Part shown: in pieces, positions 1 through 64,000 of the stretch
Position numbering within the stretch: the stretch's first letter is position 1
Layout: the number at the start of each line of letters is the position of its first letter
Translations under genes and position numbers: made by a program
Notes under the pieces: generated by a model
Told to the model about the DNA's origin: nothing
What the model saw: the letters and a program-made list of their open reading frames with translations, nothing else
Database searches by the model: none
NCBI GenBank assembly: GCA_964613955.1
Contig: CAZTJN010000001.1
Span: forward strand, 97,656 to 161,655
DNA length: 64,000 nucleotides
Direction: 5' to 3'
Source of the DNA: an uncultured archaeon
GTDB taxonomy: Archaea > Aenigmatarchaeota > Aenigmatarchaeia > QMZP01 > QMZT01

Positions 1-815
1 AAGAATGTTGAATTATCAGAGAACGTCAGATTTGACCATTCCGGGATAACGTCATAATCTCTTCCAGTTACATTGTGGAAATAGGTCTCGTTTATTATTG
101 CTGTTTGTGCACGTATTGGGTCCAGAACAGGGCAGTCGTTAACGTCTATAATAGTGAATCTGACATACTGCCAGTCCATCAAATCCTCCGGATCCTTCAC
201 CCATATTATAACATCATGAACACCCACGTCTTCTTGCTGTGGTATAAAAATTATTTCCCCTGTGTCAGGGTCTATATCGAAAAAGGTGGCGGTATCACCG
301 AACGTCAGTGTGTCATTATCAAGGTCTGTTGCGGTTACATTATAATAGAAACGCTCCCCTTGGTTTTTCTCAAAATCAGGTATCGGGTTGAGGATAGGAG
401 CATGATTTCTCTTCCTTATATCGAACACCACATCTTGGGAATCCTTTACCGTGTCACACGTGCCTGATATATGAATTTTAACTACTTCAACACCTTCTTG
501 CTCCTTAGTCGGCGTGAATGATATCACGCCGGTCGTTCTGTTAATTTCGAAGAGAAAGGTATTGTCATGAAAAATAACATTCGGGTCGTCTCCCGTATAG
601 TTCACGTCATAGAAAAACGGCTCACCGACGTAGAGTACCTGATCGGGTATAGGGTCAAGCTGCGCGCTGAGTTCTATGCAGAATGAAACAACACCCGATG
701 ACGAGGCCTTGGCTGTCGGCGGTGTTTTTGAGATATAAACCGATATTTGGAGCGAAAAAACTATTATAAATATCGCAATCAGAACTGCTATCACATTATT
801 GGAGACCTCTCTCAT
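1..815 (-). CDS. Cadherin-like / putative-Ig (He_PIG-like) repeat surface protein, 5' part only (gene runs off window start)
   Basis: Not in the ORF track because no stop lies in the window. Translating the minus strand from the ATG at 815 gives 'MREVSNNVIAVLIAIFIIVFSLQ...' (hydrophobic N-terminus), followed by repeats such as 'NHAPILNPIPD...YYNVTATDLDNDTLTFGD...FDIDPDTGEIIFIPQQEDVGVHDVIIWVKD...FTIIDVNDCPVLDPI', typical of cadherin-like/He_PIG domains. An in-frame stop lies upstream at 879-881. The overlapping plus-strand ORF 75-467 looks spurious. Confidence 0.6.
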   Translation of the reverse strand, partial: MREVSNNVIAVLIAIFIIVFSLQISVYISKTPPTAKASSSGVVSFCIELSAQLDPIPDQVLYVGEPFFYDVNYTGDDPNVIFHDNTFLFEINRTTGVISFTPTKEQEGVEVVKIHISGTCDTVKDSQDVVFDIRKRNHAPILNPIPDFEKNQGERFYYNVTATDLDNDTLTFGDTATFFDIDPDTGEIIFIPQQEDVGVHDVIIWVKDPEDLMDWQYVRFTIIDVNDCPVLDPIRAQTAIINETYFHNVTGRDYDVIPEWSNLTFSDNSTF

Positions 816-912
816 AACCCACCCAGACGTTAAGGAAACAACCCAAGGAACATCACGAACAATGAATGGCCACGATATTTAAAATTGGTTAAAAAGAGTT
901 AAATGCTTTGAA

Positions 913-2103
913 CTATGCCAATTTTTTCTGGATGTATTTCCTTTTCCTTCTTCTTGCTGTATACAATACCATTACTGCAAATATTATTATCAGTATTATA
1001 ACCAAAAGCAGAGTAATATCAGGGAAAACAAACTCGGGTTCTTTCACGATTAATGTGAACTCCATGCTGTCGGTCTTGTTCATGTAATGGAGCGTTGCTA
1101 TACCTTGATATTCTCCAGGACCTTTTGCGTTCGAAGTGTCCCAGAAATTGGTAAACTTTATTTTTTTCCACGGATTCAAAACAATGCTCGGGCTCTTTGT
1201 CGTTAAATCATAACCATCTTTGCTGACGGTCACCGTTACATATGCATCTTCTATATTCTTGTTCCAGTAGCTTATTACCTCGGTTTCTATCGTCCCTATG
1301 GTTCCGTTGACAATAGGCTCAGCGGAAACGTTCAGTATTTTTGCGGTAGGTGAACCTATCCTGAAACCCTTCTGGAATGTTGTTTTGAAGCCATCGTAAT
1401 CTATCCCGACCGCTGCGTAATATTCTCCTGGACTGATCCCGAAGGCAGGCCACTCCGCCTTCATTTCGACCTGTTCCTTGGACGCCACGGATTTCGCATC
1501 AGTCTTCAGGGCAACTATAAATTTACCTGCGGCATCATATATCCTGATTGTGCCCTGGGCTGTTCCGATTGTCTCGTTCCCCCTGTTTATGGCATCTATG
1601 ATGAACAAAATGGTCTTGTTAACCTCAGTATTTTCTATTCTCATGTCAGCTTCCAGATACTTTCCCGGATACGGAACGTGAACATAGAAACCAAGAGCCA
1701 CCTTGACCTTTCCTCCCAATGCGCCTGCCTGCGACGGAACCCCGCCGACAACCTGAGCCGCCCTTATTGCCACCAGATAGGCGCCGGGCTTTTCTAGCTT
1801 TTCCGGCAGGGTCAGCGTGAATTTGATTGGTTTCACGCTACCTGGTTCATCCTTCGGAGCAAGCGTGAAGTTGTATTCACTGAGCGTGGCGTATTCTGTC
1901 AGGTTCCCTCCTAATTCCATCTCAACAGGAAAAGGGTAATCTTGGTCATTTATGACGAACATGTTTCTTTCTATTGCGAGATTCGGTTCGAAGTTCACAT
2001 CAGGCATGGAGATGGGCCCGCTTGGGCCTATTCCCAGAGAGTACACGCTAAAGGAAAACAAGAAAATAAAGAAAAAGGTTGAAATGGAAATTTCCTTGAG
2101 CAT
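913..2103 (-). CDS. Cell-surface protein with N-terminal signal peptide and C-terminal TM helix plus polybasic tail (paralog of 6113-7333)
   Basis: N-terminal 'MLKEISISTFFFIFLFSFSVYSLG' and C-terminal '...LLLVIILIIIFAVMVLYTARRRKRKYIQKKLA'. Shares 'VPYPGKY(L/A)E(A/M)D(M/L)' and 'LP(E/ES)..KPG' motifs with ORF 6113-7333. Confidence 0.6.
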   Translation of the reverse strand: MLKEISISTFFFIFLFSFSVYSLGIGPSGPISMPDVNFEPNLAIERNMFVINDQDYPFPVEMELGGNLTEYATLSEYNFTLAPKDEPGSVKPIKFTLTLPEKLEKPGAYLVAIRAAQVVGGVPSQAGALGGKVKVALGFYVHVPYPGKYLEADMRIENTEVNKTILFIIDAINRGNETIGTAQGTIRIYDAAGKFIVALKTDAKSVASKEQVEMKAEWPAFGISPGEYYAAVGIDYDGFKTTFQKGFRIGSPTAKILNVSAEPIVNGTIGTIETEVISYWNKNIEDAYVTVTVSKDGYDLTTKSPSIVLNPWKKIKFTNFWDTSNAKGPGEYQGIATLHYMNKTDSMEFTLIVKEPEFVFPDITLLLVIILIIIFAVMVLYTARRRKRKYIQKKLA

Positions 2104-2165
2104 ATATTTAATTTAACCTAATTACTATTAAATATTTTGAAATCGCTGAATTCGCTAGCCTCCGA

Positions 2166-2894
2166 TTAGCAGGCACCGCAAGGATTGCACCCAGCTACCG
2201 TCACTGTTGCTGTCTTCGAACCTGCCGCGTCTTCTGGTATTCCGAGCAGGAAATGTATTCTTATCTCATCACTGCACTGAGACGAGTTAAGGTTCGTGCA
2301 AACCGTGGTTGATGATGTCCCCATATCTGTCCAAGTTTGTACAAGCCCGCTAGTACACGCATCCGGGTAAGAACCGCTGCAGCCTGGATTCGTGCCGCCC
2401 CAGGCGCTTTCATTGTTCTTTCCAGCGAACCTGAATTCCGGTGTTTGGGCAGCGCCTCCTATGAACTGCTGTGCTGTCTTATCTGCATAAACTTTGATGC
2501 ATGTATCCGGATCATTCCCGTTGTTCTCGACCACGAAGGGATAAACGTGCGTTCCTGTGTTGTAATCCGTTCCGTTGCCTTCGCTTCCGTTGTTGAAAGA
2601 ACCTGTCCCTGCCGTACCATCCCAGTTTGGTGCTGTATTGTTGCTCCATATTTCCAGTATGCCGCCTCCCTGTGAATTCGGATAACCCGAACCGAACCAG
2701 CTCTCGTTTCTCAGCAGTTTTATGGACAGTGCACTTTCAATCGTCACATTTGCTTTTCCTGCCCCGGTTGTCGCCGCTCCTGTGTACTTCACTGGGTACT
2801 GCATCAGCGTCAATGTGTTTGCCAGTCCCACTATGGAAATCAGTATGGCCACTATCAGCAATCCTGCAATCAAGTTATTTGATATTTCTGCCAT
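2166..2894 (-). CDS. Secreted Gly/Asn/Thr-rich protein with hydrophobic N-terminus and C-terminal CNPCGAC
   Basis: 242 aa ORF. Its N-terminus 'MAEISNNLIAGLLIVAILISIVG' is nearly identical in pattern to the N-terminus of the partial CDS at 1-815. It has many NxS/T sequons and no catalytic motifs. Confidence 0.5.
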   Translation of the reverse strand: MAEISNNLIAGLLIVAILISIVGLANTLTLMQYPVKYTGAATTGAGKANVTIESALSIKLLRNESWFGSGYPNSQGGGILEIWSNNTAPNWDGTAGTGSFNNGSEGNGTDYNTGTHVYPFVVENNGNDPDTCIKVYADKTAQQFIGGAAQTPEFRFAGKNNESAWGGTNPGCSGSYPDACTSGLVQTWTDMGTSSTTVCTNLNSSQCSDEIRIHFLLGIPEDAAGSKTATVTVAGCNPCGAC

Positions 2895-2936
2895 ATTTTA
2901 TTTTCCTCCTGATAATATTGCAAACAACATCATAAA

Positions 2937-3173
2937 CTATTCTTCGTTGCCTCCCAGTATCACAAGACCTACAATACCGCTTGTTTGGACAGGCGGGGAT
3001 TTGGGCCTGTCAGATAGGATTTCCACACCCACAACTCCCTGCGTTTCCGAGCAGGGTGGTTTGGATTCTGGTGCGGGATAAATATTAGTCATCATGGCAT
3101 ACACTCCCATAACAGAAATTAACAGTAATATCATAACCAAGATGAAAATTAACCTATTATCTATTCCAGCCAT
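2937..3173 (-). CDS. Small membrane-anchored protein (78 aa)
   Basis: N-terminal hydrophobic helix 'LIFILVMILLLISVMGVYAMM'. Short, so coding status is uncertain. Confidence 0.3.
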   Translation of the reverse strand: MAGIDNRLIFILVMILLLISVMGVYAMMTNIYPAPESKPPCSETQGVVGVEILSDRPKSPPVQTSGIVGLVILGGNEE

Positions 3174-3244
3174 AAATACCGACCCTCAATATAGAATATT
3201 TAGTCTGAACTTATTTAAATTTATAGTATTCCACATGTTCATGT

Positions 3245-5566
3245 TCAAACCCTTTCCACACCTATGTTCACCTTGCTCCCGATCATTCCCTTATTTTCTA
3301 TCACAACCCTGCTGTAACCCCTTCCAATGCTCAGGGTGTTGTTAATGTCTATGTCATCATCCTTTATTTCTATTCTGAACGGATACCTATTTCCCAATCC
3401 GTATGAAAAACTCGGGGAGAGCTTCGAAAGAAATTCACCCTTCTCTATCATATCCATGCGGTTGTTCACCTGCCTCCAGTTACCCTTGGAAAAAACAAGA
3501 AAAACCATGAAGTTCGTGAATCTCTGGTCTGTTTGCATTTCATATTCATCAGACGCTGCTGCAGCCGTTATCATCAATGGGCTCTCTGAAGAGAAAACAA
3601 GTGATACCAGAACATCATTCAAATATGAGGATAAATAATAGTGAGGTGGGTTCAGATCTGTGTAGGGACTTATGGAAGCGAGCTGGCTGTATGTTCTTTC
3701 TCCAAGGCCGGGTACATACATCATGGCGGAATTCCATGTACTGTTCAGCGAAAGCTTCACCTGAACATTAAGGGTGGCAACAGCTATCTTGGTCCAGTCA
3801 TAGCCCTTTCCATTTCCGACGTCAGTGGCTGTAACATTTATCAGCCACAAGCCCGATGCGTCCGAAGGAAGCGTGTAGTTGTATTCGTATAGATAGCCGT
3901 TGGTTATTTCCGAGATGTTTGCCATGTTGGCATTGCCCACCTTCGTTGCCCCGAGATTATCCTTTATAAGAACAGTTGCATTCGACAGGTAATCCCTGCC
4001 TGTGCTGCTCGTCACAGTCGCGCGTATCCTTACCATTCTTCCCGGTCTGAATATGCTCGTTTCAGCAAGTGCTCTTGTGTATGTTTTAACCTCGACAATA
4101 GGCAGTCCCATATCCTGCAAATGGATAACAACGAATCTGCTCTCTGTCAGGTTTTCATGCGTCTGGTTCGCCACATAGCCTGACTTGCTGACGTTAATTG
4201 TGTAATTGGTGAAAAAATTCTTCCCAGATGATGTCTGGTTGTATTCGTTCAGGACTTGTCTTGTTATATGGCCCGTGGAGTTCGTAAGACCGCTAAACTT
4301 CAAGGAATTGTACGAGTCCGTTATGTTGACATCCGCTCCCTGCACAGGATTTTCGGACATGTCCTTAACCTGTACCTGCAGGTACCATCTGACCCAGATA
4401 ACCGTGTTGCCGTTCACGGAAATATTATTCTTGTCGAACGTTGTGTTTATGAAGTAGTTGTTGGAAGAACTTGTGTCATCTGCGTAAACCTCATCGCCGG
4501 GTGAAGCGTTTATGAGCGTGTCTATGATGTAGTTGTTGGTGGTGTATGTCAAACGCATGCCTTCGTTGTCATTGGAGTGGATATTGCTCCTGCTTACATT
4601 ATTTCCCGAACCGTAGCTTATCATTATCCCGCGTACGTTCAAAGAGGCATCGATGTTTATAATGAGGTTGTTGGAAGAGGATTGCGAATAAATCCCGTTC
4701 CCGCCGTTATCAAGAAAAATGCAATTTTCAATTCTGTTTCCGTTTGAACTGGATTCGAGGTACACGCCGTTGTTCGTATTCAGGGAGCTGTTGACAGACG
4801 TTACGTTGTTGCTTGCTGACTGGTAGAACCAGATACCTGTGTTGCTGTTGGATACTACCTTACCGCCTTCTATCCTGTTGCCTGAGGATGACGCTGCATA
4901 AATACCTCTTGCCTTGTTGGATGTTGTATTAGTTTCGTATATCACGTTGTTATCAGAAGAATCGAGGTTGATGCCGTCCTGTGCGTTGAAGCTTACAACA
5001 GCATATTCAACTCTGTTGTTGTTCGCGGTCGAGAACCAAATTCCGTGGTTTGTGTTTTTCGAAACGTTTCCGTGGCTGAAGTTGTTGCTGGAGGAAGAAG
5101 CAAACACAACCCCGTAGTCTTCGTTAAAGAAAACAGTGTTGTTGGTCAGGTTGTTGTAAGTCGATCCGGAAACTATGTTTATTCCCCTGTCCGTGTTCGA
5201 GGTTATGAAATTGTTGTATATCCTGCTGCCGGCAGAAGAAGATATGTCTATACCATATGCCCAGTCGGATACCTCGCAGTTGCGAATCGTTACGTTGTCG
5301 TAGTTGGGGATCCTCACACCATAGGTATTTGCGTTGTCAACTCCGTCTATCCTGTTGCCTTGACAGTCCAGCGTAACATTATCAGCCTGGACGTACATGC
5401 AGGTTGAGTTCGTGGAGTTCCATATGCTCTGTGTCAGCAGATACGTTTCGCTTGGTGTGTCGAGGACAGTGCAGTTGTCTATGTTGAGAGACAAGACAGG
5501 CAACGCCTCTGACAAAAGGAAAATAAAAAATACAAGTCCTGCCAACAGCACGCCCTTACCCCACAT
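3245..5566 (-). CDS. Secreted right-handed parallel beta-helix (PbH1/NosD-like) repeat protein, 773 aa
   Basis: Signal peptide 'MWGKGVLLAGLVFFIFLLSEALPVLS'. Roughly 22-aa periodic repeats such as 'NVTIRNCEVSDWAYGIDISSSAGSRIYNNFITSNTDRGINIVSGS...NGIWFSTANNNRVEYAVVSFNAQDGINLDSS' are typical of PbH1 beta-helix proteins. C-terminal Ig/CARDB-like beta domains. Very many NxS/T sequons. Confidence 0.75.
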   Translation of the reverse strand: MWGKGVLLAGLVFFIFLLSEALPVLSLNIDNCTVLDTPSETYLLTQSIWNSTNSTCMYVQADNVTLDCQGNRIDGVDNANTYGVRIPNYDNVTIRNCEVSDWAYGIDISSSAGSRIYNNFITSNTDRGINIVSGSTYNNLTNNTVFFNEDYGVVFASSSSNNFSHGNVSKNTNHGIWFSTANNNRVEYAVVSFNAQDGINLDSSDNNVIYETNTTSNKARGIYAASSSGNRIEGGKVVSNSNTGIWFYQSASNNVTSVNSSLNTNNGVYLESSSNGNRIENCIFLDNGGNGIYSQSSSNNLIINIDASLNVRGIMISYGSGNNVSRSNIHSNDNEGMRLTYTTNNYIIDTLINASPGDEVYADDTSSSNNYFINTTFDKNNISVNGNTVIWVRWYLQVQVKDMSENPVQGADVNITDSYNSLKFSGLTNSTGHITRQVLNEYNQTSSGKNFFTNYTINVSKSGYVANQTHENLTESRFVVIHLQDMGLPIVEVKTYTRALAETSIFRPGRMVRIRATVTSSTGRDYLSNATVLIKDNLGATKVGNANMANISEITNGYLYEYNYTLPSDASGLWLINVTATDVGNGKGYDWTKIAVATLNVQVKLSLNSTWNSAMMYVPGLGERTYSQLASISPYTDLNPPHYYLSSYLNDVLVSLVFSSESPLMITAAAASDEYEMQTDQRFTNFMVFLVFSKGNWRQVNNRMDMIEKGEFLSKLSPSFSYGLGNRYPFRIEIKDDDIDINNTLSIGRGYSRVVIENKGMIGSKVNIGVERV

Positions 5567-5612
5567 ACTTTATAATTTGTACTAGATTAAATAATAGTTT
5601 GAATCTCCGAAA

Positions 5613-5631
5613 GGTTTTAAAATTTAAAACC
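5613..5631. promoter_or_regulatory. 19-bp perfect palindrome GGTTTTAAA-A-TTTAAAACC in a divergent intergenic region
   Basis: It lies between the divergent starts of the beta-helix gene (5566, minus) and ORF 5643 (plus), 12 bp upstream of the ATG at 5643. Candidate transcription-factor site. AT-rich, so chance is possible. Confidence 0.3.
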
Positions 5632-5642
5632 AAGGAATACGC

Positions 5643-6092
5643 ATGAAAGATCCGAGATTTTACATTCTCCCTTTAATTTCAGTAATCATCGTCGCAGTTT
5701 TTCTGGTGAACCCCGGCATAACGGGTCTTATCATAGGGACGGGAGGGAGCGCGGAAGAAAACCTGATGCAACTCAGCGGAAAAGTGAGTATAACCATCTC
5801 GAAAGACATAATCCCAGAGGATGCAGTGGTCACTGTTTTCTTCAGCGACCAGAGTTCAGCGATGCCCATAAAGGACTTCATAGAAAAATCAGGCAAGGAA
5901 TACGAGTTCAAATACGGGCGAATCTCTGAGATAGGATACGAAGGTTACGGCTACGGAAAGGGGACGTACACCCTTGACCTTTCGGATTTCGGTCTTAACC
6001 TCATGGTCGAACCGGGCAATTACACGCTGACAACAGAGATAAGTTATGAAAATTTCGTAATATCGAGCACATCGCAGGACGTTGTTGTCTGA
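5643..6092 (+). CDS. Small secreted/membrane-anchored protein (149 aa)
   Basis: N-terminal signal/anchor 'FYILPLISVIIVAVFLV', followed by Gly/Tyr-rich beta-like sequence. Confidence 0.45.
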   Translation: MKDPRFYILPLISVIIVAVFLVNPGITGLIIGTGGSAEENLMQLSGKVSITISKDIIPEDAVVTVFFSDQSSAMPIKDFIEKSGKEYEFKYGRISEIGYEGYGYGKGTYTLDLSDFGLNLMVEPGNYTLTTEISYENFVISSTSQDVVV

Positions 6093-6112
6093 AAATATCC
6101 GTCATTTATAAT

Positions 6113-7333
6113 TTATTTTCTCCTTCTGAAGTAGAAGAACCACCCCAAATTTATCATTATTAACACTATTACAAGCGGCGTTAATATGTCGTAGCCTCCG
6201 CCCTCTTCCCTTCTGATAGCCTTTGCTGTCACCCCAAGTATCTCCGTCTTTATGCTCTCCAGCTCTATGTACGTCTTGAGCTTCTTCTCCGTGGTTCTGC
6301 TCGCGTAATGCAGAACAAGGTTCGCATCGTATACGCCTTTTTCAACCCCTTCCGTGTCCCAGTATGCCAGTAACGTTTCCTTCTGAAGCGGTTCGATGTC
6401 GACAGAGGCGGATTTGACGTTTGCGACTGTGTTGCCCGCCGCATCCTTTATCACCATTTCAGCATAGACGTTTTCGATTTTCTTGTTCCACTTGCTCTCC
6501 ACGAGGATGTTGAACTTTGCCACTCCACCCAGCCTGAATCCCTTAACCGTGACTTCCTTCACATCCACGAAAAGGTTGCCCACGTAAAAATTCTTTTCTG
6601 CTCTTGCGATTTTGTTATCGTACCTGAGCGTAGCCACCGCATGATAGACCCCCGGGTTCACGTCCGCTTTCCAGTACGCCGCCAAGTCCTTTCTTTCCTT
6701 TGATTTGATGGGGATGTCCTCGGTCTCAACCGTATCAATAACCTCGTTCGTCGGACCCTTTATTTCGATGGATGCCTTTGCGTGCGCTATGTTCTGCGTC
6801 CCGAGATTGTAAACCTTAACGAAGAAGTTCACGGTTTCTCCAGGCTGGGCTTCGGCGATGGTCAGATCCATTTCTGCATACTTGCCTGGGTACGGGACCT
6901 TCACCAGAAGCTGGTGTATGACGGCAGTAGTGGCAATAACGAACTGCCCTTTTAATTCTTCCTGCCCTGTGATGCCTGGTGGGAGTTCCATCAAAACAAT
7001 CTTTGCCCAGTGGTCTCCAGGTTTGTCGATACTTTCAGGCAATTTGACCGTATATGTGAAGGGCTTGGAGTATTCCTCTTCACTGAACTCAACCAAGTTT
7101 TTTTCAATATTAACGTAATCCTTCAAGTCCCCCTCCACGTAAACTAGAGCATTGAATGCCTTGTGGTCGTTGTTAAGAATCTTGAAGGTAATTTTTTCAG
7201 AGAGGCCGGGCTCAAATTCAATTGTTTTCCTGCCCGGCGTAACTCCTATGGCACCCGCATTCACCGGAACTGTGAACAGGACCAGCAGGAATGCCAGCAC
7301 TGCGAACCCCCTAAGCCTGCTCCCCTTTGACAT
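6113..7333 (-). CDS. Cell-surface protein with signal peptide and C-terminal TM helix plus polybasic tail (paralog of 913-2103)
   Basis: 'MSKGSRLRGFAVLAFLLVLFTVPVNAG' signal. C-terminus '...DILTPLVIVLIMINLGWFFYFRRRK'. Shares the 'VPYPGKYAEMD' motif with ORF 913-2103. Confidence 0.6.
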   Translation of the reverse strand: MSKGSRLRGFAVLAFLLVLFTVPVNAGAIGVTPGRKTIEFEPGLSEKITFKILNNDHKAFNALVYVEGDLKDYVNIEKNLVEFSEEEYSKPFTYTVKLPESIDKPGDHWAKIVLMELPPGITGQEELKGQFVIATTAVIHQLLVKVPYPGKYAEMDLTIAEAQPGETVNFFVKVYNLGTQNIAHAKASIEIKGPTNEVIDTVETEDIPIKSKERKDLAAYWKADVNPGVYHAVATLRYDNKIARAEKNFYVGNLFVDVKEVTVKGFRLGGVAKFNILVESKWNKKIENVYAEMVIKDAAGNTVANVKSASVDIEPLQKETLLAYWDTEGVEKGVYDANLVLHYASRTTEKKLKTYIELESIKTEILGVTAKAIRREEGGGYDILTPLVIVLIMINLGWFFYFRRRK

Positions 7334-7796
7334 TCTCCCCTTCTCCTATTTTAACCGATGAGCCAACCCCGAGGACCATGGCCCCCGTGACCCTGCTGAG
7401 AACAACGTCCGTGTTCCCTTCGTTCCTGACTTCGTTCTTCTCCCTTGCAAGCACAACGCTCGAACCCAGAGTAAATTTGCGGACCCCGCTTTCGAACACC
7501 CCGCTCCTGACCTTCCAGTAGTACGTCCCGAAATCCAAGTTGTTGCTGAACCTGAAGGAGTTGTCCGAAACTTTAACAGCGAAAGGACTTGTGAAATCTT
7601 GGTCGTCATCCACCAGAAGTTCATATTGTTTGTAGGGACCGCCCCACACAAATTCAGGCGCTCTTTCCGTTATATACACCCCGTTTTCCGGTTCTATCAG
7701 CGGGATGGCCGTTACGCCCGCCAGAAGATAGATAACTAATCCGATGACTAACAAATTCGCCAGTATCAGGGCCTTCGAAATCTTAAGTTTCGCCAA
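7311..7796 (-). CDS. Membrane-anchored protein with Fn3-like extracellular domain (161 aa)
   Basis: N-terminal TM helix 'ALILANLLVIGLVIYLLAGV'. 'GTYYWKV' type motif. Overlaps the upstream gene by 14 bp, suggesting an operon. Confidence 0.45.
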   Translation of the reverse strand: MAKLKISKALILANLLVIGLVIYLLAGVTAIPLIEPENGVYITERAPEFVWGGPYKQYELLVDDDQDFTSPFAVKVSDNSFRFSNNLDFGTYYWKVRSGVFESGVRKFTLGSSVVLAREKNEVRNEGNTDVVLSRVTGAMVLGVGSSVKIGEGENVKGEQA

Positions 7797-9414
7797 TGTA
7801 CCACCCCGTGAATATGAGAGTAGATGATTTACCTCCTGGAGGTTCGTCCCAGGGAACCATTATCTGGATTTCGACTTCGGCGGAATCATTCGTGTCCGTG
7901 TAGTTCAGCGAGTTTATGAAGGTGTTGTTGACCAAAGGGACGTTTGTCCAGCTTGTTGTCGAGCCGGTCCAGTTGAATGCCCCCTCCTCTCCCGGCCACC
8001 AGTCAACAGAATAGTTGAAGTAGTCTGAAGGCACGGGAGCAGAAAGCCATAAAGAATTTTGGGCAGATATATTCACGTCTATTATGCAGTTCCCGTCATT
8101 GTGAAGGCCAAACGGATTCGGCGCGTTGTCCGAGGTGTCGTTCTCATATCCCAATGGCCTGTTTTCCCCGAAGTCAACCACGTCAGGTGAAATCGAAATC
8201 GAAACATTCGTGTCTATTGTGAAGTTCCATTTGTCACTTTCCGTTCCGTTTTCGTATCCGTCATACGCCTTAACGGACCAGTTGTAGTAGTAGTTATCAT
8301 CCCCGAAGTACCGGAGTTCTGTGGAAGGTGTGTAATTAAGATCAGGTGTGCTCGCATATCTGTTATCGCTTGAACAATCCCCTCCTCCCAGCTTAAGACA
8401 GGTTATGTTTACGAAATACGTCAGAGAATCGCCGTCCGCATCATTCGGCTTATTCCATTTCAACGTTGGCGTTTTGTTTGTGAAATGCGAACCGCTCGGC
8501 GGGGAGTCCAAAATAACTTTGTCAGGTTTCGCATTTTCACGGAACTGCCTTAGCGTTTCGTTGCCCCACACACCGTTGGAATCATTCGCATAAACCTTGA
8601 ACTGATACGTTGTTCCGTCCAGTGTTGTTTTTGTTTTGGTGCATATCACACTGTTGCCAGAGCCTATCTTGTTCATGGTTTCATTGCCTGCCGGGTTGTT
8701 TCCCTCTTTCCATTCGAGCAGACACGTATCGATGCTTGCCTGCGAATCAGAAATGACAGTTACATTTATCGTTACGCTGTTTGCGATCTGCCTTGTTCCG
8801 TCCCCGGGCGTTGGGCTTTCGTATGTGACGCTCACGTCATTTGCAACCCTGCAGCATATCTTCCTTTTGTACTCTTGGCACGGCCCGATATGCGCGTTTG
8901 TGTCGTTGTTTTCCGATGGATATGCGGAAGCCATGGATGCGAAACACTCCCTGTCACTCGGGCAGGCATTATCCACATAAGTGCAGTTGAAATAGCCAGG
9001 CGTGGCTTCCAGACAGACGTCAACTCCATAAACAACCCCAGGGCCCGAATAATCACCCCTTTGAACATGCGAATTGGTGGTCGCGTTCAATCGGAGGAAA
9101 ACGCCCTCGCAACCGTAGGAGAGGGTTGAGTTCGAATCGCAGCATATCGCATAAGGATAGTTGTTAACGGAAACATTCTGGGCATGCGCATTCCAGTAAC
9201 CTCCCGTGTCGTTCTTCACGTACAAGACAGGGGTGTATGAACAGCTGGTATTCACCGTAAAACTGCAATCTAAATCACCGGCGGCCGAAACAAGATACAC
9301 AAAAACCAGAGTAAGGAGAAAAATCATCTCGATTATCATTAAATTGCTTCCCCTGGAACTTTTCCTCAAGACGTTCCCCTCCCTATGAAAGAATAGAGTA
9401 TTACCCAGTATCAA
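7783..9414 (-). CDS. Secreted Cys-rich surface protein (about 518-543 aa; the likely true start is the internal Met at 9339)
   Basis: The internal Met gives a classic signal 'MIIEMIFLLTLVFVYLVSAAG'. Many Cys and NxS/T sequons. Fn3-like segment '...LKWNKPNDADGDSLTYF...YYYNWSVKAYDG'. Confidence 0.6.
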   Translation of the reverse strand: MILGNTLFFHREGNVLRKSSRGSNLMIIEMIFLLTLVFVYLVSAAGDLDCSFTVNTSCSYTPVLYVKNDTGGYWNAHAQNVSVNNYPYAICCDSNSTLSYGCEGVFLRLNATTNSHVQRGDYSGPGVVYGVDVCLEATPGYFNCTYVDNACPSDRECFASMASAYPSENNDTNAHIGPCQEYKRKICCRVANDVSVTYESPTPGDGTRQIANSVTINVTVISDSQASIDTCLLEWKEGNNPAGNETMNKIGSGNSVICTKTKTTLDGTTYQFKVYANDSNGVWGNETLRQFRENAKPDKVILDSPPSGSHFTNKTPTLKWNKPNDADGDSLTYFVNITCLKLGGGDCSSDNRYASTPDLNYTPSTELRYFGDDNYYYNWSVKAYDGYENGTESDKWNFTIDTNVSISISPDVVDFGENRPLGYENDTSDNAPNPFGLHNDGNCIIDVNISAQNSLWLSAPVPSDYFNYSVDWWPGEEGAFNWTGSTTSWTNVPLVNNTFINSLNYTDTNDSAEVEIQIMVPWDEPPGGKSSTLIFTGWYIGET

Positions 9415-9456
9415 TTATAATCTTGGTGGCTAAGAAATAAAAATCGACTGTGAAAT

Positions 9457-10047
9457 TCAAAGAGTGCATCCAGTCGTGCTCTCAATCCAGTCCAGTGATT
9501 TCAGGCCTGTGTATATTTTGTTGTCGTAAACGATGGATGGTACCTCTTTCACCCCCAGCTGTTCGCATGCCTGCAGGTTCGCTCCTGTGCAGTCCACGTA
9601 AACCTTGTTGGCATAGTTTCCTATTGCCAGCAACTGCTGCAGCGTATTGGGTTCGCTCTTTTGACCAAGAACGATGAACCCTTTTGAGCGCAGACATTCA
9701 GCGAACTTCTTCTCTTTCTCGAGCCTAGCGAGGGTTCCGGAAACCTCCATTATGTTCTCTGAGAGAAACCTTCCGTCTTTCGTTGCGTAGAGCTCCTTTA
9801 TAACATCCCCGTCTCTCAGTTTCAACCTTACCAAAAGCTTGTAGACATACCCCTCGTCCTTGACGTTGAGAACCTCCACATCACTTTCCGTTAACATTTT
9901 GTAAACATTTTCCACGCTGTCCACAACCTGTTTTTGTGACCCGAGCGTGATAGTGTTCTGCAGAAGCATAAATGCGAGTATGATGACCAGAACCAATATT
10001 ATCCCTATGTAGACCAAATCCTTTTTCACAATCTTCTTTGGGGCCAT
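9457..10047 (-). CDS. Membrane-anchored thioredoxin/glutaredoxin-fold-like protein (putative)
   Basis: N-terminal TM helix 'LVYIGIILVLVIILAFMLL'. C-terminal 'GVKEVPSIVYDNKIYTG' resembles the cis-Pro/GG region of glutaredoxin/thioredoxin folds, and cysteines lie in 'FAECL' and 'VYVDCTGANLQAC'. There is no canonical CxxC motif, hence the low confidence. Confidence 0.35.
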   Translation of the reverse strand: MAPKKIVKKDLVYIGIILVLVIILAFMLLQNTITLGSQKQVVDSVENVYKMLTESDVEVLNVKDEGYVYKLLVRLKLRDGDVIKELYATKDGRFLSENIMEVSGTLARLEKEKKFAECLRSKGFIVLGQKSEPNTLQQLLAIGNYANKVYVDCTGANLQACEQLGVKEVPSIVYDNKIYTGLKSLDWIESTTGCTL

Positions 10048-10128
10048 ACAATAGAAATGGAAGCAGGATATAAAAAATTATAGTGGAGAGGGTGAAAAAG
10101 AAGGAAAAGGCACGGCGGAAATCCCTTC

Positions 10129-12666
10129 TTAGCCTAACCTTATGATAACGTCCCCGCCGTCGCTCTGCAGCCGCAGGTCGCTGGAGTCCCTGCATATATC
10201 AACTCCTGATCCGCAACCGCCGTTTGCGTCAAGGTTGATATCCCCGCCGCTCACCGTCAGGTCACCATCCATCTGCACATTTCCGTTGTCCAGATCAACA
10301 TTTGCCCTGTCCGTTCCGCTGCCAGTGAATTCAATTGTGTTCGCTCCCGTGTCCCAGTAGATGCCCCAGTTGGTCGCTGTTTTAAGCCAGAAGGCGCTCG
10401 CATCGTTGAAATTCACGCCGCCATTGTTGTTGTTAATGCTCACATCACCTCCGTTTACTGTCAGGTCAGCAGCGAGCGTCAAACCCCCGCCTGTTGTGAA
10501 GTCAGTTCCTCCATTTCCAATGTTCGTTATCAGGTTGTTGTTCATGTCTATGTCCTGGCTCATTTGGTTTTGTCCTCCGGAAAGATGAAGTGAGAATGGG
10601 TCTGATTCACTCCCCAAACCAGAATCTGCCGCGCAGTACCAGTACGAACCAGTCGATTCCCACTTGAGTATCTGTCCGTCAGAACAACTCTGGTTCAGAA
10701 CAACCGTGTCCGAGCTTATCTCTATGCCGTTCCCTGTCTTCACATAAAGCGCACCAGAACTCAGCCCTAAACCATTTCCTGCAACACTCGAATCCAGCTC
10801 TGTCCCTGTTGCAGTCACAGCACCCGAATCAAGCTCATCAGCACCTACAGCACCCGTGCTTATATCATCCGAGCCAACCTCGTTCCCACCGTCATTGATA
10901 AATCTCGTATCTGCCTGACTCCTCGTAAGCAAGTCATTCGCATTGTCGTTGTTCAGATAACCTTCAGCAGACAAATCAGAATACGCGCTGTACCTGCCCG
11001 TGCTCAGGGTCCCGGATGTTATGTTGGATGCATCATGCGTGTGCGTGTCGGCAAGGCTTGACTTGGCAATCCATGTGGGGTCTGCGCCCGAACCCTGGCT
11101 TTCCAGCACGTCACCGCTGTTCCCTGCAGCCAAATCATTTATCGTGCTCGCTCCTGTCCAGTAAGCCAGCCTGTGGTTCGTCCCGGTTCCTGACACTGAA
11201 CCGCCAGAGTTCTCATCAGCAGCACAGTACCAGTACGACCCTGTCGATTCCCACTTAAGTATCTCCCCGTCCGAACAGCTCTGGTTCAGAACAACCGTAT
11301 CCGAACTTATCTCTATGCCGTTACCGACGTTCACCGACAAGGCAGAACTTCCTCCTCCTCCGAGCCCTGCGCCGGCGTAAGCCGAGCTGAGCGCGTCGCT
11401 GGTCAGGTCAACCGAGTTCGCAGCCAGGTCCGTATTTCCCACACAGTCCGTGCACCCTGACTGCCATTCTGCTATGCTTTCTACTGCGTCTTGGGTTGCC
11501 GTGTAAGTTTCGCTCCCGCATGATATCGCTCCTCCGTCAGCAATGCTCTGCACGAAGTTCGCTCCTGAACAACTTCCTGTTACATCCTCCTGATACTTTG
11601 CCGAAAGCGTGGAGCCTCCCTCATAAATCGTACCGGTCGCGTTTATGTCACCCACAACATCCAGTTCCTGCTGTGGAGTTGCCGTCCCGATGCCGACGTT
11701 CGCGTTCAGTATGTTAACCTCGTCCGTTGCTTGGTTGTCAAACTCTATCCTCCCTGCAGATGAGCCAAGGCCAATCCAGTCATCGTCCGTCACAGTAAGC
11801 GAAGTCTGGACCGTCGGCGTTGTCAGTGTCGGCGAGGTCGAGAAAACCACATTCCCTGTTCCAGTCCTTGCCGTGTAGTTAGCAGTCCACCTCGGGTCGC
11901 TCTCGCTCCCCAAACCAGAATCTGCCGCACAGTACCAGTACGACCCTGTCGATTCCCACTTAAGTATCTGTCCATCAGAACAGCTCTGGTTCAGAACAAC
12001 CGTGTCCGAACTTATCTCTATGCCGTTCCCTGTCTTTACACTCAGTATACCCTGCGAGTATCCAAGACCATTCCCAGCGGACGTGCTCGAAAGGTTCACT
12101 CTTGGTTGCGGACCGGCAGAATTCGTGACAGTTATTCCCCATCCGGCAAGCACATCCGTGACATCTCCGGTCCCAACTCCCATATTACTCAGACACTTCC
12201 CGCCTTGTATACACAAGTCAGTTGTGGAGTTTATTGTGCCTGTAGCGTTTATGTTACCGACCACGTCCAGCTCTTGATATGGAGTTTCTGTTCCTATGCC
12301 TATTTTTCCGCTTATCGAATCCACATACAGCGTATCCGTGTTCACTATAAGGAAGCTGTTGATTGTCAGATTGTTAGGGAACACGTAATTTCCGGACTCG
12401 AACGTTCCTGCCGATATCGAGGACGCCGGATGGCCCGGATTGGCAGGGGAGGCGTGAACTGTTGTCACCAGGGAGGTGAAACAAGTGATCAAAACAATCG
12501 ATAGAGCTACCGCTAAGCAAGGTCGCGTTCTGGGCTTCGCCATTTTACCCAAACCGACTAATGTCGAGCCGATTTTCCTGGAGTTACTAACGAAGGTATA
12601 TGCGTTCCTTAACGAACGCAGGGCCACCTCCAGTATGGCGAAGATTACGGTTGCAAACCAGTTCAT
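10129..12666 (-). CDS. Secreted Gly/Ser/Thr-rich repeat protein, 845 aa, with three near-identical 45-65 aa internal repeats and a tail-fibre-like Gly/Asn/Asp-rich C-terminal region
   Basis: The more plausible start is the internal Met at 12543, giving signal peptide 'MAKPRTRPCLAVALSIVLITCFTSLVTTVHA'. The repeat 'GNGIEISSDTVVLNQSCSDG(Q/E)ILKWESTGSYWYCAAD' occurs three times. No C-terminal anchor. Confidence 0.7.
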   Translation of the reverse strand: MNWFATVIFAILEVALRSLRNAYTFVSNSRKIGSTLVGLGKMAKPRTRPCLAVALSIVLITCFTSLVTTVHASPANPGHPASSISAGTFESGNYVFPNNLTINSFLIVNTDTLYVDSISGKIGIGTETPYQELDVVGNINATGTINSTTDLCIQGGKCLSNMGVGTGDVTDVLAGWGITVTNSAGPQPRVNLSSTSAGNGLGYSQGILSVKTGNGIEISSDTVVLNQSCSDGQILKWESTGSYWYCAADSGLGSESDPRWTANYTARTGTGNVVFSTSPTLTTPTVQTSLTVTDDDWIGLGSSAGRIEFDNQATDEVNILNANVGIGTATPQQELDVVGDINATGTIYEGGSTLSAKYQEDVTGSCSGANFVQSIADGGAISCGSETYTATQDAVESIAEWQSGCTDCVGNTDLAANSVDLTSDALSSAYAGAGLGGGGSSALSVNVGNGIEISSDTVVLNQSCSDGEILKWESTGSYWYCAADENSGGSVSGTGTNHRLAYWTGASTINDLAAGNSGDVLESQGSGADPTWIAKSSLADTHTHDASNITSGTLSTGRYSAYSDLSAEGYLNNDNANDLLTRSQADTRFINDGGNEVGSDDISTGAVGADELDSGAVTATGTELDSSVAGNGLGLSSGALYVKTGNGIEISSDTVVLNQSCSDGQILKWESTGSYWYCAADSGLGSESDPFSLHLSGGQNQMSQDIDMNNNLITNIGNGGTDFTTGGGLTLAADLTVNGGDVSINNNNGGVNFNDASAFWLKTATNWGIYWDTGANTIEFTGSGTDRANVDLDNGNVQMDGDLTVSGGDINLDANGGCGSGVDICRDSSDLRLQSDGGDVIIRLG
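10607..10800 (-). repeat. Intragenic DNA repeat copy (encodes protein repeat 3)
   Basis: About 135 bp core '...cagtaccagtacgaaccagtcgattcccacttgagtatctgtccgtcagaacaactctggttcagaacaaccgtgtccgagcttatctctatgccgttccctgtcttcac', nearly identical to the copies at 11216-11340 and 11906-12095. Confidence 0.8.
11216..11340 (-). repeat. Intragenic DNA repeat copy (encodes protein repeat 2)
   Basis: Near-identical to the cores of the 10607 and 11906 copies. A few substitutions, for example Q->E. Confidence 0.8.
11906..12095 (-). repeat. Intragenic DNA repeat copy (encodes protein repeat 1)
   Basis: Shares the 'tccccaaaccagaatctgccgc...' leader and the core with the copy at 10607-10800. Confidence 0.8.
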
Positions 12667-12712
12667 TTTTCTTCACCTCCCTTTTGTGACTTATTGGTCA
12701 CCATGATAACAC

Positions 12713-15700
12713 CTAAAAGTCCGAATTGTAATGCAAAACCCCCTTGAAGTACATGTTTCCTGTCGCAGAGTCTATGTATCCAACAACATTACCTCCCGAG
12801 TCCTGAACTATGAAATCATCATTTCCTGACGGAGTTGGACTGCCATTCTTGTAGAAATACCCCTTTGCAGCTAGGTTACCGGAACTGTCTATATACAGCA
12901 TCACACTCCCTCCCGAGTCCTTTAAGATAAAGCTGTTTGCAGGTGGGGACAGGGATGACTGCGCAGGTGAATAGCTTCCTTTCACATCCACGTACCCAAA
13001 TTTATCAAACCTGGCCTTCACAGAACCAGTTGAGTTTTGTATGAGCAAACATTTGTTCGTTGCATCGCATGTCGTTCCATGACCTCCGTCAATAGAATCA
13101 TCATTAACAACAAGCACGCTTGAATTCTTTGTGATTCCATCATCCACGCCATCGCTTGGCGTGACCTCGCATCTCCACTGATCGCCTATGTCGGTCTCCT
13201 GGCTGACCATGGTGGATTTATAGGAATAGCCGTCCTTGCTGTCCTGGTAAAGAGCATTAACCTGCTCAGGTGAAAGCGAGTAATTATATATGCGGACCTG
13301 ATCGATTGAGCCGTTGAAATAATTCTGTGCTACACCAATCTGCATGTCACTAGTGCCCTGCCAGTTAATTCCTGATGAGTTTGTCAGGTTATCAAGTTCT
13401 TGACCATTCACATAGAGCCTAGCGATTTGACCATCATAAGTGAATGCGACATGAACAAACTCATTAATAGGAAACTTATAAGATGAACCCCAAAGACTCT
13501 GCGGGGTTGAGCCTCCAAAGTTAATCTGAACCCGAGGATAATTATTATAATCCAGTAGTCTCCACCCACTAGAGTAACCATCCCCTTTCGCACTTTTAAC
13601 AATCCCATTCCAACCTGTTACGGATGTATTTTCATACGTTTTAACCCATAAGGATAGTGTAATATTTTCTGGAGCCAAGGAAATATCATTACCTACATCG
13701 ACATAGGCATTCACACCATCAAACTCGTAAGCCCCGCCAACCTTCCCGGAGGATGTCCAATTTGGTCCGTACAGTATGCCATTATTGGCATAACCCGAAT
13801 AATCCTTGGTTCCATTCGTGACCTTCGTATCAAACGGCATATTCAGAACCATTATTGATTTGTTGTTCTTGTACCAGTTGTAAATGTTTGTGACAGAATC
13901 CCCATCTTCATCATAAGTCGACTGATTCCAGCACGTTATGTTGTCACTGGTCATATTGTAACCGGATGTGCTGTTAATGAGCGGGTCTGAATGAGTGGGT
14001 TTTGCATTTACCTGGCAGGTTAGACTGCAGGAAATCGTGGCGTTACTGAACCCCGGCGGGTGCTCGTCGCACTGCGGGGAAGCGCCGCATTTCTGTTCGC
14101 AAAGATCATTTCCTGTCGCCCCCTCCCTCTGCGTCTTGTTGTTCGTCCAGCACCTCACGCACTTTCCATCCTCATCATCCTTGCCCGGATACTCGCTCGT
14201 TGTCCCTCCAGTCGGGCAGCAGTCAGAGTCCGCTATTGCAGAATAGCTCATCGGAACGCAAAGGGTCTGTGTGGTTGTGCAGGAACCTTCATTGCTGTTC
14301 GGATCCTCTGTGTCATTAATCTGGCCAGACCCGCACTCTTCTTCTCCTATCTCTAGGTAATATGTGGTCTCATCGTCAGGTTTTGTTGCGAATTCAGACC
14401 AGTCCATTGTTATTTCATAGTAATCCCCGTAAGTCCCTTCGTTTGAATCCGTGTCGTTGCACCAGTTCCTTAGGCCAGTGTCATAAAAGCATCCGTTTGT
14501 TCCGTAATTACAAGCCCCTGTTCCCGAGCCATCATCATCTATTCTCCATCTGTGGTGTCCTGAATTTGAATAGGTATCAGGAGTTTCGTCTGCCACATCC
14601 CATCTTATGGTCAACGTTTTGAACTGATCCGAACTGCCCGACTGGGTAAGATAACACTGGCCTATGTGTGGCCCGTTCCATGACTGGTTCAAGCACTGAT
14701 ATCCCTGATCCTGATTACTTGGACCATTTCCGTGGTCATTCCATATGGCATTTCCAACACAGCTTTCTTTGTCGTAGGTAGTTCCGGCCTCGCCCGAACC
14801 GTACGGATATTCAGTTCCTATGCCATCACAGTCGTCAGGTGTCAGGGGTTGACCTATCTGCTGCTTCCACGTGTTCGCTCCAGTTCCAGCACCGTCACAG
14901 TAGTAACCCACGCGTCTCGTGCACGAACTGTCTTGAGTGGCGACTCCTCCCAGATTCCCGTTACATCCGTAAATTTCCCCGTCGATGCACAAGTACTGGT
15001 TGCTCGAATCCGTGGTTCCATTTGTAACGGTCTCGCCGTTTATGCAGCAACTGTTGCCAGAACCTGAATTTTCGAAATCATCATTTGCTCCATCATCCCC
15101 GCAGCACTTGGAGTAAGAGCCTGTCCCACTGGAAAGCCAAGTATTCCCATCTAGTTCACAAGATGTTTGGTCACTATCCTGGGCATACCATAATGAAGAC
15201 AGGCAAACCTCATTGTCTGAACCATCACCACCACCTGTGTCTCTTATAGTTCCGTTGTCATAACAGCCATCCTGATTTGTTGTGTTACTTCCTGGTAGAG
15301 AGTCATCTACACAGTCAGTGGAATTCGGACAACAGCCTATACTTCCTGTCCCATCAGCACCACTACCTGCCTCGGAAATGTAGTAGCCGTACAACACATA
15401 GCCAAAACCTGTATCCCATTCCCTTATTTCAAGCTGATGGAAGTTTGCGGTGTCAGACGCATTATATATGTAATTATATCTCCATTCGTCATTTCCGCTG
15501 GCGGGAGTCGAACTGTTCACATTTGTGTTATGCTCGGTTGTGGTTACAATAGCATTCACATTCCCATCGGCATCATATACATTATACCTCAAACAAAGGT
15601 CTCCATCCGGGTTGCTTGGAGTTGTGTAACCATGGTCACCGCATTTCCCGTTACCTGAAGAATCACCGCTCCAGTAAGCACCTTGGGAATAATTGATGGT

Positions 15701-17932
15701 CATTAACACCCCCAAAGACAAACTTTCAACATCCCTGCACTGGTAAGTGTAAGAACAGCTGCCTTGATTATTATTGATCTGTTCTGAAACACAAATCTTA
15801 TTTGAGCCGCACTCTGAATCAGTGTCACAGCATGGGTTTCCATCTCTGCAACTCTGATAACTAAGGCACTCGGATGTTGTGCAGGCAGTACAAGACCCTC
15901 CAATACAATAGTTGTTACTGCCACAGTTATTGGTGTTCCAGTCACCTGAATTACAAATCCATGAATAGGCATCATCAGAAGAACTTCCATTGTCATAACA
16001 ATCAGGGGCATTCGCACCATTGGTGTATGCACTACCATCATGCATACAATTCCCGGCATTGGCACACCAGCATTCATCTCCGGAATCACAATTACCGTCA
16101 GCATTGCTACTTCCGTCATAGTCATCCCTACAGTATCCGGAAGAACAGACTCCATTTGATTCAGAAGAACTGTCTGTGTTTGTCACAGAGAAATCACAAG
16201 TCCCTCCCTGTGATTTTTGAGCTTGGCATAATGTAGAAGCATTACAGAAGAAACCTGACGGGCAATCGCTGTTCTGTGTACAAGCCAATGTGCAGTCATT
16301 AGAAGAAGTATTGCAGTGATATCCTGAAGCCGTGTCACACTGTGAATCAGTATTGCAATCATACCATGTCCCTGCGTTACAGTAATCGCTGTCCCCGTCG
16401 TTGTCTACATCCTTATTCGTATCGCCGTTGGATGCGTAGCAGTTCCCGCCTTGATCCGCAGGGTTATAACAATCTTGCATTGCTTCATCCCAATCGTTAT
16501 CAAATGGACACCCATCTGTTGGAATACAGACATCCCAACTATCGCAGGTGTTGCAGATACAACCATCCGCATTATCGCACACGCCTGCTCCTGCTGTCCC
16601 TGCGTATTCTGTGTCCTGCATGCAGTTCCCTGAAACACATGCAGTTTCTAGGTCGCAGTCGGAATACCCGTTGTATCTTTTGTAAATGCAGTCATTGCTT
16701 GTGCAGGCTTCACTGCAGTCTGTGCTGCCATAGCATGCATCACTGGTTTCTCCCTCTGCATACTCACCTGCCGGATCGCAGTGGCTCGTGTCTGTGCAGT
16801 CTATCCATGTACTTGATGAACATACGTCATCGTCTCCGTTGCTATCAACATCTTTTGTCCCGGAAGTTGCATAGCACGTGTCAGCATCAACGCAATCCGT
16901 CGAAGGATTGCAGCAGGCATCTGTGGATGCTGGTGGGTTTTCAATAGATGCTCCATAAGAACCAGTCAAGTAATTCTCCCCGCTGTCATCCCCACAACAA
17001 TTTGCGCTCGTTCCTGTATCGAAACCGAAACCCCGCGTTGGACCCCAGCAACTCCCTCCGCTACAACCTGTTGTTCCTTGTTTACAATTACACCAATTCT
17101 CATCTGTATCCCAGTTCACGGTATAAAGGCTGGGAAGAGTTGTGTTAATGGTCTCGTTTTCATAGGCCGAGCATGTCTGGTCACCACCGGCTGCATATGC
17201 TGTTACGTTCGCTACGTATGTCCCTTCTGTCGGGCAGAATGTGTAACCCAAATCATAAGTCCACGTTTCGTTCACCACGTAAGGGCTGCTGCTACATGAT
17301 CCTTCAGAGCTTTGGTACGTCATCCCGTGGGGTCCAGAGTCGCCACCGCCCGAAGGGGCAGTCACGGTTACCCACATCTGGCTTACGTCACAGCAATGAC
17401 ATGGAGAAACATCCGTCCCCGTGCAGTCAGCCCAGTTCTCAGCGTATGCATCTTCCCCTAGGAACGAAAATTTCAGATAGTGATGGCCTGTTTCGAGAAT
17501 TCTCAGAACAAGCCTCGCTTTTTCGCTACACTCCCAGTCTCTCGCGATAATTTTTCCATTGGACACGCCTTCAAAAAATTCATTCTTACCGCTGTCAGAA
17601 AAATATTTTTCAGCCTTAACCTCTCGGTTTCCGCACTGAAGCCTGATGAATTCGATGCTCTTCCCGAAATACGTTTTTTCATATGCCTGTATTTCAAGGT
17701 CTCCCTTCCCCTCTGTCTCGAAATTCACTACCCACCGGCCCCATAAAGTGGGACTGGAAACAGGGTTGAGGATTTTTATATGTGTGCTTCCGGAGGGAAG
17801 TTCGGGTTTGGGGAATATCATGTTGAGAAGCATTTCCAGAATAGTCGTCTGCTCCGCTTTTACCCCTATCGGAAAGACTGACAAGACCAGGCAAACTGTC
17901 AGCACCACCGATACCACGACCTTCCTATTCAT
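12713..17932 (-). CDS. Giant secreted Cys/Asp/Gly-rich protein (1739 aa) with C-terminal LamG/concanavalin-A-like lectin domain
   Basis: Signal peptide 'MNRKVVVSVVLTVCLVLSVFPIGVKA'. Hundreds of Cys in 'C..D.D.DG' type calcium-binding-like motifs, with internal repeats such as 'DVDSNGDDDVCSSSTWIDCTDTSHCD' and 'DVDNDGDSDYCNAGTWYDCNTDSQCD'. C-terminal region '...YEFDGVNAYVDVGNDISLAPENITLSLWVKT...GWRLL...FVHVAFTYDGQIARLYVNGQ...' matches the LamG_3 laminin-G/ConA fold signature. Confidence 0.8.
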   Translation of the reverse strand: MNRKVVVSVVLTVCLVLSVFPIGVKAEQTTILEMLLNMIFPKPELPSGSTHIKILNPVSSPTLWGRWVVNFETEGKGDLEIQAYEKTYFGKSIEFIRLQCGNREVKAEKYFSDSGKNEFFEGVSNGKIIARDWECSEKARLVLRILETGHHYLKFSFLGEDAYAENWADCTGTDVSPCHCCDVSQMWVTVTAPSGGGDSGPHGMTYQSSEGSCSSSPYVVNETWTYDLGYTFCPTEGTYVANVTAYAAGGDQTCSAYENETINTTLPSLYTVNWDTDENWCNCKQGTTGCSGGSCWGPTRGFGFDTGTSANCCGDDSGENYLTGSYGASIENPPASTDACCNPSTDCVDADTCYATSGTKDVDSNGDDDVCSSSTWIDCTDTSHCDPAGEYAEGETSDACYGSTDCSEACTSNDCIYKRYNGYSDCDLETACVSGNCMQDTEYAGTAGAGVCDNADGCICNTCDSWDVCIPTDGCPFDNDWDEAMQDCYNPADQGGNCYASNGDTNKDVDNDGDSDYCNAGTWYDCNTDSQCDTASGYHCNTSSNDCTLACTQNSDCPSGFFCNASTLCQAQKSQGGTCDFSVTNTDSSSESNGVCSSGYCRDDYDGSSNADGNCDSGDECWCANAGNCMHDGSAYTNGANAPDCYDNGSSSDDAYSWICNSGDWNTNNCGSNNYCIGGSCTACTTSECLSYQSCRDGNPCCDTDSECGSNKICVSEQINNNQGSCSYTYQCRDVESLSLGVLMTINYSQGAYWSGDSSGNGKCGDHGYTTPSNPDGDLCLRYNVYDADGNVNAIVTTTEHNTNVNSSTPASGNDEWRYNYIYNASDTANFHQLEIREWDTGFGYVLYGYYISEAGSGADGTGSIGCCPNSTDCVDDSLPGSNTTNQDGCYDNGTIRDTGGGDGSDNEVCLSSLWYAQDSDQTSCELDGNTWLSSGTGSYSKCCGDDGANDDFENSGSGNSCCINGETVTNGTTDSSNQYLCIDGEIYGCNGNLGGVATQDSSCTRRVGYYCDGAGTGANTWKQQIGQPLTPDDCDGIGTEYPYGSGEAGTTYDKESCVGNAIWNDHGNGPSNQDQGYQCLNQSWNGPHIGQCYLTQSGSSDQFKTLTIRWDVADETPDTYSNSGHHRWRIDDDGSGTGACNYGTNGCFYDTGLRNWCNDTDSNEGTYGDYYEITMDWSEFATKPDDETTYYLEIGEEECGSGQINDTEDPNSNEGSCTTTQTLCVPMSYSAIADSDCCPTGGTTSEYPGKDDEDGKCVRCWTNNKTQREGATGNDLCEQKCGASPQCDEHPPGFSNATISCSLTCQVNAKPTHSDPLINSTSGYNMTSDNITCWNQSTYDEDGDSVTNIYNWYKNNKSIMVLNMPFDTKVTNGTKDYSGYANNGILYGPNWTSSGKVGGAYEFDGVNAYVDVGNDISLAPENITLSLWVKTYENTSVTGWNGIVKSAKGDGYSSGWRLLDYNNYPRVQINFGGSTPQSLWGSSYKFPINEFVHVAFTYDGQIARLYVNGQELDNLTNSSGINWQGTSDMQIGVAQNYFNGSIDQVRIYNYSLSPEQVNALYQDSKDGYSYKSTMVSQETDIGDQWRCEVTPSDGVDDGITKNSSVLVVNDDSIDGGHGTTCDATNKCLLIQNSTGSVKARFDKFGYVDVKGSYSPAQSSLSPPANSFILKDSGGSVMLYIDSSGNLAAKGYFYKNGSPTPSGNDDFIVQDSGGNVVGYIDSATGNMYFKGVLHYNSDF

Positions 17933-18188
17933 TTCCGCCCTCCGTTAGGTAATTCCCGTTTACGAGTTTCGGGATCTCAAAGGCTTCCTGCTTTCTTGCA
18001 AACGAATAGAGCTTCGCTTTTCCCACGTCCCTCCTTTTCACATGACCCTTCGCCTCAAGAACCGCAAGATATTTGGAAGCCGTCACTCTGTGTATTCTCG
18101 CTTTCTCGGCTATCTCCAGAATAGTCAGAGAAATATCGGATTTTCTTAAAATGTCCAAAATCAGCTCCTCTAAAAAATCAGGACCCAT
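17925..18188 (-). CDS. Small winged helix-turn-helix transcriptional regulator (87 aa)
   Basis: 'LTILEIAEKARIHRVTASKYLAVLEAKGHVKRRDVGKAKLY' is the HTH recognition helix plus wing. Its 3' end overlaps the giant gene start by 8 bp, so the two are co-transcribed. Confidence 0.6.
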   Translation of the reverse strand: MGPDFLEELILDILRKSDISLTILEIAEKARIHRVTASKYLAVLEAKGHVKRRDVGKAKLYSFARKQEAFEIPKLVNGNYLTEGGNE

Positions 18189-18226
18189 CTACCCAACCCT
18201 TGGAAGGCAAAAAGCCTTAGACATCC

Positions 18227-18268
18227 ATGACTAACATTAATGTCAATTTTTTGACATTAATGACTAAC
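18227..18268. promoter_or_regulatory. Operator-like element: 22-bp perfect inverted repeat TAATGTCAA-TTTT-TTGACATTA flanked by direct repeats ATGACTAAC
   Basis: Located in the 123-bp divergent region between the wHTH regulator (start 18188, minus) and the Dpm1-like GT2 (plus). The palindrome spans 18238-18259 and the direct repeats are at 18227-18235 and 18260-18268. TATA-like AT tracts follow at 18275-18323. Confidence 0.45.
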
Positions 18269-18311
18269 ACCTAGTTTATTAATTATTGGAAAAGATTCTA
18301 TAAATTGTTTA

Positions 18312-19088
18312 TTGTTTAAAAATCAATTACGGAAAGATAAGATGACTTCAAAGACAGCAAAAGTCAAAAAAAAATTCGTCTCCATCGTGATACCCACATA
18401 CAATGAGAGGGAAAACATACGAATGCTCGTACCCAGAATTTTCAGGGTGTTCAAAAGGGAAAGGATAAAAGGCGAGGTTATAATAGTTGATGACAACTCG
18501 CCTGACAGGACAGGGGAAATCGCGGAAAAACTGAAAAATAAGTATAGTTTGAAAGTCATCCACAGAGAAAAGAAAAGTGGCCTGTCCTCCGCTGTTCTAG
18601 AGGGCTTCCGGAAGGCCGACGGTGAAATAATTGGTGTCATGGATGCCGATCTTTCCCACCCGCCTGAATACATACCGGATTTCGTGAGGCCAATAATCAG
18701 AAAGGAGGCCGACCTTGTCATAGGAAGCAGACGCGTGAAGGGAGGCGGGATAAGGGGATGGCCTCTCTCGAGAATTATTATTTCAAGGTCTGCTGCCATG
18801 CTTGCGAAAGGTCTGACAAAAGCCAAAGATCCCATGTCAGGCTTCTTTTTCTTCAACAGAAAAATCATGAATTCCATTGAGCTCAAGCCAAGCGGTTACA
18901 AGATATGCCTAGAAATAATAGTCAAGGGAAAATACGACAAAATGAAAGAAATCCCTTATGTTTTTGTGAACAGGAAGGAAGGTAAAAGCAAGCTAGGTTT
19001 CATGGAAACTCTCAGGTATTTTTACCACCTTTTCAGGCTCTACTGGTATAAAAAAAGTCATAAGAAGCAGAAAGCCTTGCCTATTTAA
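18312..19088 (+). CDS. Dolichyl/polyprenyl-phosphate mannosyl(glycosyl)transferase, GT2 family (Dpm1-like)
   Basis: 'VSIVIPTYNERENI...VIIVDDNSPDRTGEIA...GVMDADLSHPPEYIPDF...GSRRVKGGG' are the canonical Dpm1/GT2 motifs (DxD 'DAD'). Soluble, about 250 aa. The start may be the internal Met at 18342. Confidence 0.85.
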   Translation: MFKNQLRKDKMTSKTAKVKKKFVSIVIPTYNERENIRMLVPRIFRVFKRERIKGEVIIVDDNSPDRTGEIAEKLKNKYSLKVIHREKKSGLSSAVLEGFRKADGEIIGVMDADLSHPPEYIPDFVRPIIRKEADLVIGSRRVKGGGIRGWPLSRIIISRSAAMLAKGLTKAKDPMSGFFFFNRKIMNSIELKPSGYKICLEIIVKGKYDKMKEIPYVFVNRKEGKSKLGFMETLRYFYHLFRLYWYKKSHKKQKALPI

Positions 19089-19467
19089 TGCCCAGCCAGC
19101 TTTTTTTCATCTCAACGCTTTCACGGCACGAGCCTTTCAGGCCTTCTTCTATTATTCCCTTGCACATTGTCTCGTTCAGCAGGACCCTTGCGACACAGAA
19201 CGTCTTCACGTCAGGGTCGCCTATCATCTCGCATACATTAACATCCGAGTTCATTTCAGCAACGTCCGCAAGGCAGAAGTTCCTTTTCTCTGTTTTTTCG
19301 CAGTCCTGAATGCTGGGGTGTTCGGGATAGGTTGGGCTCAGATTTTCTGTCTGCTGGGCTTCTTGGGTTTCTCCTTCCTTATCAACAGGAGGTTTTTCAA
19401 TGGGCATGAATAGCACAATTAAAACAACAATTGCGATGGCTACGGCAACAAACACCCAGGTTTTCAT
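19081..19467 (-). CDS. Small secreted Cys-containing protein (128 aa)
   Basis: Signal peptide 'MKTWVFVAVAIAIVVLIVLF' and 6 Cys. No recognisable domain. Confidence 0.4.
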   Translation of the reverse strand: MKTWVFVAVAIAIVVLIVLFMPIEKPPVDKEGETQEAQQTENLSPTYPEHPSIQDCEKTEKRNFCLADVAEMNSDVNVCEMIGDPDVKTFCVARVLLNETMCKGIIEEGLKGSCRESVEMKKSWLGIK

Positions 19468-19524
19468 AATAAAGAGTTGTCGGCGCTGAATAAAAATAAA
19501 TAGCTTAGATTTTCAATCTATATC

Positions 19525-20571
19525 ATGCTCTCCCTGATAAAACCGGTTCTAAGGACAAAGATAAACAGGAGACTCGGAAGGTTCAACTTTCCCTATAAAT
19601 TAAACCTTCACGTAACCTATGCCTGCAACCAGAGATGCAAAACCTGCTTCATATGGGAGAGGTACAGAAAAAAACCCGAACTTATAAGAAGGGAACTGAA
19701 TATAAATCAATGGAAAAGGTTTTTTGAGAAACTTGGCGAAAATCTTTACTGGATTTCCATTTCAGGGGGCGAACCTTTCATCAGGGGGGATTTGCCCGAA
19801 ATAATTTCTTCCATAAATACCAAAAATTTATGCATACTGAGTGTCAACACCAACGGGCAATTGACAGAAAAGATATACAATATAGTAAGAGAATTGCTTG
19901 ACACAGTTCCGGAAAATGTCAAGGTTTTCCTCGCTGTGAGCCTTCTCGGAAAGGAGGATACCCACAACTTCATTTCAGGAAAAAAAGACGCCTTCAAAAC
20001 ATCAGAAAAGACATACAAAAAACTTAAATCTTTACAATCCAGACACAAAAACTTTTACCTTGAAAGGGAGCTCGTTGTAAACAAAAACAACCTTGATGAA
20101 ATATATGAGGTAGTCGAAAAACTCAACAAAGAGAAAATTCCGTTCACCATTACATTCTCCCAAGAATCTGAATATTACGACAACGTAGGAAAAAATGTCG
20201 GTCTGACCCCCGAGGAAAGAAAAAGGACCGCTAAAATCCTCAAGAACCTGAGAATTCCCCTGTACCAAAAAGCGGATTTTATCAAACACATTTTCAAAAA
20301 AAATGCAATCAGATTTTTTGAAAGAGGTGAAATTCCTAAATGCTATTCTTCATGGTGCTCTGTCAGGATAGATCCCTATGGAAATGTCTACCCTTGCATC
20401 ATGAGAAACGATAAAATAGGCAACCTTACGGAAAATGACATGGACCTAGAGAAAACGCTCCTAAAAGGCGATATACTTAGGATACAAAAACTTATAAAGG
20501 CAGGTAAATGCAACTGCTGGACGCCGTGCGAGGCCTACCACAACATTGTACAAAACTTCCCGTTTCTATAG
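19525..20571 (+). CDS. Radical SAM protein with SPASM/twitch-like C-terminal auxiliary-cluster domain
   Basis: 'CNQRCKTC' is the CxxxCxxC radical SAM motif. C-terminal 'CYSSWCSVRIDPYGNVYPC...CNCWTPC' Cys array. Confidence 0.8.
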   Translation: MLSLIKPVLRTKINRRLGRFNFPYKLNLHVTYACNQRCKTCFIWERYRKKPELIRRELNINQWKRFFEKLGENLYWISISGGEPFIRGDLPEIISSINTKNLCILSVNTNGQLTEKIYNIVRELLDTVPENVKVFLAVSLLGKEDTHNFISGKKDAFKTSEKTYKKLKSLQSRHKNFYLERELVVNKNNLDEIYEVVEKLNKEKIPFTITFSQESEYYDNVGKNVGLTPEERKRTAKILKNLRIPLYQKADFIKHIFKKNAIRFFERGEIPKCYSSWCSVRIDPYGNVYPCIMRNDKIGNLTENDMDLEKTLLKGDILRIQKLIKAGKCNCWTPCEAYHNIVQNFPFL

Positions 20572-20574
20572 CAT

Positions 20575-21906
20575 TCAAATCCTCAAAACAGTTTTCAGGA
20601 GGGTGAAGAACATTTCATAGTCACCCTTCCGGAAAAGGGTTTGCGTGTTTAAAACATAATTTAGGTAGTAGTATGCAAACTTCAAGTCGATATCAGGGAT
20701 CCTTGAAAAATTATGGTTTTTTGAAAAATTAAATTCTATCCATCCCTCTGTTGAACCGGGCAGGTGGAAGCCATTCCTTAGTACGAAATTGTACAAAGCG
20801 GTTCCGGGATATGGCTGATAAAATCCAGCGTAAAGCACACTTTTCAGTCTCTTTGCCAGTTTAAGTGTTTTGGAAAGGTCCCCCCTTGTTTCCGTCGGGA
20901 TGTCAATCATGAAGGAGGCAACAGACCTCAGGCCTATCTTGTTGCAGAAATCAAAAATATCAACAATTTGTTCAGTGTTCGTTCTTTTGTTTAGGAAGTC
21001 TAGCATCCTCTGCGAGCCTGATTCCACTCCGAAAAATATGTATTCGCAACCGTTTTCTTTGAAGGTTTTGAGCATTTTCTTATTCGCATCGGTAACCCTC
21101 AGTTGACACCCCCATCTCACGTCATGTGTTTTGAAAAGGTGTGACAGCTTTATTGCCCTCCTCATATCAGTCCCGACAAAGTTATCTTCATAATCAACTT
21201 TCAAGGCCTCGATTTTTGGGTAAGAAGATAGGAGATTCTCCAGATTTTCTCTCACCCTTCCCAAAGAATATGCCCTCCAACCTTCGCGGTAAAAAACCTT
21301 ATTGTAGCAGAAGTTACAGTTGTACGGACATCCGCGGGAAGTCGGCAAGGCCATTGTCTTCAAACCACCAATCCACCTGAAAGCATAATCATTGATATTA
21401 ATAATGTCCCAAGGTATGGGAGGCAGAGAATCCAGTTTTTTAATTGGGCTTTCTGAAATGTTGGATATTATTTTCCCGTTTTTCTTGAAAATAACCCCCT
21501 TTACCTTCTTGGGATTTTTCAGATTCTTTAGCAGGTCATTAAAGGCAATGTCCCCTTCCCCGACAACAACAAAATCTACATAATCCTCCTTTATTACCTG
21601 ATAAGGGAGGAGGGAGGGGTGAACACCACCCCAAACCACTTTCGCTTGTGTATTTTCCTTTGAGAATTTCGAAATCTCAACACAGGATTTTAACGATTTT
21701 CCGGTCCAGCTGGTAAGTCCCATTACATCAGGGTCGGTTTTTTTTATTATTTTTTTTGCTGTTTCTACCGATATTTTATTGCAATCCAAGATCTCAACAT
21801 CGTTGCCTTCTTTGTACGGCAGCGCCGCTATCTGCATGAGCCCCAGAGGTATAGATGGGACTTTACCGGGAAATTTTGTTTCCGGGTTTACGAGCAATAT
21901 TTTCAT
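20575..21906 (-). CDS. B12-binding domain radical SAM protein (class B)
   Basis: N-terminal Rossmann-like B12-binding region 'MKILLVNPE...LGLMQIAALPYKEGNDVEILD...DVMGLTS', then 'TSRGCPYNCNFCYN', the CxxxCxxC motif. 443 aa. Confidence 0.85.
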   Translation of the reverse strand: MKILLVNPETKFPGKVPSIPLGLMQIAALPYKEGNDVEILDCNKISVETAKKIIKKTDPDVMGLTSWTGKSLKSCVEISKFSKENTQAKVVWGGVHPSLLPYQVIKEDYVDFVVVGEGDIAFNDLLKNLKNPKKVKGVIFKKNGKIISNISESPIKKLDSLPPIPWDIININDYAFRWIGGLKTMALPTSRGCPYNCNFCYNKVFYREGWRAYSLGRVRENLENLLSSYPKIEALKVDYEDNFVGTDMRRAIKLSHLFKTHDVRWGCQLRVTDANKKMLKTFKENGCEYIFFGVESGSQRMLDFLNKRTNTEQIVDIFDFCNKIGLRSVASFMIDIPTETRGDLSKTLKLAKRLKSVLYAGFYQPYPGTALYNFVLRNGFHLPGSTEGWIEFNFSKNHNFSRIPDIDLKFAYYYLNYVLNTQTLFRKGDYEMFFTLLKTVLRI

Positions 21907-22966
21907 TTTTCCTCCTGAGTACGGAGTCGAAAACTATGTTTAATTCTTCCTGGCAGTTCCATACACATTCTTTGCAGTTCAGTAAGTTCAAACGTAAAGT
22001 TTCATATAACTCTGAATACCAGAAATCCTTGATATTGAGGTTGTGGATATTTCCTATTTTCTTCCCAAGTTCAAACATACCAAAGCAGGGATAAATATCC
22101 CCATTCGAATCTATTACCACTGTTAAAAATCCAGCCCCGCATGCCCTTGACCTTTCTCCTTTGAGAATAAATTTTTTAATTGTTTCCAGGTATTTTTCAG
22201 TGTTGTCTATAATTCCCTTCTCCCTCTCTATGTTTACTATCTTGTTCACTATTTCCTCGAGTTTGTTTTTTTGACATTCAGAGAAAGAGAGGGACTTCTT
22301 CATGTTAAAATTGTGCACCGGTATGAAACCTATATTTTTAATCCCGAGATTACTCAAGAAGTTCACGGTTTCTAGCAGCCTATCCAAGGTTTGGGGGGAT
22401 AATAAAATATTCACGGTTATCCTTGTTTTGTTGTTGGAAACATTTAACAAATTTTTGATTCCTAGAACCGCTTTGTCGTGCGCACCTTTTATTCCCCTCA
22501 ACCTATCGAAAATTTCAGGATCATCAGAATCCAGCGAAACCGATATTGTATCAACACCAATTTCAGTTATTTTTTTTGCCACAGAATTTGTTATTAATGT
22601 TCCGTTGGTGGATATATCCAAAAACATACCTTTGCCTTTTACGTAATTCATAATTTCGAACACGTCCTCCCTCATGAGCGGCTCTCCTCCTGATATGGAT
22701 ATAGTTGTAACACCAAGTTTTTCGAGATCATTAACCAACCTGAATATTTCTTCTTTTGACATTTCGTTGTTTTTGTATTTCCATAAATTGCACATTTCGC
22801 ACCTCAGATTGCATCTTCTGGTGAGAATCAAGATCGCAAGCAAAGGCGGATGTTTTATTTTCCAGTCCCTGAGAGAAAAATAGGTGCGTATAAAATTAAG
22901 GGATTGTTTAAATCCCTTTGTGCTTAAAAAATTTTTCCGTGCATAAGCTTTGTATTTTTCCCTCAT
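21863..22966 (-). CDS. Radical SAM protein with SPASM/twitch-like C-terminal domain
   Basis: 'LTRRCNLRCEMCNLW'. C-terminal 'CGAGFLTVVIDSNGDIYPC...CKECVWNC'. Overlaps the downstream B12-rSAM gene by 44 bp. Confidence 0.8.
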   Translation of the reverse strand: MREKYKAYARKNFLSTKGFKQSLNFIRTYFSLRDWKIKHPPLLAILILTRRCNLRCEMCNLWKYKNNEMSKEEIFRLVNDLEKLGVTTISISGGEPLMREDVFEIMNYVKGKGMFLDISTNGTLITNSVAKKITEIGVDTISVSLDSDDPEIFDRLRGIKGAHDKAVLGIKNLLNVSNNKTRITVNILLSPQTLDRLLETVNFLSNLGIKNIGFIPVHNFNMKKSLSFSECQKNKLEEIVNKIVNIEREKGIIDNTEKYLETIKKFILKGERSRACGAGFLTVVIDSNGDIYPCFGMFELGKKIGNIHNLNIKDFWYSELYETLRLNLLNCKECVWNCQEELNIVFDSVLRRKNENIARKPGNKISR

Positions 22967-23103
22967 TCAAAGACCTTTTAAAATAGTGGAAGTGAATTTT
23001 AAATAAAGAACTCCACCAGTCTTTGAATGGTGGATGATAGAAATCATATTCAAGGGCGTGACCTAGAAATCATACACCATCATGCTACCGGAGAATGTAA
23101 AAA

Positions 23104-23124
23104 GACGCATGCTTGACATGCGTC
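23104..23124. other. Hairpin-forming inverted repeat GACGCATG-cttga-CATGCGTC in an unusually long (315 bp) intra-cluster spacer
   Basis: 8-bp perfect arms with a 5-nt loop. Nearby are the 'CACCAgtctttgaaTGGTG' stem and a duplicated GGTGCTT. It lies 3' of the GT-C gene 23282-24844 on the minus strand. Confidence 0.3.
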
Positions 23125-23281
23125 ACCCCATAATCTGACCGGTGCTTGTTGGCAAAACTGGTGCTTTATTTTCCGAACATTTCCAGAGATAAAAGCATCG
23201 CCTTTTCCAAATGATATCTTCAGTGGGTTTTCGATATTTTCCGATTTGCCCATCTTGTAAATTTATTCTATAAATTTTATT

Positions 23282-24844
23282 TTAATCCACGATTTTGTAG
23301 AGACGGGTACACCCTTTCTCTTCAACAAGTGCGAGCGTATGATTCTTTTTCAGCTGATCGAAAATCAGTCTCCCGTATCCGAAAAACGTGGTATCGCACA
23401 TAGTATGGTTTACGTACAGGTAGTATTTCCCTCCCTTGTTTCTGCATCCTGAAAAAGAGGAAGTTAGATGTTTATCAGGCAACAATATTTTCATAACCAT
23501 TTCTGGGGAAGACATGCAATAATTTGACTGGGAGCTCTCGAAAAGCAAACAATCGTTATCCTTCACATAACTTCCGAAATGGATTATATTATCAATAAGA
23601 CAGTCGTCTTTTTCGAAGACGAAAACGTTCGTGCTTGAATGAAACAGTAATAATATTAAAATCAATACCACGAAAACGCCTGTAGTTCTAACCATATGCG
23701 GTATCCTGAAGGGAAATCTATTCTCCACAGTTCGCTCAACCAAATCCTTTGCTTTGAAAATACCGTAGCCCATCAGGATCGCCAGTGCTGGCTGCAGTGT
23801 TAGCTGATATAACTGCGGGTTGGTGTAAAGTGTTGCCCAGTACAGACCGTAAAAAAGAAAAAAGAATGCCACCCACGAAAACAGGAATATGAGACTGCGT
23901 TCTTTTGATACAAAAAGAAGAGAAAACAAAAGAAAGGCATAGAGAATGGTGGGATAAACATAGGGTTTTGCCAAATTTGAAGAAAGATGATATTGAACGT
24001 TTGGTATTAAGTACCCCAAGGAAAATGTTACAGGCCGTTCCTCATAATGAGGGTCTCTTGCCGGACCATAGATATTATCACCTATAATGTAATAGTAGCT
24101 GACAGGTATCATGAAAATCAAGAATATAAGCAAAGGGATTTTCAATTTTTTAATCTGGAATTTCTTCCTGTTTAAAATGAAATCCATAATGAACAAAGGT
24201 ATGAATATGGAATTGTCTGTTCTTACGTGGAGAGAAAACACGAGGAGCAGTAGGAAGAGAAGGTAAAGACCCCTCTTTCCTGCCTTAATCGAAATGAAAT
24301 ACATGAGAAATGTTAGCATGATAAAAAAGACGGACGTTACCTCGCTTGCATTGAGTTTTGCAAGGATAACAGACATGGGAAAAAGAGAGTATATCAAGGA
24401 GGAAAACAAAGCCACATAGTCCCTCTTGAAAAGAATATATGCGAGAAGAAAAATCATCAAAATAGTTAGCGAGCTCAGGAGCAGGTTAAGATAGAGAATG
24501 ACATTGTAGTTTGAACCAAACAAAAAGAAACCCGCTGCCATCAGTAAAGAATACCCTTTGGGGTGCCAGAAATCCTCCACAATCTGGTTTTCCAGCATAT
24601 TTACAGATGTTTTCACATAACTCCAGCAAAGCCCGTTGGGCGAGCTACATCCTGGGGAAGTGAATCTCAAATACGAACCCAAAAGAAAAATTAAAATGAA
24701 TGCCACCCAGACATGTATTTTTATTTTTCTGAAAAAAGAGGCAATATTTCTTATGTTGGCCAAAATCAATACACAAATCAAAACAAAGTTAATAAGTAAT
24801 ATGTAAAGTAAACTGCCGGAAAGGAAAGACTGAAAATCAAACAT
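23282..24844 (-). CDS. GT-C fold membrane glycosyltransferase, PMT/ArnT-like (GT39/GT83 family), paralog group A
   Basis: 520 aa. N-terminal polytopic domain (10 or more TM helices) plus C-terminal soluble domain ending '...LYKIVD'. The TM2 region 'KIKIHVWVAFILIFLLGSYLRF' is shared with five other paralogs. Confidence 0.6.
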   Translation of the reverse strand: MFDFQSFLSGSLLYILLINFVLICVLILANIRNIASFFRKIKIHVWVAFILIFLLGSYLRFTSPGCSSPNGLCWSYVKTSVNMLENQIVEDFWHPKGYSLLMAAGFFLFGSNYNVILYLNLLLSSLTILMIFLLAYILFKRDYVALFSSLIYSLFPMSVILAKLNASEVTSVFFIMLTFLMYFISIKAGKRGLYLLFLLLLVFSLHVRTDNSIFIPLFIMDFILNRKKFQIKKLKIPLLIFLIFMIPVSYYYIIGDNIYGPARDPHYEERPVTFSLGYLIPNVQYHLSSNLAKPYVYPTILYAFLLFSLLFVSKERSLIFLFSWVAFFFLFYGLYWATLYTNPQLYQLTLQPALAILMGYGIFKAKDLVERTVENRFPFRIPHMVRTTGVFVVLILILLLFHSSTNVFVFEKDDCLIDNIIHFGSYVKDNDCLLFESSQSNYCMSSPEMVMKILLPDKHLTSSFSGCRNKGGKYYLYVNHTMCDTTFFGYGRLIFDQLKKNHTLALVEEKGCTRLYKIVD

Positions 24845-24884
24845 CCAGACACCACTATTGTTTTAGCGTCTCAGAAATTAAAAG

Positions 24885-25313
24885 TTAATAGTCTATCCCT
24901 ATCTTATCGCTGACCTGGTTCATTTTGCTCTTATAGCATTCTCCCGAACAGCACCATTCAATCGAAAACACACGAATATCGACATCCCCTTCACAGGGAA
25001 TCAGTTTCAACACGCCTGTTTTCCCGCTTTTTAACGGTTCAGTCACACTGAAATCTGCCGGCAAAGTTATGTTGGTTTCGACCCCGAACGGGACAACTAT
25101 TTTTATACTCGTTATATCCTTCCGGTTCGGGTTATAGAAAGGGACTGACAAGTAACCATCGATACACTTTCCTTGACCATATTCTATTGAACAGGAGGGA
25201 TTATAAGAACTGAAATAATCTTCCCAGTATAATCTCACTAGTGACACCAAAAATACTGCTACCAATATGATAAAAAAAAGTTTTCTTAATTTGTTGTATT
25301 TCATCTCTTTCAT
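24885..25313 (-). CDS. Small membrane-anchored Cys-containing protein (142 aa)
   Basis: N-terminal TM helix 'LFFIILVAVFLVSLVRL', then an extracytoplasmic domain with 7 Cys. Confidence 0.4.
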   Translation of the reverse strand: MKEMKYNKLRKLFFIILVAVFLVSLVRLYWEDYFSSYNPSCSIEYGQGKCIDGYLSVPFYNPNRKDITSIKIVVPFGVETNITLPADFSVTEPLKSGKTGVLKLIPCEGDVDIRVFSIEWCCSGECYKSKMNQVSDKIGIDY

Positions 25314-25427
25314 ATTTTACTCTCCATATGTTTTATAATTTCGCAGAATTGATTTTATATAATCTGAATTTGAACGAATTACTTTCGATAACGTTTGGTT
25401 TAAATTCCGAATATTTTTCAGGCAGAT

Positions 25428-26022
25428 TTATTTCAAATTCTCTGAAAGTTTCGAGCTCGAACTTCTCGTGCATTTCTTCACACAGATATAAGAAAAGAGA
25501 CTCAATAACGCGAAAAATACAGATGTTGTGTTAGATTCAATACTATTTGAAAGTAATATGTGCAGACGAAACAGAGCAAGCAAAAGAGCAGAGTAAAGAC
25601 CTGTCTCCTCTTTTTCAAAAAGAAGGCAGGCAACAAGGAAGATTATGATAACAGAAACAGCACCAAAAAACATTCACAGAGTAAAACACACCAATACTTG
25701 ACCCGAAAATCAAAAAGATAACCGAGAGCAGGAATGGATAAGAAATAGATTTCTCAATGGCCAAGTGGATATCACCCTGCAGCATACCTCTTGCAGCTTT
25801 CCCGCAGCCGTACTAATCATGAACCGTGAAGAAAATGTTTGGGAACATCTCCATGAGAAGAAGGGACAGGGCAACGATTACGATAAGTATAACCCATGTA
25901 GATTTTCTTATTTTTGACAGCTGTTTTCCTATATCTTTAATGTTAAAAATAAACAAAACAATTAGTAATGAAAAACAAACCGATAGCAATAAGACGTAAA
26001 AATGCGAAAGCTACTCAAACAT
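25428..26022 (-). pseudogene. Decayed 5' remnant of a GT-C paralog (group A) with in-frame stops and internal deletions
   Basis: Minus-strand translation from the ATG at 26022 gives 'MFE*LSHFYVLLLSVCFSLLIVLFIFNIKDIGKQLSKIRKSTWVILIVIVALSLLLMEMFPNIFFTVHD*Y...YPFLLSVIFLIFG', continuing in ORF 25428-25673 as '...EETGLYSALLLALF...TTSVFFALLSLFSYI'. These align with intact paralogs, for example 39193: 'LNLKDIKNQFHKIDKKVWAFLLVIFLFGFSL...YPFLIMLSYSIFG...KREEIGLYSAILYAM...SVSVFFIALAVLAYL'. There are TAG stops at codons 4 and about 66, and roughly two-thirds of the gene is missing. Confidence 0.55.
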
Positions 26023-26063
26023 CCAATAAGTTTTTGGATTTGAATTTTAAAAAATGTTACCCT

Positions 26064-27413
26064 TTAGGATGTAATGAATCTCAGGGCATGGAATCCTCTT
26101 TTAATATCTCCAAACGATCTAATTTTTTTGAACTGATCTAAAATGTAACTACCCCTTAAATAATATCTTTTGTATACCTCTCTCTGAATTTTTATCAACT
26201 CATCTTGCGTAAACATGCAAATTTCTTTTGGTCCTTTTCTATACATTTCAGATCCCGGGTATATAATTATTGGATTAAACTGTACGTAGTCCGGTTTTAG
26301 CATTTTCATTAGCCTGAAACTTTTTTCTACAGAGTCCTTCGTTTCTCCCGGGGACCCTATAATTACGTATGATAAAATTCTTATACCTGCCTTTTTGGTT
26401 AACTCAAAAGCCTTTTTAGTTTCTTCAAGTTTCACCTGCTTTTTCATTTTGTCCAGTATCTTCTGGTCCCCGCTTTCGACACCATACGCTATTACTGAAC
26501 ATCCAGCAGTCTTCATTTTCTCCAGCAAAATTTTATCAACCATATCAACCCTTGTTGCACATATCCACTTGATGTCCATTTTTTCCCTTGTTATGAGATC
26601 ACATATCTTCATCGTTCTTTTCCGGTTCAATGTGAAGTTGTCATCATAAAAGACAATGTTCTTGGTTTTTTGCATATCCACAACTTCCCTCAACTCCTCG
26701 AAAACATTTTCAACGCTTCTTTCCCTGTAGGGGCCGTAGACCCTTCTGGAACAATACACACAATTGTATGGGCACCCTCTCGTGGTGAGAAACGTTGTCA
26801 TGGGTCTGTCTATCAGAATGTGACCGTAAATTTTTGTTTCCAAGAGTTCTCTGGACGGGAAACTTATAGAATCGAGGTTGTTTGTATAGCATGGCTTGTT
26901 TATGTGTGTCTTCTTGTTAAATTTTAAACACAAACCCATCGTGTTTTTCAGATTTCTTTCATTTCCAAAACTTTCAACCAAATTCCTGAAAACAATTTCC
27001 TGGTCCCCTCTTATGATAAAGTCCACATATCTGAGGGCGCGCTCTGGAAATGTGCTTGCAAACGGACCGCCAGCAGCCGTAACAGCATTCAGACCTATCG
27101 ATTTCATTTTTGCTGAAAATAGCCTTATCCAGTTTTCCAAGTCACCCATCACAAAATCGCAGTAGTTGTTTGGTATAATTCCGATAATATCAGGCTTGCT
27201 TTCATATATTTTTTTCAGACATTCTTCGATCCCCATCTCTTTTGCATAGCAGTCCATTATTTCGACATCGGCCAGACCTTTTAGTGATGAAGCGATGTAG
27301 GCCAAATTCAGGGGAGGTGTCACGAACAATGTCTTGTAACCATCCAGCCTGCCGAATCCGGGGTTTACCAAACAGACTTTAATTCTATCACCTTGTATAT
27401 CAAAACCGAACAT
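26064..27413 (-). CDS. B12-binding domain radical SAM protein (class B)
   Basis: 'IKVCLVNPGFGRL...LAYIASSLKGLADVEIMD...DIIGI', then 'TTRGCPYNCVYCSRR'. 449 aa. Confidence 0.85.
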   Translation of the reverse strand: MFGFDIQGDRIKVCLVNPGFGRLDGYKTLFVTPPLNLAYIASSLKGLADVEIMDCYAKEMGIEECLKKIYESKPDIIGIIPNNYCDFVMGDLENWIRLFSAKMKSIGLNAVTAAGGPFASTFPERALRYVDFIIRGDQEIVFRNLVESFGNERNLKNTMGLCLKFNKKTHINKPCYTNNLDSISFPSRELLETKIYGHILIDRPMTTFLTTRGCPYNCVYCSRRVYGPYRERSVENVFEELREVVDMQKTKNIVFYDDNFTLNRKRTMKICDLITREKMDIKWICATRVDMVDKILLEKMKTAGCSVIAYGVESGDQKILDKMKKQVKLEETKKAFELTKKAGIRILSYVIIGSPGETKDSVEKSFRLMKMLKPDYVQFNPIIIYPGSEMYRKGPKEICMFTQDELIKIQREVYKRYYLRGSYILDQFKKIRSFGDIKRGFHALRFITS

Positions 27414-27460
27414 AGAAATTTATGAGAATTAAACTTAAAAACCGAAATTGAAGAATGCTA

Positions 27461-27474
27461 TTTATAAAATATTT
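27461..27474 (+). promoter_or_regulatory. TATA-box-like element (TTTATAAAATATTT) for the GT2 gene at 27489
   Basis: Centred about 25 bp upstream of the ATG, in the 75-bp divergent spacer between the B12-rSAM (minus) and GT2 (plus) genes. Consistent with an archaeal promoter and a leaderless or short-leader mRNA. Confidence 0.3.
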
Positions 27475-27488
27475 GGAAAATTATAAAC

Positions 27489-28187
27489 ATGATAACCCCG
27501 CAGATTTCTTTTGTTCTCCCCGTGTTTAATGAGGAAATGAACATCACGGGTGCTGTTGAGGATATTGTATCAGCGTCAGCTTCCTTGGGTCTGGGAAGAT
27601 ATGAAATAATCATTGTCAATGACGGCAGCACGGACAGCACAAAAAGGATTTTGAATTCTTTGCGCAAAAAAATAAAGATGCTGAGAATCATAAATTTTGA
27701 AAAAAACAGGGGCTATGCAGACGCCCTGAAAGAGGGATTCAAAGCTGCTAAGTACCTGCTTGTCTTTTACACTGATGCAGACAGGCAGTGCGACATAAAG
27801 GAACTGGGCTCCCTTCTCGACGCTATGGAGAAATACAAATGCGATTGCATTTTCGGTTACAGAAAAGAAAGGAAAGATTCATTATACAGAATTCTGGCTA
27901 CATGGGTGTTCAACGTACTTGCAAGAAAAATGTTCGATCTAGATTTAAGGGACATAAATTGTCCGTTCAAACTTTTCAAAAAAAGAGTGCTCGATAATAT
28001 TCAAATAAAATCAAAGGGGTTTTTGGTAGATCTGGAATTGGCCACGAAGGTAAAGCACTGCGGATTCATTATAAAACAAGTTCCGGTGACACACCGCAAG
28101 AGATATTCCGGGAAATCAAAGGTCAAGTTCAGAACTATATTTAAAACATTCTTTGGTTTATTAAAATTGAGAAAATATGAAATTTAG
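27489..28187 (+). CDS. GT2 glycosyltransferase, polyprenyl-phosphate sugar synthase-like (Dpm1/ArnC-like, soluble)
   Basis: 'ISFVLPVFNEEMNI...EIIIVNDGSTDSTKRIL...FYTDADRQCD' are the GT-A DxD motifs. 232 aa. Confidence 0.85.
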   Translation: MITPQISFVLPVFNEEMNITGAVEDIVSASASLGLGRYEIIIVNDGSTDSTKRILNSLRKKIKMLRIINFEKNRGYADALKEGFKAAKYLLVFYTDADRQCDIKELGSLLDAMEKYKCDCIFGYRKERKDSLYRILATWVFNVLARKMFDLDLRDINCPFKLFKKRVLDNIQIKSKGFLVDLELATKVKHCGFIIKQVPVTHRKRYSGKSKVKFRTIFKTFFGLLKLRKYEI

Positions 28188-28197
28188 CAGGTGAACC

Positions 28198-29880
28198 ATG
28201 ATTTTTTACGAGTCTCCGATACTGAACGCTTTGGAAGGATTTCTTTCACAGTACATGATACCTGTTCTTGCGATTCATATTACACTTATAATAGCTTTTC
28301 TCTATCTGTGCAGAAATGATCTGAGGAACAATTTAAAACTGGATAAAAAGGACATTCTCTTCATGGCTATAATTTTGATACTTTTCTCCTCTTCGATTTT
28401 TTATTTGCTGGAGAATAACAAAATATGCCTGGATCCCACAGAGCAGGGATGGTATTCACTTAGGATAGCCAAGATCATGGCCAGCACGGGTAGATATCAA
28501 AGTTCTGAATTTTCTGTTGATGGCCTCGGCGAGAACCCGGAATGCGCAGTCTATGAGTTTCCTTCCAGAATGGAGGGCACACCCTTCATATTCTTCCTCG
28601 CCCTCCTGCTACTTGGCCCCAGTGTCTCCATAAACATGTGGGTTAATTTTGTATTTTCTTTGCTATTCCTGATGGTGGTTTACATTTTCATGTCATTTTT
28701 GACCAAAAAGAAAGAAGCAGGCCTGATAACATCAATAACCTTTATGATATCCAGCCTGTTTTTGACGTATACCCTTTCACATGAAAATATGATATCTTTG
28801 TTCTTTATCTCCCTTTCCTTGCTGTTCATCCTTCTGTCTTTCAAAGTGAACAAGCTACATTTTTACATGCTTGCCTTCCTGATAATGGCCTTTGCTGCAA
28901 AAATCAGACCCGAAGATACCGTTATTTTCGTCATTTTTTTCATACTGGCCTTTCTTTTCAAAAAAAAATTTTTCAAGGACAGGATTTTCTTGAAGAACAT
29001 TTCACTTTCGTTAGTATTGGCCCTTGCAATTGGAATATCTTTCGTGATGCATGTCATGTTCATACCCAGATTTTGGGGGATAGAATTCATGGGCCCGGAA
29101 TACGAAGGAGTGCATCCATTCATGACTGGAAAGTTTTTCGAAAATCTCACAGAACATTCTTATGTTTGGGCTCAATTCAACGGTTGGCCTGTAATCATGT
29201 TTCTGCTTATAGGAGCTGTCTACTGTGCCCTTAGATATAGAAAGATACTTTTACTTTTCCTCCTTTCCATGATACCGTATGCCTTGGTTTATCTTTTTTA
29301 TGCCCACGGAGGGAATAACTATACATACCATCTGAACTTTTTCCTCATACCGATAGCTGGAATGGGGATATATCTACTATTCAGAGTTATATTATTGACT
29401 ACAAAGCGTATAGCAGTAAAAAGAAATTTCATATTAGCTGTGGTATTCTCGATAGCAATCTTTTTCATACTGTTCCCATCAGCTGCCTCCAGATTTAATT
29501 CATGCAAAATAGGGACCCTTGGATTCCTAAGTGGTATAAATGAAGTTTCAGGGGAATTCGGAAAGGATGACATCATAGTCACGGGAAGAGACGATTTTGC
29601 CGGCATTCTGGATTATTCAACTGAAAGCTGTGTAATCTATACGGCATTCACAACCGATGGCGTAGTCATAAAGGAATATGAGAAAGCCCAATGGGACATA
29701 ATAGTAGATTTTATAAAGACTCACAAAAACAGGGTCTTTTATTTCATGCCAAAGGAGGACGTTACGGCTAATTATTACTACTATGAGGGCATGTTCAGAA
29801 AACTTTCGCAGATCTTCAATTTGGAGAAGGTATATGAAAATGATATTTCCATTGTGTACGAAATCAGCAATAAAATCTAA
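28198..29880 (+). CDS. GT-C fold membrane glycosyltransferase, PMT/ArnT-like, paralog group A
   Basis: 560 aa polytopic N-terminal domain plus soluble C-terminus ending 'ISIVYEISNKI'. Motif 'KKEAGLITSITFMISSLFL' is shared with the paralogs. Lies 10 bp downstream of the GT2 gene. Confidence 0.6.
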   Translation: MIFYESPILNALEGFLSQYMIPVLAIHITLIIAFLYLCRNDLRNNLKLDKKDILFMAIILILFSSSIFYLLENNKICLDPTEQGWYSLRIAKIMASTGRYQSSEFSVDGLGENPECAVYEFPSRMEGTPFIFFLALLLLGPSVSINMWVNFVFSLLFLMVVYIFMSFLTKKKEAGLITSITFMISSLFLTYTLSHENMISLFFISLSLLFILLSFKVNKLHFYMLAFLIMAFAAKIRPEDTVIFVIFFILAFLFKKKFFKDRIFLKNISLSLVLALAIGISFVMHVMFIPRFWGIEFMGPEYEGVHPFMTGKFFENLTEHSYVWAQFNGWPVIMFLLIGAVYCALRYRKILLLFLLSMIPYALVYLFYAHGGNNYTYHLNFFLIPIAGMGIYLLFRVILLTTKRIAVKRNFILAVVFSIAIFFILFPSAASRFNSCKIGTLGFLSGINEVSGEFGKDDIIVTGRDDFAGILDYSTESCVIYTAFTTDGVVIKEYEKAQWDIIVDFIKTHKNRVFYFMPKEDVTANYYYYEGMFRKLSQIFNLEKVYENDISIVYEISNKI

Positions 29881-29917
29881 TATTAAAAATTTCAAAACAT
29901 CTATTGGTTGTGGTTGA

Positions 29918-30859
29918 ATGAAAGCGCTGGTAACAGGAGGAGCGGGCTTCATAGGTTCTCATTTGGTTGACGAACTAATCAGACATGGTCGTACGGTCAG
30001 GGTTTTGGACAACCTAAGCGCGGGCAAAGAAGAATTCATCGAACACCACTTCAACAACCCGAATTTCGAATTCTTAAAAACAGACCTGCTGAAGGATGAT
30101 ATTGATAAATATTTTAAAGGAGTAAAGAGGGTTTTCCATCTGGCAGCGAACCCTGAGGTGAGGATCGGAGCTGAAAACACAAGTATCGATCTGGAGCAAA
30201 ATGTCTTGGTCACTCACAAAGTACTGGAGGCCATGAGGAAGGAAAGGGTAAAATCAATTGTTTTCACTTCCTCATCAACTGTTTACGGCGAAGCAGACAT
30301 ACCAACACCCGAAAATTACACCCCGCTCAGGCCGATATCTTTGTACGGCGCTTCAAAACTGGCGTGCGAATCCATGATCTCCGCGTATTGCCACACCTTT
30401 GGCATGAATGCAGTTGTCCTCAGGCTGGCCAATGTAATAGGGAAGAGGAGCACCCACGGCGTTACCCGAAACTTTGTGGATAGTTTAAAAAAGAATCCGA
30501 ATGAACTTAAAATCCTCGGCAACGGCCTGCAGAACAAATCATACATCTACATAACAGATTTTATAAAGGTAATGTTGCTTGCTGTTGACAACTCTGAAAA
30601 ACCCTTTGATGTTTTCAACATAGGTTCCGAAGACCAGGTGGATGTTAGGAGAATTGCCGAAATAGTTTCGCAGGAAATGGGTTTGAATCCGAAATTCGCA
30701 TTTGCCGGCGGAAATAGGGGATGGAAAGGCGATATACCCGTTATGCTCTTGGACATTTCAAAGATAAAAAAACTGGGATGGAAACCCGAATACAGCTCAG
30801 AGGAGGCAGTGAGAAAGACGGCAGGGGATTTGCTCGAAGGGCCCAAAGCTCAGAACTAG
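29918..30859 (+). CDS. NAD-dependent nucleotide-sugar epimerase/dehydratase (GalE/SDR family)
   Basis: 'MKALVTGGAGFIGSHLVDELI' is the Rossmann GxxGxxG motif. 'YGASKLACE' is the catalytic YxxxK. 313 aa. Confidence 0.85.
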   Translation: MKALVTGGAGFIGSHLVDELIRHGRTVRVLDNLSAGKEEFIEHHFNNPNFEFLKTDLLKDDIDKYFKGVKRVFHLAANPEVRIGAENTSIDLEQNVLVTHKVLEAMRKERVKSIVFTSSSTVYGEADIPTPENYTPLRPISLYGASKLACESMISAYCHTFGMNAVVLRLANVIGKRSTHGVTRNFVDSLKKNPNELKILGNGLQNKSYIYITDFIKVMLLAVDNSEKPFDVFNIGSEDQVDVRRIAEIVSQEMGLNPKFAFAGGNRGWKGDIPVMLLDISKIKKLGWKPEYSSEEAVRKTAGDLLEGPKAQN

Positions 30860-30867
30860 ATAAGTTT

Positions 30868-31971
30868 ATGGTTTTTATGATAGTGAAAAACACTCTCCAG
30901 TTCCTTGACATACTGATTTCAAGATCGCTGGGATTCAGACCTAAAGGACCTTTATTTCTTTACCTGGAGATCACGAGAAAATGTAACCTTAGGTGTGAAT
31001 TCTGCAACCTCTGGATGGTGGAGAAGAAAAACCCAGAGCTCATGGGAAAGGAGATGAACACGGATGAGATATTTAACATTGTAAAGGATGCCAAAGATAT
31101 GGGCGTAGAGATTGTGGATATAGACGGGGGGGAACCTCTCCTGAGGGAGGATGTGTACAAAATCATAAAAGAGGTAAACAGGCATGGTATGAAGGCAGTT
31201 CTGGCCACCAACGGCACGCTGATAACAGAGACAGTGACGAAAAAATTACTGAATTCGGGTGTATCTTCTGTTCTGGTTTCCCTGGATGCGCCCGTACCGG
31301 AAAAACATGACAAGATAAGAGGAGTAAAAGGCTCTTTCAAGAAGGCTGTTGCGGGTATAAAAATCCTGAGAAAAATCGGCAAGGACGGGATAAAGATAGG
31401 CATAAATTCGCTGATCACAAGAGAAAATCTCGAACTTGTAAAAATGGCGAAGTTCGCTGGCTCACTCGGTGTTGACGGGATAAGGTTTCTCCCATACCAT
31501 CTGATTTACCCCCACAATTTATATTCTTTGCAAAATGAAAAATTGTTCATAAAAGACGATTCCGAGATTAACAAACTTGAAGAGGAAATAGAAAATCTAA
31601 TTAATTTTATTCCGAAGACAGGCCTGTACACAAATTCAATCCCTTTCTTAAGAGGCATTCCCGATTACTTCAGGGGGAACAGCGTTGTGGAAAAATGCTA
31701 TGCAGGCTATCTTTTCTGCGACATAAACTGTTACGGTGATTTGATGCCGTGCCTGATAAAACATAAAACCCTGAACATCCGAAACTCCTCATTCAAAGAG
31801 GCCTGGAACTCTGGGGAATTCGACAAGATGAGAAGGGAAATATCAAAAACCAGATGCGAAAACTGCTGGCACTCATGCTACATAGAACCAAACATAAGGA
31901 TGTCGCCTCTTTATCTTTTGAAGAACTGGAGAAATGTTTACCAAGAGATAAGATCCTATCTGAACGTTTAG
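30868..31971 (+). CDS. Radical SAM protein with SPASM/twitch-like C-terminal domain
   Basis: Start placed at the ATG at 30868 (the longer ORF from 30721 would overlap the epimerase). 'EITRKCNLRCEFCNLW'. C-terminal 'CYAGYLFCDINCYGDLMPC...CENCWHSC'. Confidence 0.8.
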   Translation: MVFMIVKNTLQFLDILISRSLGFRPKGPLFLYLEITRKCNLRCEFCNLWMVEKKNPELMGKEMNTDEIFNIVKDAKDMGVEIVDIDGGEPLLREDVYKIIKEVNRHGMKAVLATNGTLITETVTKKLLNSGVSSVLVSLDAPVPEKHDKIRGVKGSFKKAVAGIKILRKIGKDGIKIGINSLITRENLELVKMAKFAGSLGVDGIRFLPYHLIYPHNLYSLQNEKLFIKDDSEINKLEEEIENLINFIPKTGLYTNSIPFLRGIPDYFRGNSVVEKCYAGYLFCDINCYGDLMPCLIKHKTLNIRNSSFKEAWNSGEFDKMRREISKTRCENCWHSCYIEPNIRMSPLYLLKNWRNVYQEIRSYLNV

Positions 31972-32237
31972 CTAAATATTTCCTCCATTATCTGCCAAGC
32001 ATCACCCCAACTACAACCTAAGGGAGCCTCTTTCAGCAAAAATCTTTTATCAGGATCCTCGAAGGAATTCGTTGATATCAAAAAATAAATATCAGGACAG
32101 AAATTAGGACGATGAGTATGAAAAAGGTCTTCAGATTATAATGTTTACGGAACCTGTTCAACAGAGTATAATTCATAAATTCTAATATCCCAAGCAGATA
32201 TTAAATTTTAACTGCTCGGTCCTAATTTGATTCTGAT

Positions 32238-33884
32238 TTATGACGTTCTTACTGAATATATGTCATACACAGGATAACCTCTGGAGTCGTTTATTCTGGT
32301 TTCCAACACCAAGATTTTATTTTTTTCACTTGATTTCTCCTGTAGGATTTTGAGCGGTATATCACATGGATTTGTTTTTTCATGACATATCCCGAGGAAT
32401 ATTCTATTATCAACATCTTCAAAATTTTTCCTCAGAGGTGAAGGAAAAATATACAGAGTTTCGCTAAAATTCAACATCTTATCAATAAGTCTTGCAGCCT
32501 CTGGACATTTAAGAGTTTTTTCATTTTCTAAAAAACCTACATTACACAAACTATATAAATGCCCCTTTTGTTGTAGAGGGATCATATCATCCAGGACAGG
32601 TACACTCGCGGGCATCACCACGTATGGAGCATCTTTAAGGTATAATGAAGCTTCATAATGAACCATGGCCCTTTCAGGCAGATTATCCTCTACCCATGTC
32701 TGATTTTTGAGGGTATTCACAGCTTTGAATGTTGTTTGAACGTTAAGAAACGAGAATATCGTAATCAATATAATAATTACTACAGCCTTTTTTGTTTTAA
32801 ATTTGAATAAAGTTAGAAATCTGGATATGAGTAAGATAAAAATTGGAAAAATTGCGAAAAGATGAAACGGATGTGGTACAGTGGGAACGAATATACTTAA
32901 AAATAGAAAAACAAGCAACATGCCCAATAAAAAGTAATCTTTTTGAGATCCATACCATAAAATGACAGGGATACACAGAAGAAAGAGGAAAATATTGAAG
33001 CTGAAACCCTCTTTGTAGCACCATTCACATTCGCCTCCGAGATAAATTGAAAACCATGCGGACTTTTCAGATGATATGTACATGAATTGTTTCAGCCTTT
33101 CTTGCAGATTTTTTATTATCTCAAAGTTATTGTAACCATATTGTGTTTTTACTGAATTTGAAAATACATCATTCAAAGTCGAGAAGTTTGTCTCGAAATT
33201 GTAAATTATCAAAAGACTTGAACCAATTAAAAAGAAAAGAACTGCAAAAAATATGTGGTTTTTTGTTATTTTGATATTTTTCAATTTGACTTTAAGGAAC
33301 TTTATTAAAATAAATTTGACAAAGATGAATGAGAGAAATATTGATATCAATATGTACAGTATCAGTAATTTGAAATATATGGCATAGCCCGCTATTAAAG
33401 AGGCAAGAGACAAATACACAATCTTTTCTGTTTTGTAATATTTGTATGAAAAAAGAAGTATAGAGACGGTGAAGAACGGATAAAATGTGACATCATCAAA
33501 TTTCATTAAGACAAAAAACGGGTTTATTGCCAGGAAAAGGGAGCATAATAAAGCGGTTTTTATTCCATAAAACTCTTTTACAAAAAGGTAAAAAAGTAAA
33601 ATGGTAAGTGTTATAAAGAATGACTCGGCTAACCTGTACGCAAAAATATTGAAGCCCATTATTACAAAAAACGGGACAACCAATATATTTCCCCCGCTCC
33701 AAGGTTTTTGGTGCGGAAAGAACCCTTGACCTTTGAAGAAATTTATAACCGGCCTCAGGGCACTGGTGTCTCCGCCGAGGGTGATGTCATACCAATTATA
33801 AAAGCTTATTACAAAACTGAGAATCAGGATTATGACTAAGAATACAGTCTTCCTTTCAATTTTTGCATACCTTTCAATCATCAT
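32238..33884 (-). CDS. GT-C fold membrane glycosyltransferase, PMT/ArnT-like, paralog group B
   Basis: 548 aa, polytopic, with soluble C-terminus ending 'GYPVYDIYSVRTS'. N-terminal region '...FYNWYDITLGGDTSALRP' is similar to ORF 42288 '...LYNWDSLSLFEGRADIHMAKI'. The stop lies 9 bp from the upstream GT2 gene. Confidence 0.55.
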   Translation of the reverse strand: MMIERYAKIERKTVFLVIILILSFVISFYNWYDITLGGDTSALRPVINFFKGQGFFPHQKPWSGGNILVVPFFVIMGFNIFAYRLAESFFITLTILLFYLFVKEFYGIKTALLCSLFLAINPFFVLMKFDDVTFYPFFTVSILLFSYKYYKTEKIVYLSLASLIAGYAIYFKLLILYILISIFLSFIFVKFILIKFLKVKLKNIKITKNHIFFAVLFFLIGSSLLIIYNFETNFSTLNDVFSNSVKTQYGYNNFEIIKNLQERLKQFMYISSEKSAWFSIYLGGECEWCYKEGFSFNIFLFLLCIPVILWYGSQKDYFLLGMLLVFLFLSIFVPTVPHPFHLFAIFPIFILLISRFLTLFKFKTKKAVVIIILITIFSFLNVQTTFKAVNTLKNQTWVEDNLPERAMVHYEASLYLKDAPYVVMPASVPVLDDMIPLQQKGHLYSLCNVGFLENEKTLKCPEAARLIDKMLNFSETLYIFPSPLRKNFEDVDNRIFLGICHEKTNPCDIPLKILQEKSSEKNKILVLETRINDSRGYPVYDIYSVRTS

Positions 33885-33892
33885 TAAGATAT

Positions 33893-34633
33893 TTATTTCA
33901 CACTTTCAAATTTAATTTTTAATATCTCAAAAAACTGCGAAATGCTGTCCCTGAAAAGATTCATTTTTGTGTCTTTTCCCTCTTCCCATTTGACCGGTAT
34001 TTCCTTTATACTTAAACCCCTTTTCTTGGCCTTCACCAGAAATTCCAAGTCCCAGCTCCAGCCATTATTTCTTATTCCCTTATTCAAATTCACGAACACG
34101 TCTCTCTTGAATCCTTTAAAACCACATTCCGTGTCAGTTAATTTCAGGTCAGGGAAGAAAACTTTAACAAAAAAATGATATATTTTGCTGAGCAAAAATC
34201 TTTTTAAAATTCTTGATGCCTTCGAACGTTTCAAATACCTTGAACCTATGACCAGATCGTATTCCTTCAAAAACCTTATAAGGTCCTTTAAGTATTTGAG
34301 ATCCGTCGCTAGATCGGCATCCATATAAACAACGTGGTCTCCTCTTACGTAAAGACTTGCATGCTTTAAAGCACCACCCTTGCCTAGCTTTTTATCTGAA
34401 TGAATATGAATAGTTTTTTTATCCTTCATCAGCCTCTCAGCTATTTTGTCGCTCCCGTCTGTGGAACCGTCCTCGGCTATGATTATCTCGTAATTTATTT
34501 TCAAAGAATCCAGAAAGTTCTTCAATCTGACTACGTTTCTTTTCAGCTTGTTCGCTTCGTTGTAAACCGGCAAGATAAATGAAATCATATCGAATAATTT
34601 TAAAATCTTTAAATTATTAAACCTATTATACAA
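33893..34633 (-). CDS. GT2 glycosyltransferase, polyprenyl-phosphate sugar synthase-like (Dpm1-like, soluble)
   Basis: 'MISFILPVYNEANKL...EIIIAEDGSTDGSDKIAE...VYMDADLATD'. The start is probably the internal Met at 34588. Confidence 0.8.
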   Translation of the reverse strand: MYNRFNNLKILKLFDMISFILPVYNEANKLKRNVVRLKNFLDSLKINYEIIIAEDGSTDGSDKIAERLMKDKKTIHIHSDKKLGKGGALKHASLYVRGDHVVYMDADLATDLKYLKDLIRFLKEYDLVIGSRYLKRSKASRILKRFLLSKIYHFFVKVFFPDLKLTDTECGFKGFKRDVFVNLNKGIRNNGWSWDLEFLVKAKKRGLSIKEIPVKWEEGKDTKMNLFRDSISQFFEILKIKFESVK

Positions 34634-34636
34634 AAT

Positions 34637-35710
34637 ATGCGAAAAATCAGATTCTTTGACTTCGAAATAAGCAAGGAAGAAAGGGAATCGGTTATTGGCG
34701 TGTTAAAGAGGAGATGGCTGAGACAGGGGCCGGAAGTCGAGGCCTTTGAAAAAGAAATATGCAGGCTGACCGGTTCCAAACACGCGGTTGCCACGAGCAG
34801 CTGCACAGGTGCTCTGCATCTTTCCCTGCTTGCACTTGGGATAAAGGGTAAGGTTCTTGTTCCTTCCCTGACGTTCCCCGCAACCTGCAATGCCGTTGTT
34901 AATTCCGGGAACACACCTGTGTTTGTTGACATAGACCCAAAGATTTACACCATGAACCCGGAAGAAATAGAGAAAATCGTGAGGACGGATAAGGACATCA
35001 AGGCAATAATGCCCGTCCACATTTTTGGAATGCCTGCTGAGATGGACAGGATAATGGAAATCGCTGAAGCATACGATCTCCGTATAATAGAGGACTGCGC
35101 ACAGGCGTTCGGGGCGAAATACAGGAAAAAAAGCGTTGGTATGTGGGGAGATGTTGGTTGCTTCTCCTTTGATACGGTCAAGCCGTTCACTTCAGGCGAA
35201 GGAGGGTGTTTGATAACGAATAATGAAGAGATTGCTGAAAAGGCGAGGGCGATGAAGGACCACGGGAGAATCAAAAACAAGTTTCTGTTTTTCGGCCTGA
35301 ACTACAAGCCCACGGACATCCAGATATCCCTGCTCAACGCGCAGATCAAGAATTTCAAGAAAGTTATGGAAATAAGGAGGGGTTTGTTCGAAGAGTACAA
35401 CAGGCTGATAACCAACGAGGAAATTGAGAAGCCTTTCATACCAGAGCACGTCGAACATGCCTACGTGTACTATACCATGAAACTCCCTGCCAATGCCGAG
35501 CACGTGAAAAGCAAGCTCATGGAAATGGGAATAGAAACAAAGACCTATCCACCTGTTCACCTGGAACCTGTTTATGTGAAATACAAAACAAAGCTGCCTG
35601 TAACAGAGGAGGTTTGTGAAAGGCTTCTTTCACCGCCTTTATTCAATATAATAAAGAAAGAAGAAGTTGAATATGTAGTTAAAAGCTTGGATTCTATATT
35701 AAAAAAATAG
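34637..35710 (+). CDS. DegT/DnrJ/EryC1/StrS-family PLP-dependent sugar aminotransferase (ArnB-like)
   Basis: 'EVEAFEKEICRLTGSKHAVATSSCTGALHL' and 'FSFDTVKPFTSGEGGCLITNN' (PLP-lysine motif SFxxxKxxxxGEGG). 357 aa. Confidence 0.85.
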   Translation: MRKIRFFDFEISKEERESVIGVLKRRWLRQGPEVEAFEKEICRLTGSKHAVATSSCTGALHLSLLALGIKGKVLVPSLTFPATCNAVVNSGNTPVFVDIDPKIYTMNPEEIEKIVRTDKDIKAIMPVHIFGMPAEMDRIMEIAEAYDLRIIEDCAQAFGAKYRKKSVGMWGDVGCFSFDTVKPFTSGEGGCLITNNEEIAEKARAMKDHGRIKNKFLFFGLNYKPTDIQISLLNAQIKNFKKVMEIRRGLFEEYNRLITNEEIEKPFIPEHVEHAYVYYTMKLPANAEHVKSKLMEMGIETKTYPPVHLEPVYVKYKTKLPVTEEVCERLLSPPLFNIIKKEEVEYVVKSLDSILKK

Positions 35711-35741
35711 TTATAAAAAGGATAAATCGAATGGTGGAGAA

Positions 35742-36602
35742 ATGAAAGATATCGGATTGTCTGTAATTATCCCAGTATATAACGAAGAGGAGAGTATAAA
35801 AAATACCTTAAAGGATTTAAAAAATGTGATGAAGGATTCCAAAATAAAATATGAAATTTTGGTGGTTGATGATGGTTCTACGGACAACACTGCGAAAATG
35901 GTCAAGGGGGATGGAATTAATTTGATAAAACATCCGCAAAATATGGGGTACGGGGCGGCGTTAAAAACCGGAATAAGAAACGCTAAGGGTGGGTTGATTT
36001 TGATAACAGACGCTGATGGGACTTATCCAGCAAAGGATATACCTAAACTCATTGAATACGCCGATAAATACGACATGGTGATAGGAGCAAGAACCGGGAA
36101 GAATGTAAAAATACCACTTCACAGAAGACCTGCCAAATGGCTTTTATCAAAGCTGGCAAATTTTCTGTCCGGAACCAGAATACCTGATTTGAATTCAGGG
36201 ATACGTGTTTTTAGAAAGAAGGATATAGAGAATTTTTTCCGAATAATACCCTCCGGGTTTTCATTCACGACCACTATTACCCTGGCTTATTTGGTCAACA
36301 ACTACTCGGTAGGTTTCGTTCCAATAGACTATTTGAAAAGGGAAGGGAAATCCAAAATAAGACCGATTAGAGATAGTGTCAATTTTTTTTCGCTGATAAT
36401 AAAGACCATAACTTATTTTAATCCGCTTAAGATCTTCATACCCATAAGCATTTTAATATTCATTGCTGCCTTGTTCATATTTTTGTACAGTTTTTTCATT
36501 ACAGGAAGACTAATGGATGTTACTATTATAGTTCTTGTGGTGGCATCCATCCAGATTGCCTTATTTGGTTTATTTGCTGACTTAATTGTAAAAAGGGGGT
36601 AA
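35742..36602 (+). CDS. Membrane-anchored GT2 polyprenyl-phosphate sugar transferase (ArnC/GtrB-like: GT-A domain plus two C-terminal TM helices)
   Basis: 'LSVIIPVYNEEESI...EILVVDDGSTDNTAK...LITDADGTYP', and C-terminal TM helices 'IFIPISILIFIAALFIFLYSFF' and 'IIVLVVASIQIALFGLFADLIV'. Confidence 0.8.
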   Translation: MKDIGLSVIIPVYNEEESIKNTLKDLKNVMKDSKIKYEILVVDDGSTDNTAKMVKGDGINLIKHPQNMGYGAALKTGIRNAKGGLILITDADGTYPAKDIPKLIEYADKYDMVIGARTGKNVKIPLHRRPAKWLLSKLANFLSGTRIPDLNSGIRVFRKKDIENFFRIIPSGFSFTTTITLAYLVNNYSVGFVPIDYLKREGKSKIRPIRDSVNFFSLIIKTITYFNPLKIFIPISILIFIAALFIFLYSFFITGRLMDVTIIVLVVASIQIALFGLFADLIVKRG

Positions 36603-36603
36603 T

Positions 36604-38238
36604 ATGAGAAATATCTATGCTGAAAAGGCAATATCACAAATCCCAAGACTGTTAAGTCTAGAGGACAGAAACCCTTTGTCCAAAACATACGGGTGTTTTG
36701 ATAGAACATACTGGCTTGACAAAGCCATAGATTTTCCTTCTGCAATATATCAGTTTGCTGTTCACAGTCTGGCTCTGGTTTACACCCATAAATTCCCTAA
36801 AAATATTTACTTCAAAAATGAAAAAATTAAAAATTGGTGCCTTGCTGGTATAGATTTTTGGACCAAAATCCAGAAAAATGATGGATCGTACGATGAATTT
36901 TATCCGAATGAAAGGGGGTGGGCAGGACCCACGGGTTTTCTTTTGTATGCAATGATGGAATCCTACAAATTACTAAAAAGTGAATTCCCAAAGGACTTGA
37001 GGGAAAAATTTTTCAGAGCAGCCAAAAAATCTGCAAAATATTTAATTAAATATGATGAACACGGGATACTCGCAAACCATCATGCAGTAGCCATGCTTGC
37101 TGTATATTCTGCTTACGATATTTTGAAAGAGGACTGGATACTAGAAGGTTACACTAAAAAATTTGAATTTTTCAAAAAATTAAACTATCCAGAAGGTTGG
37201 TCACTGGAATACGATGGAGTTGATATGGGTTATCTCTCCGCCACGGTTAGCTTTTTGGGAAAAATTTACAAAATGAATCCAGATCCGGCAATATTAAACT
37301 TGGCCAAGAAATCTATAGATTTTACCAGCTATTTCGTATACCCGAATAAATTTTATGCTGGAACAATTGGAAGCAGACAAACATCTCATTTTTATCCACA
37401 TGGGTACGAGATATTTAGCAGGCAGATTCCTCTGGCTGGTAAAATCGCTGATAAAATGCTAGAGGGTTTGGAGGAGGGGAGATTAGTTCCTCCAGAGATT
37501 ATGCCTGATAGATACTTAGCTTACAGAGTCCCAGAGTTTTTACTGGCTTATTTAGATTACAAACCTCGGAAGAGCAAAATAACTGATTTACCACACGAAA
37601 GGAAGCCGTTCCAAAAATATTTTACTCAAGCGGGTATCTTTATTAAGAGGGACAAGGATTATTATATGATTGTAAATTTAAATAAAGGAGGTATCATAAA
37701 AGTTTTCGATGTAAGATCAAAAAAACTGGTTCATAATGACTGCGGAATTTTGGGCAGGTTAAAGGGAAGGAAACTTGTGACTTCCCAGTGGGTAGACAAG
37801 GATTATAAAAAAGAAGTAAAAGAAGACAAGGTTATCATTTCTGGTCACCTTCACCAAGTCCCTGAAAAAATGCCCACTCCATTTAAAATGATTCTTTTTA
37901 GGACAGCACTTTTGAGTCTGGGTAGAAATACCAGAATGGCCTATAAGCTGAAGGGTATTATTAGGAAAATGATGATAACCAAGAGCAAAAGGGTTCCCAT
38001 TAAATTTGAAAGAAAGATAAGTTTCAAAGACAAAATAAGTGTGGAGGATAAGATCATAATTCTGAAAAATGATAAATTCGAATCTCTGATGATCGGAGAT
38101 GAATTTTCCGTAAGATATGTCCCACAATCTTTATACTTTCAAAATCAAGAACTTGATGTTAAAGGATTTAATGTCCATAATGATTACTTGAATAATTTGA
38201 ACAAGAAACGAGAAATAATTTTAAACAGAAAGATTTAG
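36604..38238 (+). CDS. Hypothetical soluble protein, possibly alpha/alpha-toroid polysaccharide lyase-like (heparinase II/III / alginate-lyase-like)
   Basis: 544 aa with no signal peptide. 'GWAGPTGFLLYAMMESYKLL' and 'ANHHAVAMLAVYSAY' resemble conserved helices of heparinase II/III-like proteins. Weak, sequence-only similarity. Overlaps the upstream GT2 stop. Confidence 0.3.
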   Translation: MRNIYAEKAISQIPRLLSLEDRNPLSKTYGCFDRTYWLDKAIDFPSAIYQFAVHSLALVYTHKFPKNIYFKNEKIKNWCLAGIDFWTKIQKNDGSYDEFYPNERGWAGPTGFLLYAMMESYKLLKSEFPKDLREKFFRAAKKSAKYLIKYDEHGILANHHAVAMLAVYSAYDILKEDWILEGYTKKFEFFKKLNYPEGWSLEYDGVDMGYLSATVSFLGKIYKMNPDPAILNLAKKSIDFTSYFVYPNKFYAGTIGSRQTSHFYPHGYEIFSRQIPLAGKIADKMLEGLEEGRLVPPEIMPDRYLAYRVPEFLLAYLDYKPRKSKITDLPHERKPFQKYFTQAGIFIKRDKDYYMIVNLNKGGIIKVFDVRSKKLVHNDCGILGRLKGRKLVTSQWVDKDYKKEVKEDKVIISGHLHQVPEKMPTPFKMILFRTALLSLGRNTRMAYKLKGIIRKMMITKSKRVPIKFERKISFKDKISVEDKIIILKNDKFESLMIGDEFSVRYVPQSLYFQNQELDVKGFNVHNDYLNNLNKKREIILNRKI

Positions 38239-39156
38239 TTTATTTTTAAATTTGATGTACTTTTTCATGAATGGTATTCCTATTAAAGCCAGTAACCAAT
38301 ACCTGAAAAAAGAGAATAAAATTCCAACACCCAATAACTCGGCTGGTTTTGCATATTCAGAGAAAAGTAAGATTATTGCAGAATCCCTTGTGCCCATACC
38401 ACCTAATGTTACTGGTATTTGGCCTATGAGTATGGCAATAGGTATATTTGCCATTATAAAAAATAAAGGCACGTCAATACCCAATGCCGAAAATAATAGG
38501 ATCATTTGCACGACTGCTATAAACCAAAAAATGATAGAATAGACCGAGAGAATAAAAAATAAGTTAGGCTTTTTTGGTAAGATTTTTAGAGAAGAAAATA
38601 CATCTCTAATTTTATCATTCCATGATTTTTTGATTGGGAGTTTAATTCTGAAATTTTGAATTAAAAACAAGGAAAATAAAGCAATAAGAATGATAATAAT
38701 TATAATTAATACCTCTGTTATTGGATAAAAAATCAATCCTATCAAAGCAAGCAGTATCAAAAACAAAACATCCAGAATTCTTTCCGTCAAAATACTGCCA
38801 ATTGTTTTGCCAGCAGGGAACTTGCCCTTTAAATAAAGAGTTTTTATCAAATCCCCTGATTTTGATGGCGTTATTGGAAGCAAGGGAAAAGTTGCCATTA
38901 CTACATGAAAACATTCTTTAAAGGGAATCTTACAGCCAATTGATTTTAATATTATTTGCCATCTTCTTGTTTTGATCAAGATAGCAATTAATTCCAAAAC
39001 AACCATAATTGATAATAACCAAATATTAGACCTTGATAAAATACCGACAACTGAGAAAAAATCAATTTGGCTGAAAATTACTAGGAAAATTACTATGGTT
39101 ATTAAAAGGATTAGGAATATTCTTATTTTTTTATTAAGAAATTGGTTAATTGACAT
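38221..39156 (-). CDS. Flippase-like polytopic membrane protein (UPF0104 / LPG_synthase_TM family)
   Basis: 311 aa with about 8 TM helices. 'KTRRWQIILKSIG' and 'IPVTLGGMGTRDSAIILLF' match the family signature (P..gG.G..E). Confidence 0.55.
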   Translation of the reverse strand: MSINQFLNKKIRIFLILLITIVIFLVIFSQIDFFSVVGILSRSNIWLLSIMVVLELIAILIKTRRWQIILKSIGCKIPFKECFHVVMATFPLLPITPSKSGDLIKTLYLKGKFPAGKTIGSILTERILDVLFLILLALIGLIFYPITEVLIIIIIILIALFSLFLIQNFRIKLPIKKSWNDKIRDVFSSLKILPKKPNLFFILSVYSIIFWFIAVVQMILLFSALGIDVPLFFIMANIPIAILIGQIPVTLGGMGTRDSAIILLFSEYAKPAELLGVGILFSFFRYWLLALIGIPFMKKYIKFKNKLNLSV

Positions 39157-39192
39157 GTTTCTATTTTAAATATCTTAAATAAAAGTTTTGAT

Positions 39193-40836
39193 TTAGACAA
39201 TCTCCAGCGTTGCGTTATAAACCTCTATAGACCCTTCTCTGAAAAGAAATTTTAGATTGAAAGTATTCTCTATGTACGCATAATCTCCACTGTATACATC
39301 TTCAAGATTTTCGTCCCTTAGAAATACTATACAGGCATCTTTGCCTATTTTGTCTATATCAAAATATTCTTCGAAACGGTAAATTTGAATTGAAATTCTG
39401 TGATTATTTTTTATCACATCGCTTCTTGCTGTGAATAAAAGAGGTGATATGATTGTACAGTTGTCCGGTGTTCTTTTTAGAGCTGCAACGAATTCTTCAA
39501 GACCTAAGAATCTAGAATCCTTGAATAGGGTGGTGGGCATATGCAAACCCGAAGTTACAAATACCATAATCAAAATTGCCAGTATGAAAAGGTTTTTATC
39601 AACCCTCAGGGATTTTCTTATCTTGAACAAAGCAAATGATGCAAGAATTACATAAGGTAGTTGAAATTGCAGACTGTTTCTTAAGTAGGCAGAACAAAGT
39701 TCCATATCAAATTCACAGTAGTAAATGAAAGAAAAAAGAAGAAAATAAACTAAAAACCAAGCAATGATAAACAATTTCTCCTTTCTGAAATCAGATTTTA
39801 TTAACAGGATGATACCAATTAAAAATAATATAGTGACAACAGGATTGTACAATATTGCATTCATTTCAATAATTTCAGGAGGATATTGGTTGAAGAGCAC
39901 AGCACCATTTTTCAAAATACCGGAAGGTATGTAAGAAACGAAATATCTAATTTCATTCCCCCAAAAGGGTTCTATTTCCCTAAGACCAATTGGCTTGTAA
40001 ATGATCAGAGACTGAACAAATAGCTGCAGTAATACGAATATAACGATTATGGAAAACAACTTTCCAAGTGAAGTATAGATATTTTTTATTTTTTTATCTT
40101 TGAAGAAATTAAAGATAAAGAGACCAAGGATGAATACTATCAACATAATAAGGTTTTCCTGTCTAATATAGACTGAATACGAGAAGAGTATAACAAATAG
40201 TATCCAACTTTTGAGTTTATTTGTTTTTAGGGAAATGAGGTAGGCAAGAACAGCAAGGGCGATGAAAAAAACCGACACAGACCTCGCATTGGGTATACTT
40301 GCATGAAATATACTGAGCGGAACCATTGCGTACAATATAGCCGAATAAAGACCAATTTCCTCTCTTTTTGTCAGAAGATAAGATATCAGAAATACCAAAA
40401 TTATTGTAAGACTGCTGCACAAATCTGATATATAATTTGCGTACAAGGTATTAAATCCAAAAATCGAATACGACAACATTATAAGGAACGGGTATCCAGG
40501 AGGAGCGTTCGTTGGTTCATAATCGAAACATTCTTCATAACTGCCAAAATTACAATGGCTGTACATGCGTCCCGTTTTTTGTAACCATAGAGCATATTCT
40601 TCAAATGGGTAACCACCATGATAATAAGCTACGTAACTGGAATGAAAGCTTTCACTCCTTAAAGAAAAACCAAATAAAAAAATCACCAGAAGAAAGGCCC
40701 ATACTTTTTTATCAATTTTATGAAATTGATTTTTGATGTCTTTTAAGTTCAAAAATAAGAATATGATAAGAATGAGAAAATGTATCGATAATATGGGAAT
40801 CAAGTATGGTTCCAAAAAATGGTAAATTTGTTCCAT
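39193..40836 (-). CDS. GT-C fold membrane glycosyltransferase, PMT/ArnT-like, paralog group A
   Basis: 547 aa. 'HKIDKKVWAFLLVIFLFGFSLR', 'KREEIGLYSAILYAMVPLSIF', and C-terminal 'GSIEVYNATLEIV'. Confidence 0.6.
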   Translation of the reverse strand: MEQIYHFLEPYLIPILSIHFLILIIFLFLNLKDIKNQFHKIDKKVWAFLLVIFLFGFSLRSESFHSSYVAYYHGGYPFEEYALWLQKTGRMYSHCNFGSYEECFDYEPTNAPPGYPFLIMLSYSIFGFNTLYANYISDLCSSLTIILVFLISYLLTKREEIGLYSAILYAMVPLSIFHASIPNARSVSVFFIALAVLAYLISLKTNKLKSWILFVILFSYSVYIRQENLIMLIVFILGLFIFNFFKDKKIKNIYTSLGKLFSIIVIFVLLQLFVQSLIIYKPIGLREIEPFWGNEIRYFVSYIPSGILKNGAVLFNQYPPEIIEMNAILYNPVVTILFLIGIILLIKSDFRKEKLFIIAWFLVYFLLFSFIYYCEFDMELCSAYLRNSLQFQLPYVILASFALFKIRKSLRVDKNLFILAILIMVFVTSGLHMPTTLFKDSRFLGLEEFVAALKRTPDNCTIISPLLFTARSDVIKNNHRISIQIYRFEEYFDIDKIGKDACIVFLRDENLEDVYSGDYAYIENTFNLKFLFREGSIEVYNATLEIV

Positions 40837-40888
40837 GAATATTTTATTTCTAAGCGTTTTTTAAAAGTTTAGATTCATAAAAATAGTT

Positions 40889-42271
40889 ATGAAAATACTG
40901 CTGGCCTACCCTAAGATGAAATACGTAACCGGAGACCCCCCTCTGGGGATAGCGTATCTGGCCTCATACATAATAGAGAGGGGGTATGAAGTCAAAATCC
41001 TAGACACCACATTCAATCATTCTTGGAACTTCGTGGAGAAGACAATAAGGAAAGAAAAACCTGACATACTTGGTATTTATTCTGCAACCACCATGATCAA
41101 GGACGCTCTGAAGACGGCAGATATAGGGAAGGCGGGTGGTGTCCCACTGGTTGTTCTGGGAGGTCCACACCCTTCGATGCGCCCGGAAGAGACCTTAAAT
41201 CACAAAAGTGTGGATGCGGTGGTTGTCGGAGAGGGGGAATATTCATTTCATAAAATTGTGCAAACTTTCGAGGAAACTGGAGATACGAGAAAGTTCTCGA
41301 AAATACCGAATGTCTACTTCAAGTTAAACGGGAAAATCAAAAGGAACAAAGAGAGGTATTTTATAAAAAATTTGGACACCATTCCCTTTCCGGCTAGGGA
41401 ACTTCTTGATATGGGAAACTACATAAAACACTGGTTCCAGATGGATGTTGTTTCTCCAGGATTGAAAGGAACGGCCATATTCACTTCACGCTCCTGTCCT
41501 TATAACTGCACATTCTGCCAGCCAACAGTGAACAGGATGTTCGGGAACATCATAAGGAGAAGAAGTCCGGAGAATATCATAGAAGAGCTCAAGCACCTGA
41601 AGAAGAAATACAAAATCAATGCATTCCAAATATATGACGACATTTTCTTGATTGACAGCAACTACATTGAAAGTTTTTGTAACAAATTAATGGAAGAAGA
41701 TTTGGGTTTGTTGTGGACATGTCACGGAAGGGTGAACATCTTATTTGAAGAAAAACTGGTTAAAAAGATGCATGCCGCCGGTTTGAGGTCGGTAGGCATT
41801 GGTATAGAGTCAGGTTCTCAGAGAATAGTTGATATGTACAAGAAGGGAATAAATTTAAACCAGGTCAAAAAGGCAATCAAATCTTTCAGAAAACACGGAA
41901 TTAAGATAAGGGGATTCTTCATTATGGGTGCGCCCACAGAAACGGTAAAAGAAATGAAAAAAACCATACATTTTGCTGTAAATTCAAGGATAGATGAGGG
42001 CGTTTTTTCGATTTTGTGCCCATTCCCTGGAACGTATATTTACGAGATGGCGAAGGAAAGGGGATGGGAAATAAGTGAGGAATGGGATCCCGATTTTTAC
42101 TATTCCAGGTCCGGATTCAAGTCCGGAACGCTTCCTGAAAAACTCATCAAGAGATACCAGCAGCTTGCGATGCTCCTTTTCTACTTTCATCCATTCAGGG
42201 CAAGGTATCTGTTAAATTCCCTGTTTAATCCAAGGAGGAGTTTGGCAAAAATAAAAACATACTTCATTTAA
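40889..42271 (+). CDS. B12-binding domain radical SAM protein (class B)
   Basis: 'MKILLAYPKMKY...LGIAYLASYIIERGYEVKILD...DILGIYS', then 'TSRSCPYNCTFCQP'. 460 aa. Confidence 0.85.
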   Translation: MKILLAYPKMKYVTGDPPLGIAYLASYIIERGYEVKILDTTFNHSWNFVEKTIRKEKPDILGIYSATTMIKDALKTADIGKAGGVPLVVLGGPHPSMRPEETLNHKSVDAVVVGEGEYSFHKIVQTFEETGDTRKFSKIPNVYFKLNGKIKRNKERYFIKNLDTIPFPARELLDMGNYIKHWFQMDVVSPGLKGTAIFTSRSCPYNCTFCQPTVNRMFGNIIRRRSPENIIEELKHLKKKYKINAFQIYDDIFLIDSNYIESFCNKLMEEDLGLLWTCHGRVNILFEEKLVKKMHAAGLRSVGIGIESGSQRIVDMYKKGINLNQVKKAIKSFRKHGIKIRGFFIMGAPTETVKEMKKTIHFAVNSRIDEGVFSILCPFPGTYIYEMAKERGWEISEEWDPDFYYSRSGFKSGTLPEKLIKRYQQLAMLLFYFHPFRARYLLNSLFNPRRSLAKIKTYFI

Positions 42272-42287
42272 ATGTGTTTTTTAAATA

Positions 42288-43976
42288 ATGAATATGCCCC
42301 CCCTGCTTTCATCAAGAAACAAAGAAATATTATTAATACTGCTCCTTTTTCTGATAAGTTTCTCAATAAATCTCTACAACTGGGACTCCCTTTCTCTCTT
42401 TGAGGGGAGAGCGGATATACATATGGCAAAGATATTTTCTTTTGAAAATTTTGAGATGGCAGGAGGGTACACGGGAACGATATTTTTTCTTTTGCTCATG
42501 AGAGCAGTCCTTGGTCTCAATTTGTTTTCAGTCAGGCTGGCTTCTGCCATTTCCATAGCCTCTATTGTTGTTCTAATTTACCTGTTTACAAAGGATTATT
42601 TAGGCAGGAGAACAGCGCTATTAACGTCTGTAATGCTCATTACCGCCCCGGTTTTCATTACCATGTGTATCAGCGAAGTTCCTTACCTTGCGTTTTTCCC
42701 TGCTCTGCTATCCTTTCTCTTCTACAGATACTACAGAACAAGAGATATTCGATACCTATATATCTACGCATTGGTAGGTGGATACAGCCTTTATCACAAA
42801 TTAATAAATCTGTATTTTCTAATCAGTTTAATCGTTTCTTTCATTCTAGTCAAATGGATGTTCAAAATAAAAAGCAATTTTAATTTAAACAAAAAGTCGA
42901 TCTTAATTCTAGTTTTCTTCTTCATTATAGGTTTGTCGCCTCTTATAATTCATAATATACGTTATGACTTTCCGTTGCTATCAAAAATAGACGGGTTGAT
43001 ATTTTCTGAAGAACACGAGGGTTTATCGATAATCAGCAAAATAAACAAAAAAATATTACAGTTTGCGAGAATTGAATATAGTTTAGGTCTTCCAATTTCA
43101 GAGGATATCGTATTCCTAGAGCCTCACAGTCCAATTCTCCCCTTCCCCAGATTCTACCATTTCAACCTGTCCATATTTTTAATGTCCTTAATTCTTTTTG
43201 TCATTTCAAGAGATCCAAAAAAGATATTCCTACTCTTATTGATTTTCTTCTTCTCCTGCTTAACAATTTTAAGCCCCACAGACCCGATAATTGCTCATTA
43301 CTTGCCTGTACAGCCGTTCTTCTTTATAGTAATGGCCTCCGGTCTTGTTATGATTTACAAATCGAATATCAAAATTTTCAAAATAAAAAACTTAAACAAA
43401 GTTTTATTTTTCATGTTAATCGGACTCTTCATCTTTCTTAACTTCTCCAATGTTCTCACGTTTTTAGCCTTGAGTAAGGACCAGGTATTCGTAGAGGAAA
43501 CTTTACCAGAATTTGCTATTATACATCACAACTTGGTAGAGAGTTTGGAGGAAGCAGATGTGATTGTGGTGCCTTCATATAGCTCATTTGGTGATTATAT
43601 ACCTCAATATTATCCAGAGAAGAAAACAACAAATTTTTGTGATGCATTCTACGATGAAAAAAATGACGTATGTTCATTCGTTTCATGTAGTGCTGATGAT
43701 TTATTTTTTCTCAAAAACAAAGGGGTGAAATACGTTCTTCCCTATTTGTCTGAAAATCTAACAGCCTATAATTTAACAGGTTATGGGCTCATAAAAGGAC
43801 CAATTAGGAACTGCAAGATCGCCTTCGGACCTTATGGTAACTTCAACAATACGAACTATCCTTTGGAATTCCTTCTGAGCGAGGCAGCAAAAAAGAAAAA
43901 GACCTTAAGACTGGAAAAGGATTTTGTAAATGCCCATGGAGAAGTCGTTTACAAGATCTATTCGATTGAAAATTGA
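42288..43976 (+). CDS. GT-C fold membrane glycosyltransferase, PMT/ArnT-like, paralog group B
   Basis: 562 aa, polytopic. C-terminal '...GEVVYKIYSIEN'. Lies 17 bp downstream of the B12-rSAM gene. Confidence 0.55.
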   Translation: MNMPPLLSSRNKEILLILLLFLISFSINLYNWDSLSLFEGRADIHMAKIFSFENFEMAGGYTGTIFFLLLMRAVLGLNLFSVRLASAISIASIVVLIYLFTKDYLGRRTALLTSVMLITAPVFITMCISEVPYLAFFPALLSFLFYRYYRTRDIRYLYIYALVGGYSLYHKLINLYFLISLIVSFILVKWMFKIKSNFNLNKKSILILVFFFIIGLSPLIIHNIRYDFPLLSKIDGLIFSEEHEGLSIISKINKKILQFARIEYSLGLPISEDIVFLEPHSPILPFPRFYHFNLSIFLMSLILFVISRDPKKIFLLLLIFFFSCLTILSPTDPIIAHYLPVQPFFFIVMASGLVMIYKSNIKIFKIKNLNKVLFFMLIGLFIFLNFSNVLTFLALSKDQVFVEETLPEFAIIHHNLVESLEEADVIVVPSYSSFGDYIPQYYPEKKTTNFCDAFYDEKNDVCSFVSCSADDLFFLKNKGVKYVLPYLSENLTAYNLTGYGLIKGPIRNCKIAFGPYGNFNNTNYPLEFLLSEAAKKKKTLRLEKDFVNAHGEVVYKIYSIEN

Positions 43977-44010
43977 ATGCTTATAAAAAATTCTATTACA
44001 AAAATTCTAT

Positions 44011-45777
44011 ATGGATATTTTTACCCTTTACACTGAAAATTTGATCCCTCTGCTCTGTATACAAGTCGTAGTTTTCCTGTTGTTATTCTTTCTGAACATG
44101 GAAACCTTCAAAAGAGAATTCAGGAATGTGGATAAGAGGTACCTCATATTTTTGGCGGCTCTTGTCTTCATGATGCTGGCTTTGTATTCAAACACCACAG
44201 GATACGAGGGTGATTGGAAGTTTTGGCCAATGTCTGTAGCCAAGGACTTCTCCATGGGCAAAACCAATCTGTACTTCATGGACCCGTCAACTGTCAAGGG
44301 AAGAGTGGAGGGAAGGGACCCGTACCCTTGGGGACCGCTGACACCATTCCTACTTGGCATATTTTATTCGATATTAGGCATAAGTTCAGGAACAGTCTAC
44401 CTGTTTTACGGAACTGTACTCGCATTAAGCATGATTTCATTTTTCTTTTTGGGGTATATTTTGTTCAGGGACGGGAAGGTTTCAATACTTCTGGTATCTC
44501 TCTTTTGCATGGTTTTTCATGAAAGTTTTTTGGGAGGAAGTCTGGCGGAGTTTGACCTCGTCTTGCATTTATTTGTTTCCATGAGCCTGCTTTTTTCGTT
44601 AATGGCGTACAAAACGAACAAACATGTAATGTATATGCTCTCTCTTGTTTCCATTCTGCTTGCGGCGGAGATAAGATTTGAAGTCCTCGTTTTGTTCCCC
44701 GTATTCATCACGGGCATGCTCCTCTACAGAGTAAAGGACATGAAGAGGGTAAAGGAATTCTGGCTAAAAGGAATCGCTCCTGCAATGCTACTGTTCTTTG
44801 TCTTCCTGCCTGTCATTCTCACTCACGGATTTTCACATCATTTCTGGTCGCACAATGAAAGGGTATTTGGTCAATTCTGGGGCAATTCAATCTTCCCATC
44901 CATACCCGAGGGCGCAGGTATAACTATGGACGGCTTCCTTTACTTCTGGACTCATAACTTATTTTTATTCTTGACACCGTTGATGCTGATAGGGTTATTT
45001 GTTTCCTTAAAAAATAAGAAATACAGAAAGGTTGCTGTCTTGCTGTTGTTGCTTTTTCTGTTGCACAACTATGTATTTTTCAAATGGGATAACGGATACG
45101 AGGAGAAGTACGCATTCGCCTCAGCAGTTCCGTACATTTTACTTGCAGGATTGGGCATTAACGGTATCGTTAATTTTAAAGAAAAGCCCAAGTTTATAAA
45201 GGTAGGCACTATCTTGATTGGTATCTACCTTGTGTGTGTCTGGGGAGTTTTGTTTTCAGGTTTTCTTTATGACAAGAAAACTTCGGACCCCCTTGATACA
45301 AGCGACTTCGAGGAAGATGTTAAATCAATCCAAAATTATATAACAGGGGAAAAGCCAAACATACTGATGATGTCCACCGAGAGTACCAATCATAAATTCG
45401 AATTTCTTACTTTGTACAGCACCCTGGACTTCTTCAAGTATATATCAGATAATTTCTTGATTAGGAACTATCTTGGTGGCGAAAATGAATTTGGTATCAA
45501 CTTCCAAAGGGGGGGATTTTATTTTAATTCAACCTTGGAAGAAGTTCAAAGCAGGGTTTCTGAACTGTCAATGAATTTTACAGTCGAACGCATCATGAAC
45601 AATAAAACTATCCAAGAAATTATAAAGGATACTCTACTCACCAATAACACGTACGCAGTTTACGATAAATGCGGTTGTTGTGAATCGGAAATCACTCACA
45701 AAATCCTGACTAATGTTTTTAATACCGAGATTTTGTATGAAGGTGAATGCCTGAGACTTTATCATGTAGGTGGTTAA
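44011..45777 (+). CDS. GT-C fold membrane glycosyltransferase, PMT/ArnT-like, paralog group A
   Basis: 588 aa. 'FRNVDKRYLIFLAALVFMMLALY'. C-terminal '...ECLRLYHVGG'. Confidence 0.6.
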   Translation: MDIFTLYTENLIPLLCIQVVVFLLLFFLNMETFKREFRNVDKRYLIFLAALVFMMLALYSNTTGYEGDWKFWPMSVAKDFSMGKTNLYFMDPSTVKGRVEGRDPYPWGPLTPFLLGIFYSILGISSGTVYLFYGTVLALSMISFFFLGYILFRDGKVSILLVSLFCMVFHESFLGGSLAEFDLVLHLFVSMSLLFSLMAYKTNKHVMYMLSLVSILLAAEIRFEVLVLFPVFITGMLLYRVKDMKRVKEFWLKGIAPAMLLFFVFLPVILTHGFSHHFWSHNERVFGQFWGNSIFPSIPEGAGITMDGFLYFWTHNLFLFLTPLMLIGLFVSLKNKKYRKVAVLLLLLFLLHNYVFFKWDNGYEEKYAFASAVPYILLAGLGINGIVNFKEKPKFIKVGTILIGIYLVCVWGVLFSGFLYDKKTSDPLDTSDFEEDVKSIQNYITGEKPNILMMSTESTNHKFEFLTLYSTLDFFKYISDNFLIRNYLGGENEFGINFQRGGFYFNSTLEEVQSRVSELSMNFTVERIMNNKTIQEIIKDTLLTNNTYAVYDKCGCCESEITHKILTNVFNTEILYEGECLRLYHVGG

Positions 45778-47201
45778 CTTCTAGTTTTCTGAATTTCAAA
45801 AAGAAACCTTGTTGTCTTCCTCACGAGTTCCATTTCATTCATTACTCCTATTCGTAGCAGATTCTTCCAGTGTCTCAAGATAAAAGAAGGGCGTGCGTAG
45901 TATTTCCAGTAGAACTCTTTCTGTGCTCTCATCAGTCTTCCAGAGGGGACATTGCTGAAGTTGTGGATAAGTGTATCATAATGTGAAAACCTGCTAAAAA
46001 GGAATTTTTTCCTAAACTTTTCAAATATTGGCGAACCAGGATAGGGCGTAAAAAAAGCGACCTGTATGAGGTCAGAATCAATTTCCAAGGCGAGCTTGAA
46101 CGTTTTCTCTATCTCTTCCATGGTTTCTGTGGGACACCCTATCATAAAGAAGCAAACGGTAAACATATCCTCTTTATTTATCATGGAGGACGATTTTTTT
46201 ATCTCTCTCACCGTTATGCCCTTTCTCAATATATTCAGAATTCTGTCAGAACCGGATTCCACACCAAAACAGAGCGTTTCGCACCCGGAACTCTTCATCT
46301 CTTTTAACATCTCCCTGTTTATGTGGTTCAGTTTTATCTGTGCCGCCCATCTGACGTTAAGCTTACGTCTCTTCATCTCTTTGCATAGTGCAAGAACCCA
46401 TTTCTGATCGAAAGAAAAATTATCATCAAGGAAGAATATAGACTTAACCCCGAACCTATTTGTAATATATTCCATTTCATCAACTACATTTCTAGGGGTT
46501 CTTTTCCTAAACTTCTTCCCGTATGATACCCTGAGGGTCGGTGAACAAAATATACATTTGTATGGACACCCCCTGGTAGCTATGATGAAACCCCACTTAG
46601 TTTTTTTCGAAGCTGAGGGATAATAAATTCTGTAAAGTCCATTGGAGAACCATTCGTGTTTTGGGTAGGGAAGCGAATCCAGATCTTCTATTAACCTCTG
46701 TGGTTTTGTCTTAACAAACGAATTTCTCTCAGAATCAAAAAATGCGATTCCTCTTATCTTTCTGAAATTTTTTTTATTTCTCGACAAAGAGTTACACACA
46801 TCCAGAATAGTTTTTTCGGCTTCACCTATCATACAAATGTCAACTGGGGAATTTTTAAAAACCAATGTGTCTGGCAAGGCACTGGCATGCTGGCCCATGA
46901 AAATTATTTTCGAAGCATATTTTTCCTTGAAATACCTTGCCAATTTCATTGCGACCTCATATGCTGCGGTAGTCAAATGTATGACAACTATGCTTGGTCT
47001 GACTTTCCAGTTGAGAATCGTCCCATAAAAGTTTTTTTTGAAGATAGAATCAATTATGTGCACATTATAACCGTTCTTTTCCAAAACAGCTGCGCAGTAA
47101 CCAATATCCAGAGGGGGCTGAATGTTTATTGGGTGCTCCTTCTTAAAAACCAGATTGCTTGACAAACGAATGAACAAGATATTTTTCAATTTATCACCCA
47201 A
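45774..47201 (-). CDS. B12-binding domain radical SAM protein (class B)
   Basis: 'ATRGCPYKCIFCSPT' with an N-terminal B12-binding-like region. 475 aa. Convergent with ORF 44011 and overlaps it by 4 bp. Confidence 0.85.
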   Translation of the reverse strand: MGDKLKNILFIRLSSNLVFKKEHPINIQPPLDIGYCAAVLEKNGYNVHIIDSIFKKNFYGTILNWKVRPSIVVIHLTTAAYEVAMKLARYFKEKYASKIIFMGQHASALPDTLVFKNSPVDICMIGEAEKTILDVCNSLSRNKKNFRKIRGIAFFDSERNSFVKTKPQRLIEDLDSLPYPKHEWFSNGLYRIYYPSASKKTKWGFIIATRGCPYKCIFCSPTLRVSYGKKFRKRTPRNVVDEMEYITNRFGVKSIFFLDDNFSFDQKWVLALCKEMKRRKLNVRWAAQIKLNHINREMLKEMKSSGCETLCFGVESGSDRILNILRKGITVREIKKSSSMINKEDMFTVCFFMIGCPTETMEEIEKTFKLALEIDSDLIQVAFFTPYPGSPIFEKFRKKFLFSRFSHYDTLIHNFSNVPSGRLMRAQKEFYWKYYARPSFILRHWKNLLRIGVMNEMELVRKTTRFLFEIQKTRS

Positions 47202-48339
47202 ATAACATGCGCAGTAGCTTGTGTTTCCTACCTTCGATCTTTATTGCTAGGTTCGGGCAAACCTCCAGACATTGCATACACCCCACACATTTTTTATAGT
47301 CTATCTTGGGAGGCGTAATAGCGTTGGCAGCACACATTTTTACGCACTCCAAACATCTCGAACATCTCTCTTCCAAAATTACTGGCTTTTCCCTTATTTT
47401 TAAAGGGATGTTCAGTTTTTTCAATGGCCACGAGATTATCCTGCTCCTCATCGCCCAATTGTCCAGAAACGACTTCTTTCGTAAAGGGATTTCGAATTCC
47501 AAAGCGGGAATTTCCCCGGAAATTTTTATTTTTTCAAAATTGCTGCCCGGAAGATTCCTTTCTGTTGCATAATTTATCTGTTTTACAGAATGAAAATCAA
47601 CCCCCATAACCTTACACGCAACCATATCAACGCTTATGTTGTTGTCTCCCACTATTAACAAGTCTCCTCTGACAGGTTTCCCGTGTGTTGGTCCTGACCC
47701 CTCCATACCCATTATCCCTTCCACTACCGATAACCTTATTCTGTGGAGAAGCTTTTCATTCAATAAGGCTATCAGCATGTCTATGTTCTTTGAATGGAAT
47801 TTCCTTCTCCCTTTTCTGTTCAGGAACCCCATCAGATTTTTCATTCCCAAGGAAACTCCGGTGAGCGTGTGCGTCTTTAATTTGGGTATGTTTATAATAC
47901 CGTCCGCATCGAAAAGTGTTTTGGGCAAATAAATATCTTCCCTGTCCAATGATATTCTAACCCATTTATCTTCTTCCGAATTTATCAGTTCTATTCTCAA
48001 ATCTTTACACATCCTTTTAAATCCTGTTATCTTCATGGTTTCCTCAAAATCGTAAATCTGTATGGGGGCCTCTATTATCAGGGGTTCGGCTCCGATCCTT
48101 TTAAGATACTTAGCTATTACCTCAACAATCCTTACATCAGTAGTTGCCCCTGTTGAGGAAGGGAATGGCGAAGATATATTTGGTTTGAGCACTATCCTTT
48201 CTCCTTTCTCAGCAAAATTGGATTTATCCAAAACCCTCAAGAACTCCCCTTTTAACGAAATAAAATTTTTGTTCCTCAAGACATAAACCTTGGACATATG
48301 AAATTCTTGACAACAATTTTTAAAAGCCAATAAACTCAT
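47194..48339 (-). CDS. DUF362-domain protein fused to a C-terminal 2x[4Fe-4S] ferredoxin domain
   Basis: C-terminal 'CSRCLECVKMCAANAI' and 'CVGCMQCLEVCPNLAI' are two CxxCxxCxxxCP motifs. The N-terminal 300 aa are typical of DUF362 architecture. Overlaps its neighbours by 8 and 4 bp, indicating an operon. Confidence 0.65.
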   Translation of the reverse strand: MSLLAFKNCCQEFHMSKVYVLRNKNFISLKGEFLRVLDKSNFAEKGERIVLKPNISSPFPSSTGATTDVRIVEVIAKYLKRIGAEPLIIEAPIQIYDFEETMKITGFKRMCKDLRIELINSEEDKWVRISLDREDIYLPKTLFDADGIINIPKLKTHTLTGVSLGMKNLMGFLNRKGRRKFHSKNIDMLIALLNEKLLHRIRLSVVEGIMGMEGSGPTHGKPVRGDLLIVGDNNISVDMVACKVMGVDFHSVKQINYATERNLPGSNFEKIKISGEIPALEFEIPLRKKSFLDNWAMRSRIISWPLKKLNIPLKIREKPVILEERCSRCLECVKMCAANAITPPKIDYKKCVGCMQCLEVCPNLAIKIEGRKHKLLRMLFG

Positions 48340-49142
48340 TTTCCTCCCAAGCGCAAATATAAATTGAAGGGGATCACATGGAAGACAACGGCGTTAATTC
48401 TGAACAGAACTGCAACCATGAAACCAAATAAAACAGGGTATCCTAAAAGATAGAAGAACAGGACCGAGTATGCCTCCAGCAAACCTCCCGCATTCTTAAA
48501 ATAGGGAACGAAATACAGAAGGCTCGATGAAGCCAAGAATATGATAATTACCGGAATATCCAGGAAAAGATTCGCTGCATAAAACACAAAAAGTGTTCTG
48601 GGAAACTCCAGAAAGTACCTGAAAAAGCATAGGGATGCATAACCCCCTAATTTCCTAGATAGAATATTTCTATGTTTTACAACCACCATCAAAACGTACA
48701 CAGTTTCGAACACCAAAATCCAAAGAAAGAAATTCCATTCTTTCACGAAAAACAAGGATACCAAAATCAAAAAGGGTATGGAAACCATGTCGGAAATATT
48801 TATTATTTTCAAAGTTTTCTCAGCTTTTTCAATCTTTAATTTTTCGGTCAGGTATTTTTTTGCTTCCCCTCCCACCACATCTAGATACACAAATTTCAAA
48901 ATAACCCTCACGCCTCTTCTTGGATTTCCCTTTAAAATAAAGGGGGCGTAGGGGAAAAGAAACGAGAGTGCTGCAACGTATCCGGCCACACCAGAGATAA
49001 CGAAATAAAACAAATTTATTCCGAAAAATAAAACAGCAATCTCATCAAAAATCCCAGCTCCATAAAAAGCAAAAAACAGCATGCACAAAATCAAGAATAA
49101 AAGGATCGAGTATTTGTACTTTGCTAAATTGTTTGGGGCCAT
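48336..49142 (-). CDS. Polytopic membrane protein, possibly flippase-like (UPF0104-like)
   Basis: 268 aa with about 8 TM helices. 'PYFKNAGGLLEAYSVLFFYLLG' resembles the UPF0104 P..gGlG..E signature. Confidence 0.45.
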   Translation of the reverse strand: MAPNNLAKYKYSILLFLILCMLFFAFYGAGIFDEIAVLFFGINLFYFVISGVAGYVAALSFLFPYAPFILKGNPRRGVRVILKFVYLDVVGGEAKKYLTEKLKIEKAEKTLKIINISDMVSIPFLILVSLFFVKEWNFFLWILVFETVYVLMVVVKHRNILSRKLGGYASLCFFRYFLEFPRTLFVFYAANLFLDIPVIIIFLASSSLLYFVPYFKNAGGLLEAYSVLFFYLLGYPVLFGFMVAVLFRINAVVFHVIPFNLYLRLGGK

Positions 49143-49321
49143 CTTATCAAGATTATATTGCTAGATTAGATTTATTAAACATCTGGATAACAAATTTTTA
49201 TGATATATGAGAGGATACTCGTAACCTTCTTGGTCTGTGTACAACTTCAAGGTACGAAGCAGGCTTAAGATTTATCCTATACAGAGGTTATTTTTTTTAA
49301 ACCTATTGATAAATTATTAAC

Positions 49322-50242
49322 ATGAAAATGAGAAGAAACCCCTTTTTGATTATTTTGGTATGCGCCATTTTTTTGCTAATTCCTTCTCTTGTTGCCGGAG
49401 CATGCCCCAAGGATGACACGTACATAAACTCCAGTACTGTTCTCTCTGGAGGTTTCTGCAAGATCGAAGACAAAAATGAAGACGGTGTACTTATAATAAT
49501 TTCTTCCAACATCGTTCTTGATTGTAACAATACTTTATTTGACGGAGGTGTATCAAAAGCAGGATATACGGTAACCGTCCCCTGCGATATGGGAATAAGA
49601 AATATCACGATCAAAAACTGCCGTGCTGTTAACTATTTCCGCGGGGCTAATATATGTGGTCTTAAAGAAAGCTCAATTTATGGAAATATATTCACCAATA
49701 TGTCTTTAAGTGGTATCGGTATGCCCTATGGTTGCAGTAATAACAAGATAACGAAAAATATTTTGGAATACAACGCAAATGAAGGAATAAGTTTTTACGG
49801 GTCAGAGTACAATACCATATCGGAAAATGTAATAAAGTATAATGGTAACGGCATAGTAATTAAAGGTGGGAATGGATGGGGTTGCCACCACAACATTATA
49901 AAGGAAAACGAAATCGAGAACAATAGGAACAATGGAATATTATATGACAGTTGTAAACATGGCATTATTTCAGGAAACATTATAAAAAATAACTCAGGAT
50001 ACGGAATACTTTTCGTAGGCGATGCAGAAGCAGACGACACAACAGGCAATGAATTCTCATCCAATGAAAAAGGGGATACCGGATTTGGAAAAACAATTGA
50101 AACTGCTTCAGGAGGGGGTATTTCTGGATTCTTTATTTGGAGTCAGGGCATTCCGGCTGCTATATTCATTATCGTGTTAATTTTAGCTTTTGTTATTATA
50201 AAAATTATTTTGCCAAAGTACAGAATTCAGAGTAAACGTTAA
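49322..50242 (+). CDS. Secreted right-handed beta-helix (PbH1/NosD-like) protein with C-terminal TM anchor
   Basis: Signal 'MKMRRNPFLIILVCAIFLLIPSLVAGA'. Repeats 'NITIKNCRAVNYFRGANICGLKESSIYGNIFTNMSLSGIGM...NEGISFYGSEYNTISENVIKYNGNGIVI'. C-terminal 'IPAAIFIIVLILAFVIIKIILPKYRIQSKR'. Confidence 0.7.
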   Translation: MKMRRNPFLIILVCAIFLLIPSLVAGACPKDDTYINSSTVLSGGFCKIEDKNEDGVLIIISSNIVLDCNNTLFDGGVSKAGYTVTVPCDMGIRNITIKNCRAVNYFRGANICGLKESSIYGNIFTNMSLSGIGMPYGCSNNKITKNILEYNANEGISFYGSEYNTISENVIKYNGNGIVIKGGNGWGCHHNIIKENEIENNRNNGILYDSCKHGIISGNIIKNNSGYGILFVGDAEADDTTGNEFSSNEKGDTGFGKTIETASGGGISGFFIWSQGIPAAIFIIVLILAFVIIKIILPKYRIQSKR

Positions 50243-50349
50243 TAAAATTTTGTTGACTCTTCTTCTGTGTATGAAAACAAAACTCTAAAAAGAGATAATG
50301 GAAATGAAACTTATATAAATTTACCTTTAAAATAAATCTTATTGATAAA

Positions 50350-51267
50350 ATGATGTATGTAGTAACAGGCGGTTCTGGCTATATAGGACGTCAGCTCGTC
50401 AAAGATATTCTGAATAAAGGCGGAAGGGCAATAAACATAGACAAGAAAGAACCTCTTGAACCCGTCAAAGGAGAAAGGTTTATCAAGTGCGACCTAACGG
50501 ACAAAAGGAAAGCAAGAGAAACCATAAAATCCCTTGAGCCCGAAGGAGAATACGTTGTGATACATCTTGCTGGTTTGTTCGAGAAGGACGTAAGAAAAAG
50601 GAAACACTGGAAATTCGAGGATTTTCTTTCCATGAACGCCACCACAACAAAGAACCTAGTGGATGGACTGAACGAACAAACTTTCGACATCAAATCATTC
50701 ATCTTTTCCTCTGCCGCCTTGGTTAACTGCTTGGGAAAAATAAATGATTTTTACCCGCGTTCGAAGCTAAAGGCCGAAGAATTTATCAGGAAAAATCCGC
50801 CTTCTGCCTCCACCCACATACTCAGGGTCAGCAGGGTCATAGGAGGGCTTGACAACGGGAAAGTCTCGAAGGACATCGTAAGCGACTTCATAAAAAAATT
50901 CCTCTCCGAAGATGAAATTGTTTTCAAGGGCTCGAACATAAGGAGGGATTACATCCATTTGAATGACGTATGCAGGGTGATTCTCTCCCAGATGGAAAAT
51001 GGCCTGCATATAAAGAATGTTTATTCTTCAGAACAGGTGCAGATGAGAATAATAATTGAGATGATTCATGAGGCATTGCTGAAGAGAGGGCTTATCCAAA
51101 AGAAACGAAAAATCACCTTTCAGGAAGATATTGACAATCCTCTACCCCAGATAGAGGGCAGAAGCGATTTTTCCGGCATTCTTGAATGCAAGACCTCTGA
51201 AGATGTTGTAAAAAGGACGATAGATGAATATATCGAAGCCATGAAGAAAAACATCCCTTTCAAATAG
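50350..51267 (+). CDS. NAD(P)-dependent epimerase/dehydratase-family protein (extended SDR)
   Basis: 'MMYVVTGGSGYIGRQLVKDIL' Rossmann motif. Catalytic 'YPRSKLKAE' YxxxK. 305 aa. Confidence 0.7.
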   Translation: MMYVVTGGSGYIGRQLVKDILNKGGRAINIDKKEPLEPVKGERFIKCDLTDKRKARETIKSLEPEGEYVVIHLAGLFEKDVRKRKHWKFEDFLSMNATTTKNLVDGLNEQTFDIKSFIFSSAALVNCLGKINDFYPRSKLKAEEFIRKNPPSASTHILRVSRVIGGLDNGKVSKDIVSDFIKKFLSEDEIVFKGSNIRRDYIHLNDVCRVILSQMENGLHIKNVYSSEQVQMRIIIEMIHEALLKRGLIQKKRKITFQEDIDNPLPQIEGRSDFSGILECKTSEDVVKRTIDEYIEAMKKNIPFK

Positions 51268-51301
51268 TTTTATTTAAAATTTCCCTTTCAAATTAAAACT
51301 A

Positions 51302-52609
51302 ATGAGCAGGATTGTTGTTCTGGGAGGAGGTATCGCGGGTCTTTCCACTGCCTATTTCCTTGCGAAAGCCGGCATGAAACCAATCGTCTTGGAGAAGGAG
51401 AAGGAAGCGGGCGGTCTCGGATTCTGTCACAGTGTCGGCGATATGTTTATAGACAGCGGATATCACATCATTTTCAAAGGTGACGAGTATCTCCTGAATC
51501 TTTTGAGGGAGCTGAATTTAGAGAAAGATATTGTATGGGGAGACCTTGATTTTAAACTGGTCACCAAGAAAGGAGATATATTTTTCTCCCCGCTTAAAAT
51601 ATTATCAAGCATATGCCTCTCTTTATCCGAAAAAAAGTTCCTTGCGAAAATTTACTTCAAAATGAAAAACACAAAGGACTGGAAATCCCTCGACAAATTC
51701 ACAGCGAAAGAGTGGATAATAAAAAACAGCAGCGGTGATGTATACAAAGATATATTCGAGCCGATAATAAAGGCAAAATGGGGAAGGGATTCGGACAAAG
51801 CTTCTGCCGCATGGTTCTACGGTAGGCTTAAACCGCGTTCTAAATCCAGGAATATCTTCGGAGGAGGGGAAAAGGCAGGATACCTCAAAGGCTCTTTCAA
51901 AAATCTTTTTTCCGTTCTTGAAAGAGAAATAAAAGGTAGGGGAGGGGAAATAATAACATCAGCGAAGCCCACGAGGATATCCATAAAAAACAAGAAAGTC
52001 GTGTCAGTCAAGTATCGTATAAACAAAAACCTGAAAGAAATGAGAACAGACACTCTAATCAGCACCATCCCTGTTGGAGAGCTTCTGAGGATTGCAAAAT
52101 TGCCTGAAGATTTTGAAAGACAGGCAAGAAAATTAAAATACAAAGCTGTGATATGCGCAGTATTCAGCCTGCGGAAAAAAGTGACGAATTCTTTCAGAAC
52201 GATATTTTCTGAAAGGAGGTCCTTCGGCGGTCTTGTCGAGCTCACGAATCTCATAGACAAAAAACATTTCGGCGGTAAACACATACTTTACGTTTTCAAT
52301 TTCCTCAATGCCGAAGAAAGTTTATGGAAATTAGGGGACAAAGAAATTATTGAAAGATACATGAACGATCTCGAAAGGCTCTACTCTAGTTTCAAGGAAC
52401 AGATAATCTGGTATAGATTATACAAAAATCAGTACGGGGAGCCCTTTTATCAAAAAGACTACCTTAACATAATGCCGGATACCAAAACACCTGTAAAGGG
52501 GTTATTCTTAACGGGCATGATACACTCTTATCCTGTTTCTGATTTCAACAACATAGTATCACTAGCCAGCAAAACAGCTGACTTGGTTTTAAGGGAGGTA
52601 AGATGTTGA
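51302..52609 (+). CDS. FAD/NAD(P)-binding oxidoreductase (amine-oxidase / phytoene-desaturase-like fold)
   Basis: 'MSRIVVLGGGIAGLSTAYFLAKAGMKPIVLEKEKEAGG' is the dinucleotide-binding GxGxxG...E motif. 435 aa. Confidence 0.7.
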   Translation: MSRIVVLGGGIAGLSTAYFLAKAGMKPIVLEKEKEAGGLGFCHSVGDMFIDSGYHIIFKGDEYLLNLLRELNLEKDIVWGDLDFKLVTKKGDIFFSPLKILSSICLSLSEKKFLAKIYFKMKNTKDWKSLDKFTAKEWIIKNSSGDVYKDIFEPIIKAKWGRDSDKASAAWFYGRLKPRSKSRNIFGGGEKAGYLKGSFKNLFSVLEREIKGRGGEIITSAKPTRISIKNKKVVSVKYRINKNLKEMRTDTLISTIPVGELLRIAKLPEDFERQARKLKYKAVICAVFSLRKKVTNSFRTIFSERRSFGGLVELTNLIDKKHFGGKHILYVFNFLNAEESLWKLGDKEIIERYMNDLERLYSSFKEQIIWYRLYKNQYGEPFYQKDYLNIMPDTKTPVKGLFLTGMIHSYPVSDFNNIVSLASKTADLVLREVRC

Positions 52610-53718
52610 GCAGAAAGACGGCCCTCTCTATTCTGAAGGGGGTGCTAACGAAGAAAACACCCATTTACGTGCAGTTCGCAGTCACAAAAAGATGCAATTT
52701 GAACTGCAGAATGTGTGGCATAGTGAAATCATGGAAAAACGAAAAGGATTTGGACCTGGATGACGTGGAAAGGGTAGCGGATATTCTCTACAAGCTGAAC
52801 ACAGGCATGGTGATATTTACTGGAGGGGAGCCCTTTTCAAGAGATGACCTCCCGGAGATTGTGAAAATCTTCCATGAAAAAGGCCTGAATACAAGGCTGC
52901 AGACAAACGGGACATTGTGTACAGAAGAGAATGTCAAGGAGGTGGTAAAATCCGGCCTCAATGATATTTCAATATCTTTGGATTCACTGAGCCCGAAAGT
53001 TCAGGACAGTATAACCAATATGAAGGGTTCATGGGAAAGAACAATAAATTCCATATCCTTGTTTTCCCGCATGATGCCCAAGAAAAATTCCATGCCTATT
53101 ATAAACTGCGTTCTTTCGAAAAAGAACATAGCGGAAATCGAAAAAATGGTAAAATTCGTAGATAAAATAGGATTCTATCTTTCCGTTATTCCCGTACATC
53201 TCTTGAAAGAGCGAAGCGAAAGATTCGCCTTCAGGGGTTATGAGAATTCGATGGGTTTTTCGGAAAGGGATTTTGATTTGATAGATCGGACATATTCGAA
53301 ACTCATAGAGATGAAAAGGAAAGGATTTTCCATATACAACTCCCTGAAGTTCCTGAGGGAGAGCCCCGGGTTCATTAAATATCAAATATGCAGATGGAAG
53401 TGTTATTCTCCGTATCTCTATTTCTCTATTTCGCCAAGCGGCCTGTTCTCCCCGTGCATAGATTTACGAACAGATATATCAATCTTGGATGACAGGTTCC
53501 TCGAAATTTATAGGTCAAAGGAATTTGAAAAGAGAATTTCAAGGCAGGTCAGCCAGTGTTCGGGATGCATGTACGGCTGCTGGCCGGAGATTACGTATCT
53601 CTGCGAAGATGTGAAGGTTTTTATAAAGAGGATTTCGGAAGGTCTGAAAATTCTTGGCAGGAAAAGGAAAGGCTTCGATTACGATAGCATTATAAAAATT
53701 ATCAATTCAATATCATAA
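52603..53718 (+). CDS. Radical SAM protein with SPASM/twitch-like C-terminal domain
   Basis: 'AVTKRCNLNCRMCGI'. C-terminal 'CRWKCYSPYLYFSISPSGLFSPC...CSGCMYGCW'. Overlaps the upstream gene by 7 bp and abuts the downstream GT-C gene. Confidence 0.8.
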   Translation: MLSRKTALSILKGVLTKKTPIYVQFAVTKRCNLNCRMCGIVKSWKNEKDLDLDDVERVADILYKLNTGMVIFTGGEPFSRDDLPEIVKIFHEKGLNTRLQTNGTLCTEENVKEVVKSGLNDISISLDSLSPKVQDSITNMKGSWERTINSISLFSRMMPKKNSMPIINCVLSKKNIAEIEKMVKFVDKIGFYLSVIPVHLLKERSERFAFRGYENSMGFSERDFDLIDRTYSKLIEMKRKGFSIYNSLKFLRESPGFIKYQICRWKCYSPYLYFSISPSGLFSPCIDLRTDISILDDRFLEIYRSKEFEKRISRQVSQCSGCMYGCWPEITYLCEDVKVFIKRISEGLKILGRKRKGFDYDSIIKIINSIS

Positions 53719-53719
53719 A

Positions 53720-55450
53720 ATGCTCGGACTTGTTTACAAATTTCTGGACCAGAATATCCTGATTTTCATGTCCATACACTTTGCACTTTTGCTGCTGTTT
53801 CTCGCGCTAAATTTCAAAACAATCGTGAAAGAATTTTCAAGAATAAACAGAAAGGCATGGGCAATATTGCTGGTGATATTCCTGGTTGGTTTTTTCCTAA
53901 TGAACGCCGAATACTGGTATGGAGAACATACGGACGCTTATGCTCCTCTAGAAACTGCCAAGTTTCTGGTTCTGGAGGGGAAAAACGTGAAGGCCTGCGC
54001 TGCAGGACGGGCTGGTTACTGTTCGTCATACCAGCAGGTTCTTCAGCCGGTTGGGTTCCCTTATCTGATATCAATTTTATATATGATCTTCGGGATAAAC
54101 ACGCTCCCTGTTTTGGTGTTTTCAGGTGTATTAAGCTCGCTTACCACAATTCTCGTATTTCTCATATGCTATCTGTTATTCAAAAAGGAAGAAGTTGGAT
54201 TATATGCATCCCTTGTTTATGCTTTGATACCCCTTAACATATTTTTCTCAGGAACAGGATTCACAAGGATCATTTCTTTGTTTTTTGTTGGCTGCACAAT
54301 CTTGGTTTACTTGGTCACTATAAAGAAAAATAATCTTCGTTTATGGATGCTCTTTGTGCTGTTCCTTTCTTTTTCCATTTACATAAGGCAGGAGAATTAC
54401 GTTCTCATCCCTTTGTTTGTCTTGGGGTTGTTTTTGTTCAGATATAATTTAAAAAACAGGGACAACATGAAAAAGCTTTTCATAGCCGCTGTGGTGTTCA
54501 TAATTTTCCAGTTACATGTATTTTACTGGACATTCTTCATAATTGCATATGCATTTGTCCACCCTGTTGGATTACCGACATACTCCCTTGCTTGTCTTTT
54601 TAAAGTGAGCCCTTACATTCTCAGTTTCATGCTGGGGTTCCCCTTCTACCATATATCCAATGCATACAATTTAGCAGCAAGTTCGCTGTTTATTATAGGA
54701 ATTGCCCTCATACCGGTTTCCCTTTTAATGAAAAAAGACCATGCCAAGGGGTCTTTGTTCACGGCTGTTTGGTTTGTTTTGTTTTTTGTTATTTACGGGT
54801 CCTATTGCATGAACTTCGTTAACGGGCTTTCCCGAGACCCGGATACAAGCTTTGTCAGGTATATAATTCAATTCCATGTTCCATATGCCATACTGGCAGG
54901 ATATGCATTTTATATGATAACTAAATTTGGTAAAAGGATAAGCAGGTACGCAAATTTTGTATTGGTTCCGATTTTCGTTATTCTTTTGCTTATGTCAATC
55001 CAGTTCCCAACAACCATGTTTAAGGATGCGAGGACAGATCATGACAGCAAGTATTTCTCAGCCATAAAGAGGACGCCTCCGAATTCGACCATTATAACAC
55101 AGATGTTCATGATGGTGTCATCAGATGTAGTTGGAGGAAATAGAAAGTATATATCTCCCGAAGTAATGGTTCTGCACGGAACACCTGAACACACGATTAA
55201 GTTGCTGCATGAAAGCAAAGATGTCTATTACATAGAGCTGGACTATTGTAAATACGACCCAGATCATAATCCATGCAAGTTCATAAGGGAAAATCTGGAC
55301 CTCGAGTTTGCTTTCAGGGAAGGCCCCCTGAATGTCTACAAAGTTTTAGTGAAACCTGATAAGGACTACATCATTGAGTGGATTCATTCCCTGTACAACG
55401 TTACCGTGAGATCAAACAAAATTGTAAATATGACTGTGAGTGAATTATGA
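53720..55450 (+). CDS. GT-C fold membrane glycosyltransferase, PMT/ArnT-like, paralog group A
   Basis: 576 aa. 'SRINRKAWAILLVIFLVGFFLM', 'KKEEVGLYASLVYALIPLNIFF', and C-terminal 'GPLNVYKVLVKP'. Confidence 0.6.
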   Translation: MLGLVYKFLDQNILIFMSIHFALLLLFLALNFKTIVKEFSRINRKAWAILLVIFLVGFFLMNAEYWYGEHTDAYAPLETAKFLVLEGKNVKACAAGRAGYCSSYQQVLQPVGFPYLISILYMIFGINTLPVLVFSGVLSSLTTILVFLICYLLFKKEEVGLYASLVYALIPLNIFFSGTGFTRIISLFFVGCTILVYLVTIKKNNLRLWMLFVLFLSFSIYIRQENYVLIPLFVLGLFLFRYNLKNRDNMKKLFIAAVVFIIFQLHVFYWTFFIIAYAFVHPVGLPTYSLACLFKVSPYILSFMLGFPFYHISNAYNLAASSLFIIGIALIPVSLLMKKDHAKGSLFTAVWFVLFFVIYGSYCMNFVNGLSRDPDTSFVRYIIQFHVPYAILAGYAFYMITKFGKRISRYANFVLVPIFVILLLMSIQFPTTMFKDARTDHDSKYFSAIKRTPPNSTIITQMFMMVSSDVVGGNRKYISPEVMVLHGTPEHTIKLLHESKDVYYIELDYCKYDPDHNPCKFIRENLDLEFAFREGPLNVYKVLVKPDKDYIIEWIHSLYNVTVRSNKIVNMTVSEL

Positions 55451-56853
55451 GGGTAATGCTGATAAGGTATCACAATATTGGTAACATAAATACAAGGTTA
55501 CCGGAGAGCATAAACAGAGTCCAAGGCGTATACCCGCCTCTGGGAATAGCATATGTGGCTTCCACTTTGGAGAAATTTGGCCACGATGTTCGCATTCTCG
55601 ACAGCAGGGCACTGAACTTAACGGCAGAGGAAACAAAGAAGCACATAGAAAAATTCAACCCAGATGTCGTCGGAATTACGTGCATGAGCTCCACCATAAA
55701 GGGTTCACTTGAAGCTGCGTATCTGACCAAACAAGTTTCGAATGGTATAGTAACCGTTATGGGAGGTCCTCAGGTATTCATATACCCCAAAGAAACGATA
55801 AATTACGATTTTGTGGATTTCGGCATTGCTGGAGAAGGGGAAATAATAATGCCCGAACTTTTGGAAGCATTGGATGGCAAGAAGAAACTTGGAGAAATAG
55901 ATGGGCTGGTTTACAAGAAGAACGGGATAAAGTTCAATCCTGCAAAAAGATATGTCAAGGATCTGGATTCTTTGCCATTCCCTGCAAGGCATCTCTTACC
56001 CAATTACAAGTATTTCTCGATACTTTCAGACCATCCTTTCACAACCCTTATAACATCGAGGGGTTGTCCGTTCAGGTGCGGTTACTGCTTCAGAAAAAAA
56101 CTGGACAGAATTGTAAGATACAGAAGCGCGAAAAATGTGGTTGATGAAATACAGTACTGCCTAGAGAAATGGAAATTCAGGGAAATCTGGTTTTACGATG
56201 ACACGTTTACGATGAACAAAAGACATGCCGCGCAAATATGCAAAGAAATAATAGACAGGGGACTGGATTTTAAATGGGAGGCCGTCACAAGGGTGGATTG
56301 CGTTAGCAGGGGGATGCTCAGATTGATGAAAAAGGCAGGTTGCAGAATGGTGAGATACGGGATTGAAAGCGGAGATCAGGAAACCCTCAATATCATGAAA
56401 AAGGGAATAACATTAGAGCAGGCAAAGAAGGCAACAAAATGGACAAGGGAAACAGGAATGGAAAGCTTTTGTTTTTTTATGATAGGTTATCCTAATGAAG
56501 ACGAGAAAAAAATAAAAAACACCATAGATTTCGCAAAAAACCTTAACATAGACTGGGCGATGTTTTCCAATGTCACCCCCTACCCTTCCACGGATTTGCT
56601 TGAACTCGCCTACGAGAAGGGTTTACTGAAAGACAGGGAATACTGGAGGAAATTCACACTCGGGAAAACGAATGAAAGAATACCATACGAATTTCCTGAT
56701 ATGGATAGGTGGGTGAAGAAGGCATATAAAAGTTTTTATCTGAGACCAGGATTTGCAGCAAAAACATTATTTAAAATAAAGAGTTTAAGACAGGTAAAAA
56801 AATACCTTTTAGGCTTGTATGCCATTTTGAATTTCAAAACGTTTAGCTCATGA
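55447..56853 (+). CDS. B12-binding domain radical SAM protein (class B)
   Basis: 'LGIAYVASTLEKFGHDVRILD...DVVGITC', then 'TSRGCPFRCGYCFRK'. 468 aa. Overlaps the upstream GT-C gene by 4 bp. Confidence 0.85.
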   Translation: MRVMLIRYHNIGNINTRLPESINRVQGVYPPLGIAYVASTLEKFGHDVRILDSRALNLTAEETKKHIEKFNPDVVGITCMSSTIKGSLEAAYLTKQVSNGIVTVMGGPQVFIYPKETINYDFVDFGIAGEGEIIMPELLEALDGKKKLGEIDGLVYKKNGIKFNPAKRYVKDLDSLPFPARHLLPNYKYFSILSDHPFTTLITSRGCPFRCGYCFRKKLDRIVRYRSAKNVVDEIQYCLEKWKFREIWFYDDTFTMNKRHAAQICKEIIDRGLDFKWEAVTRVDCVSRGMLRLMKKAGCRMVRYGIESGDQETLNIMKKGITLEQAKKATKWTRETGMESFCFFMIGYPNEDEKKIKNTIDFAKNLNIDWAMFSNVTPYPSTDLLELAYEKGLLKDREYWRKFTLGKTNERIPYEFPDMDRWVKKAYKSFYLRPGFAAKTLFKIKSLRQVKKYLLGLYAILNFKTFSS

Positions 56854-56856
56854 GTC

Positions 56857-58539
56857 TTATGAACTCGTTGTAATTTTATAAAGAGTTAAATTGAAATCAC
56901 CAAACTCATATTCTAAGTATGGCTGAAGTTCAAATTTTTCATGCATTTCCCTGCATTGGGAAACAATTTTTCGCCTCAGTTCTTCGCATGTTTCAAAGGA
57001 TTCGTTCTCGATACCGCATCTGTTACCCAGGCTGTAAAAATCCGTACAGTACAAGTCTTTGAAGTAAAAAACACACCCTCTGTTTCCTGTAACATCCTGT
57101 AACATTTCTGGTTGTTTAAGAACCGATTCGGTTGGTATAGCTTTTAGATCAGTTGCTGAGAAAAATACAGGCTCCTTTGTCACAACATAACATGAATCTA
57201 TTTCCCTGTCTATCATATCTATAACTTCCATTTCTTTGTATTCTATCTCCCCCCTTGGGTATCCGTGATTAACATTAAGCGGCTTGGGGTCGTTTTGCAC
57301 AGCATAAAAATAGGGAATGGATAAGAGAAATAAAAGCAGAACGAAAAAAGTCGGGACTATTTTTGTTATTACTTTCTGTCGGGCAATTTTGTGCGGCATG
57401 GAAAGTGCAAATTCTTCAAACGCATAAAACCCAAGACCTGCAAAACATAACAACGGAACGAGACCAGTTATTAGATATTTCTCAACTATGCTGGCGGAAT
57501 AGGCAAGGTATGCAAACATATAACAGGAGAAAAATATGGCCAGGAAGAGGGCTTCCTTCCTGTGTTTTTTGAAACCGTAAAGCAAACCGGCAAACAAAAA
57601 CACATTTATCAGCAGAGGATAAAAGCTACCATTCATTGCCTTGGCCAGAACTTGGGCATTCATAGGTATGTTTTCCATCCTGATCAATTTCCCTTCAACT
57701 ACCGTCGCTGTGGATTTCCCGTAAAGTGCGGGATAAATCTCCAAGGACAAATGCAAGATATGCGGGATTACCAGTATCGTTAAAAGAAGGACAAGAAACC
57801 AAAGCCTTTTATTTTTGATTGCGGATTTGAGCGTTTTTGCATCAAGGAATAGGACAGACAGCAGCAACACCAGCGGTATTAACAGAATATCTTCCTGTTT
57901 TATGGAGATCGAGAAAGCGAGGATGCTTGTTGCAAAAATACCGATTTTCAAGTCCCTTATTTTGAAAAAGAGGAGGAAGGCAGTGAACGTCAGCAAGATA
58001 AAAAAAGCGGACACAGTGTCTGGTTCTATATTTCTTGAAAGTAATATGTACAATGGAATAATGGAAACAATGAATGCGCTGTACAGCCCTGTTTTCTCGC
58101 TTTTGAAAAGGAGGAAGCAGAAAAGGAAAACAACTACCACAAGGAGGGAGCCCGTTACGATGTTTACCATGTATGCAGAATTTTCGTTTATACCGCCGAA
58201 GAGAAGAAATAAAGCCACAACGTATGAAAATCCAACAGGCTCATTGAAGACTGCCCTACCAGATGTGATGATATCCCTGGCGACCTGTACATGCGCGAAT
58301 TCATCCCCATACGTTGTCAGGTAGACAGGAGTAATAAGCCTCAAGGATAACGCAAGCAAAAATATGAATATAAGTATAACCCATACGGATAATCTAATCT
58401 TAAAATATTTTTTTATTTCGCTATAATCAAGAGCAAAAAAAATTATCGCAAGCAAAAAACTTATCGTGAAAGACAGAGGGAGGAGTGTGGGTAAAAAACC
58501 CCTGCTCCCTTCCAATAAACTTGTGACGATTTCCAGCAT
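56857..58539 (-). CDS. GT-C fold membrane glycosyltransferase, PMT/ArnT-like (carries a GT39/GT83-type 'DE' loop motif), paralog group A
   Basis: 560 aa. The first extracytoplasmic loop 'TTYGDEFAHVQVARDIITSG' matches the DE..(Y/F)A..A motif of Pmt/ArnT enzymes. 'KSEKTGLYSAFIVSIIPLYIL'. C-terminal 'NLTLYKITTSS'. Confidence 0.65.
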   Translation of the reverse strand: MLEIVTSLLEGSRGFLPTLLPLSFTISFLLAIIFFALDYSEIKKYFKIRLSVWVILIFIFLLALSLRLITPVYLTTYGDEFAHVQVARDIITSGRAVFNEPVGFSYVVALFLLFGGINENSAYMVNIVTGSLLVVVVFLFCFLLFKSEKTGLYSAFIVSIIPLYILLSRNIEPDTVSAFFILLTFTAFLLFFKIRDLKIGIFATSILAFSISIKQEDILLIPLVLLLSVLFLDAKTLKSAIKNKRLWFLVLLLTILVIPHILHLSLEIYPALYGKSTATVVEGKLIRMENIPMNAQVLAKAMNGSFYPLLINVFLFAGLLYGFKKHRKEALFLAIFFSCYMFAYLAYSASIVEKYLITGLVPLLCFAGLGFYAFEEFALSMPHKIARQKVITKIVPTFFVLLLFLLSIPYFYAVQNDPKPLNVNHGYPRGEIEYKEMEVIDMIDREIDSCYVVTKEPVFFSATDLKAIPTESVLKQPEMLQDVTGNRGCVFYFKDLYCTDFYSLGNRCGIENESFETCEELRRKIVSQCREMHEKFELQPYLEYEFGDFNLTLYKITTSS

Positions 58540-58541
58540 TC

Positions 58542-60257
58542 CTATACCTCTTCACCTCTGACCAGATAGTTTCCAATTGCAAGGTAATCCAGCTTCGCCT
58601 CAAGAAAAGCCCTTATTGCATCATTCGGATTTTCAACTATGGGTTCTTCGTGCATGTTGAAGCTGGTGTTTATAATAGTGGGAATGCCTGTTATCTTTCT
58701 ATAACCGTCAATTACCTTGTAAAATGACGGATTATATTTTTTGTCTACCAATTGAGGTCTTGCTGTCCCGTCCACATGTACGGCTCCCGGGCATTTATCC
58801 TTCATCCAATCTGTGCATTCAAAAGTTACGGTCATGAAACGGGCTGCATGCATAGCCTTTTTGTAGTTTTTGTAACACCTGCCGGCGTATTCAATAAGAG
58901 TGGAAGGGGCGAAGGGCATAAATTCCGTTCTGCCAAGCTTTTTGTTCAGCCAGTCATTGACAGTAGGGTCCGTGGCCTGATATAATATACTTCTATTGCC
59001 AAGAGCACGGGGTCCGTATTCCATTTTTCCTGTAAATCTCGCGACAGTTTTCCCCTCAGAAAGCAGCTTTGCAATTCTTGGTTCTATTCGCCTGTAAAAC
59101 TTATAAGCTAAGTTGTGTTTTATGAGTTCTTTTTTTATCTCTTTGTCTGAATAACCCCAGCCCAGATAAACATGATTCAGATTTTGGTATTTTACTTCAC
59201 CACCATGTCTTCTTGACATTCTTGATTGGACATACAGGGCGGCACCAACCGATAACCCACCATCACCCATGTTAGGGAATACATAAAGAGATTTAACTTC
59301 AGGAAGTTCACAAATCCTCTGGTTCAATTTCACGTTTGCGAAAACCCCCCCAGCAAGGACAACATCTCTTACCCCTGTTTTCTCCACCCAACTTTTCACT
59401 ATACTGCAGATCCCTGTTTCAAAATTCTTCTGTAACCATGCTGCTATATCCTCCCTTGGGTGTTTGAGAAGTTTCTTGCCGTTTTGTTTGATTCCTTTCC
59501 TGCCCCATTTACTTATGTAGGAAACCATTTGTCCGTTAATCAAAAATGGAAATTCAACATTTACGTTTTCAGGATTCCCGTATGCGGCAAGGCCAGTTAT
59601 CTTCCCCTCATGCCTGTGTGACTTAAACCCTAGCATCAGTGTTATCAGACTGTAAAACAAACCGAAAGAGTCCCAAGCGCCAATTTCATAAACCCTATTT
59701 ATATTTCCGTTTCTGCATAGACTGACAGTAAGCGAAACACCATCTCCATACCCATCGGCGGTCACACAAAGAGCCTCTCTCTTCCCTGATGTAAAATATG
59801 CTGAACTCGCATGTGCCAAATGATGGTCCACGAAAATTACAGGTTTTTTTCTCAGTTCTCTTGGTAAATCCCTCCTTAATATACGAGTGATTAACCCCCT
59901 CCCCAGGACCGACCATGAAGAATCAGGCTTTATCAAGGGCCATTTCATTTTGAACTTTATAAAATCTGAAATTCGCGCTTTCAAATCGTTCTTCCCAGAC
60001 AAAACTTCACTTTCCATTCTGTGCAAATTTCTGAACATCCTAGTCAGAATGAACGGACTTACCAAACCACCGACCGCTATGAAATCTATGTCACTCCTTT
60101 TTTTGTCGACTATCCTGTCAATAGCATTCCTTGGGAATCCGGGATGTAGCTTGATTCTGCTCAGCCGTTCCTCATTAACAGCATAAATAATGTCACCGTT
60201 CTCCAGTAAACAAGCGCTTCCCTCCTTCCCGTCTGATATGCCCAGTATCTTTATGAT
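58542..60257 (-). CDS. NodU/CmcH-family carbamoyltransferase
   Basis: 'VDHHLAHASSAYFTSG...ALCVTADGYGDG' and the C-terminal domain are typical of this family. The first canonical start (TTG at 60065, as used by the ORF track) would delete the conserved N-terminus. The open frame continues upstream to a stop at 60303-60305 and encodes 'IKILGISDGKEGSACLLENGDIIYAVNEERLSRIK', the family's N-terminal motif. No ATG, GTG or TTG occurs in this extension, so the 5' end is approximate. Confidence 0.75.
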   Translation of the reverse strand: MIKILGISDGKEGSACLLENGDIIYAVNEERLSRIKLHPGFPRNAIDRIVDKKRSDIDFIAVGGLVSPFILTRMFRNLHRMESEVLSGKNDLKARISDFIKFKMKWPLIKPDSSWSVLGRGLITRILRRDLPRELRKKPVIFVDHHLAHASSAYFTSGKREALCVTADGYGDGVSLTVSLCRNGNINRVYEIGAWDSFGLFYSLITLMLGFKSHRHEGKITGLAAYGNPENVNVEFPFLINGQMVSYISKWGRKGIKQNGKKLLKHPREDIAAWLQKNFETGICSIVKSWVEKTGVRDVVLAGGVFANVKLNQRICELPEVKSLYVFPNMGDGGLSVGAALYVQSRMSRRHGGEVKYQNLNHVYLGWGYSDKEIKKELIKHNLAYKFYRRIEPRIAKLLSEGKTVARFTGKMEYGPRALGNRSILYQATDPTVNDWLNKKLGRTEFMPFAPSTLIEYAGRCYKNYKKAMHAARFMTVTFECTDWMKDKCPGAVHVDGTARPQLVDKKYNPSFYKVIDGYRKITGIPTIINTSFNMHEEPIVENPNDAIRAFLEAKLDYLAIGNYLVRGEEV

Positions 60258-60317
60258 ACCACCTTTGAGTACGATATTGATAATTAAAATTAAATAATTT
60301 AATTACTACCTTTAACT

Positions 60318-61187
60318 ATGGACAAACCATACCTACGTTATGGAATTCAGCTTCAGGAATTGCTTGCTGTGAAACATGGCATAAAACCAGTCCTAAGGAC
60401 TGTGATAAATCCTAAAAATATCAAAAATATAGAAACCCTCTGCAGGGAAGATAATATGTTCTCCATGACAAAATCTTTCAACCATCTTTATGGGACAAAG
60501 TTTGATTCAGCCCTGAACGTAATCTACATCTCCAAATCCAAGGATTTATTGAATAAAGCATACCTGTCCGATAAGTCAGGAGACAGAAAAAAGCTTGGGG
60601 AAGTTCTGGGGTATCCGGAGTGTTGCGTTGAATTTTTCTCAGGAGCACTCAAAGACGCGGAATCTCCTTTTCCGGTTAAAACATATCTTAAAACAAATGG
60701 CAAGCCTTCATTTCTGGTTAACAATGTTTTCAAGCTCGAATCCAGACTAAGTTCCAGTGGGGTTGAAAAAATCCAGAAAAATCCCGATTTTGCCAACAGG
60801 ATTTCCCACCTTTTCTTGATATCCCACATACCCTGCTCATACAATTGCAGAGAAAGCATTAAAATAGGCAGGGAAATGCTCGTCCTGCTGAAAAGGGAAG
60901 AACCTGAGCTGGCAAAGGAAATAGCATCCACACTCAAGAAGCCATTGCTCTTTTTTGACGACCTGAATTGGGTGATATTTGATGGCAAGGTGAACGGCAA
61001 AATTATAGATTACACCTCTATATGGCCTCCCTTATCACTGATGCCGGAAAACCTTATAAACAAATTCAGGGAAGGGGACAAGGTTAAAGTGGGAAAGGAA
61101 TATGTGGAAATATTCAGAGATGGTGAAATCATACACAGAATAAAAAAGAAACATAAATATGATGGAATTCTTTTGGATTTTTCATGA
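60318..61187 (+). CDS. Uncharacterised conserved protein with paired Cys motifs 'LGYPECC' and 'HIPCSYNC' (copy 1)
   Basis: 289 aa and soluble. A paralog starts at 63689 with 'LGYPECCIDFF'. Four conserved Cys suggest a possible metal site. Its stop abuts the stop of the convergent radical SAM gene 61188-62117. Confidence 0.5.
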   Translation: MDKPYLRYGIQLQELLAVKHGIKPVLRTVINPKNIKNIETLCREDNMFSMTKSFNHLYGTKFDSALNVIYISKSKDLLNKAYLSDKSGDRKKLGEVLGYPECCVEFFSGALKDAESPFPVKTYLKTNGKPSFLVNNVFKLESRLSSSGVEKIQKNPDFANRISHLFLISHIPCSYNCRESIKIGREMLVLLKREEPELAKEIASTLKKPLLFFDDLNWVIFDGKVNGKIIDYTSIWPPLSLMPENLINKFREGDKVKVGKEYVEIFRDGEIIHRIKKKHKYDGILLDFS

Positions 61188-62117
61188 TTACGGAACGGGA
61201 ACCAGCTCCTCAAAACCCCTTCTTTCTGCATATTCCTTGAATATCCCTTCACACACGTTGTAGTACTTACAACCTACACATTGAGGACCCCTGACCCTTC
61301 CATACTCCCTTCTGTTTTTTTCCACATTTAAATCCTTGAATTCAGGTCCCACGTGCTCCTCCTTCAATCTGTCCTTACTTTCGTATTCACTCAGGTAACT
61401 CTCGTATCCCACACCAAGCATGTAACACAGAGGAAGGTATCTCATTACAAAATGGTTGATCTTGTGGGATTTTCCCACTATTATGGTTTTTGGTATATAA
61501 TCAACTATTTCCTTAAGTGTTGGGACGATTTCTTCAAAGTTTTTCAGTGCATTCCCGCGTGGGTGTATGAAAATGAATTCGCATGCATCCGCCCCGAGTT
61601 TTATGTTGTTCTCTGCTATCTGCGGGAGATATTTGTAGTTCGGTCTTACTATAACGGTATTCGTACAAAGGTAAATGTCCGGCTTTATCTCTTTTATGTT
61701 CTTCATTCCAGCCGTTAACTGTTTGAATGCTCCCGGTGACCTTGTGAGGTAATCGTGGAGTTCTGCATTATGTCCGTGTATCGAAAATATGATGTGATTC
61801 AAACCGCATTTTATGATTCTTTCAGCGAAATCTTTGTAATAAAGCATCCTCCCGTTCGTGGTCATGCCTATTGTGTTATAACCGAGTTTTCTTGCATAAT
61901 CAATAAGCTCGAAAATATCCTTTCTTATTGCCGGTTCACCTCCTAAGAAATCTACGAAATTGCAACCTCTTTTAAATCCTTCTTCCAGTTCTTCTTTGGC
62001 CTCTTTAGTTGTTTTGGCTTTTATATTTTTATTAAATCTTTTGTCTGCGCAGTAGCAGAAACGACAGTTGTTGTTGCATTCATACCCCAAGATTAGAGAA
62101 AGTTTTCTTGTGACCAT
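61188..62117 (-). CDS. Radical SAM protein (stand-alone, about 310 aa) with C-terminal Cys cluster (copy 1)
   Basis: 'LGYECNNNCRFCYC' CxxxCxxC motif. C-terminal 'CVGCKYYNVCEG'. Paralog of ORF 62684-63649. Confidence 0.75.
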   Translation of the reverse strand: MVTRKLSLILGYECNNNCRFCYCADKRFNKNIKAKTTKEAKEELEEGFKRGCNFVDFLGGEPAIRKDIFELIDYARKLGYNTIGMTTNGRMLYYKDFAERIIKCGLNHIIFSIHGHNAELHDYLTRSPGAFKQLTAGMKNIKEIKPDIYLCTNTVIVRPNYKYLPQIAENNIKLGADACEFIFIHPRGNALKNFEEIVPTLKEIVDYIPKTIIVGKSHKINHFVMRYLPLCYMLGVGYESYLSEYESKDRLKEEHVGPEFKDLNVEKNRREYGRVRGPQCVGCKYYNVCEGIFKEYAERRGFEELVPVP

Positions 62118-62317
62118 CTTGACCTACGAAATATTTATAAACAAGTTTTATAACTTTAAATTTACGACCATCAACCAATTAATATGGAAACTAAAAACTA
62201 CCATGTACAAAGTTGCCTACTCGATTCGTTTATCAGACAAATTAAAAATTTCGCTCTTAAAAATTTAAAAAATTATTATATTTTTTCATTTCTCATTCAA
62301 GGATATTACCCCAGATA

Positions 62318-62659
62318 ATGGTGAGAAAATCAAGAAAATTGTCAAAGACCAGAATCATGGAGGTCTGCGGTTTCGGTGAGCATATCCCATTCAGGGAAAG
62401 ATTATTCGAAGTGATATTAATGCAATCCTCCTATGCACATTTTTCCAATTTAGAAAAGGTTCTTAAAAATGTATACAAAACTTTAAATGACAGAGGGAGG
62501 CTCGTGATATTCGAGGAGCATGCACTAATTATCAAGGAATCAGAATTCTGGACAAAGCACTGCAGAGACCATAATCTAAAAGAAGCAATTTCAGAAATCA
62601 AAAAATATAAATTCAAAATTATTGACAATTTTGAGCATAACGGGAGTTGGGGATTTTAG
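62318..62659 (+). pseudogene. Class I SAM-dependent methyltransferase fragment (C-terminal part only)
   Basis: 'LFEVILMQSSYAHFSNLEKVLKNVYKTLNDRGRLVIFE' resembles motifs II/III of Methyltransf_11-type enzymes, but the GxGxG motif I and the N-terminal 60 or more aa are absent. 113 aa. Confidence 0.35.
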
Positions 62660-62683
62660 CGATAAAACAGGGAGATTAGAACT

Positions 62684-63649
62684 CTAACAGAATTCCTTTT
62701 CAAACTGTTCAAGGGTTTTCACCTTCCTTCCTAGGACTGGTTTAAGTTCATTAAGACCATAAAGGTTTGCATACTCTTTCCACAGACCATAACAAATGTC
62801 ATCAAATCTACATTTTTTACATGTACTTCCCTTTAACATGTTTTTTTTGAGTTCAGATTCTATTATCATTGTGAAGTTCGGGTTCTTTATTACCATTTTG
62901 GATGGGATTTTTATGAAGTTTATGTATTTTTCATGGCCCTCTAGGAAGCATGGTGGTATGTAACTAATTCCCATATTCCTGTCCGAAAATGTATTCAGAA
63001 CATCTGTAATGTAGGTGATTACATCAGAGATCGTGGGTATTGCTTCCTTATTTATTAATAAACTTCCACATGCCGTTGCAAAACTAAGAGTTACATGACC
63101 AACCCCAAGTTTCCATGAGAATTTTGCTATTTCAGAAAGGTATTTGTAGTTGAGTTTTGTTATTGCTACAATTACCTCTACATTTAAAACATTACCTGCA
63201 TATCTAACCAAGTTTTTAATTCCACTGACAGTTTCCCCAAAACTCCCTTTAACCCCTGTCAATTTTTCATGCAGCTTTGGCTTGTGTCCATAAATGAATA
63301 CTGAAAAAATGTTTGCTCCAGATTTTATCATTTTCCTTGCGTATTCTTTATCACTAAATTTTCTCCCGTTGCTCTCTATACAAATATTTTTGAAGCCCAA
63401 ACTTTTTGCATAAGATATGATTTGCATAATATTCGGTCTGATCGTTACTTCCCCTCCTGTAAATTTAACATCATCGGCAAACTTTTTAATTATTTTTAGC
63501 TCCTTCCTAACGTCCTCTGCGCTTTTTCTTGGAAAATCTTCTTTGTTCAAGGAGCAAAATGAGCATCTGTTGTTGCAGTTCGGACCCAGATAGACTTCAG
63601 GGACGAAAAGCTGTTTTATGTTGCTACTCATACCTAAAACCCCAAACAA
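62684..63649 (-). CDS. Radical SAM protein (stand-alone, about 320 aa) with C-terminal Cys cluster (copy 2)
   Basis: 'LGPNCNNRCSFCSL' CxxxCxxC motif. C-terminal 'CKKCRFDDICYG'. Paralog of ORF 61188-62117. Confidence 0.75.
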   Translation of the reverse strand: MFGVLGMSSNIKQLFVPEVYLGPNCNNRCSFCSLNKEDFPRKSAEDVRKELKIIKKFADDVKFTGGEVTIRPNIMQIISYAKSLGFKNICIESNGRKFSDKEYARKMIKSGANIFSVFIYGHKPKLHEKLTGVKGSFGETVSGIKNLVRYAGNVLNVEVIVAITKLNYKYLSEIAKFSWKLGVGHVTLSFATACGSLLINKEAIPTISDVITYITDVLNTFSDRNMGISYIPPCFLEGHEKYINFIKIPSKMVIKNPNFTMIIESELKKNMLKGSTCKKCRFDDICYGLWKEYANLYGLNELKPVLGRKVKTLEQFEKEFC

Positions 63650-63688
63650 TTTAATACTTTAATATGTAAGTTTTAAAAGTGATTTAGT

Positions 63689-64000
63689 ATGGATTTAAAG
63701 TACGCTTCAGAAAATGGTTTGAATCCTCAGGAAGTTTTGTTGCTAATGAACGATATGAAATCTGTAATAAGATCTGGGATACCTTCAAAGAAATGTTACA
63801 AGAATCTGGTATTTTCATGCAATAAATATGGACTACATTTTCTGAAGGGGAAATTCAAAGAAGGTTCAGAGGAACAGGTTTTTTATATATCTAAATCAAA
63901 AAGTTTGGCAAGAGATGCCTACGAGGCGGAAAGAGGCGGTAATAAAAAAGAATTGGGGAGACTTCTAGGATACCCAGAATGTTGCATAGATTTTTTCGTA
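63689..64000 (+). CDS. Uncharacterised 'LGYPECC'-motif protein (copy 2), 5' part (runs off window end)
   Basis: ATG at 63689. The encoded sequence 'MDLKYASENGLNPQEVLLLMND...YISKSKSLARDAYEAERGGNKKELGRLLGYPECCIDFFV' is a clear paralog of ORF 60318, for example 'YISKSKDLLNKAYLSDKSGDRKKLGEVLGYPECCVEFF'. Not in the ORF track because it has no stop in the window. Confidence 0.5.
   Translation, partial: MDLKYASENGLNPQEVLLLMNDMKSVIRSGIPSKKCYKNLVFSCNKYGLHFLKGKFKEGSEEQVFYISKSKSLARDAYEAERGGNKKELGRLLGYPECCIDFFV

Follow-up and report, generated by a model that had tools for sequence, protein, structure and literature searches.

Organisation of the island

Within the window, the 64,000-nucleotide stretch of DNA analysed here, a DPANN (Aenigmarchaeota-like) archaeon carries a surface-sugar gene island of ~45 kb in which five B12-type radical SAM (rSAM) genes lie among membrane glycosyltransferases (Table 1). 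The island holds eight intact PMT_2-type GT-C genes and a decayed one, four GT2 genes resembling polyprenyl-phosphate-sugar synthases (best matches ArnC, AglJ, PpgS and Dol-P-hexose transferase), a flippase-like protein, four SPASM rSAMs and sugar-tailoring enzymes. The rSAM genes total 11 in ~45 kb (five class B, four SPASM-type, two HxsC4-like), which is far above chance. The first-pass annotation had listed five; the four SPASM-type and two HxsC4-like genes are six more. Just upstream are genes for giant surface proteins that carry signal peptides and are rich in sequons (3.8-4.6 N-x-S/T per 100 aa).

Table 1. Features of the island, named in the text by their first coordinate.
Feature	Coordinates	Strand	Remarks
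GT2, polyprenyl-phosphate sugar synthase-like	18312..19088	+	PF00535; best NCBIfam ArnC, PgfS, AglJ, all below cut-off
SPASM radical SAM	19525..20571	+	
Class B rSAM paralog 1	20575..21906	-	PF02310 61 bits, PF04055 65 bits; CPYNCNFC at residue 193; best NCBIfam match HpnJ, 151 bits (cut-off 577.6)
SPASM radical SAM	21863..22966	-	Directly upstream of 20575
GT-C (PMT_2), 10 TM segments	23282..24844	-	PF13231 35.2 bits
Decayed GT-C remnant	25345..26022	-	tblastn with window and L173 GT-Cs
Class B rSAM paralog 2	26064..27413	-	Directly upstream of decayed GT-C
GT2, polyprenyl-phosphate sugar synthase-like	27489..28187	+	
GT-C-like membrane protein, 11 TM segments	28198..29880	+	PF13231 16.7 bits, below cut-off; blastp similarity to other GT-Cs
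NDP-sugar epimerase/dehydratase (SDR)	29918..30859	+	
SPASM radical SAM	30721..31971	+	True start probably downstream of 30859
GT-C (PMT_2)	32238..33884	-	Subfamily shared with 42288
GT2, polyprenyl-phosphate sugar synthase-like	33893..34633	-	
DegT/PseC-type sugar aminotransferase	34637..35710	+	
GT2, two C-terminal TM helices	35742..36602	+	AglJ / Dol-P-hexose transferase-like
Flippase-like membrane protein (LPG_synthase_TM)	38221..39156	-	PF03706 141.9 bits; TIGR00374 90.6 bits (cut-off 43.2)
GT-C (PMT_2)	39193..40836	-	PF13231 52.5 bits
Class B rSAM paralog 3	40889..42271	+	Same direction as GT-C 42288
GT-C (PMT_2), partner of 40889	42288..43976	+	PF13231 38 bits
GT-C-like membrane protein, 13 TM segments	44011..45777	+	PF13231 18.3 bits, below cut-off
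Class B rSAM paralog 4	45774..47201	-	B12 domain marginal, 33.7 bits (cut-off 32.1)
DUF362 + 2x[4Fe-4S] ferredoxin protein	47194..48339	-	Conserved partner of 45774 family
268-aa membrane protein, ~10 hydrophobic segments	48336..49142	-	No family match; conserved partner of 45774 family
SDR	50350..51267	+	First gene of five-gene operon
FAD oxidoreductase, family PRK07233	51302..52609	+	343.9 bits (cut-off 252)
SPASM radical SAM	52603..53718	+	Weak DUF3463 (HpnH-type C-terminus) match; in operon 50350-56853
GT-C (PMT_2), partner of 55447	53720..55450	+	PF13231 43.7 bits
Class B rSAM paralog 5	55447..56853	+	Overlaps GT-C 53720 by 4 nt
GT-C (PMT_2/PMT), convergent with 55447	56857..58539	-	PF13231 54.3 bits, PF02366 33.4 bits
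NodU/CmcH-type carbamoyltransferase	58542..60065	-	

All five class B ORFs match the B12-binding family PF02310 (33.7-82.7 bits; cut-off 32.1) as well as the Radical_SAM family PF04055 (65-102 bits), and each holds a single CxxxCxxC within T(S/T)RGCP(Y/F)xCx(F/Y)C. The N-terminal motifs quoted in the first-pass annotation are present (K(I/V)LL, PPLG, ILD, PD(I/V)xGI, GGPH and GEGE), and the domain matches support both the placement of five B12-binding rSAM genes and the class B architecture that it had proposed; the predicted structure of 55447 (pLDDT 93.2) has a class B fold. The rSAMs have no TM segment and are thus cytoplasmic. Each of the eight intact GT-Cs has 10-14 TM segments, and six of them pass the PMT_2 cut-off. 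An ORF at 36604-38238 was considered as a GT-C and rejected, having no TM segment. The GT-C pseudogene reported earlier is real: residues ~1-117 lie in one frame and ~120-191 in another, followed by ~504-550, which indicates a frameshift and an internal loss of ~310 aa.

Pairing of radical SAM and GT-C genes

The class B rSAM genes are indeed interleaved with GT-C genes, and the contacts between them lie where they had been placed: 40889 is followed by 42288 after 16 nt and 53720 overlaps 55447 by 4 nt. However, 44011(+) and 45774(-) overlap by 4 nt tail to tail, so that this contact is convergent and does not form an operon. The pair 53720 and 55447 closes a conserved five-gene operon (50350-56853) that opens with the SDR and the FAD oxidoreductase, the genes for the 10-TM protein and the DUF362-ferredoxin lie in one operon with 45774, and 20575 ends a minus-strand string running from 26064 through the GT-C remnant, 24885, GT-C 23282 and SPASM 21863. 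The notion of a repeated module, taken as a duplicated unit, had to be given up: identity among the class B paralogs is 26-33%, the GT-Cs share 22-34% identity or cannot be aligned with each other, and gene order differs from one site to the next. The five rSAMs are ancient paralogs, not recent duplicates.

Loss in relatives of the link between the rSAMs and lipid-linked-sugar glycosylation genes had been named beforehand as evidence against a connection; the link is kept. Pairing with a GT-C is conserved for three paralogs, 40889, 55447 and 26064. Both 40889-42288 and 53720-55447 are kept in an Aenigmarchaeota MAG locus (L001), where the counterparts of the former pair show 79% and 66% identity, and SPASM rSAM 52603 is kept in L001 (75%) and L170 (40%). 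The 26064 ortholog in L173 (87%) has an intact 551-aa PMT_2 gene 45 bp downstream, and that in L174 (48%) is followed by a GT-C fragment. The orthogroup of 55447 is large and well conserved (more than 120 clusters at 48% identity or above, in archaea and bacteria), and in six further loci its orthologs (49-64%) all adjoin GT2, PMT_2, GT87 or GT4 genes, with LPG_synthase_TM, DUF362, rSAM-DUF3463, UbiA plus phosphatase and sugar-nucleotide genes as recurrent partners. The proposed pairing of 45774 with a GT-C was not borne out, as its orthologs (43-46%) conserve instead the DUF362-ferredoxin, which adjoins the rSAM in L171 (43%), and the 10-TM protein, which adjoins it in L172 (44%). Several 'GT-C-like' neighbours in relatives were assigned by iterated HMM alone, without Pfam confirmation.

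Across 164 loci of the wider clade, GT-C genes account for 14 of 352 immediate neighbours and 15 of 1070 genes further away (odds ratio 2.9, p=0.007; 2.3, p=0.06 without the close relative L001), and GT2 genes for 32 of 352 and 43 of 1070 (odds ratio 2.4, p=0.0005). Only a minority of the loci (~10 of 164) have a GT-C directly adjoining the rSAM, and outside the close relatives the immediate partner is more often a GT2 than a GT-C. Loci of the PVC group and of Omnitrophota, as well as two metagenome contigs, have a Pfam-confirmed PMT_2 gene immediately beside a class B rSAM; in an Anaerolineae locus a single SPASM rSAM gene separates the two. Given that gene order differs from site to site, that one contact is convergent, that L001 and L173 differ from the island by large insertions and deletions, and that beyond close relatives an rSAM no longer has the same GT-C ortholog as its partner, it could be that the interleaving has no pairwise meaning and reflects co-residence in a large, often rearranged glycan island, with the rSAMs serving unrelated steps. 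However, this is very unlikely for three reasons: first, three pairs transcribed in one direction persist in relatives (48-87% identity); second, several unrelated lineages have gained or retained an rSAM and a PMT_2 gene side by side; third, the enrichment of neighbours falls off with distance from the rSAM gene.

Family relationships and chemistry

Named-family cut-offs (NCBIfam) are reached by none of the five class B paralogs. HpnJ and BchE score best, HpnJ being the top model for all five at 151-209 bits against a cut-off of 577.6, so the rSAMs are not HpnJ orthologs. AprD4 is both the best PDB sequence match (E 1e-23 to 2e-24) and the structure with the best TM-score (0.70-0.73); by E-value Foldseek places QCMT/MgmA first, and the 55447 model matches the folds of MgmA/QCMT, TsrM, AprD4, OxsB, CysS and TokK. 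HpnJ and BchE are non-methylases, and AprD4 is a sugar dehydratase (diol dehydratase) acting on the soluble pseudodisaccharide paromamine. Given that the best family scores fall to non-methylases and the best TM-score to a cobalamin-free enzyme, C-methylation, the chemistry first proposed, remains a mere prior. AprD4 binds no cobalamin (PMC12931638) and, since it gives the top TM-score, we only infer cobalamin use by the five rSAMs.

The Foldseek ranking, weak matches of the SPASM enzymes to many peptide-maturase models and a run of tiny ORFs downstream in one bacterial relative (L005) would suit peptide or protein modification, with the rSAMs as protein methylases of MCR type like QCMT, or as RiPP-type C-methylases accompanied by SPASM maturases, whose target would be a small precursor or the surface proteins. 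This is scarcely credible, as the peptide-maturase scores all lie far below cut-off, no intergenic gap of the island holds a plausible precursor peptide, and the neighbours across phyla are glycan genes rather than proteases, transporters or leader-binding proteins.

Alternatively, the rSAMs may modify membrane lipids or glycolipid head groups instead of glycan donors, with the GT2s making glycolipids, after the manner of the GrsA/B ring synthases, the GMGT methylase Gmm with SPASM Gms, the calditol synthase Cds or the HpnJ ring contraction. In archaea, clustered B12-rSAM and SPASM rSAM genes are known to serve GDGT modification (PMC11214058), HpnJ tops the NCBIfam models, the set of rSAM-DUF3463, GT2, B12-rSAM and LPG_synthase_TM families mirrors HpnH/I/J/L, and a ladderane-lipid B12-rSAM model is weakly matched (91-164 bits against a cut-off of 360). 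A lipid role is nonetheless improbable: the HpnJ and ladderane scores are far under their cut-offs, the GT-C enzymes are left without a role, and every one of the 11 loci examined in relatives is a glycan locus with glycosyltransferases, where recognisable lipid-synthesis genes are absent except for UbiA prenyltransferases in two (L003 and L169). To our knowledge, lipid synthesis is also generally lacking in DPANN archaea, which counts against this role.

A proposed role in editing sugar donors

What is directly observed is which domains the proteins carry, how their genes are arranged and that relatives keep this arrangement. We lean towards the view that the rSAMs serve several three-component surface glycosylation pathways (GT2/flippase/GT-C) as auxiliary enzymes that tailor the sugar donors by radical chemistry. 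The 18.3-60 kb region would be a hypervariable cell-surface glycosylation island with several such extracytoplasmic pathways as its backbone: a small GT2 would put a sugar on polyprenyl (dolichyl) phosphate at the cytoplasmic face, a flippase-like protein would carry the lipid-linked sugar across the membrane, and a PMT_2-type GT-C would pass it to a surface acceptor, likely the sequon-rich giant proteins encoded upstream. The five class B rSAMs, and probably the four SPASM enzymes, may each edit one donor sugar at an unactivated carbon in the cytoplasm, before flipping and use by the GT-C, with DUF362-ferredoxin 47194 as candidate electron donor and possible dedicated reductant.

The favoured substrate stage is the polyprenyl-phosphate-linked sugar. 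Donor editing at this stage is known from ArnD and DprE1/E2. Three-component systems use auxiliary enzymes to diversify their lipid-linked donors (PMC11127046), and lipid-linked sugars are the proposed substrates of two radical SAM enzymes, HpnJ and Cds (PMC13459092). The anomeric phosphate must survive the chemistry, since the GT-C could not otherwise use the product; C-methylation, epimerisation or deoxygenation would therefore fit better than an HpnJ-type ring contraction, which would destroy the anomeric centre that the GT-C donor needs.

The sugar substrates of GenK, GenD1, AprD4, DesII and BtrN are soluble. Given that GenK and AprD4 are characterised sugar-acting relatives, this raises the possibility of an NDP-sugar stage, at which the rSAMs would act ahead of the GT2 on soluble nucleotide sugars or sugar phosphates and be linked to the GT-Cs by a shared glycan pathway only. 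We regard this as a lesser but real possibility: AprD4 is the best match by sequence and TM-score, the rSAMs have no membrane segment, and the same loci hold NDP-sugar enzymes (SDRs, DegT, NTP-transferase fusions and heptose-pathway genes). However, the tight co-directional coupling is not to these enzymes but to membrane GT-Cs (the 4-nt overlap and 16-nt gap) and, in L171, to a GT2 and a deacetylase, and the best-scoring family, HpnJ, is proposed to use a lipid-linked sugar (PMC13459092).

Comparison with described systems

Donor editing within a three-component pathway may be compared with GtrA/B/C, ArnC/D/E/F/T, AglD/R/S, the mycobacterial DPA pathway with DprE1/E2, and the polyprenyl-phosphoribose synthase, MATE flippase and GT136 system (Kelly et al. 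2024, PMC11127046). Shared with these are a small GT2 or UbiA-type synthase making the polyprenyl-P-sugar, a flippase, a GT-C acting outside the membrane and auxiliary donor-editing enzymes, there epimerases (PMC11127046), but none of the described systems is known to include radical SAM enzymes, whereas the eight GT-Cs and four GT2s of the island are accompanied by as many as five rSAMs of class B and four of the SPASM type. HpnI/HpnK/HpnJ (with HpnH and HpnL) likewise combine a GT2, a B12-domain rSAM, an rSAM with a DUF3463 tail and LPG_synthase_TM; the proposed substrate of HpnJ, in hopanoid side-chain biosynthesis, is a lipid-linked amino sugar, and in L171 contiguous GT2, CE4 deacetylase and B12-rSAM genes (gaps or overlaps of a few bases, PMT_2 nearby) mirror the Hpn I-K-J order. 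However, the island has no hopanoid genes and an archaeal host, and the Hpn pathway has no GT-C.

The C-methylases GenK, GenD1, Fms7 and MoeK5, and AprD4, share the Rossmann plus rSAM two-domain architecture and functionalise unactivated sugar carbons by radical chemistry, as the island enzymes may do, and MoeK5 works in the pathway of a lipid-linked phosphoglycolipid; they differ in sequence (identity of only 19-21%) and in serving secondary metabolism, mostly on soluble pseudo-oligosaccharides, and none is coupled to a GT-C. GrsA/B, Gmm with Gms, Cds (proposed to rearrange lipid-linked glucose) and Tes also come from archaeal clusters combining B12-binding and SPASM rSAMs, but the context of the island and its relatives is glycosyltransferases, not lipid synthesis; the Tes model scores far below cut-off, and Grs, Gmm and Cds are set apart by gene context, not by sequence comparison. 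In keeping with the first-pass annotation, no published description of a system of this composition was found in the literature. The pairing of rSAM and GT-C genes recurs in many uncultured microbes, which suggests an undescribed chemical editing of sugars before they reach the cell surface.

Architecture of the five radical SAM proteins

The five open reading frames that the first-pass annotation had read as B12-binding radical SAM genes, designated here by their start coordinates, are confirmed as such by Pfam: all match PF04055 (Radical_SAM) at 65-102 bits, against a gathering score of 29.5, and all carry PF02310 (B12-binding) N-terminal to the radical SAM core at 33.7-82.7 bits, against 32.1, the B12 domain of 45774 being marginal at 33.7 bits. 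Each protein has one CxxxCxxC motif, at residues 193-214 and inside T(S/T)RGCP(Y/F)xCx(F/Y)C, and alignment of the five indicates that the N-terminal motifs previously picked out are common to all, together with GG(P)H and GEGE. By count of transmembrane (TM) segments the five proteins are soluble.

Coordinates, strand and supporting matches of the principal features
Feature	Position	Strand	Basis
Class B radical SAM	20575-21906	(-)	PF02310 + PF04055
Class B radical SAM	26064-27413	(-)	PF02310 + PF04055
Class B radical SAM	40889-42271	(+)	PF02310 + PF04055
Class B radical SAM	45774-47201	(-)	PF02310 (marginal) + PF04055
Class B radical SAM	55447-56853	(+)	PF02310 + PF04055
GT-C remnant	25345-26022	(-)	residues ~1-117 in one frame, ~120-191 in another, ~504-550
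Flippase-like LPG_synthase_TM protein	38221-39156		TIGR00374 'flippase-like domain', 90.6 vs 43.2
Giant secreted/anchored surface proteins (NosD/beta-helix, CARDB, LamG)	1-17932		signal peptides, up to 1739 aa

No NCBIfam cut-off is reached by any of the five. The best-scoring family is HpnJ (TIGR03471), at 147.8-209.2 bits and below its equivalog cut-off of 577.6; BchE (TIGR02026) gives 143.9-199.1 bits, below 481.35, while HpnR (93-127 vs 650) and QCMT (83-130 vs 360) are both far under. The five proteins also fall far under the respective cut-offs of the PhpK, KedN5, TsrM and RiPP C-methylase models and well short of those for ApyD, the ladderane-lipid radical SAM, BzaD and AprD4. The nearest solved structures by sequence are AprD4, followed by QCMT (9CCB; PMC12931638), CysS, TsrM, OxsB and TokK. 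An AlphaFold model of one paralog, 55447 (pLDDT 93.2, pTM 0.91), matches MgmA/QCMT, TsrM, AprD4, OxsB, CysS and TokK with Foldseek E-values of 1e-16 to 4e-24 and reproduces the two-domain class B fold of TokK, TsrM, OxsB, QCMT and CysS at TMq 0.60-0.68. The top TM-score, 0.70-0.73, is to AprD4 and is equal to or above those to the cobalamin-binding class B structures. This enzyme, a sugar 1,2-diol dehydratase, binds no cobalamin (PMC12931638).

On their sequences the five proteins are class B in architecture, and the predicted fold of 55447 places it there also. Nevertheless, given that the best TM-score is to a cobalamin-free enzyme and that all family cut-offs are missed, this architecture does not allow cobalamin use or methyltransferase chemistry to be inferred, and methylation as the reaction of the five enzymes is a guess. 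The resemblance to AprD4, and the presence of NDP-sugar enzymes in the same loci, support a reading in which the radical SAM proteins act on NDP-sugars, the likeliest of the four alternatives to the polyprenyl-phosphate-linked substrates proposed below.

The paralogs are mutually only 26-33% identical, and the GT-C membrane glycosyltransferases of the island are 22-34% identical to each other or not alignable by blastp, so that the repeated radical SAM plus GT-C module of the first-pass annotation is not a recent duplication; it is a loose association rather than a repeated unit. The ortholog groups differ in size: that of 55447 is large, with more than 120 clusters at at least 48% identity and named members that include DPANN, Hermodarchaeota, Omnitrophota, Desulfobacterales and an Actinobacteria MAG, whereas 45774 and 26064 each belong to a small group. 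Among the homologs retrieved for these three, no source name indicates the GenK/GenD1/Fom3/MoeK5 or the GrsA/GrsB/Gmm/Cds clades.

Gene contacts and conservation in close relatives

The abutment of these genes to GT-C genes stands in part. The contacts themselves are correct: 40889 precedes the GT-C gene 42288 on the same strand with a 16-nt gap, the GT-C gene 53720 overlaps 55447 on the same strand by 4 nt, and 26064 is located 5' of the GT-C remnant on the minus strand. The 3' ends of 44011 (a GT-C gene, +) and 45774 (-) also overlap by 4 nt; this arrangement is convergent and therefore not an operon, and the pair is spurious. The split between frames and the missing residues of the remnant indicate a frameshift and an internal loss of ~310 aa.

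A protein identical to the 45774 product (100%) is encoded on a 67-kb JGI contig, the probable source. In a Candidatus Aenigmarchaeota MAG, the closest match to the 55447 product (82% identity) is encoded in a locus (L001) that is a compact version of the island. The gene order in L001 is GT2, DegT, radical SAM (79% to 40889), GT-C (66% to 42288), SDR, FAD oxidoreductase, SPASM/DUF3463 radical SAM, GT-C (72% to 53720), radical SAM (82% to 55447), GT-C (62% to 56857) and carbamoyltransferase; both co-directional pairs, 40889/42288 and 53720/55447, are kept, and blocks 35742-40836 and 44011-50242 are extra in the window. In a second relative (L173) the ortholog of 26064 (87%) is followed 45 bp further on by an intact 551-aa PMT_2 gene, and in a third (L174, 48%) a GT-C fragment comes next. 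The flanks in L173 are 86% identical to the window in DNA but the GT-C slot is merely 36-44% identical in protein, which marks this slot as hypervariable. The 750-bp stretch holding the GT-C remnant (25314-26063) corresponds to ~7.7 kb in L173 (1690-9517), containing a GT-C, a DUF2079 membrane protein, a class B radical SAM, a SPASM radical SAM and a further GT-C. Whole radical SAM/GT-C blocks are gained and lost between the islands of close relatives.

A five-gene operon at 50350-56853 (+), comprising an SDR, an FAD oxidoreductase, a SPASM/DUF3463 radical SAM, a GT-C and a class B radical SAM, is kept at L001 4903-11407. Enzymes of the DprE1/E2 type are oxidase/reductase pairs that edit a lipid-linked sugar, and the oxidase/reductase pair beside the GT-C in this operon recalls, by analogy, such editing. 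Adjoining the island at 60318-63649 are a DUF483 protein and two small radical SAM genes of HxsC4-like type (309 and 321 aa). At L001 14888-21407 the pattern goes on, the DUF483 genes there numbering three and the radical SAM genes of this type four or five, and it constitutes a second repeated radical SAM set.

Orthologs in more distant genomes

The GT-C gene 44011 is not kept beside the 43-46% orthologs of 45774 in two relatives' loci (L171 and L172). In L171 a DUF362-ferredoxin (43% to 47194-48339; L171 4486-5586) is directly upstream of the radical SAM gene, and in L172 a 10-TM orphan (44% to 48336-49142; L172 6124-6963) adjoins it. The 45774-type radical SAM thus has two conserved partners (47194-49142 (-)), a DUF362-[4Fe-4S] ferredoxin and an orphan of 268 aa with ~10 TM segments, and DUF362 is also found near the 55447 ortholog in L170. 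From this conserved adjacency, the DUF362-ferredoxin may be a dedicated electron donor. In L171, GT2, CE4 deacetylase and class B radical SAM genes are contiguous, the spacing or overlap between them amounting to a few bases, and a PMT_2 gene is two genes away. An 'ArnD-like' label for this deacetylase, which also occurs in L172, is given less weight, the best NCBIfam model being an XrtA-system polysaccharide deacetylase and not ArnD.

Orthologs of 55447 (49-64%) were located in six further loci, and in all six there are glycosyltransferases beside the radical SAM gene: GT2 in four, GT4, and PMT_2, GT87 or an unclassified polytopic membrane protein within 1-4 genes. Recurrent partners in these loci are LPG_synthase_TM, DUF362, radical SAM-DUF3463, UbiA with a phosphatase, NTP-transferase-GT2 fusions, heptose-type sugar-nucleotide genes and more class B paralogs. 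At L169 7417-9529 and L003 3675-4931, a UbiA prenyltransferase, a PHP- or PGP-type phosphatase and a phosphoribosyltransferase adjoin the orthologs; these sets resemble, by analogy, the polyprenyl-phosphoribose donor route of DPA/GT136 systems. In a Desulfobacterales MAG (L005 6350-9146), nine tiny open reading frames (56-120 aa, no Pfam match) lie downstream of the ortholog and a GT2 fusion; they may encode peptides or belong to a phage-like stretch.

The proposed link of the radical SAM genes to glycan genes is therefore conserved, the context being one of glycan genes in all 11 relatives' loci examined. This context, and scores far under the family cut-offs, argue against the second most probable alternative, namely that the enzymes modify lipids or glycolipid head groups as Grs, Gmm/Gms, Cds or HpnJ do (PMC11214058, PMC13459092).

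A wider sample of the clade comprised 164 loci with 27-46% relatives among the matches listed (GTDB genomes and JGI metagenomes), none of them orthologs at at least 50%, with genes called crudely and labelled by phmmer and iterated HMMs; phmmer with the divergent GT-Cs of the window detects almost no GT-C neighbours, and the iterated HMM detects more. Among the 164 loci listed, GT-C genes make up 14/352 immediate neighbours of class B genes compared with 15/1070 genes farther away (odds ratio 2.9, p=0.007; without L001, odds ratio 2.3, p=0.06), and GT2 genes 32/352 compared with 43/1070 (odds ratio 2.4, p=0.0005). Direct GT-C adjacency is confined to a minority, ~10 of the 164, yet recurs in unrelated lineages. 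Pfam confirms PMT_2 in 7 of 10 tested neighbours; among these, PMT_2 directly abuts a class B radical SAM in PVC-group and Omnitrophota loci and in two metagenome contigs, and in an Anaerolineae locus is one gene away, behind a SPASM radical SAM. Other 'GT-C-like' membrane neighbours in relatives were unconfirmed by Pfam and are classed as unclassified polytopic proteins. It is conceivable that in a rearranging island the adjacency of radical SAM and GT-C genes has no functional meaning. However, this ranks third of the four alternatives, as the pairing is both conserved and recurrent.

Two to seven class B paralogs are present in 58 of the 164 loci listed. Tandem arrays of 4-7 divergent paralogs occur in bacterial and Bathyarchaeota loci (L018, L068, L020, L024, L040, L042 and L079), often with a GT2 or a SPASM radical SAM at the edge.

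The remainder of the island

The five genes are part of a larger island spanning ~18.3-60 kb of the window. It encodes eight intact GT-C-type membrane proteins, all with 10-14 hydrophobic/TM segments, of which six are above the PMT_2 cut-off and two are below it but resemble the others; the eight are too divergent for catalytic residues to be confidently identified in their alignment, and a sequence search of the PDB with the GT-C 53720 returned no match. The best NCBIfam matches of four small GT2s are all polyprenyl-phosphate sugar synthases (ArnC, AglJ, PpgS, PgfS and a Dol-P-hexose transferase), below equivalog cut-offs, and one of the four has the typical C-terminal TM pair. A single flippase-like gene is present for several pathways. 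Of four SPASM radical SAMs also encoded, one has a weak DUF3463 tail of the HpnH type. The island further encodes two SDR sugar epimerases/dehydratases, a DegT/PseC-type aminotransferase, a NodU-type carbamoyltransferase, the DUF362-ferredoxin and an FAD oxidoreductase; the last scores above the cut-off of the NCBIfam PRK07233 'hypothetical protein' model, with HpnE next best.

The longest open reading frame of one SPASM radical SAM (30721-31971) overlaps the preceding SDR (29918-30859) by 139 nt; as its radical SAM domain begins at residue 83, translation probably starts at an internal ATG. The gene at 36604-38238 (+) was ruled out as a GT-C, having no TM segment, Pfam match or PDB match. It encodes a soluble 544-aa orphan, also without an NCBIfam match, whose start overlaps the end of the TM-anchored GT2; a homolog (265 bits) at L018 2132-3742, in an unrelated bacterial MAG, adjoins a GT2 and a seven-member class B radical SAM array.

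No small credible precursor-peptide open reading frame was found in any intergenic gap of the island and the neighbours are glycan genes, which together make peptide or protein modification the least likely of the four alternatives. Scans for tRNAs and RNA families returned no tRNA or Rfam RNA in the window. The GC content is ~0.47 in the 1-18 kb flank compared with ~0.36-0.40 in the island. Several of the surface proteins encoded in this flank have 3.8-4.6 N-x-S/T sequons per 100 aa and, given this density and their signal peptides, are plausible glycan acceptors; no STT3/AglB gene is located within the window.

A proposed role in three-component glycosylation

The donors of GT-C enzymes are polyprenyl-phosphate-linked sugars, and ArnD and DprE1/E2 diversify such donors at the lipid-linked stage. 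Given this donor type, the synthase-like GT2s and the flippase-like protein, the backbone of the island looks like several three-component extracytoplasmic glycosylation pathways, similar to the Gtr, Arn and AglD/R/S systems and to the pentofuranose systems (PMC11127046). In three-component systems auxiliary enzymes such as epimerases diversify the donor (PMC11127046); the new element here is the radical SAM complement. The radical SAM proteins are soluble, and their genes are tightly linked with those for GT-Cs, GT2s and deacetylases; their best score is against HpnJ, for which rearrangement of a lipid-linked amino sugar has been proposed (PMC13459092). On these grounds a role as cytoplasmic enzymes for the radical tailoring of sugar donors is suggested, in which they would act most likely at the polyprenyl-phosphate stage with the DUF362-ferredoxin as a candidate reductant. 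Since the anomeric phosphate must stay intact for a GT-C to use the donor, C-methylation, epimerisation or deoxygenation would fit the GT-C-coupled paralogs better than a ring contraction of the HpnJ/Cds type.

In its full form the model is that the class B radical SAM protein is a fourth component of three-component glycosylation, which on the cytoplasmic face would C-methylate, or edit by other radical chemistry, the unactivated carbons of polyprenyl-phosphate monosaccharides, the products being installed on the surface by dedicated GT-Cs, and that such systems are widespread in DPANN, Omnitrophota, the PVC group and other uncultured lineages, some with arrays of up to seven. This model is tentative, and some part of it is rather more likely to fail than the whole is to stand.

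The first-pass annotation was aware of no described system of this composition, and none was found in the full-text literature on radical SAM enzymes with GT-C, ArnT, polyprenyl, DPANN, Aenigmarchaeota or glycosylation, or in reviews covering class B enzymes or the radical SAMs that modify lipids. As the backbone is already known, the novelty lies in the radical SAM complement. Class B radical SAMs are among the largest pools of enzymes with no assigned function, and a tie to lipid-linked-sugar glycosylation provides them with a concrete, testable substrate class; the ~50% identity of the 55447 orthogroup across archaea and bacteria suggests that its reaction is strongly constrained. Were the model correct, the three-component glycosylation paradigm would gain a radical tailoring step, which would be useful for glycoengineering, and C-branched, deoxygenated or epimerised residues would be predicted at the surface of DPANN archaea and of other microbes that are ultra-small or episymbiotic, in which attachment to the host is mediated by a cell surface that is hardly characterised.

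Follow-up and report, generated by a model that had tools for sequence, protein, structure and literature searches.

The segment at 25333-26022 on the minus strand of the window, i.e., the whole 64,000-nt stretch of DNA that was analysed, is almost certainly a unitary pseudogene of a PMT_2/GT-C glycosyltransferase, which carries four lesions and lies in a strain-variable slot of an archaeal island for surface-glycan biosynthesis. It aligns to an intact ortholog in a related genome with an E-value of 1e-37 and contains two nonsense codons, one frameshift and a deletion of ~964 nt. Production of a glycosyltransferase from the remaining sequence is impossible. As such, the relic is an ordinary pseudogene, a new example of a familiar phenomenon.

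The island occupies the window from ~18 kb onward. It includes five B12-binding radical SAM (B12-rSAM) genes, several SPASM and other radical SAM genes, and nine genes coding for PMT_2-type (GT-C) membrane glycosyltransferases of 520-588 aa, along with small GT2 genes and genes for sugar epimerases, an aminotransferase and a carbamoyltransferase. The window contains no tRNA. Protein families including DUF483 indicate an archaeal origin. The relic fills what appeared as a 750-nt gap in a minus-strand row of genes, which runs from the B12-rSAM gene (26064-27413) through this gap to the 142-aa gene (24885-25313), a GT-C gene of 520 aa (23282-24844), a SPASM rSAM gene and another B12-rSAM gene. 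The features of the locus are listed in Table 1.

Table 1. Coordinates of the relic, its lesions and its immediate surroundings in the window
Feature	Position	Strand	Basis or remark
Whole pseudogene, PMT_2/GT-C remnant	25333-26022	-	690 nt left of ~1656; ancestor 551 aa
Lesion 1, in-frame TAG at codon 4	26011-26013	-	AAT in L003, GGA in L004; ortholog ATGs align with 26022
Lesion 2, in-frame TAG at codon 70, after FFTVHD	25813-25815	-	GAT TAG versus GAC GAA in L003 and GAC GAG in L004
Lesion 3, frameshift in a T6 run	25665-25670	-	tblastn frame change between 25669 and 25664; 2-nt gap in DNA alignment
Lesion 4, junction of ~964-nt internal deletion, near 25485	25482-25488	-	DNA alignment with L003
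Retained 3' end, last ~49 codons plus ancestral TAA	25333-25485	-	71% to L003 residues 502-550
Variable slot (versus L013)	25205-26020	-	Sliding identity, blastn and L013 gene content
Class-B (B12-binding) radical SAM, intact, 449 aa, immediately upstream of relic	26064-27413	-	Radical_SAM PF04055 101.7 bits; B12-binding PF02310 47.4 bits
Spacer of 41 nt, rSAM stop to ancestral GT-C start	26023-26063	-	Conserved in L003/L004 alignments; hardly differs from L004 as far as the ATG
Downstream 142-aa gene; hydrophobic segment at the N-terminus, domain containing Cys, no match in Pfam	24885-25313	-	Conserved counterparts of 141 aa in L003 and 140 aa in L013 also follow the slot

Identity and lesions of the relic

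We compared every protein of the window with 25200-26200 by tblastn, and only GT-C proteins gave significant matches, with summed E-values of 4e-16 for 56857-58539, 6e-15 for 53720-55450, 3e-9 for 39193-40836 and 4e-9 for 23282-24844. The homology to the window GT-Cs that the original prediction had described, reading from 26022 on the minus strand, is borne out by these values. Related loci were fetched using the upstream rSAM protein as query. Among them, L003 (a 105-kb contig from a metagenome-assembled genome of an uncultured archaeon) and its twin L007, both of which originate from deep marine sediment in the gulfs of the Kathiawar peninsula (PMC8319310), contain an ORF of 551 aa (7374-9029 in L003) between the rSAM gene and a 141-aa gene. 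The genes of both loci (GT-C561, GT2, rSAM446, the intact GT-C551, the 141-aa gene, GT-C520, SPASM rSAM and B12-rSAM) have the order and orientation found in the window. An intact GT-C gene thus stands at the same position in these relatives, in agreement with the original claim that a decayed GT-C gene directly follows an intact B12-rSAM gene; the same lesions recur in four other assemblies, discussed below.

Aligned with the start and stop of the L003 gene, the ATG at 26022 is the start of the relic and the TAA at 25335-25333 its ancestral stop. In tblastn, residues 9-119 of the L003 ortholog match the relic at 55% identity (E 1e-37), residues 120-180 at 56% (E 2e-20) and residues 502-550 at 71% (E 1e-18). 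The last of these segments, 'CEEMHEKFELETFREFE...', matches the intact proteins at their very C-terminus and continues up to the ancestral TAA. The positional ortholog in L003 is the nearest relative of the relic (~59% over 229 codons).

The intact L003 ortholog scores 47.7 bits against PMT_2 (PF13231, gathering score 26.1 bits) over residues 92-251, and also touches PMT (PF02366). When its stops and frameshift were mended, the relic itself scored 25.0 bits (E 2.4e-5) over profile positions 3-88 of 160, which is just below the cutoff because half of the domain is deleted. The relic resembles this family of ArnT- or protein O-mannosyltransferase-like GT-C enzymes in keeping the first half of the domain together with the D-E position of loop 1, and its ~550-aa ancestral length and N-terminal run of hydrophobic segments are typical. 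It differs in being non-functional and in belonging to a subfamily that is very rare in public data. Of the 8000 candidates scored when a collection of 5.8 billion proteins was searched with the L003 ortholog, only five reached E<=1e-10, and none of these five was closer to the relic than L003 itself; the repaired relic gave nothing at E<=1e-5 in the same collection. No recently diverged intact allele by which the loss might be dated was found in these searches.

Both in-frame TAG codons noted in the original prediction, at codon 4 and after FFTVHD, are present. The second one replaces the Glu of the H-D-E motif that the orthologs have in the first loop. In PMTs, the first extracytoplasmic loop, which follows TM1, has an acidic catalytic D-E motif, and by position the lost Glu would belong to this loop-1 acidic motif of PMT-type enzymes. 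The motif reads H-D-E in L003 and L004, G-D-E in paralog 56857 (the closest one in the window) and H-D-TAG in the relic, and the multiple alignment shows that D-E is absent from the other window paralogs. A sequence search of solved structures with the intact ortholog detected no homolog. The TAG at codon 70 is obtainable from GAG by a single G-to-T change.

The third lesion lies in a run of six T residues, GTTTTTTGG, which is 2 nt shorter than in L003, the Leu120 codon being cut to a single T. This loss of two nucleotides relative to L003 is equivalent to a gain of one relative to paralog 56857. It had been missed before: the two stretches quoted as aligning with the GT-Cs do align, but they sit in different frames on either side of this run. 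The fourth lesion removed the DNA corresponding to L003 7916-8880, with the blastn alignment breaking at window positions 25510/25477. Codons ~181-501 (321 codons) were lost with it, i.e., the second half of PMT_2 and most of the membrane and C-terminal domain. The original reading, in which the relic simply ended after ~200 codons at 25428, has to be replaced by this internal deletion, as the last 49 codons are kept up to the TAA. A further claim, that ~40 aa of loop 1 are missing, does not hold either, since L003, L004 and paralogs 56857 and 23282 all have the same short loop; in the multiple alignment an insertion of ~16 aa in this loop occurs in paralogs 53720 and 39193 only. The changes of -2 and -964 nt sum to a multiple of three, and the tail is thereby returned to the frame of the start codon. 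We attach no meaning to this, because two stops lie upstream and such a return is expected by chance in one case out of three. A repeat search around the relic found neither IS ends nor direct repeats flanking the deletion. L003 may have a 4-nt microhomology (TTAT) at the positions that correspond to the junction, which is uninformative.

Substitutions tell less about the decay than the lesions do. Ortholog pairs of neighbouring genes share 68-75% identity between the window and L003, with the flanking intact GT-Cs at 68% and 75%, and the three pieces of the relic are 53%, 64% and 69% identical to L003 in amino acids. Over the first 118 codons the relic is 53% identical to L003, compared to 67% and 79% for the same stretch of the intact GT-C neighbours, and differences at third positions amount to 0.67 in the relic versus 0.42-0.48 in the neighbouring GT-Cs. 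For this N-terminal segment, a mosaic or otherwise different history fits the raised third-position divergence better than simple decay. Tajima's relative-rate test with L004 as outgroup gave counts of 28 versus 17, which is no significant excess of relic-specific replacements (chi2 2.7), and with three window paralogs as outgroups no excess of relic-specific changes was seen. In the absence of a significant excess of this kind, it is the lesions and not the substitution pattern that show neutral decay. Probably the loss happened recently when compared with the divergence from the L003 lineage, or else the test is low in power.

Overall, the ancestor was a gene for a multi-pass membrane glycosyltransferase of ~551 aa, of the PMT_2 family and GT-C type. 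Enzymes of the PMT_2 family move a sugar from a polyprenyl- or dolichyl-phosphate carrier onto a protein or glycan at the outer face of the membrane. Judging from family membership only, the ancestral enzyme likely did the same, and its donor and acceptor chemistry would follow from that. Inactivation came about through four independent lesions, namely the two nonsense codons, the 2-nt loss from the T run at codon ~120 and the ~964-nt deletion. The loss may have changed the surface glycan of the strain, which is to be scored as lacking one GT-C transferase.

The ORFs that were called here fit with a single decayed gene. ORF 25428-25673 on the minus strand, which the original prediction had taken for a piece of the relic, is indeed its frame-shifted middle piece (PMT_2 E 1.3e-4), and ORF 25328-25534 on the plus strand, assigned to the relic along with it, is antisense to it and matches no family. 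An Rfam scan of 25100-26200 gave no match. In the annotation, one pseudogene feature at 25333-26022 should replace the three short ORF calls within 25328-25989. The short ORFs left in the relic are 25813-25989 (58 aa), 25428-25673 (81 aa) and 25333-25473 (46 aa).

Artefact, recoding, re-use and duplication

Using the rSAM and the 142-aa protein in exact-protein look-ups, we located the locus in four further assemblies, from four samples and two archives. Two of them, L001 (ENA ERZ27248458) and L002 (ENA ERZ27248407), are identical to the window across the whole relic; L010 (JGI 3300021471) also spans all of it and is identical, its sole mismatch (25330) falling in the 19-nt spacer after the stop, and L011 (JGI 3300021503) covers a part of the relic and is identical there. 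L002 represents a distinct strain: over 6.8 kb it differs by 18 SNPs and one 2-nt indel, all of which lie outside the relic. A sequencing or assembly artefact that hides an intact gene might be suspected because one of the lesions lies in a homopolymer (T6) and because metagenome assemblies can collapse sequence. But such an error would have had to produce all four independent lesions, and to do so again in three more assemblies over the whole relic and in a fourth over part of it, including the one from a distinguishable strain. On this comparison of assemblies, we regard sequencing or assembly error as untenable and give the artefact hardly any credence. A functional gene that is recoded, with TAG read through (e.g., as pyrrolysine) and a programmed frameshift, is just as improbable. 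Such a gene would account for both in-frame stops being TAG and for a tail that is in the start frame, but TAG ends 13 of the 46 ORFs of the window (28%) and is an ordinary stop here, which makes recoding unlikely; based on this stop-codon usage we rejected it. Moreover, the product would still lack codons ~181-501 and keep only PMT_2 positions 3-88 of 160, the lesion in the T run is a 2-nt loss when compared with the ortholog, and the restored frame is no better than the one-in-three chance expectation.

It is improbable, though the least so of these alternatives, that the remnant has been put to a new use, either with its short ORFs encoding small membrane peptides or with its 3' end carrying expression signals for the 142-aa gene. 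Of the three pieces, the 3' remnant is conserved best (71% to L003), it stops 19 nt short of the next gene exactly as in L003, and the relic of L002 has no SNPs in a strain that differs elsewhere. However, the 18 SNPs of L002 fall into a few clusters, so that their absence from 0.7 kb weighs little, all known copies of the relic are near-identical and give no measure of conservation, and its pieces match no family or RNA other than PMT_2. The relic could also be a failed recent tandem duplicate of a window GT-C (one of the 'group A' paralogs), given its residue-level similarity to ORFs 39193 and 53720. Yet its aligned segments are 25-49% identical to the window paralogs versus 55-71% to the syntenic ortholog in L003, which occupies the same position between the same neighbours, and identity among the window GT-Cs, as well as between them and the L003 protein, is only 22-35%. 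Identity levels and synteny rule out a recent duplication, leaving it next to no probability. Because of the synteny, the aligned start and stop and the low identity of the paralogs, we consider the relic to be the positional ortholog of the L003 gene and not a decayed recent copy. The term 'paralog' in the original prediction is thus not to be taken in the sense of a recent duplicate. A unitary pseudogene, arisen in place from a gene that is intact in L003, accounts for the locus far better than any of these alternatives.

A strain-variable slot

A second group of relatives carries different genes where the relic lies. This group is represented by L013; L014 (NCBI) and L015 (JGI) match it, and L004 and L005 overlap with it. 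DNA identity of the window to L013/L014/L015 on the left flank is 75-95% in 100-nt bins down to ~26016, where identity to L013 falls to ~50%, exactly at the GT-C start codon. It rises again to 94-98% at ~25205, inside the 142-aa gene, and the right flank is 94-100% identical to L013. The first ~36 codons of the 142-aa gene consequently fall within the variable segment. Between these breakpoints the window has 0.8 kb and L003 has 1.7 kb (the intact gene), versus 7.7 kb in L013, which include a 551-aa GT-C gene, a gene for a DUF2079 membrane protein, a B12-rSAM gene, a SPASM rSAM gene, a 552-aa GT-C gene and the 5' part of the 140-aa gene. Both GT-Cs in the L013 slot belong to the subfamily of the relic, but are only ~36-44% identical to it. 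Beyond the slot, the first 183 residues of the 520-aa GT-C are 95% identical between the L013 group and the window. A single JGI sample yielded both the relic haplotype (L010) and the long haplotype (L015).

The synonymous divergence (dS) between the window and L013 amounts to 0.48 on the flank with the rSAM gene, compared to 0.13 on the opposite one, and these unequal values indicate that the locus is probably a mosaic. As judged from the alignments, the slot appears to be a site of cassette turnover by recombination in its conserved flanks, with the relic strain representing the loss state. Exchange would take place between the conserved B12-rSAM gene on one side and the conserved pair of 142-aa and 520-aa GT-C genes on the other. 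The 'ongoing gain and loss' put forward in the original prediction is supported by these haplotypes, which share their flanks and hold 7.7 kb of different genes versus 0.8 kb; the evidence for it is comparative. Within the window itself, gain and loss in the array can be claimed for one loss only, i.e., this relic, since no other relic emerged when all proteins of the window were compared with every intergenic gap by tblastn. The only additional hit in those gaps was a DUF483 paralog running off the end of the window.

Bacterial O-antigen and capsule loci have conserved flanks and variable centres, contain pseudogenes and undergo cassette replacement. The present slot is similar to them in its conserved flanks, its sharp breakpoints, an unrelated centre in close relatives from the same sample, and one glycosyltransferase killed by point lesions and a deletion. 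It is different in that the host is an archaeon, the genes are of GT-C and radical SAM type and not of Wzx/Wzy type, and the lesion is not associated with an IS or repeat. We lean slightly towards the view that the relic marks a strain-variable slot in which flank recombination swaps sets of GT-C and radical SAM genes between co-occurring lineages, with decay as an alternative route to a changed surface glycan, so that the slot would be an archaeal counterpart of O-antigen and capsule diversification, possibly driven by viruses. Diversifying pressure of this or another kind may be what drives the turnover of the slot. With its alternative haplotypes in one sample, the locus offers a breakpoint-resolved example of glycosyltransferase/radical-SAM cassette turnover in an uncultured archaeon from sediment, and is of modest wider interest.

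Multi-component systems of the Gtr type, which modify extracytoplasmic glycans, combine a small GT2 polyprenyl-phosphate glycosyltransferase, a flippase and a GT-C transferase (PMC11127046). Likewise, in terms of gene content alone, the window has genes for small GT2 proteins (232-258 aa) adjoining GT-C genes at 27489/28198 and 33893/32238. A GtrA-type flippase was not identified here, however, and the B12-radical-SAM and SPASM radical-SAM genes of the archaeal island are absent from the bacterial systems.

The upstream radical SAM gene and its pairing with GT-C genes

The upstream B12-rSAM gene is intact, as had been stated in the original prediction: it is full length, and both of its domains were scored (Table 1). 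Its protein is collinear with that of L013 over residues 1-449 at 87% identity, compared to 70% identity with L003. The dN/dS of 0.14 versus L013 shows that it evolved under purifying selection. The adjacency of an rSAM gene and a following GT-C gene, separated by a spacer of ~41 nt, is kept in both L003 and L013, and the spacing of 19 nt between the relic TAA and the 142-aa gene is likewise the same in L003.

The original prediction also treated the rSAM and GT-C genes as a module, one half of which had been lost here. An obligate two-gene module, whose genes always occur together, is contradicted by L012. There, a GT-C gene of the relic subfamily (43% identity to L003) lies beside a GT2 gene with no rSAM gene in between, while the window presents the opposite case, an rSAM gene that has no working adjacent GT-C. 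Taken together with L003 and L013, these two cases show that the pairing is frequent, but not obligatory. The intact rSAM of the window may now work with another partner, such as a different GT-C of the row, or alone, or it may be the next gene to decay. B12-rSAM genes and their adjacent GT-C genes are not strictly co-dependent, which matters whenever function is inferred for such pairs.

A hypervariable slot and the gene that follows it

Comparison with L013, a close relative with conserved flanking genes, shows that the relic of the GT-C glycosyltransferase gene lies in a hypervariable slot. The slot spans 0.8 kb in the window versus 7.7 kb in L013 (1821-9517), where it holds two GT-C genes together with DUF2079, B12-rSAM and SPASM rSAM genes, and this long version comes from a close relative in the same JGI sample. 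Identity between the window and L013 drops abruptly at two points, the start codon of the GT-C gene and a site within the gene for a 142-aa protein. This gene, for whose product we found no Pfam family, is kept directly after the slot in L013 (140 aa) and in the syntenic archaeal contig L003 (141 aa). Because its first ~36 codons are diverged from L013 while the remainder is ~98% identical, the gene reads as a recombination mosaic.

Features in and around the slot and elsewhere in the island (window coordinates)
Feature	Coordinates	Strand	Size or note
Hypervariable slot	25205-26020		0.8 kb
142-aa protein gene	24885-25313	-	N-terminal hydrophobic segment and Cys-containing domain including an N-I-T sequon
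L002 SNP patch	27465-27496		divergent intergenic region, rSAM/GT2 gene
L002 SNP patch	24605-24646		within 520-aa GT-C gene
L002 SNP patch	23889-23917		within 520-aa GT-C gene
Epimerase gene	29918-30859	+	
SPASM radical SAM, longest ORF	30721-31971	+	416 aa
Island ORF	36604-38238	+	544 aa
Island ORF	48336-49142	-	268 aa
ORF matched by second DUF483-like gene	60318-61187	+	
Second DUF483-like gene	63650-64000	+	continues beyond window

Strain differences, gene pairing and contig assignment

Almost all of the differences from L002, the strain with an identical relic (18 SNPs and one indel), fall within three tight patches, and this clustering looks like short recombination tracts rather than scattered mutation. 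The pairing of rSAM with GT-C genes is not obligatory, since a 548-aa GT-C of the relic's subfamily at the related locus L012 (324-4472), 43% identical to the 551-aa protein of L003, adjoins a GT2 and GT-C563 pair divergently, with no B12-rSAM in between. The 9.3-kb contig CAYPPH010000010.1 (L004/L014) is filed in a 'Candidatus Saccharibacteria' MAG; it has 83-98% DNA identity to parts of the window's archaeal-type island and therefore was probably mis-binned.

Other genes of the window

Neither the 544-aa nor the 268-aa ORF of the island gave a credible Pfam match, and BLAST found no similarity between the 544-aa protein and the GT-C genes of the window. Taken at its longest, the SPASM radical SAM reading frame shares 139 nt with the epimerase gene. 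The counterpart in L003 has 400 aa compared with 416 aa in the window, so the gene probably starts further downstream, past 30721. A second DUF483-like gene, which begins near the window end, has 40% identity over 101 residues to the ORF at 60318.

Follow-up and report, generated by a model that had tools for sequence, protein, structure and literature searches.

Auxiliary-cluster radical SAM (rSAM) enzymes can be paired or fused with a separate substrate-presenting protein, as in PqqE-PqqD and MftC-MftB. To our knowledge, no partner resembling the DUF483 proteins considered here is needed by BlsE, DesII, viperin or MoaA, which share with the rSAMs of the present locus a partial TIM barrel and a C-terminal Cys-rich extension. 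In the antiphage system HXS (HxsA/B/C/D), which comprises two rSAMs and a small non-rSAM partner, HxsC binds HxsD and modifies the protein HxsA (PMC13128918). A three-gene rSAM-DUF483 module has been described in Thermus phages, and a role in the modification of nucleotides or nucleic acids was proposed for it (bioRxiv 10.1101/2024.08.14.607894).

The locus analysed here lies at the end of the window, i.e. the whole 64,000-nt stretch of DNA from an uncultured archaeon. The original prediction placed four ORFs there, two Cys-motif proteins each adjacent to an rSAM, and all four are present in the sequence (Table 1). As in the module of phages Cumys and phiMa, the proteins we designate DUF483-A and DUF483-B exhibit the CC...C/HxxxC signature and are encoded directly beside an rSAM. 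However, the phage rSAMs are larger (~380-416 aa) and belong to another subfamily with marginal similarity to the ~300-aa HxsC-like rSAMs found here; they are encoded upstream of and co-directionally with DUF483, while the archaeal genes are convergent or divergent; and the phage module includes a third conserved gene, which has no counterpart in this array. The array in turn differs by its approximately two rSAMs per DUF483, its multiple diverged paralogs and its chromosomal glycosylation context.

Table 1. Features of the DUF483/rSAM locus and its flank (positions counted from the first nucleotide of the window)
Feature	Position	Strand	Description
Carbamoyltransferase (NodU/CmcH type)	58542..60065	-	Carbam_trans_N/C matches; context, outside the unit
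DUF483-A	60318..61187	+	289 aa; ortholog group D2; ORF call and Pfam PF04467
rSAM1	61188..62117	-	309 aa; ortholog group R3
Class I SAM methyltransferase remnant	62318..62659	+	113 aa, C-terminal part only
rSAM2	62684..63649	-	321 aa from TTG 63649, 315 aa from ATG 63631; ortholog group R2
Short AT-rich spacer, rSAM2/DUF483-B	63650..63688	.	sequence
DUF483-B	63689..64000	+	first 104 aa of a 296-aa protein; ortholog group D1; leaves the window

DUF483-A and rSAM1 converge, their ends directly adjoining (0 bp), whereas rSAM2 and DUF483-B are divergent and 39-57 bp apart; the start of rSAM2 is probably the ATG chosen by the gene caller rather than the upstream TTG. Judging from its sequence, the spacer between the latter two genes may serve as their shared bidirectional promoter region, and spacers of 35-57 bp are also found at the other divergent rSAM/DUF483 junctions of contig L001 (see below). 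The methyltransferase remnant between rSAM1 and rSAM2 covers positions 34-95 of the 95 in the Methyltransf_11 profile, and no motif-I region precedes it in any of the frames; it is missing at this position from the syntenic locus L004, while in other genomes intact methyltransferases adjoin DUF483 or are fused to it. The carbamoyltransferase, the last gene of the neighboring glycosylation island, is divergent from DUF483-A and syntenic in L004 and L002; its conserved N-terminus extends further upstream in the same reading frame, where a canonical start codon is lacking. The window contains neither tRNA nor Rfam features.

The original prediction could not place the Cys-motif proteins in a known family from the sequence alone. 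This has to be revised: the Pfam check identified DUF483-A as a member of DUF483 (PF04467; 27.9 bits versus the gathering cut-off of 25), a family with no assigned function, and higher scores were obtained for full-length DUF483-B (38.2 bits) and for DUF483-C (33.2 bits), a third paralog located beyond the window. The 104-aa fragment of DUF483-B within the window falls just under the cut-off (23.1 bits). DUF483 is a catalogued but unstudied family: it comprises 3045 clusters at 50% identity (E-value <=1e-3), no model for it exists in NCBIfam or PADLOC, and searches of the literature for PF04467/IPR007556/COG1849, or for DPANN or Aenigmarchaeota together with radical SAM, gave nothing relevant. 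The predicted paralogy of DUF483-A and DUF483-B was borne out, as the proteins are collinear and 33% identical over their full length (E-value 3e-51). Both contain the LG.(V/L)LGYPECC motif, and the signature GYPxCC plus HxPCSxxC is common to DUF483-A, -B and -C. DUF483-A is tripartite: a helical Cys domain, with GYPECC at 98-103 and HIPCSYNC at 170-177, follows an alpha/beta domain at the N-terminus and precedes a beta domain at the C-terminus. Four Cys positions (C102, C103, C/H173 and C177) are conserved in 195-211 of the 212 aligned family members, and at position 173 His is the sole substitute for Cys (17 sequences). Such an exclusive swap fits the typical behavior of a metal ligand, and the metal-binding role suggested in the original prediction agrees with this pattern of substitution. 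Other conserved polar residues are K23, N135, S174, Y175, S180 and Y232.

The AF2 model of DUF483-A (pLDDT 91.7, pTM 0.87) has no match in the PDB with a Foldseek E-value below 0.1 (best: 2guk, 0.16; NleE, 0.26), and no RRE-like fold appears among its PDB matches. Searching PDB sequences with a profile gave no match, and a fold search of BFVD returned short uncharacterized phage proteins only. The Foldseek list also contained scattered short methyltransferase-like segments. In PHROGs, a weak match to a 'replication initiation' family over the GYPxCC stretch was judged uninformative.

rSAM1 and rSAM2 are confident members of the radical SAM superfamily (PF04055: 86.6 and 76.7 bits, cut-off 29.5) and, as predicted, paralogs of each other (31% identity, E-value 5e-44). 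Their cluster-binding motifs are CNNNCRFC and CNNRCSFC; in rSAM1 the CxxxCxxC cysteines (C14, C18, C21) and the GGE motif (G59-G60-E61) are invariant. The C-terminal motif, initially read as CxxCx4C, is in fact CxxCx5C, accompanied by a fourth invariant Cys ~50 residues upstream; the resulting set in rSAM1 (C231, C280, C283, C289) is invariant, and rSAM2 has the same Cys architecture. From the sequence, these four residues would suit a single twitch-like cluster. Neither protein matches PF13186, which together with a 7-Cys motif defines SPASM proper, therefore they are not SPASM proteins in the strict sense. Among the curated NCBIfam models the best matches are HxsC4 (169.5 and 135.7 bits) and HxsC (92 and 86 bits), but neither rSAM reaches the family cut-offs (500 and 267.9 bits, respectively). 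The viperin model NF038283 scores 61.3 bits against a cut-off of 180, and the PADLOC pVip matches (~60 bits) cover the generic rSAM core only. The nearest solved structure to the AF2 model of rSAM1 (pLDDT 94.4) is BlsE (7vob; fold E-value 8e-13, TM ~0.6), which also ranks first in the PDB by sequence (52 bits); other top fold matches are DesII, viperin-like enzymes, MoaA and the peptide maturases SkfB and SuiB. The array rSAMs share 16-24% identity with BlsE, DesII, viperin and MoaA, and their NCBIfam scores are far under the cut-offs.

The two pairs in the window are only part of a larger array, which continues past the end of the window. Contig L001 is nearly identical to the tail of the window (2 of 3683 nt differ) and provides the complete DUF483-B (L001 4473-5363), followed downstream by two rSAMs (322 and 289 aa), DUF483-C (293 aa) and a partial rSAM. 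The whole array thus comprises no fewer than 3 DUF483 and 5 rSAM genes, a ratio of rSAM to DUF483 of ~2:1. The rSAM paralogs are 30-47% identical to each other and the DUF483 paralogs 35-37%. Their ortholog groups are common to other Aenigmarchaeota and keep the same neighbors there: D1 is found with R1/R2, D3 with R7/R3 and D2 with R3. Per genome, there are 3-4 diverged paralogs of DUF483 and 5-7 rSAMs. Counterparts of rSAM1 in DPANN lineages are 50-85% identical to it. The array is therefore old, diversified and conserved, and its host is a small DPANN archaeon. A recent tandem duplication is ruled out by the low identity of the paralogs and by orthologs common to several genomes; the tandem duplication of the pair originally proposed is incorrect in detail, given also the differing orientations of the pairs and the numbers of DUF483 and rSAM genes.

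The proposed two-component unit, on the other hand, is upheld by adjacency in many genomes and phages and by gene fusions. An rSAM is the immediate neighbor of ~20 of the 22 full-length DUF483 genes inspected, in a non-random sample that comprised the window/L001, L004, L008, L010, L016 (Altiarchaeota), the Thermus phages phiMa, Cumys and phiLo, and three phage- or mobile-element-like loci. Natural fusions of the type rSAM-DUF483 or rSAM-DUF483-DUF483 were identified (P0097, P0109, P0039), with rSAM parts that match over the full length an HMM derived from the rSAMs of this array (280-302 bits). DUF483 is also fused to DUF362+Fer4 and to methyltransferases, and a free-standing DUF362+ferredoxin module is encoded in the window at 47194-48339. 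Two archaeal DUF483 genes (L006, L007) have methyltransferases, not rSAMs, as neighbors, and two arrays of cognate rSAMs (L015, L017) contain no DUF483 within 7 kb, hence DUF483 is not universally required in cis. A profile scan of genome contigs with the family alignment and a strict pattern reported 2 loci only, and the small unknown ORFs adjoining the module in other loci had no Pfam matches. Altogether, there is a strong case for a functional link between DUF483 and rSAM. The link itself is not novel, as fusions in InterPro and the phage module have both been described before (bioRxiv 10.1101/2024.08.14.607894).

The array is located at the edge of a ~45-kb island with genes for GT2 and PMT_2 (GT-C) glycosyltransferases, B12-rSAM, SPASM-rSAM, epimerase, aminotransferase and carbamoyltransferase, and a glycosylation context also surrounds DUF483 in L004, L008 and L006. 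This location, although circumstantial as support, suggests that the most likely job of the array is the radical tailoring of cell-surface glycans, in line with the glycan-related role that was predicted. BlsE, whose substrate is a nucleoside-sugar, belongs with DesII, viperin and MoaA to the twitch/auxiliary-cluster rSAMs that act on sugar nucleosides or nucleotides. We tentatively favor the reading that DUF483 serves this clade of ~300-aa rSAMs as a metal-binding partner subunit, and that the rSAMs here would tailor surface glycans or glycoproteins; the metal-binding part derives from the alignment. According to this reading, DUF483 would be a dedicated non-rSAM partner of rSAMs with one auxiliary four-Cys cluster site. 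C102, C103, C/H173 and C177, with H170 nearby, may bind a metal (Zn or an Fe-S cluster), which could organize a pocket lined by K23, N135, S174, Y175, S180 and Y232. Each DUF483 paralog might dock on one or two cognate rSAMs and either present the substrate or contribute a further step, e.g. transfer of electrons or binding of a ligand, in a role resembling that of HxsD serving HxsC. The targets could be sugar or nucleotide-sugar precursors of surface glycans, or glycosylated surface proteins, and several paralogous enzyme pairs would then produce several different modifications. The protein-modifying HxsC and HxsC4 as best curated models, the peptide maturases among the fold matches and the settings of DUF483 in phages would, however, suit other classes of substrate.

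The analogy with Hxs can also be taken further: the target of the rSAMs, often two per DUF483, could be a protein that is secreted or exposed on the surface, for example a pilin or an S-layer protein, with DUF483 as an HxsD-like adaptor and the glycosylation island as a mere neighbor. HxsC4 and HxsC are after all the top curated matches of the rSAMs, SkfB and SuiB are found among their best fold matches, two genomes have an archaeal prepilin-type A24 peptidase within or next to their DUF483/rSAM array, and the module of phage Cumys is located among tail genes. A precomputed Pfam match to HxsD also adjoins a cognate rSAM in a Diapherotrites contig, but it was not reproduced with a second copy of Pfam. 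The scores remain far under the cut-offs, a scan of the window and of the related loci L001-L011 revealed no His-Xaa-Ser repeat protein, and the array is too tight (spacers of 0-57 bp, with no small ORFs) to accommodate precursor ORFs. DUF483 does not resemble an HxsD-like protein (hhalign probability 0.2) and is about twice the size of HxsD, to which it is unrelated and from which it further differs by its Cys4 site. Membership in the HXS system proper is ruled out by the sub-cut-off scores together with the lack of an HxS-repeat ORF and of an adjacent HxsD; the window has no HxsB-type enzyme either. Nor does the array resemble PqqE-PqqD or MftC-MftB in having a precursor peptide gene or an RRE-like fold, and DUF483, with ~290 aa, three domains and a metal-type Cys site, differs from the recognition partners of RiPP systems. 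We consider maturation of a protein in the manner of Hxs possible but unlikely. Less probable still is that DUF483 binds a nucleotide or DNA while the rSAM modifies the base or sugar, to mark self-DNA or to produce antiviral nucleotides. The phage study ties homologs to cyanobacterial genes for deazapurine DNA modification (bioRxiv 10.1101/2024.08.14.607894), distant members occur in phage-like contigs with primase, dUTPase, thymidine kinase and dNMP kinase, and viperin-like enzymes, MoaA and the weak pVip matches point in the same direction. The archaeal array, however, lies among glycosyltransferases and not genes of DNA metabolism, the viperin score is far under its cut-off, and the phage rSAMs belong to the different, larger subfamily. 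Moreover, it is difficult to see why a genome of ~0.8 Mb (as in one complete relative, CP070809) would carry 3-4 diverged DUF483 proteins and 5-7 rSAMs to place a single mark on its DNA; we give this possibility little credence.

DUF483 may also not be a co-enzyme at all, but a protein substrate modified by the rSAM at its invariant Cys residues, or a generic helper (Fe-S donor, electron donor or scavenger of SAM by-products). The cysteines of the CC and CxxxC motifs could indeed be modification targets as well as cluster ligands, DUF483 associates with both rSAMs and class I methyltransferases, which have SAM in common, and the fused and free-standing DUF362+ferredoxin modules agree with this reading. 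Yet 3-4 diverged paralogs, each faithful to its own rSAM partners across genomes, would be superfluous for a generic helper, the replacement of Cys by His suits a ligand and not a modification target, many polar residues outside the Cys site are conserved too, and an enzyme and its substrate are not usually joined in stable fusions like those of rSAM and DUF483. A substrate or helper role is therefore doubtful. That the genes are adjacent by coincidence, with no functional link, might be argued from the DUF483 genes without an rSAM neighbor and the cognate rSAM arrays without DUF483, but adjacency holds across archaeal phyla and bacteriophages, and the repeated independent gene fusions effectively refute it, so that coincidence is hardly conceivable.

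The favored reading, DUF483 as a metal-binding partner of the rSAMs, can be extended to a bolder and rather improbable version, in which DUF483 would be a structurally unprecedented metal-cluster domain and an obligatory second subunit of a large clade of rSAMs, its Cys3(Cys/His) Fe-S cluster would be catalytic (donation of electrons or sulfur, or ligation of the substrate), and diversified DUF483/rSAM batteries would place novel radical-derived modifications on surface glycans of DPANN archaea. A tiny DPANN genome that spends at least 8 genes on the array, and has eleven rSAM genes within the 64-kb window, suggests that this chemistry matters for the cell surface, which in DPANN archaea is the interface with their hosts. 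The family as a whole has ~3000 clusters with no assigned function, solved structure or significant PDB fold match, yet it is nearly always tied to rSAMs. The multi-paralog array supplies matched enzyme-partner pairs ready for co-expression, and knowledge of the role of DUF483 would provide an annotation for thousands of genes and might uncover a new mode of substrate or cofactor recruitment by rSAM enzymes.

The Cys-motif protein with the GYPECC signature, which the original prediction could not assign to a known family, belongs to Pfam DUF483 (PF04467): the first copy (DUF483-A) scores 27.9 bits against a cut-off of 25, the full-length second copy (DUF483-B) 38.2 bits, and a third paralog encoded beyond the window (DUF483-C) 33.2 bits. 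No DUF483 model was found in NCBIfam or PADLOC. The family comprises 3045 clusters at 50% identity (E<=1e-3). Among 212 aligned members G98, P100, C102, C103 and C177 are essentially invariant, position 173 is occupied by Cys (195 sequences) or His (17 sequences) and by no other residue, H170 is kept in 188, and strong conservation is also seen at K23, N135, S174, Y175 (or F), S180 and Y232. The exclusive Cys/His exchange at position 173 is what would be expected of a metal ligand, and the alignment thus makes it fairly likely that the Cys residues form a metal site. In the AF2 model, which is confident (pLDDT 91.7, pTM 0.87), the Cys motifs lie in a helical domain between an N-terminal alpha/beta and a C-terminal beta domain.

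ORF calling confirmed the four genes of the two predicted pairs (see the table), and the postulated paralogy holds for both components: DUF483-A and DUF483-B are collinear (33% identity, E 3e-51), and the radical SAM (rSAM) enzymes rSAM1 and rSAM2 share 31% identity (E 5e-44). DUF483-A and rSAM1 are convergent and abutting (0 bp between the genes at 61187/61188), and rSAM2 and DUF483-B are divergent, with a spacing of 39-57 bp. DUF483-B and the next rSAM gene are again convergent, with a 4-bp overlap (5360-5363 of L001, a near-identical contig that runs past the window end); since such ends leave no space for a terminator, the transcripts would overlap in antisense. The methyltransferase remnant between rSAM1 and rSAM2 retains only the C-terminal two thirds, without the N-terminal SAM motif, and motif I was not found upstream in any frame. 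It is missing from the same position in the syntenic contig L004; elsewhere, intact methyltransferases adjoin or are fused to DUF483.

Coordinates of the array genes and of selected neighbours in the window
Feature	Position	Strand	Remarks
NosD/beta-helix surface-type protein	3245-5566	-	
CARDB surface-type protein	6113-7333	-	
Very large ORF	10129-12666	-	845 aa
Very large ORF	12713-17932	-	1739 aa
Glycosylation island	18300-60100		~42 kb
B12-binding rSAM	45774-47201		
DUF362 + 4Fe-4S ferredoxin protein	47194-48339	-	stand-alone
DUF483-A (ORF A)	60318-61187	+	289 aa
rSAM1	61188-62117	-	
Methyltransferase remnant	62318-62659	+	
rSAM2	62684-63649	-	probable start ATG 63631
DUF483-B (ORF B)	63689 to window end	+	full protein 296 aa, taken from L001

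What had been described as a duplicated pair is part of an older array of at least three DUF483 and at least five rSAM genes, which are diverged paralogs (30-47% identity among the rSAMs, 35-37% among the DUF483 proteins) from ortholog groups common to other Aenigmarchaeota. In L001, from which the window tail differs at 2 of 3683 nt, the order beyond the window is DUF483-B, an rSAM of 322 aa, an rSAM of 289 aa, DUF483-C (293 aa) and a cut-off rSAM. Ortholog clustering, which took in the Aenigmarchaeota contigs L004/L009, L008 and L010, revealed that DUF483 groups retain their neighbours: D1 (with DUF483-B) is found with rSAM groups R1/R2 (rSAM2 belongs to R2), D2 (with DUF483-A) with R3 (that of rSAM1), and D3 with R7 and R3. 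A recurring unit consists of two rSAMs flanking one DUF483. The array spacers of 0-57 bp leave no room for small precursor genes. The N-terminal 66 aa of the R7-group rSAM (L001 6333-7202) are 90% identical to rSAM1, vs. 31-33% for the same segment in the orthologous pairs of other genomes, which points to gene conversion between these paralogs. The next rSAM (L001 8166-8501) is a near-identical recent copy of the C-terminus of the R7-group enzyme; both lie about 5-8 kb past the window end.

Both rSAM1 and rSAM2 match PF04055 strongly. The top curated model for both is HxsC4 (169 and 136 bits vs. the cut-off of 500), and the HxsC model gives 92 and 86 bits (cut-off 268); with scores below these cut-offs, the enzymes are relatives of the HxsC4 and HxsC families, not members. 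Their invariant elements are C14xxxC18xxC21, GGE, C231, C280, C283 and C289, so that the C-terminal motif reads CxxCx5C and not CxxCxxxxC as given previously, and a further invariant Cys, the fourth, precedes it. These last four residues point to a single auxiliary cluster, of twitch type; neither enzyme has a SPASM match in Pfam. The structure nearest to the rSAM model (pLDDT 94.4) is that of BlsE (E 8e-13), which is also the top PDB match by sequence; GDGT-MAS, SkfB, viperin-like enzymes, SuiB, DesII and MoaA come next. The substrates of these enzymes range over nucleoside-sugars, lipids, peptides and nucleotides, so that the substrate cannot be read from the fold. rSAM1 is kept at 50-85% identity in Aenigmarchaeota, Diapherotrites, Altiarchaeota and Nanohaloarchaea; conservation of DUF483-A is far lower.

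Co-occurrence of the GYPECC family with rSAM neighbours extends across genomes: about 20 of 22 inspected full-length DUF483 genes, a non-random sample that includes Altiarchaeota (L016), the Thermus phages phiMa, Cumys and phiLo and three phage- or mobile-element-like contigs, directly adjoin an rSAM gene. Natural fusions were found with the architectures rSAM-DUF483 (P0097, P0109) and rSAM-DUF483-DUF483 (P0039), whose rSAM domains match an HMM built from the array rSAMs over the full length with 280-302 bits; further fusion partners of DUF483 are DUF362+ferredoxin and class I methyltransferases. Exceptions exist: next to two archaeal DUF483 genes there are methyltransferases instead, and in two loci (L015, L017) cognate rSAMs form an array but a DUF483 gene is lacking within 7 kb. 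We regard the partner relation of DUF483 and rSAM as well supported. In Cumys, the rSAM-DUF483 module (L019 837-4067) directly follows baseplate and tail-fibre genes, not DNA-metabolism genes, and in the jumbo phage phiLo (L018 1591-4103) a 482-aa rSAM is followed by a 344-aa "methyltransferase" with a sub-threshold DUF483 domain. A module of rSAM, DUF483 and an unknown gene in Thermus phages, together with InterPro fusions, was noted in 2024 (bioRxiv 10.1101/2024.08.14.607894). The family is already catalogued, and so is its rSAM link, which has also had a brief mention in print. What is new is that, in DPANN glycosylation islands, an HxsC-like rSAM subfamily forms diversified two-gene arrays with multiple paralogs, that members of this subfamily are fused directly to DUF483, and that DUF483 carries a Cys/His ligand signature.

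Upstream of the array, the island encodes four GT2 and six PMT_2 (GT-C) glycosyltransferases, a DegT aminotransferase, a carbamoyltransferase, epimerases/dehydratases, an LPG_synthase_TM protein, an amine oxidase, the DUF362+ferredoxin protein, and five B12-binding, two SPASM and two further rSAMs, bringing the rSAM genes in the 64-kb window to eleven with rSAM1 and rSAM2. Modules of GT2, PMT_2 and B12-binding rSAM recur within it, and three proteins of 544-588 aa (28198, 36604, 44011) gave no Pfam match. The same island flanks the array of L004, and similar sugar genes flank those of L008 and L006. The DUF362+ferredoxin protein adjoins a B12-binding rSAM; in P0052 this architecture precedes DUF483 as an N-terminal fusion, a hint of a third recurrent partner. 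Beyond the TTG listed as its start, the reading frame of the carbamoyltransferase continues upstream (60066-60260, minus strand) and still encodes the conserved N-terminus (IIKILGISDGKEGSACL...), with no ATG, GTG or TTG in the extension; either a non-canonical start is used, in which case the spacer to DUF483-A is only ~60 bp, or the gene is N-terminally damaged. Positions 1-18000 have a GC content of 0.44-0.53 (vs. 0.30-0.43 in the island), with every large ORF on the minus strand.

The foremost alternative for the function of the pairs is protein maturation resembling the His-Xaa-Ser (Hxs) system, in line with the HxsC-like rSAM sequence, the HxsC-HxsD precedent (PMC13128918), the phage tail-gene context, an archaeal A24 prepilin-type peptidase in or beside the arrays of L004 and L006, and an HxsD match in L015. 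The latter is a precomputed Pfam match of a 166-aa protein (12357-12857 of the Diapherotrites contig JAPLVS010000054), located two genes away from a 317-aa cognate rSAM within an array without DUF483, and it was not reproduced in a second Pfam search. However, no HxS-repeat protein was found in the window or in the related loci scanned (L001-L011), there is no precursor gene in the array, and DUF483 is unrelated to HxsD. Second is modification of nucleotides or DNA, a function proposed for the phages, and third a role of DUF483 as a substrate or generic helper, against which the partner-specific diversification of the paralogs and the Cys/His swap both argue. Coincidental adjacency, the last of the alternatives, is excluded by the rSAM-DUF483 fusions.

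We propose that DUF483 is a partner subunit of the auxiliary-cluster rSAMs: it would bind metal, dock onto its cognate enzymes and either present the substrate or contribute a second function. Several matched DUF483/rSAM pairs in this genome would then diversify surface glycans or glycoproteins, with a glycan substrate being the leading guess only, and a tentative one.
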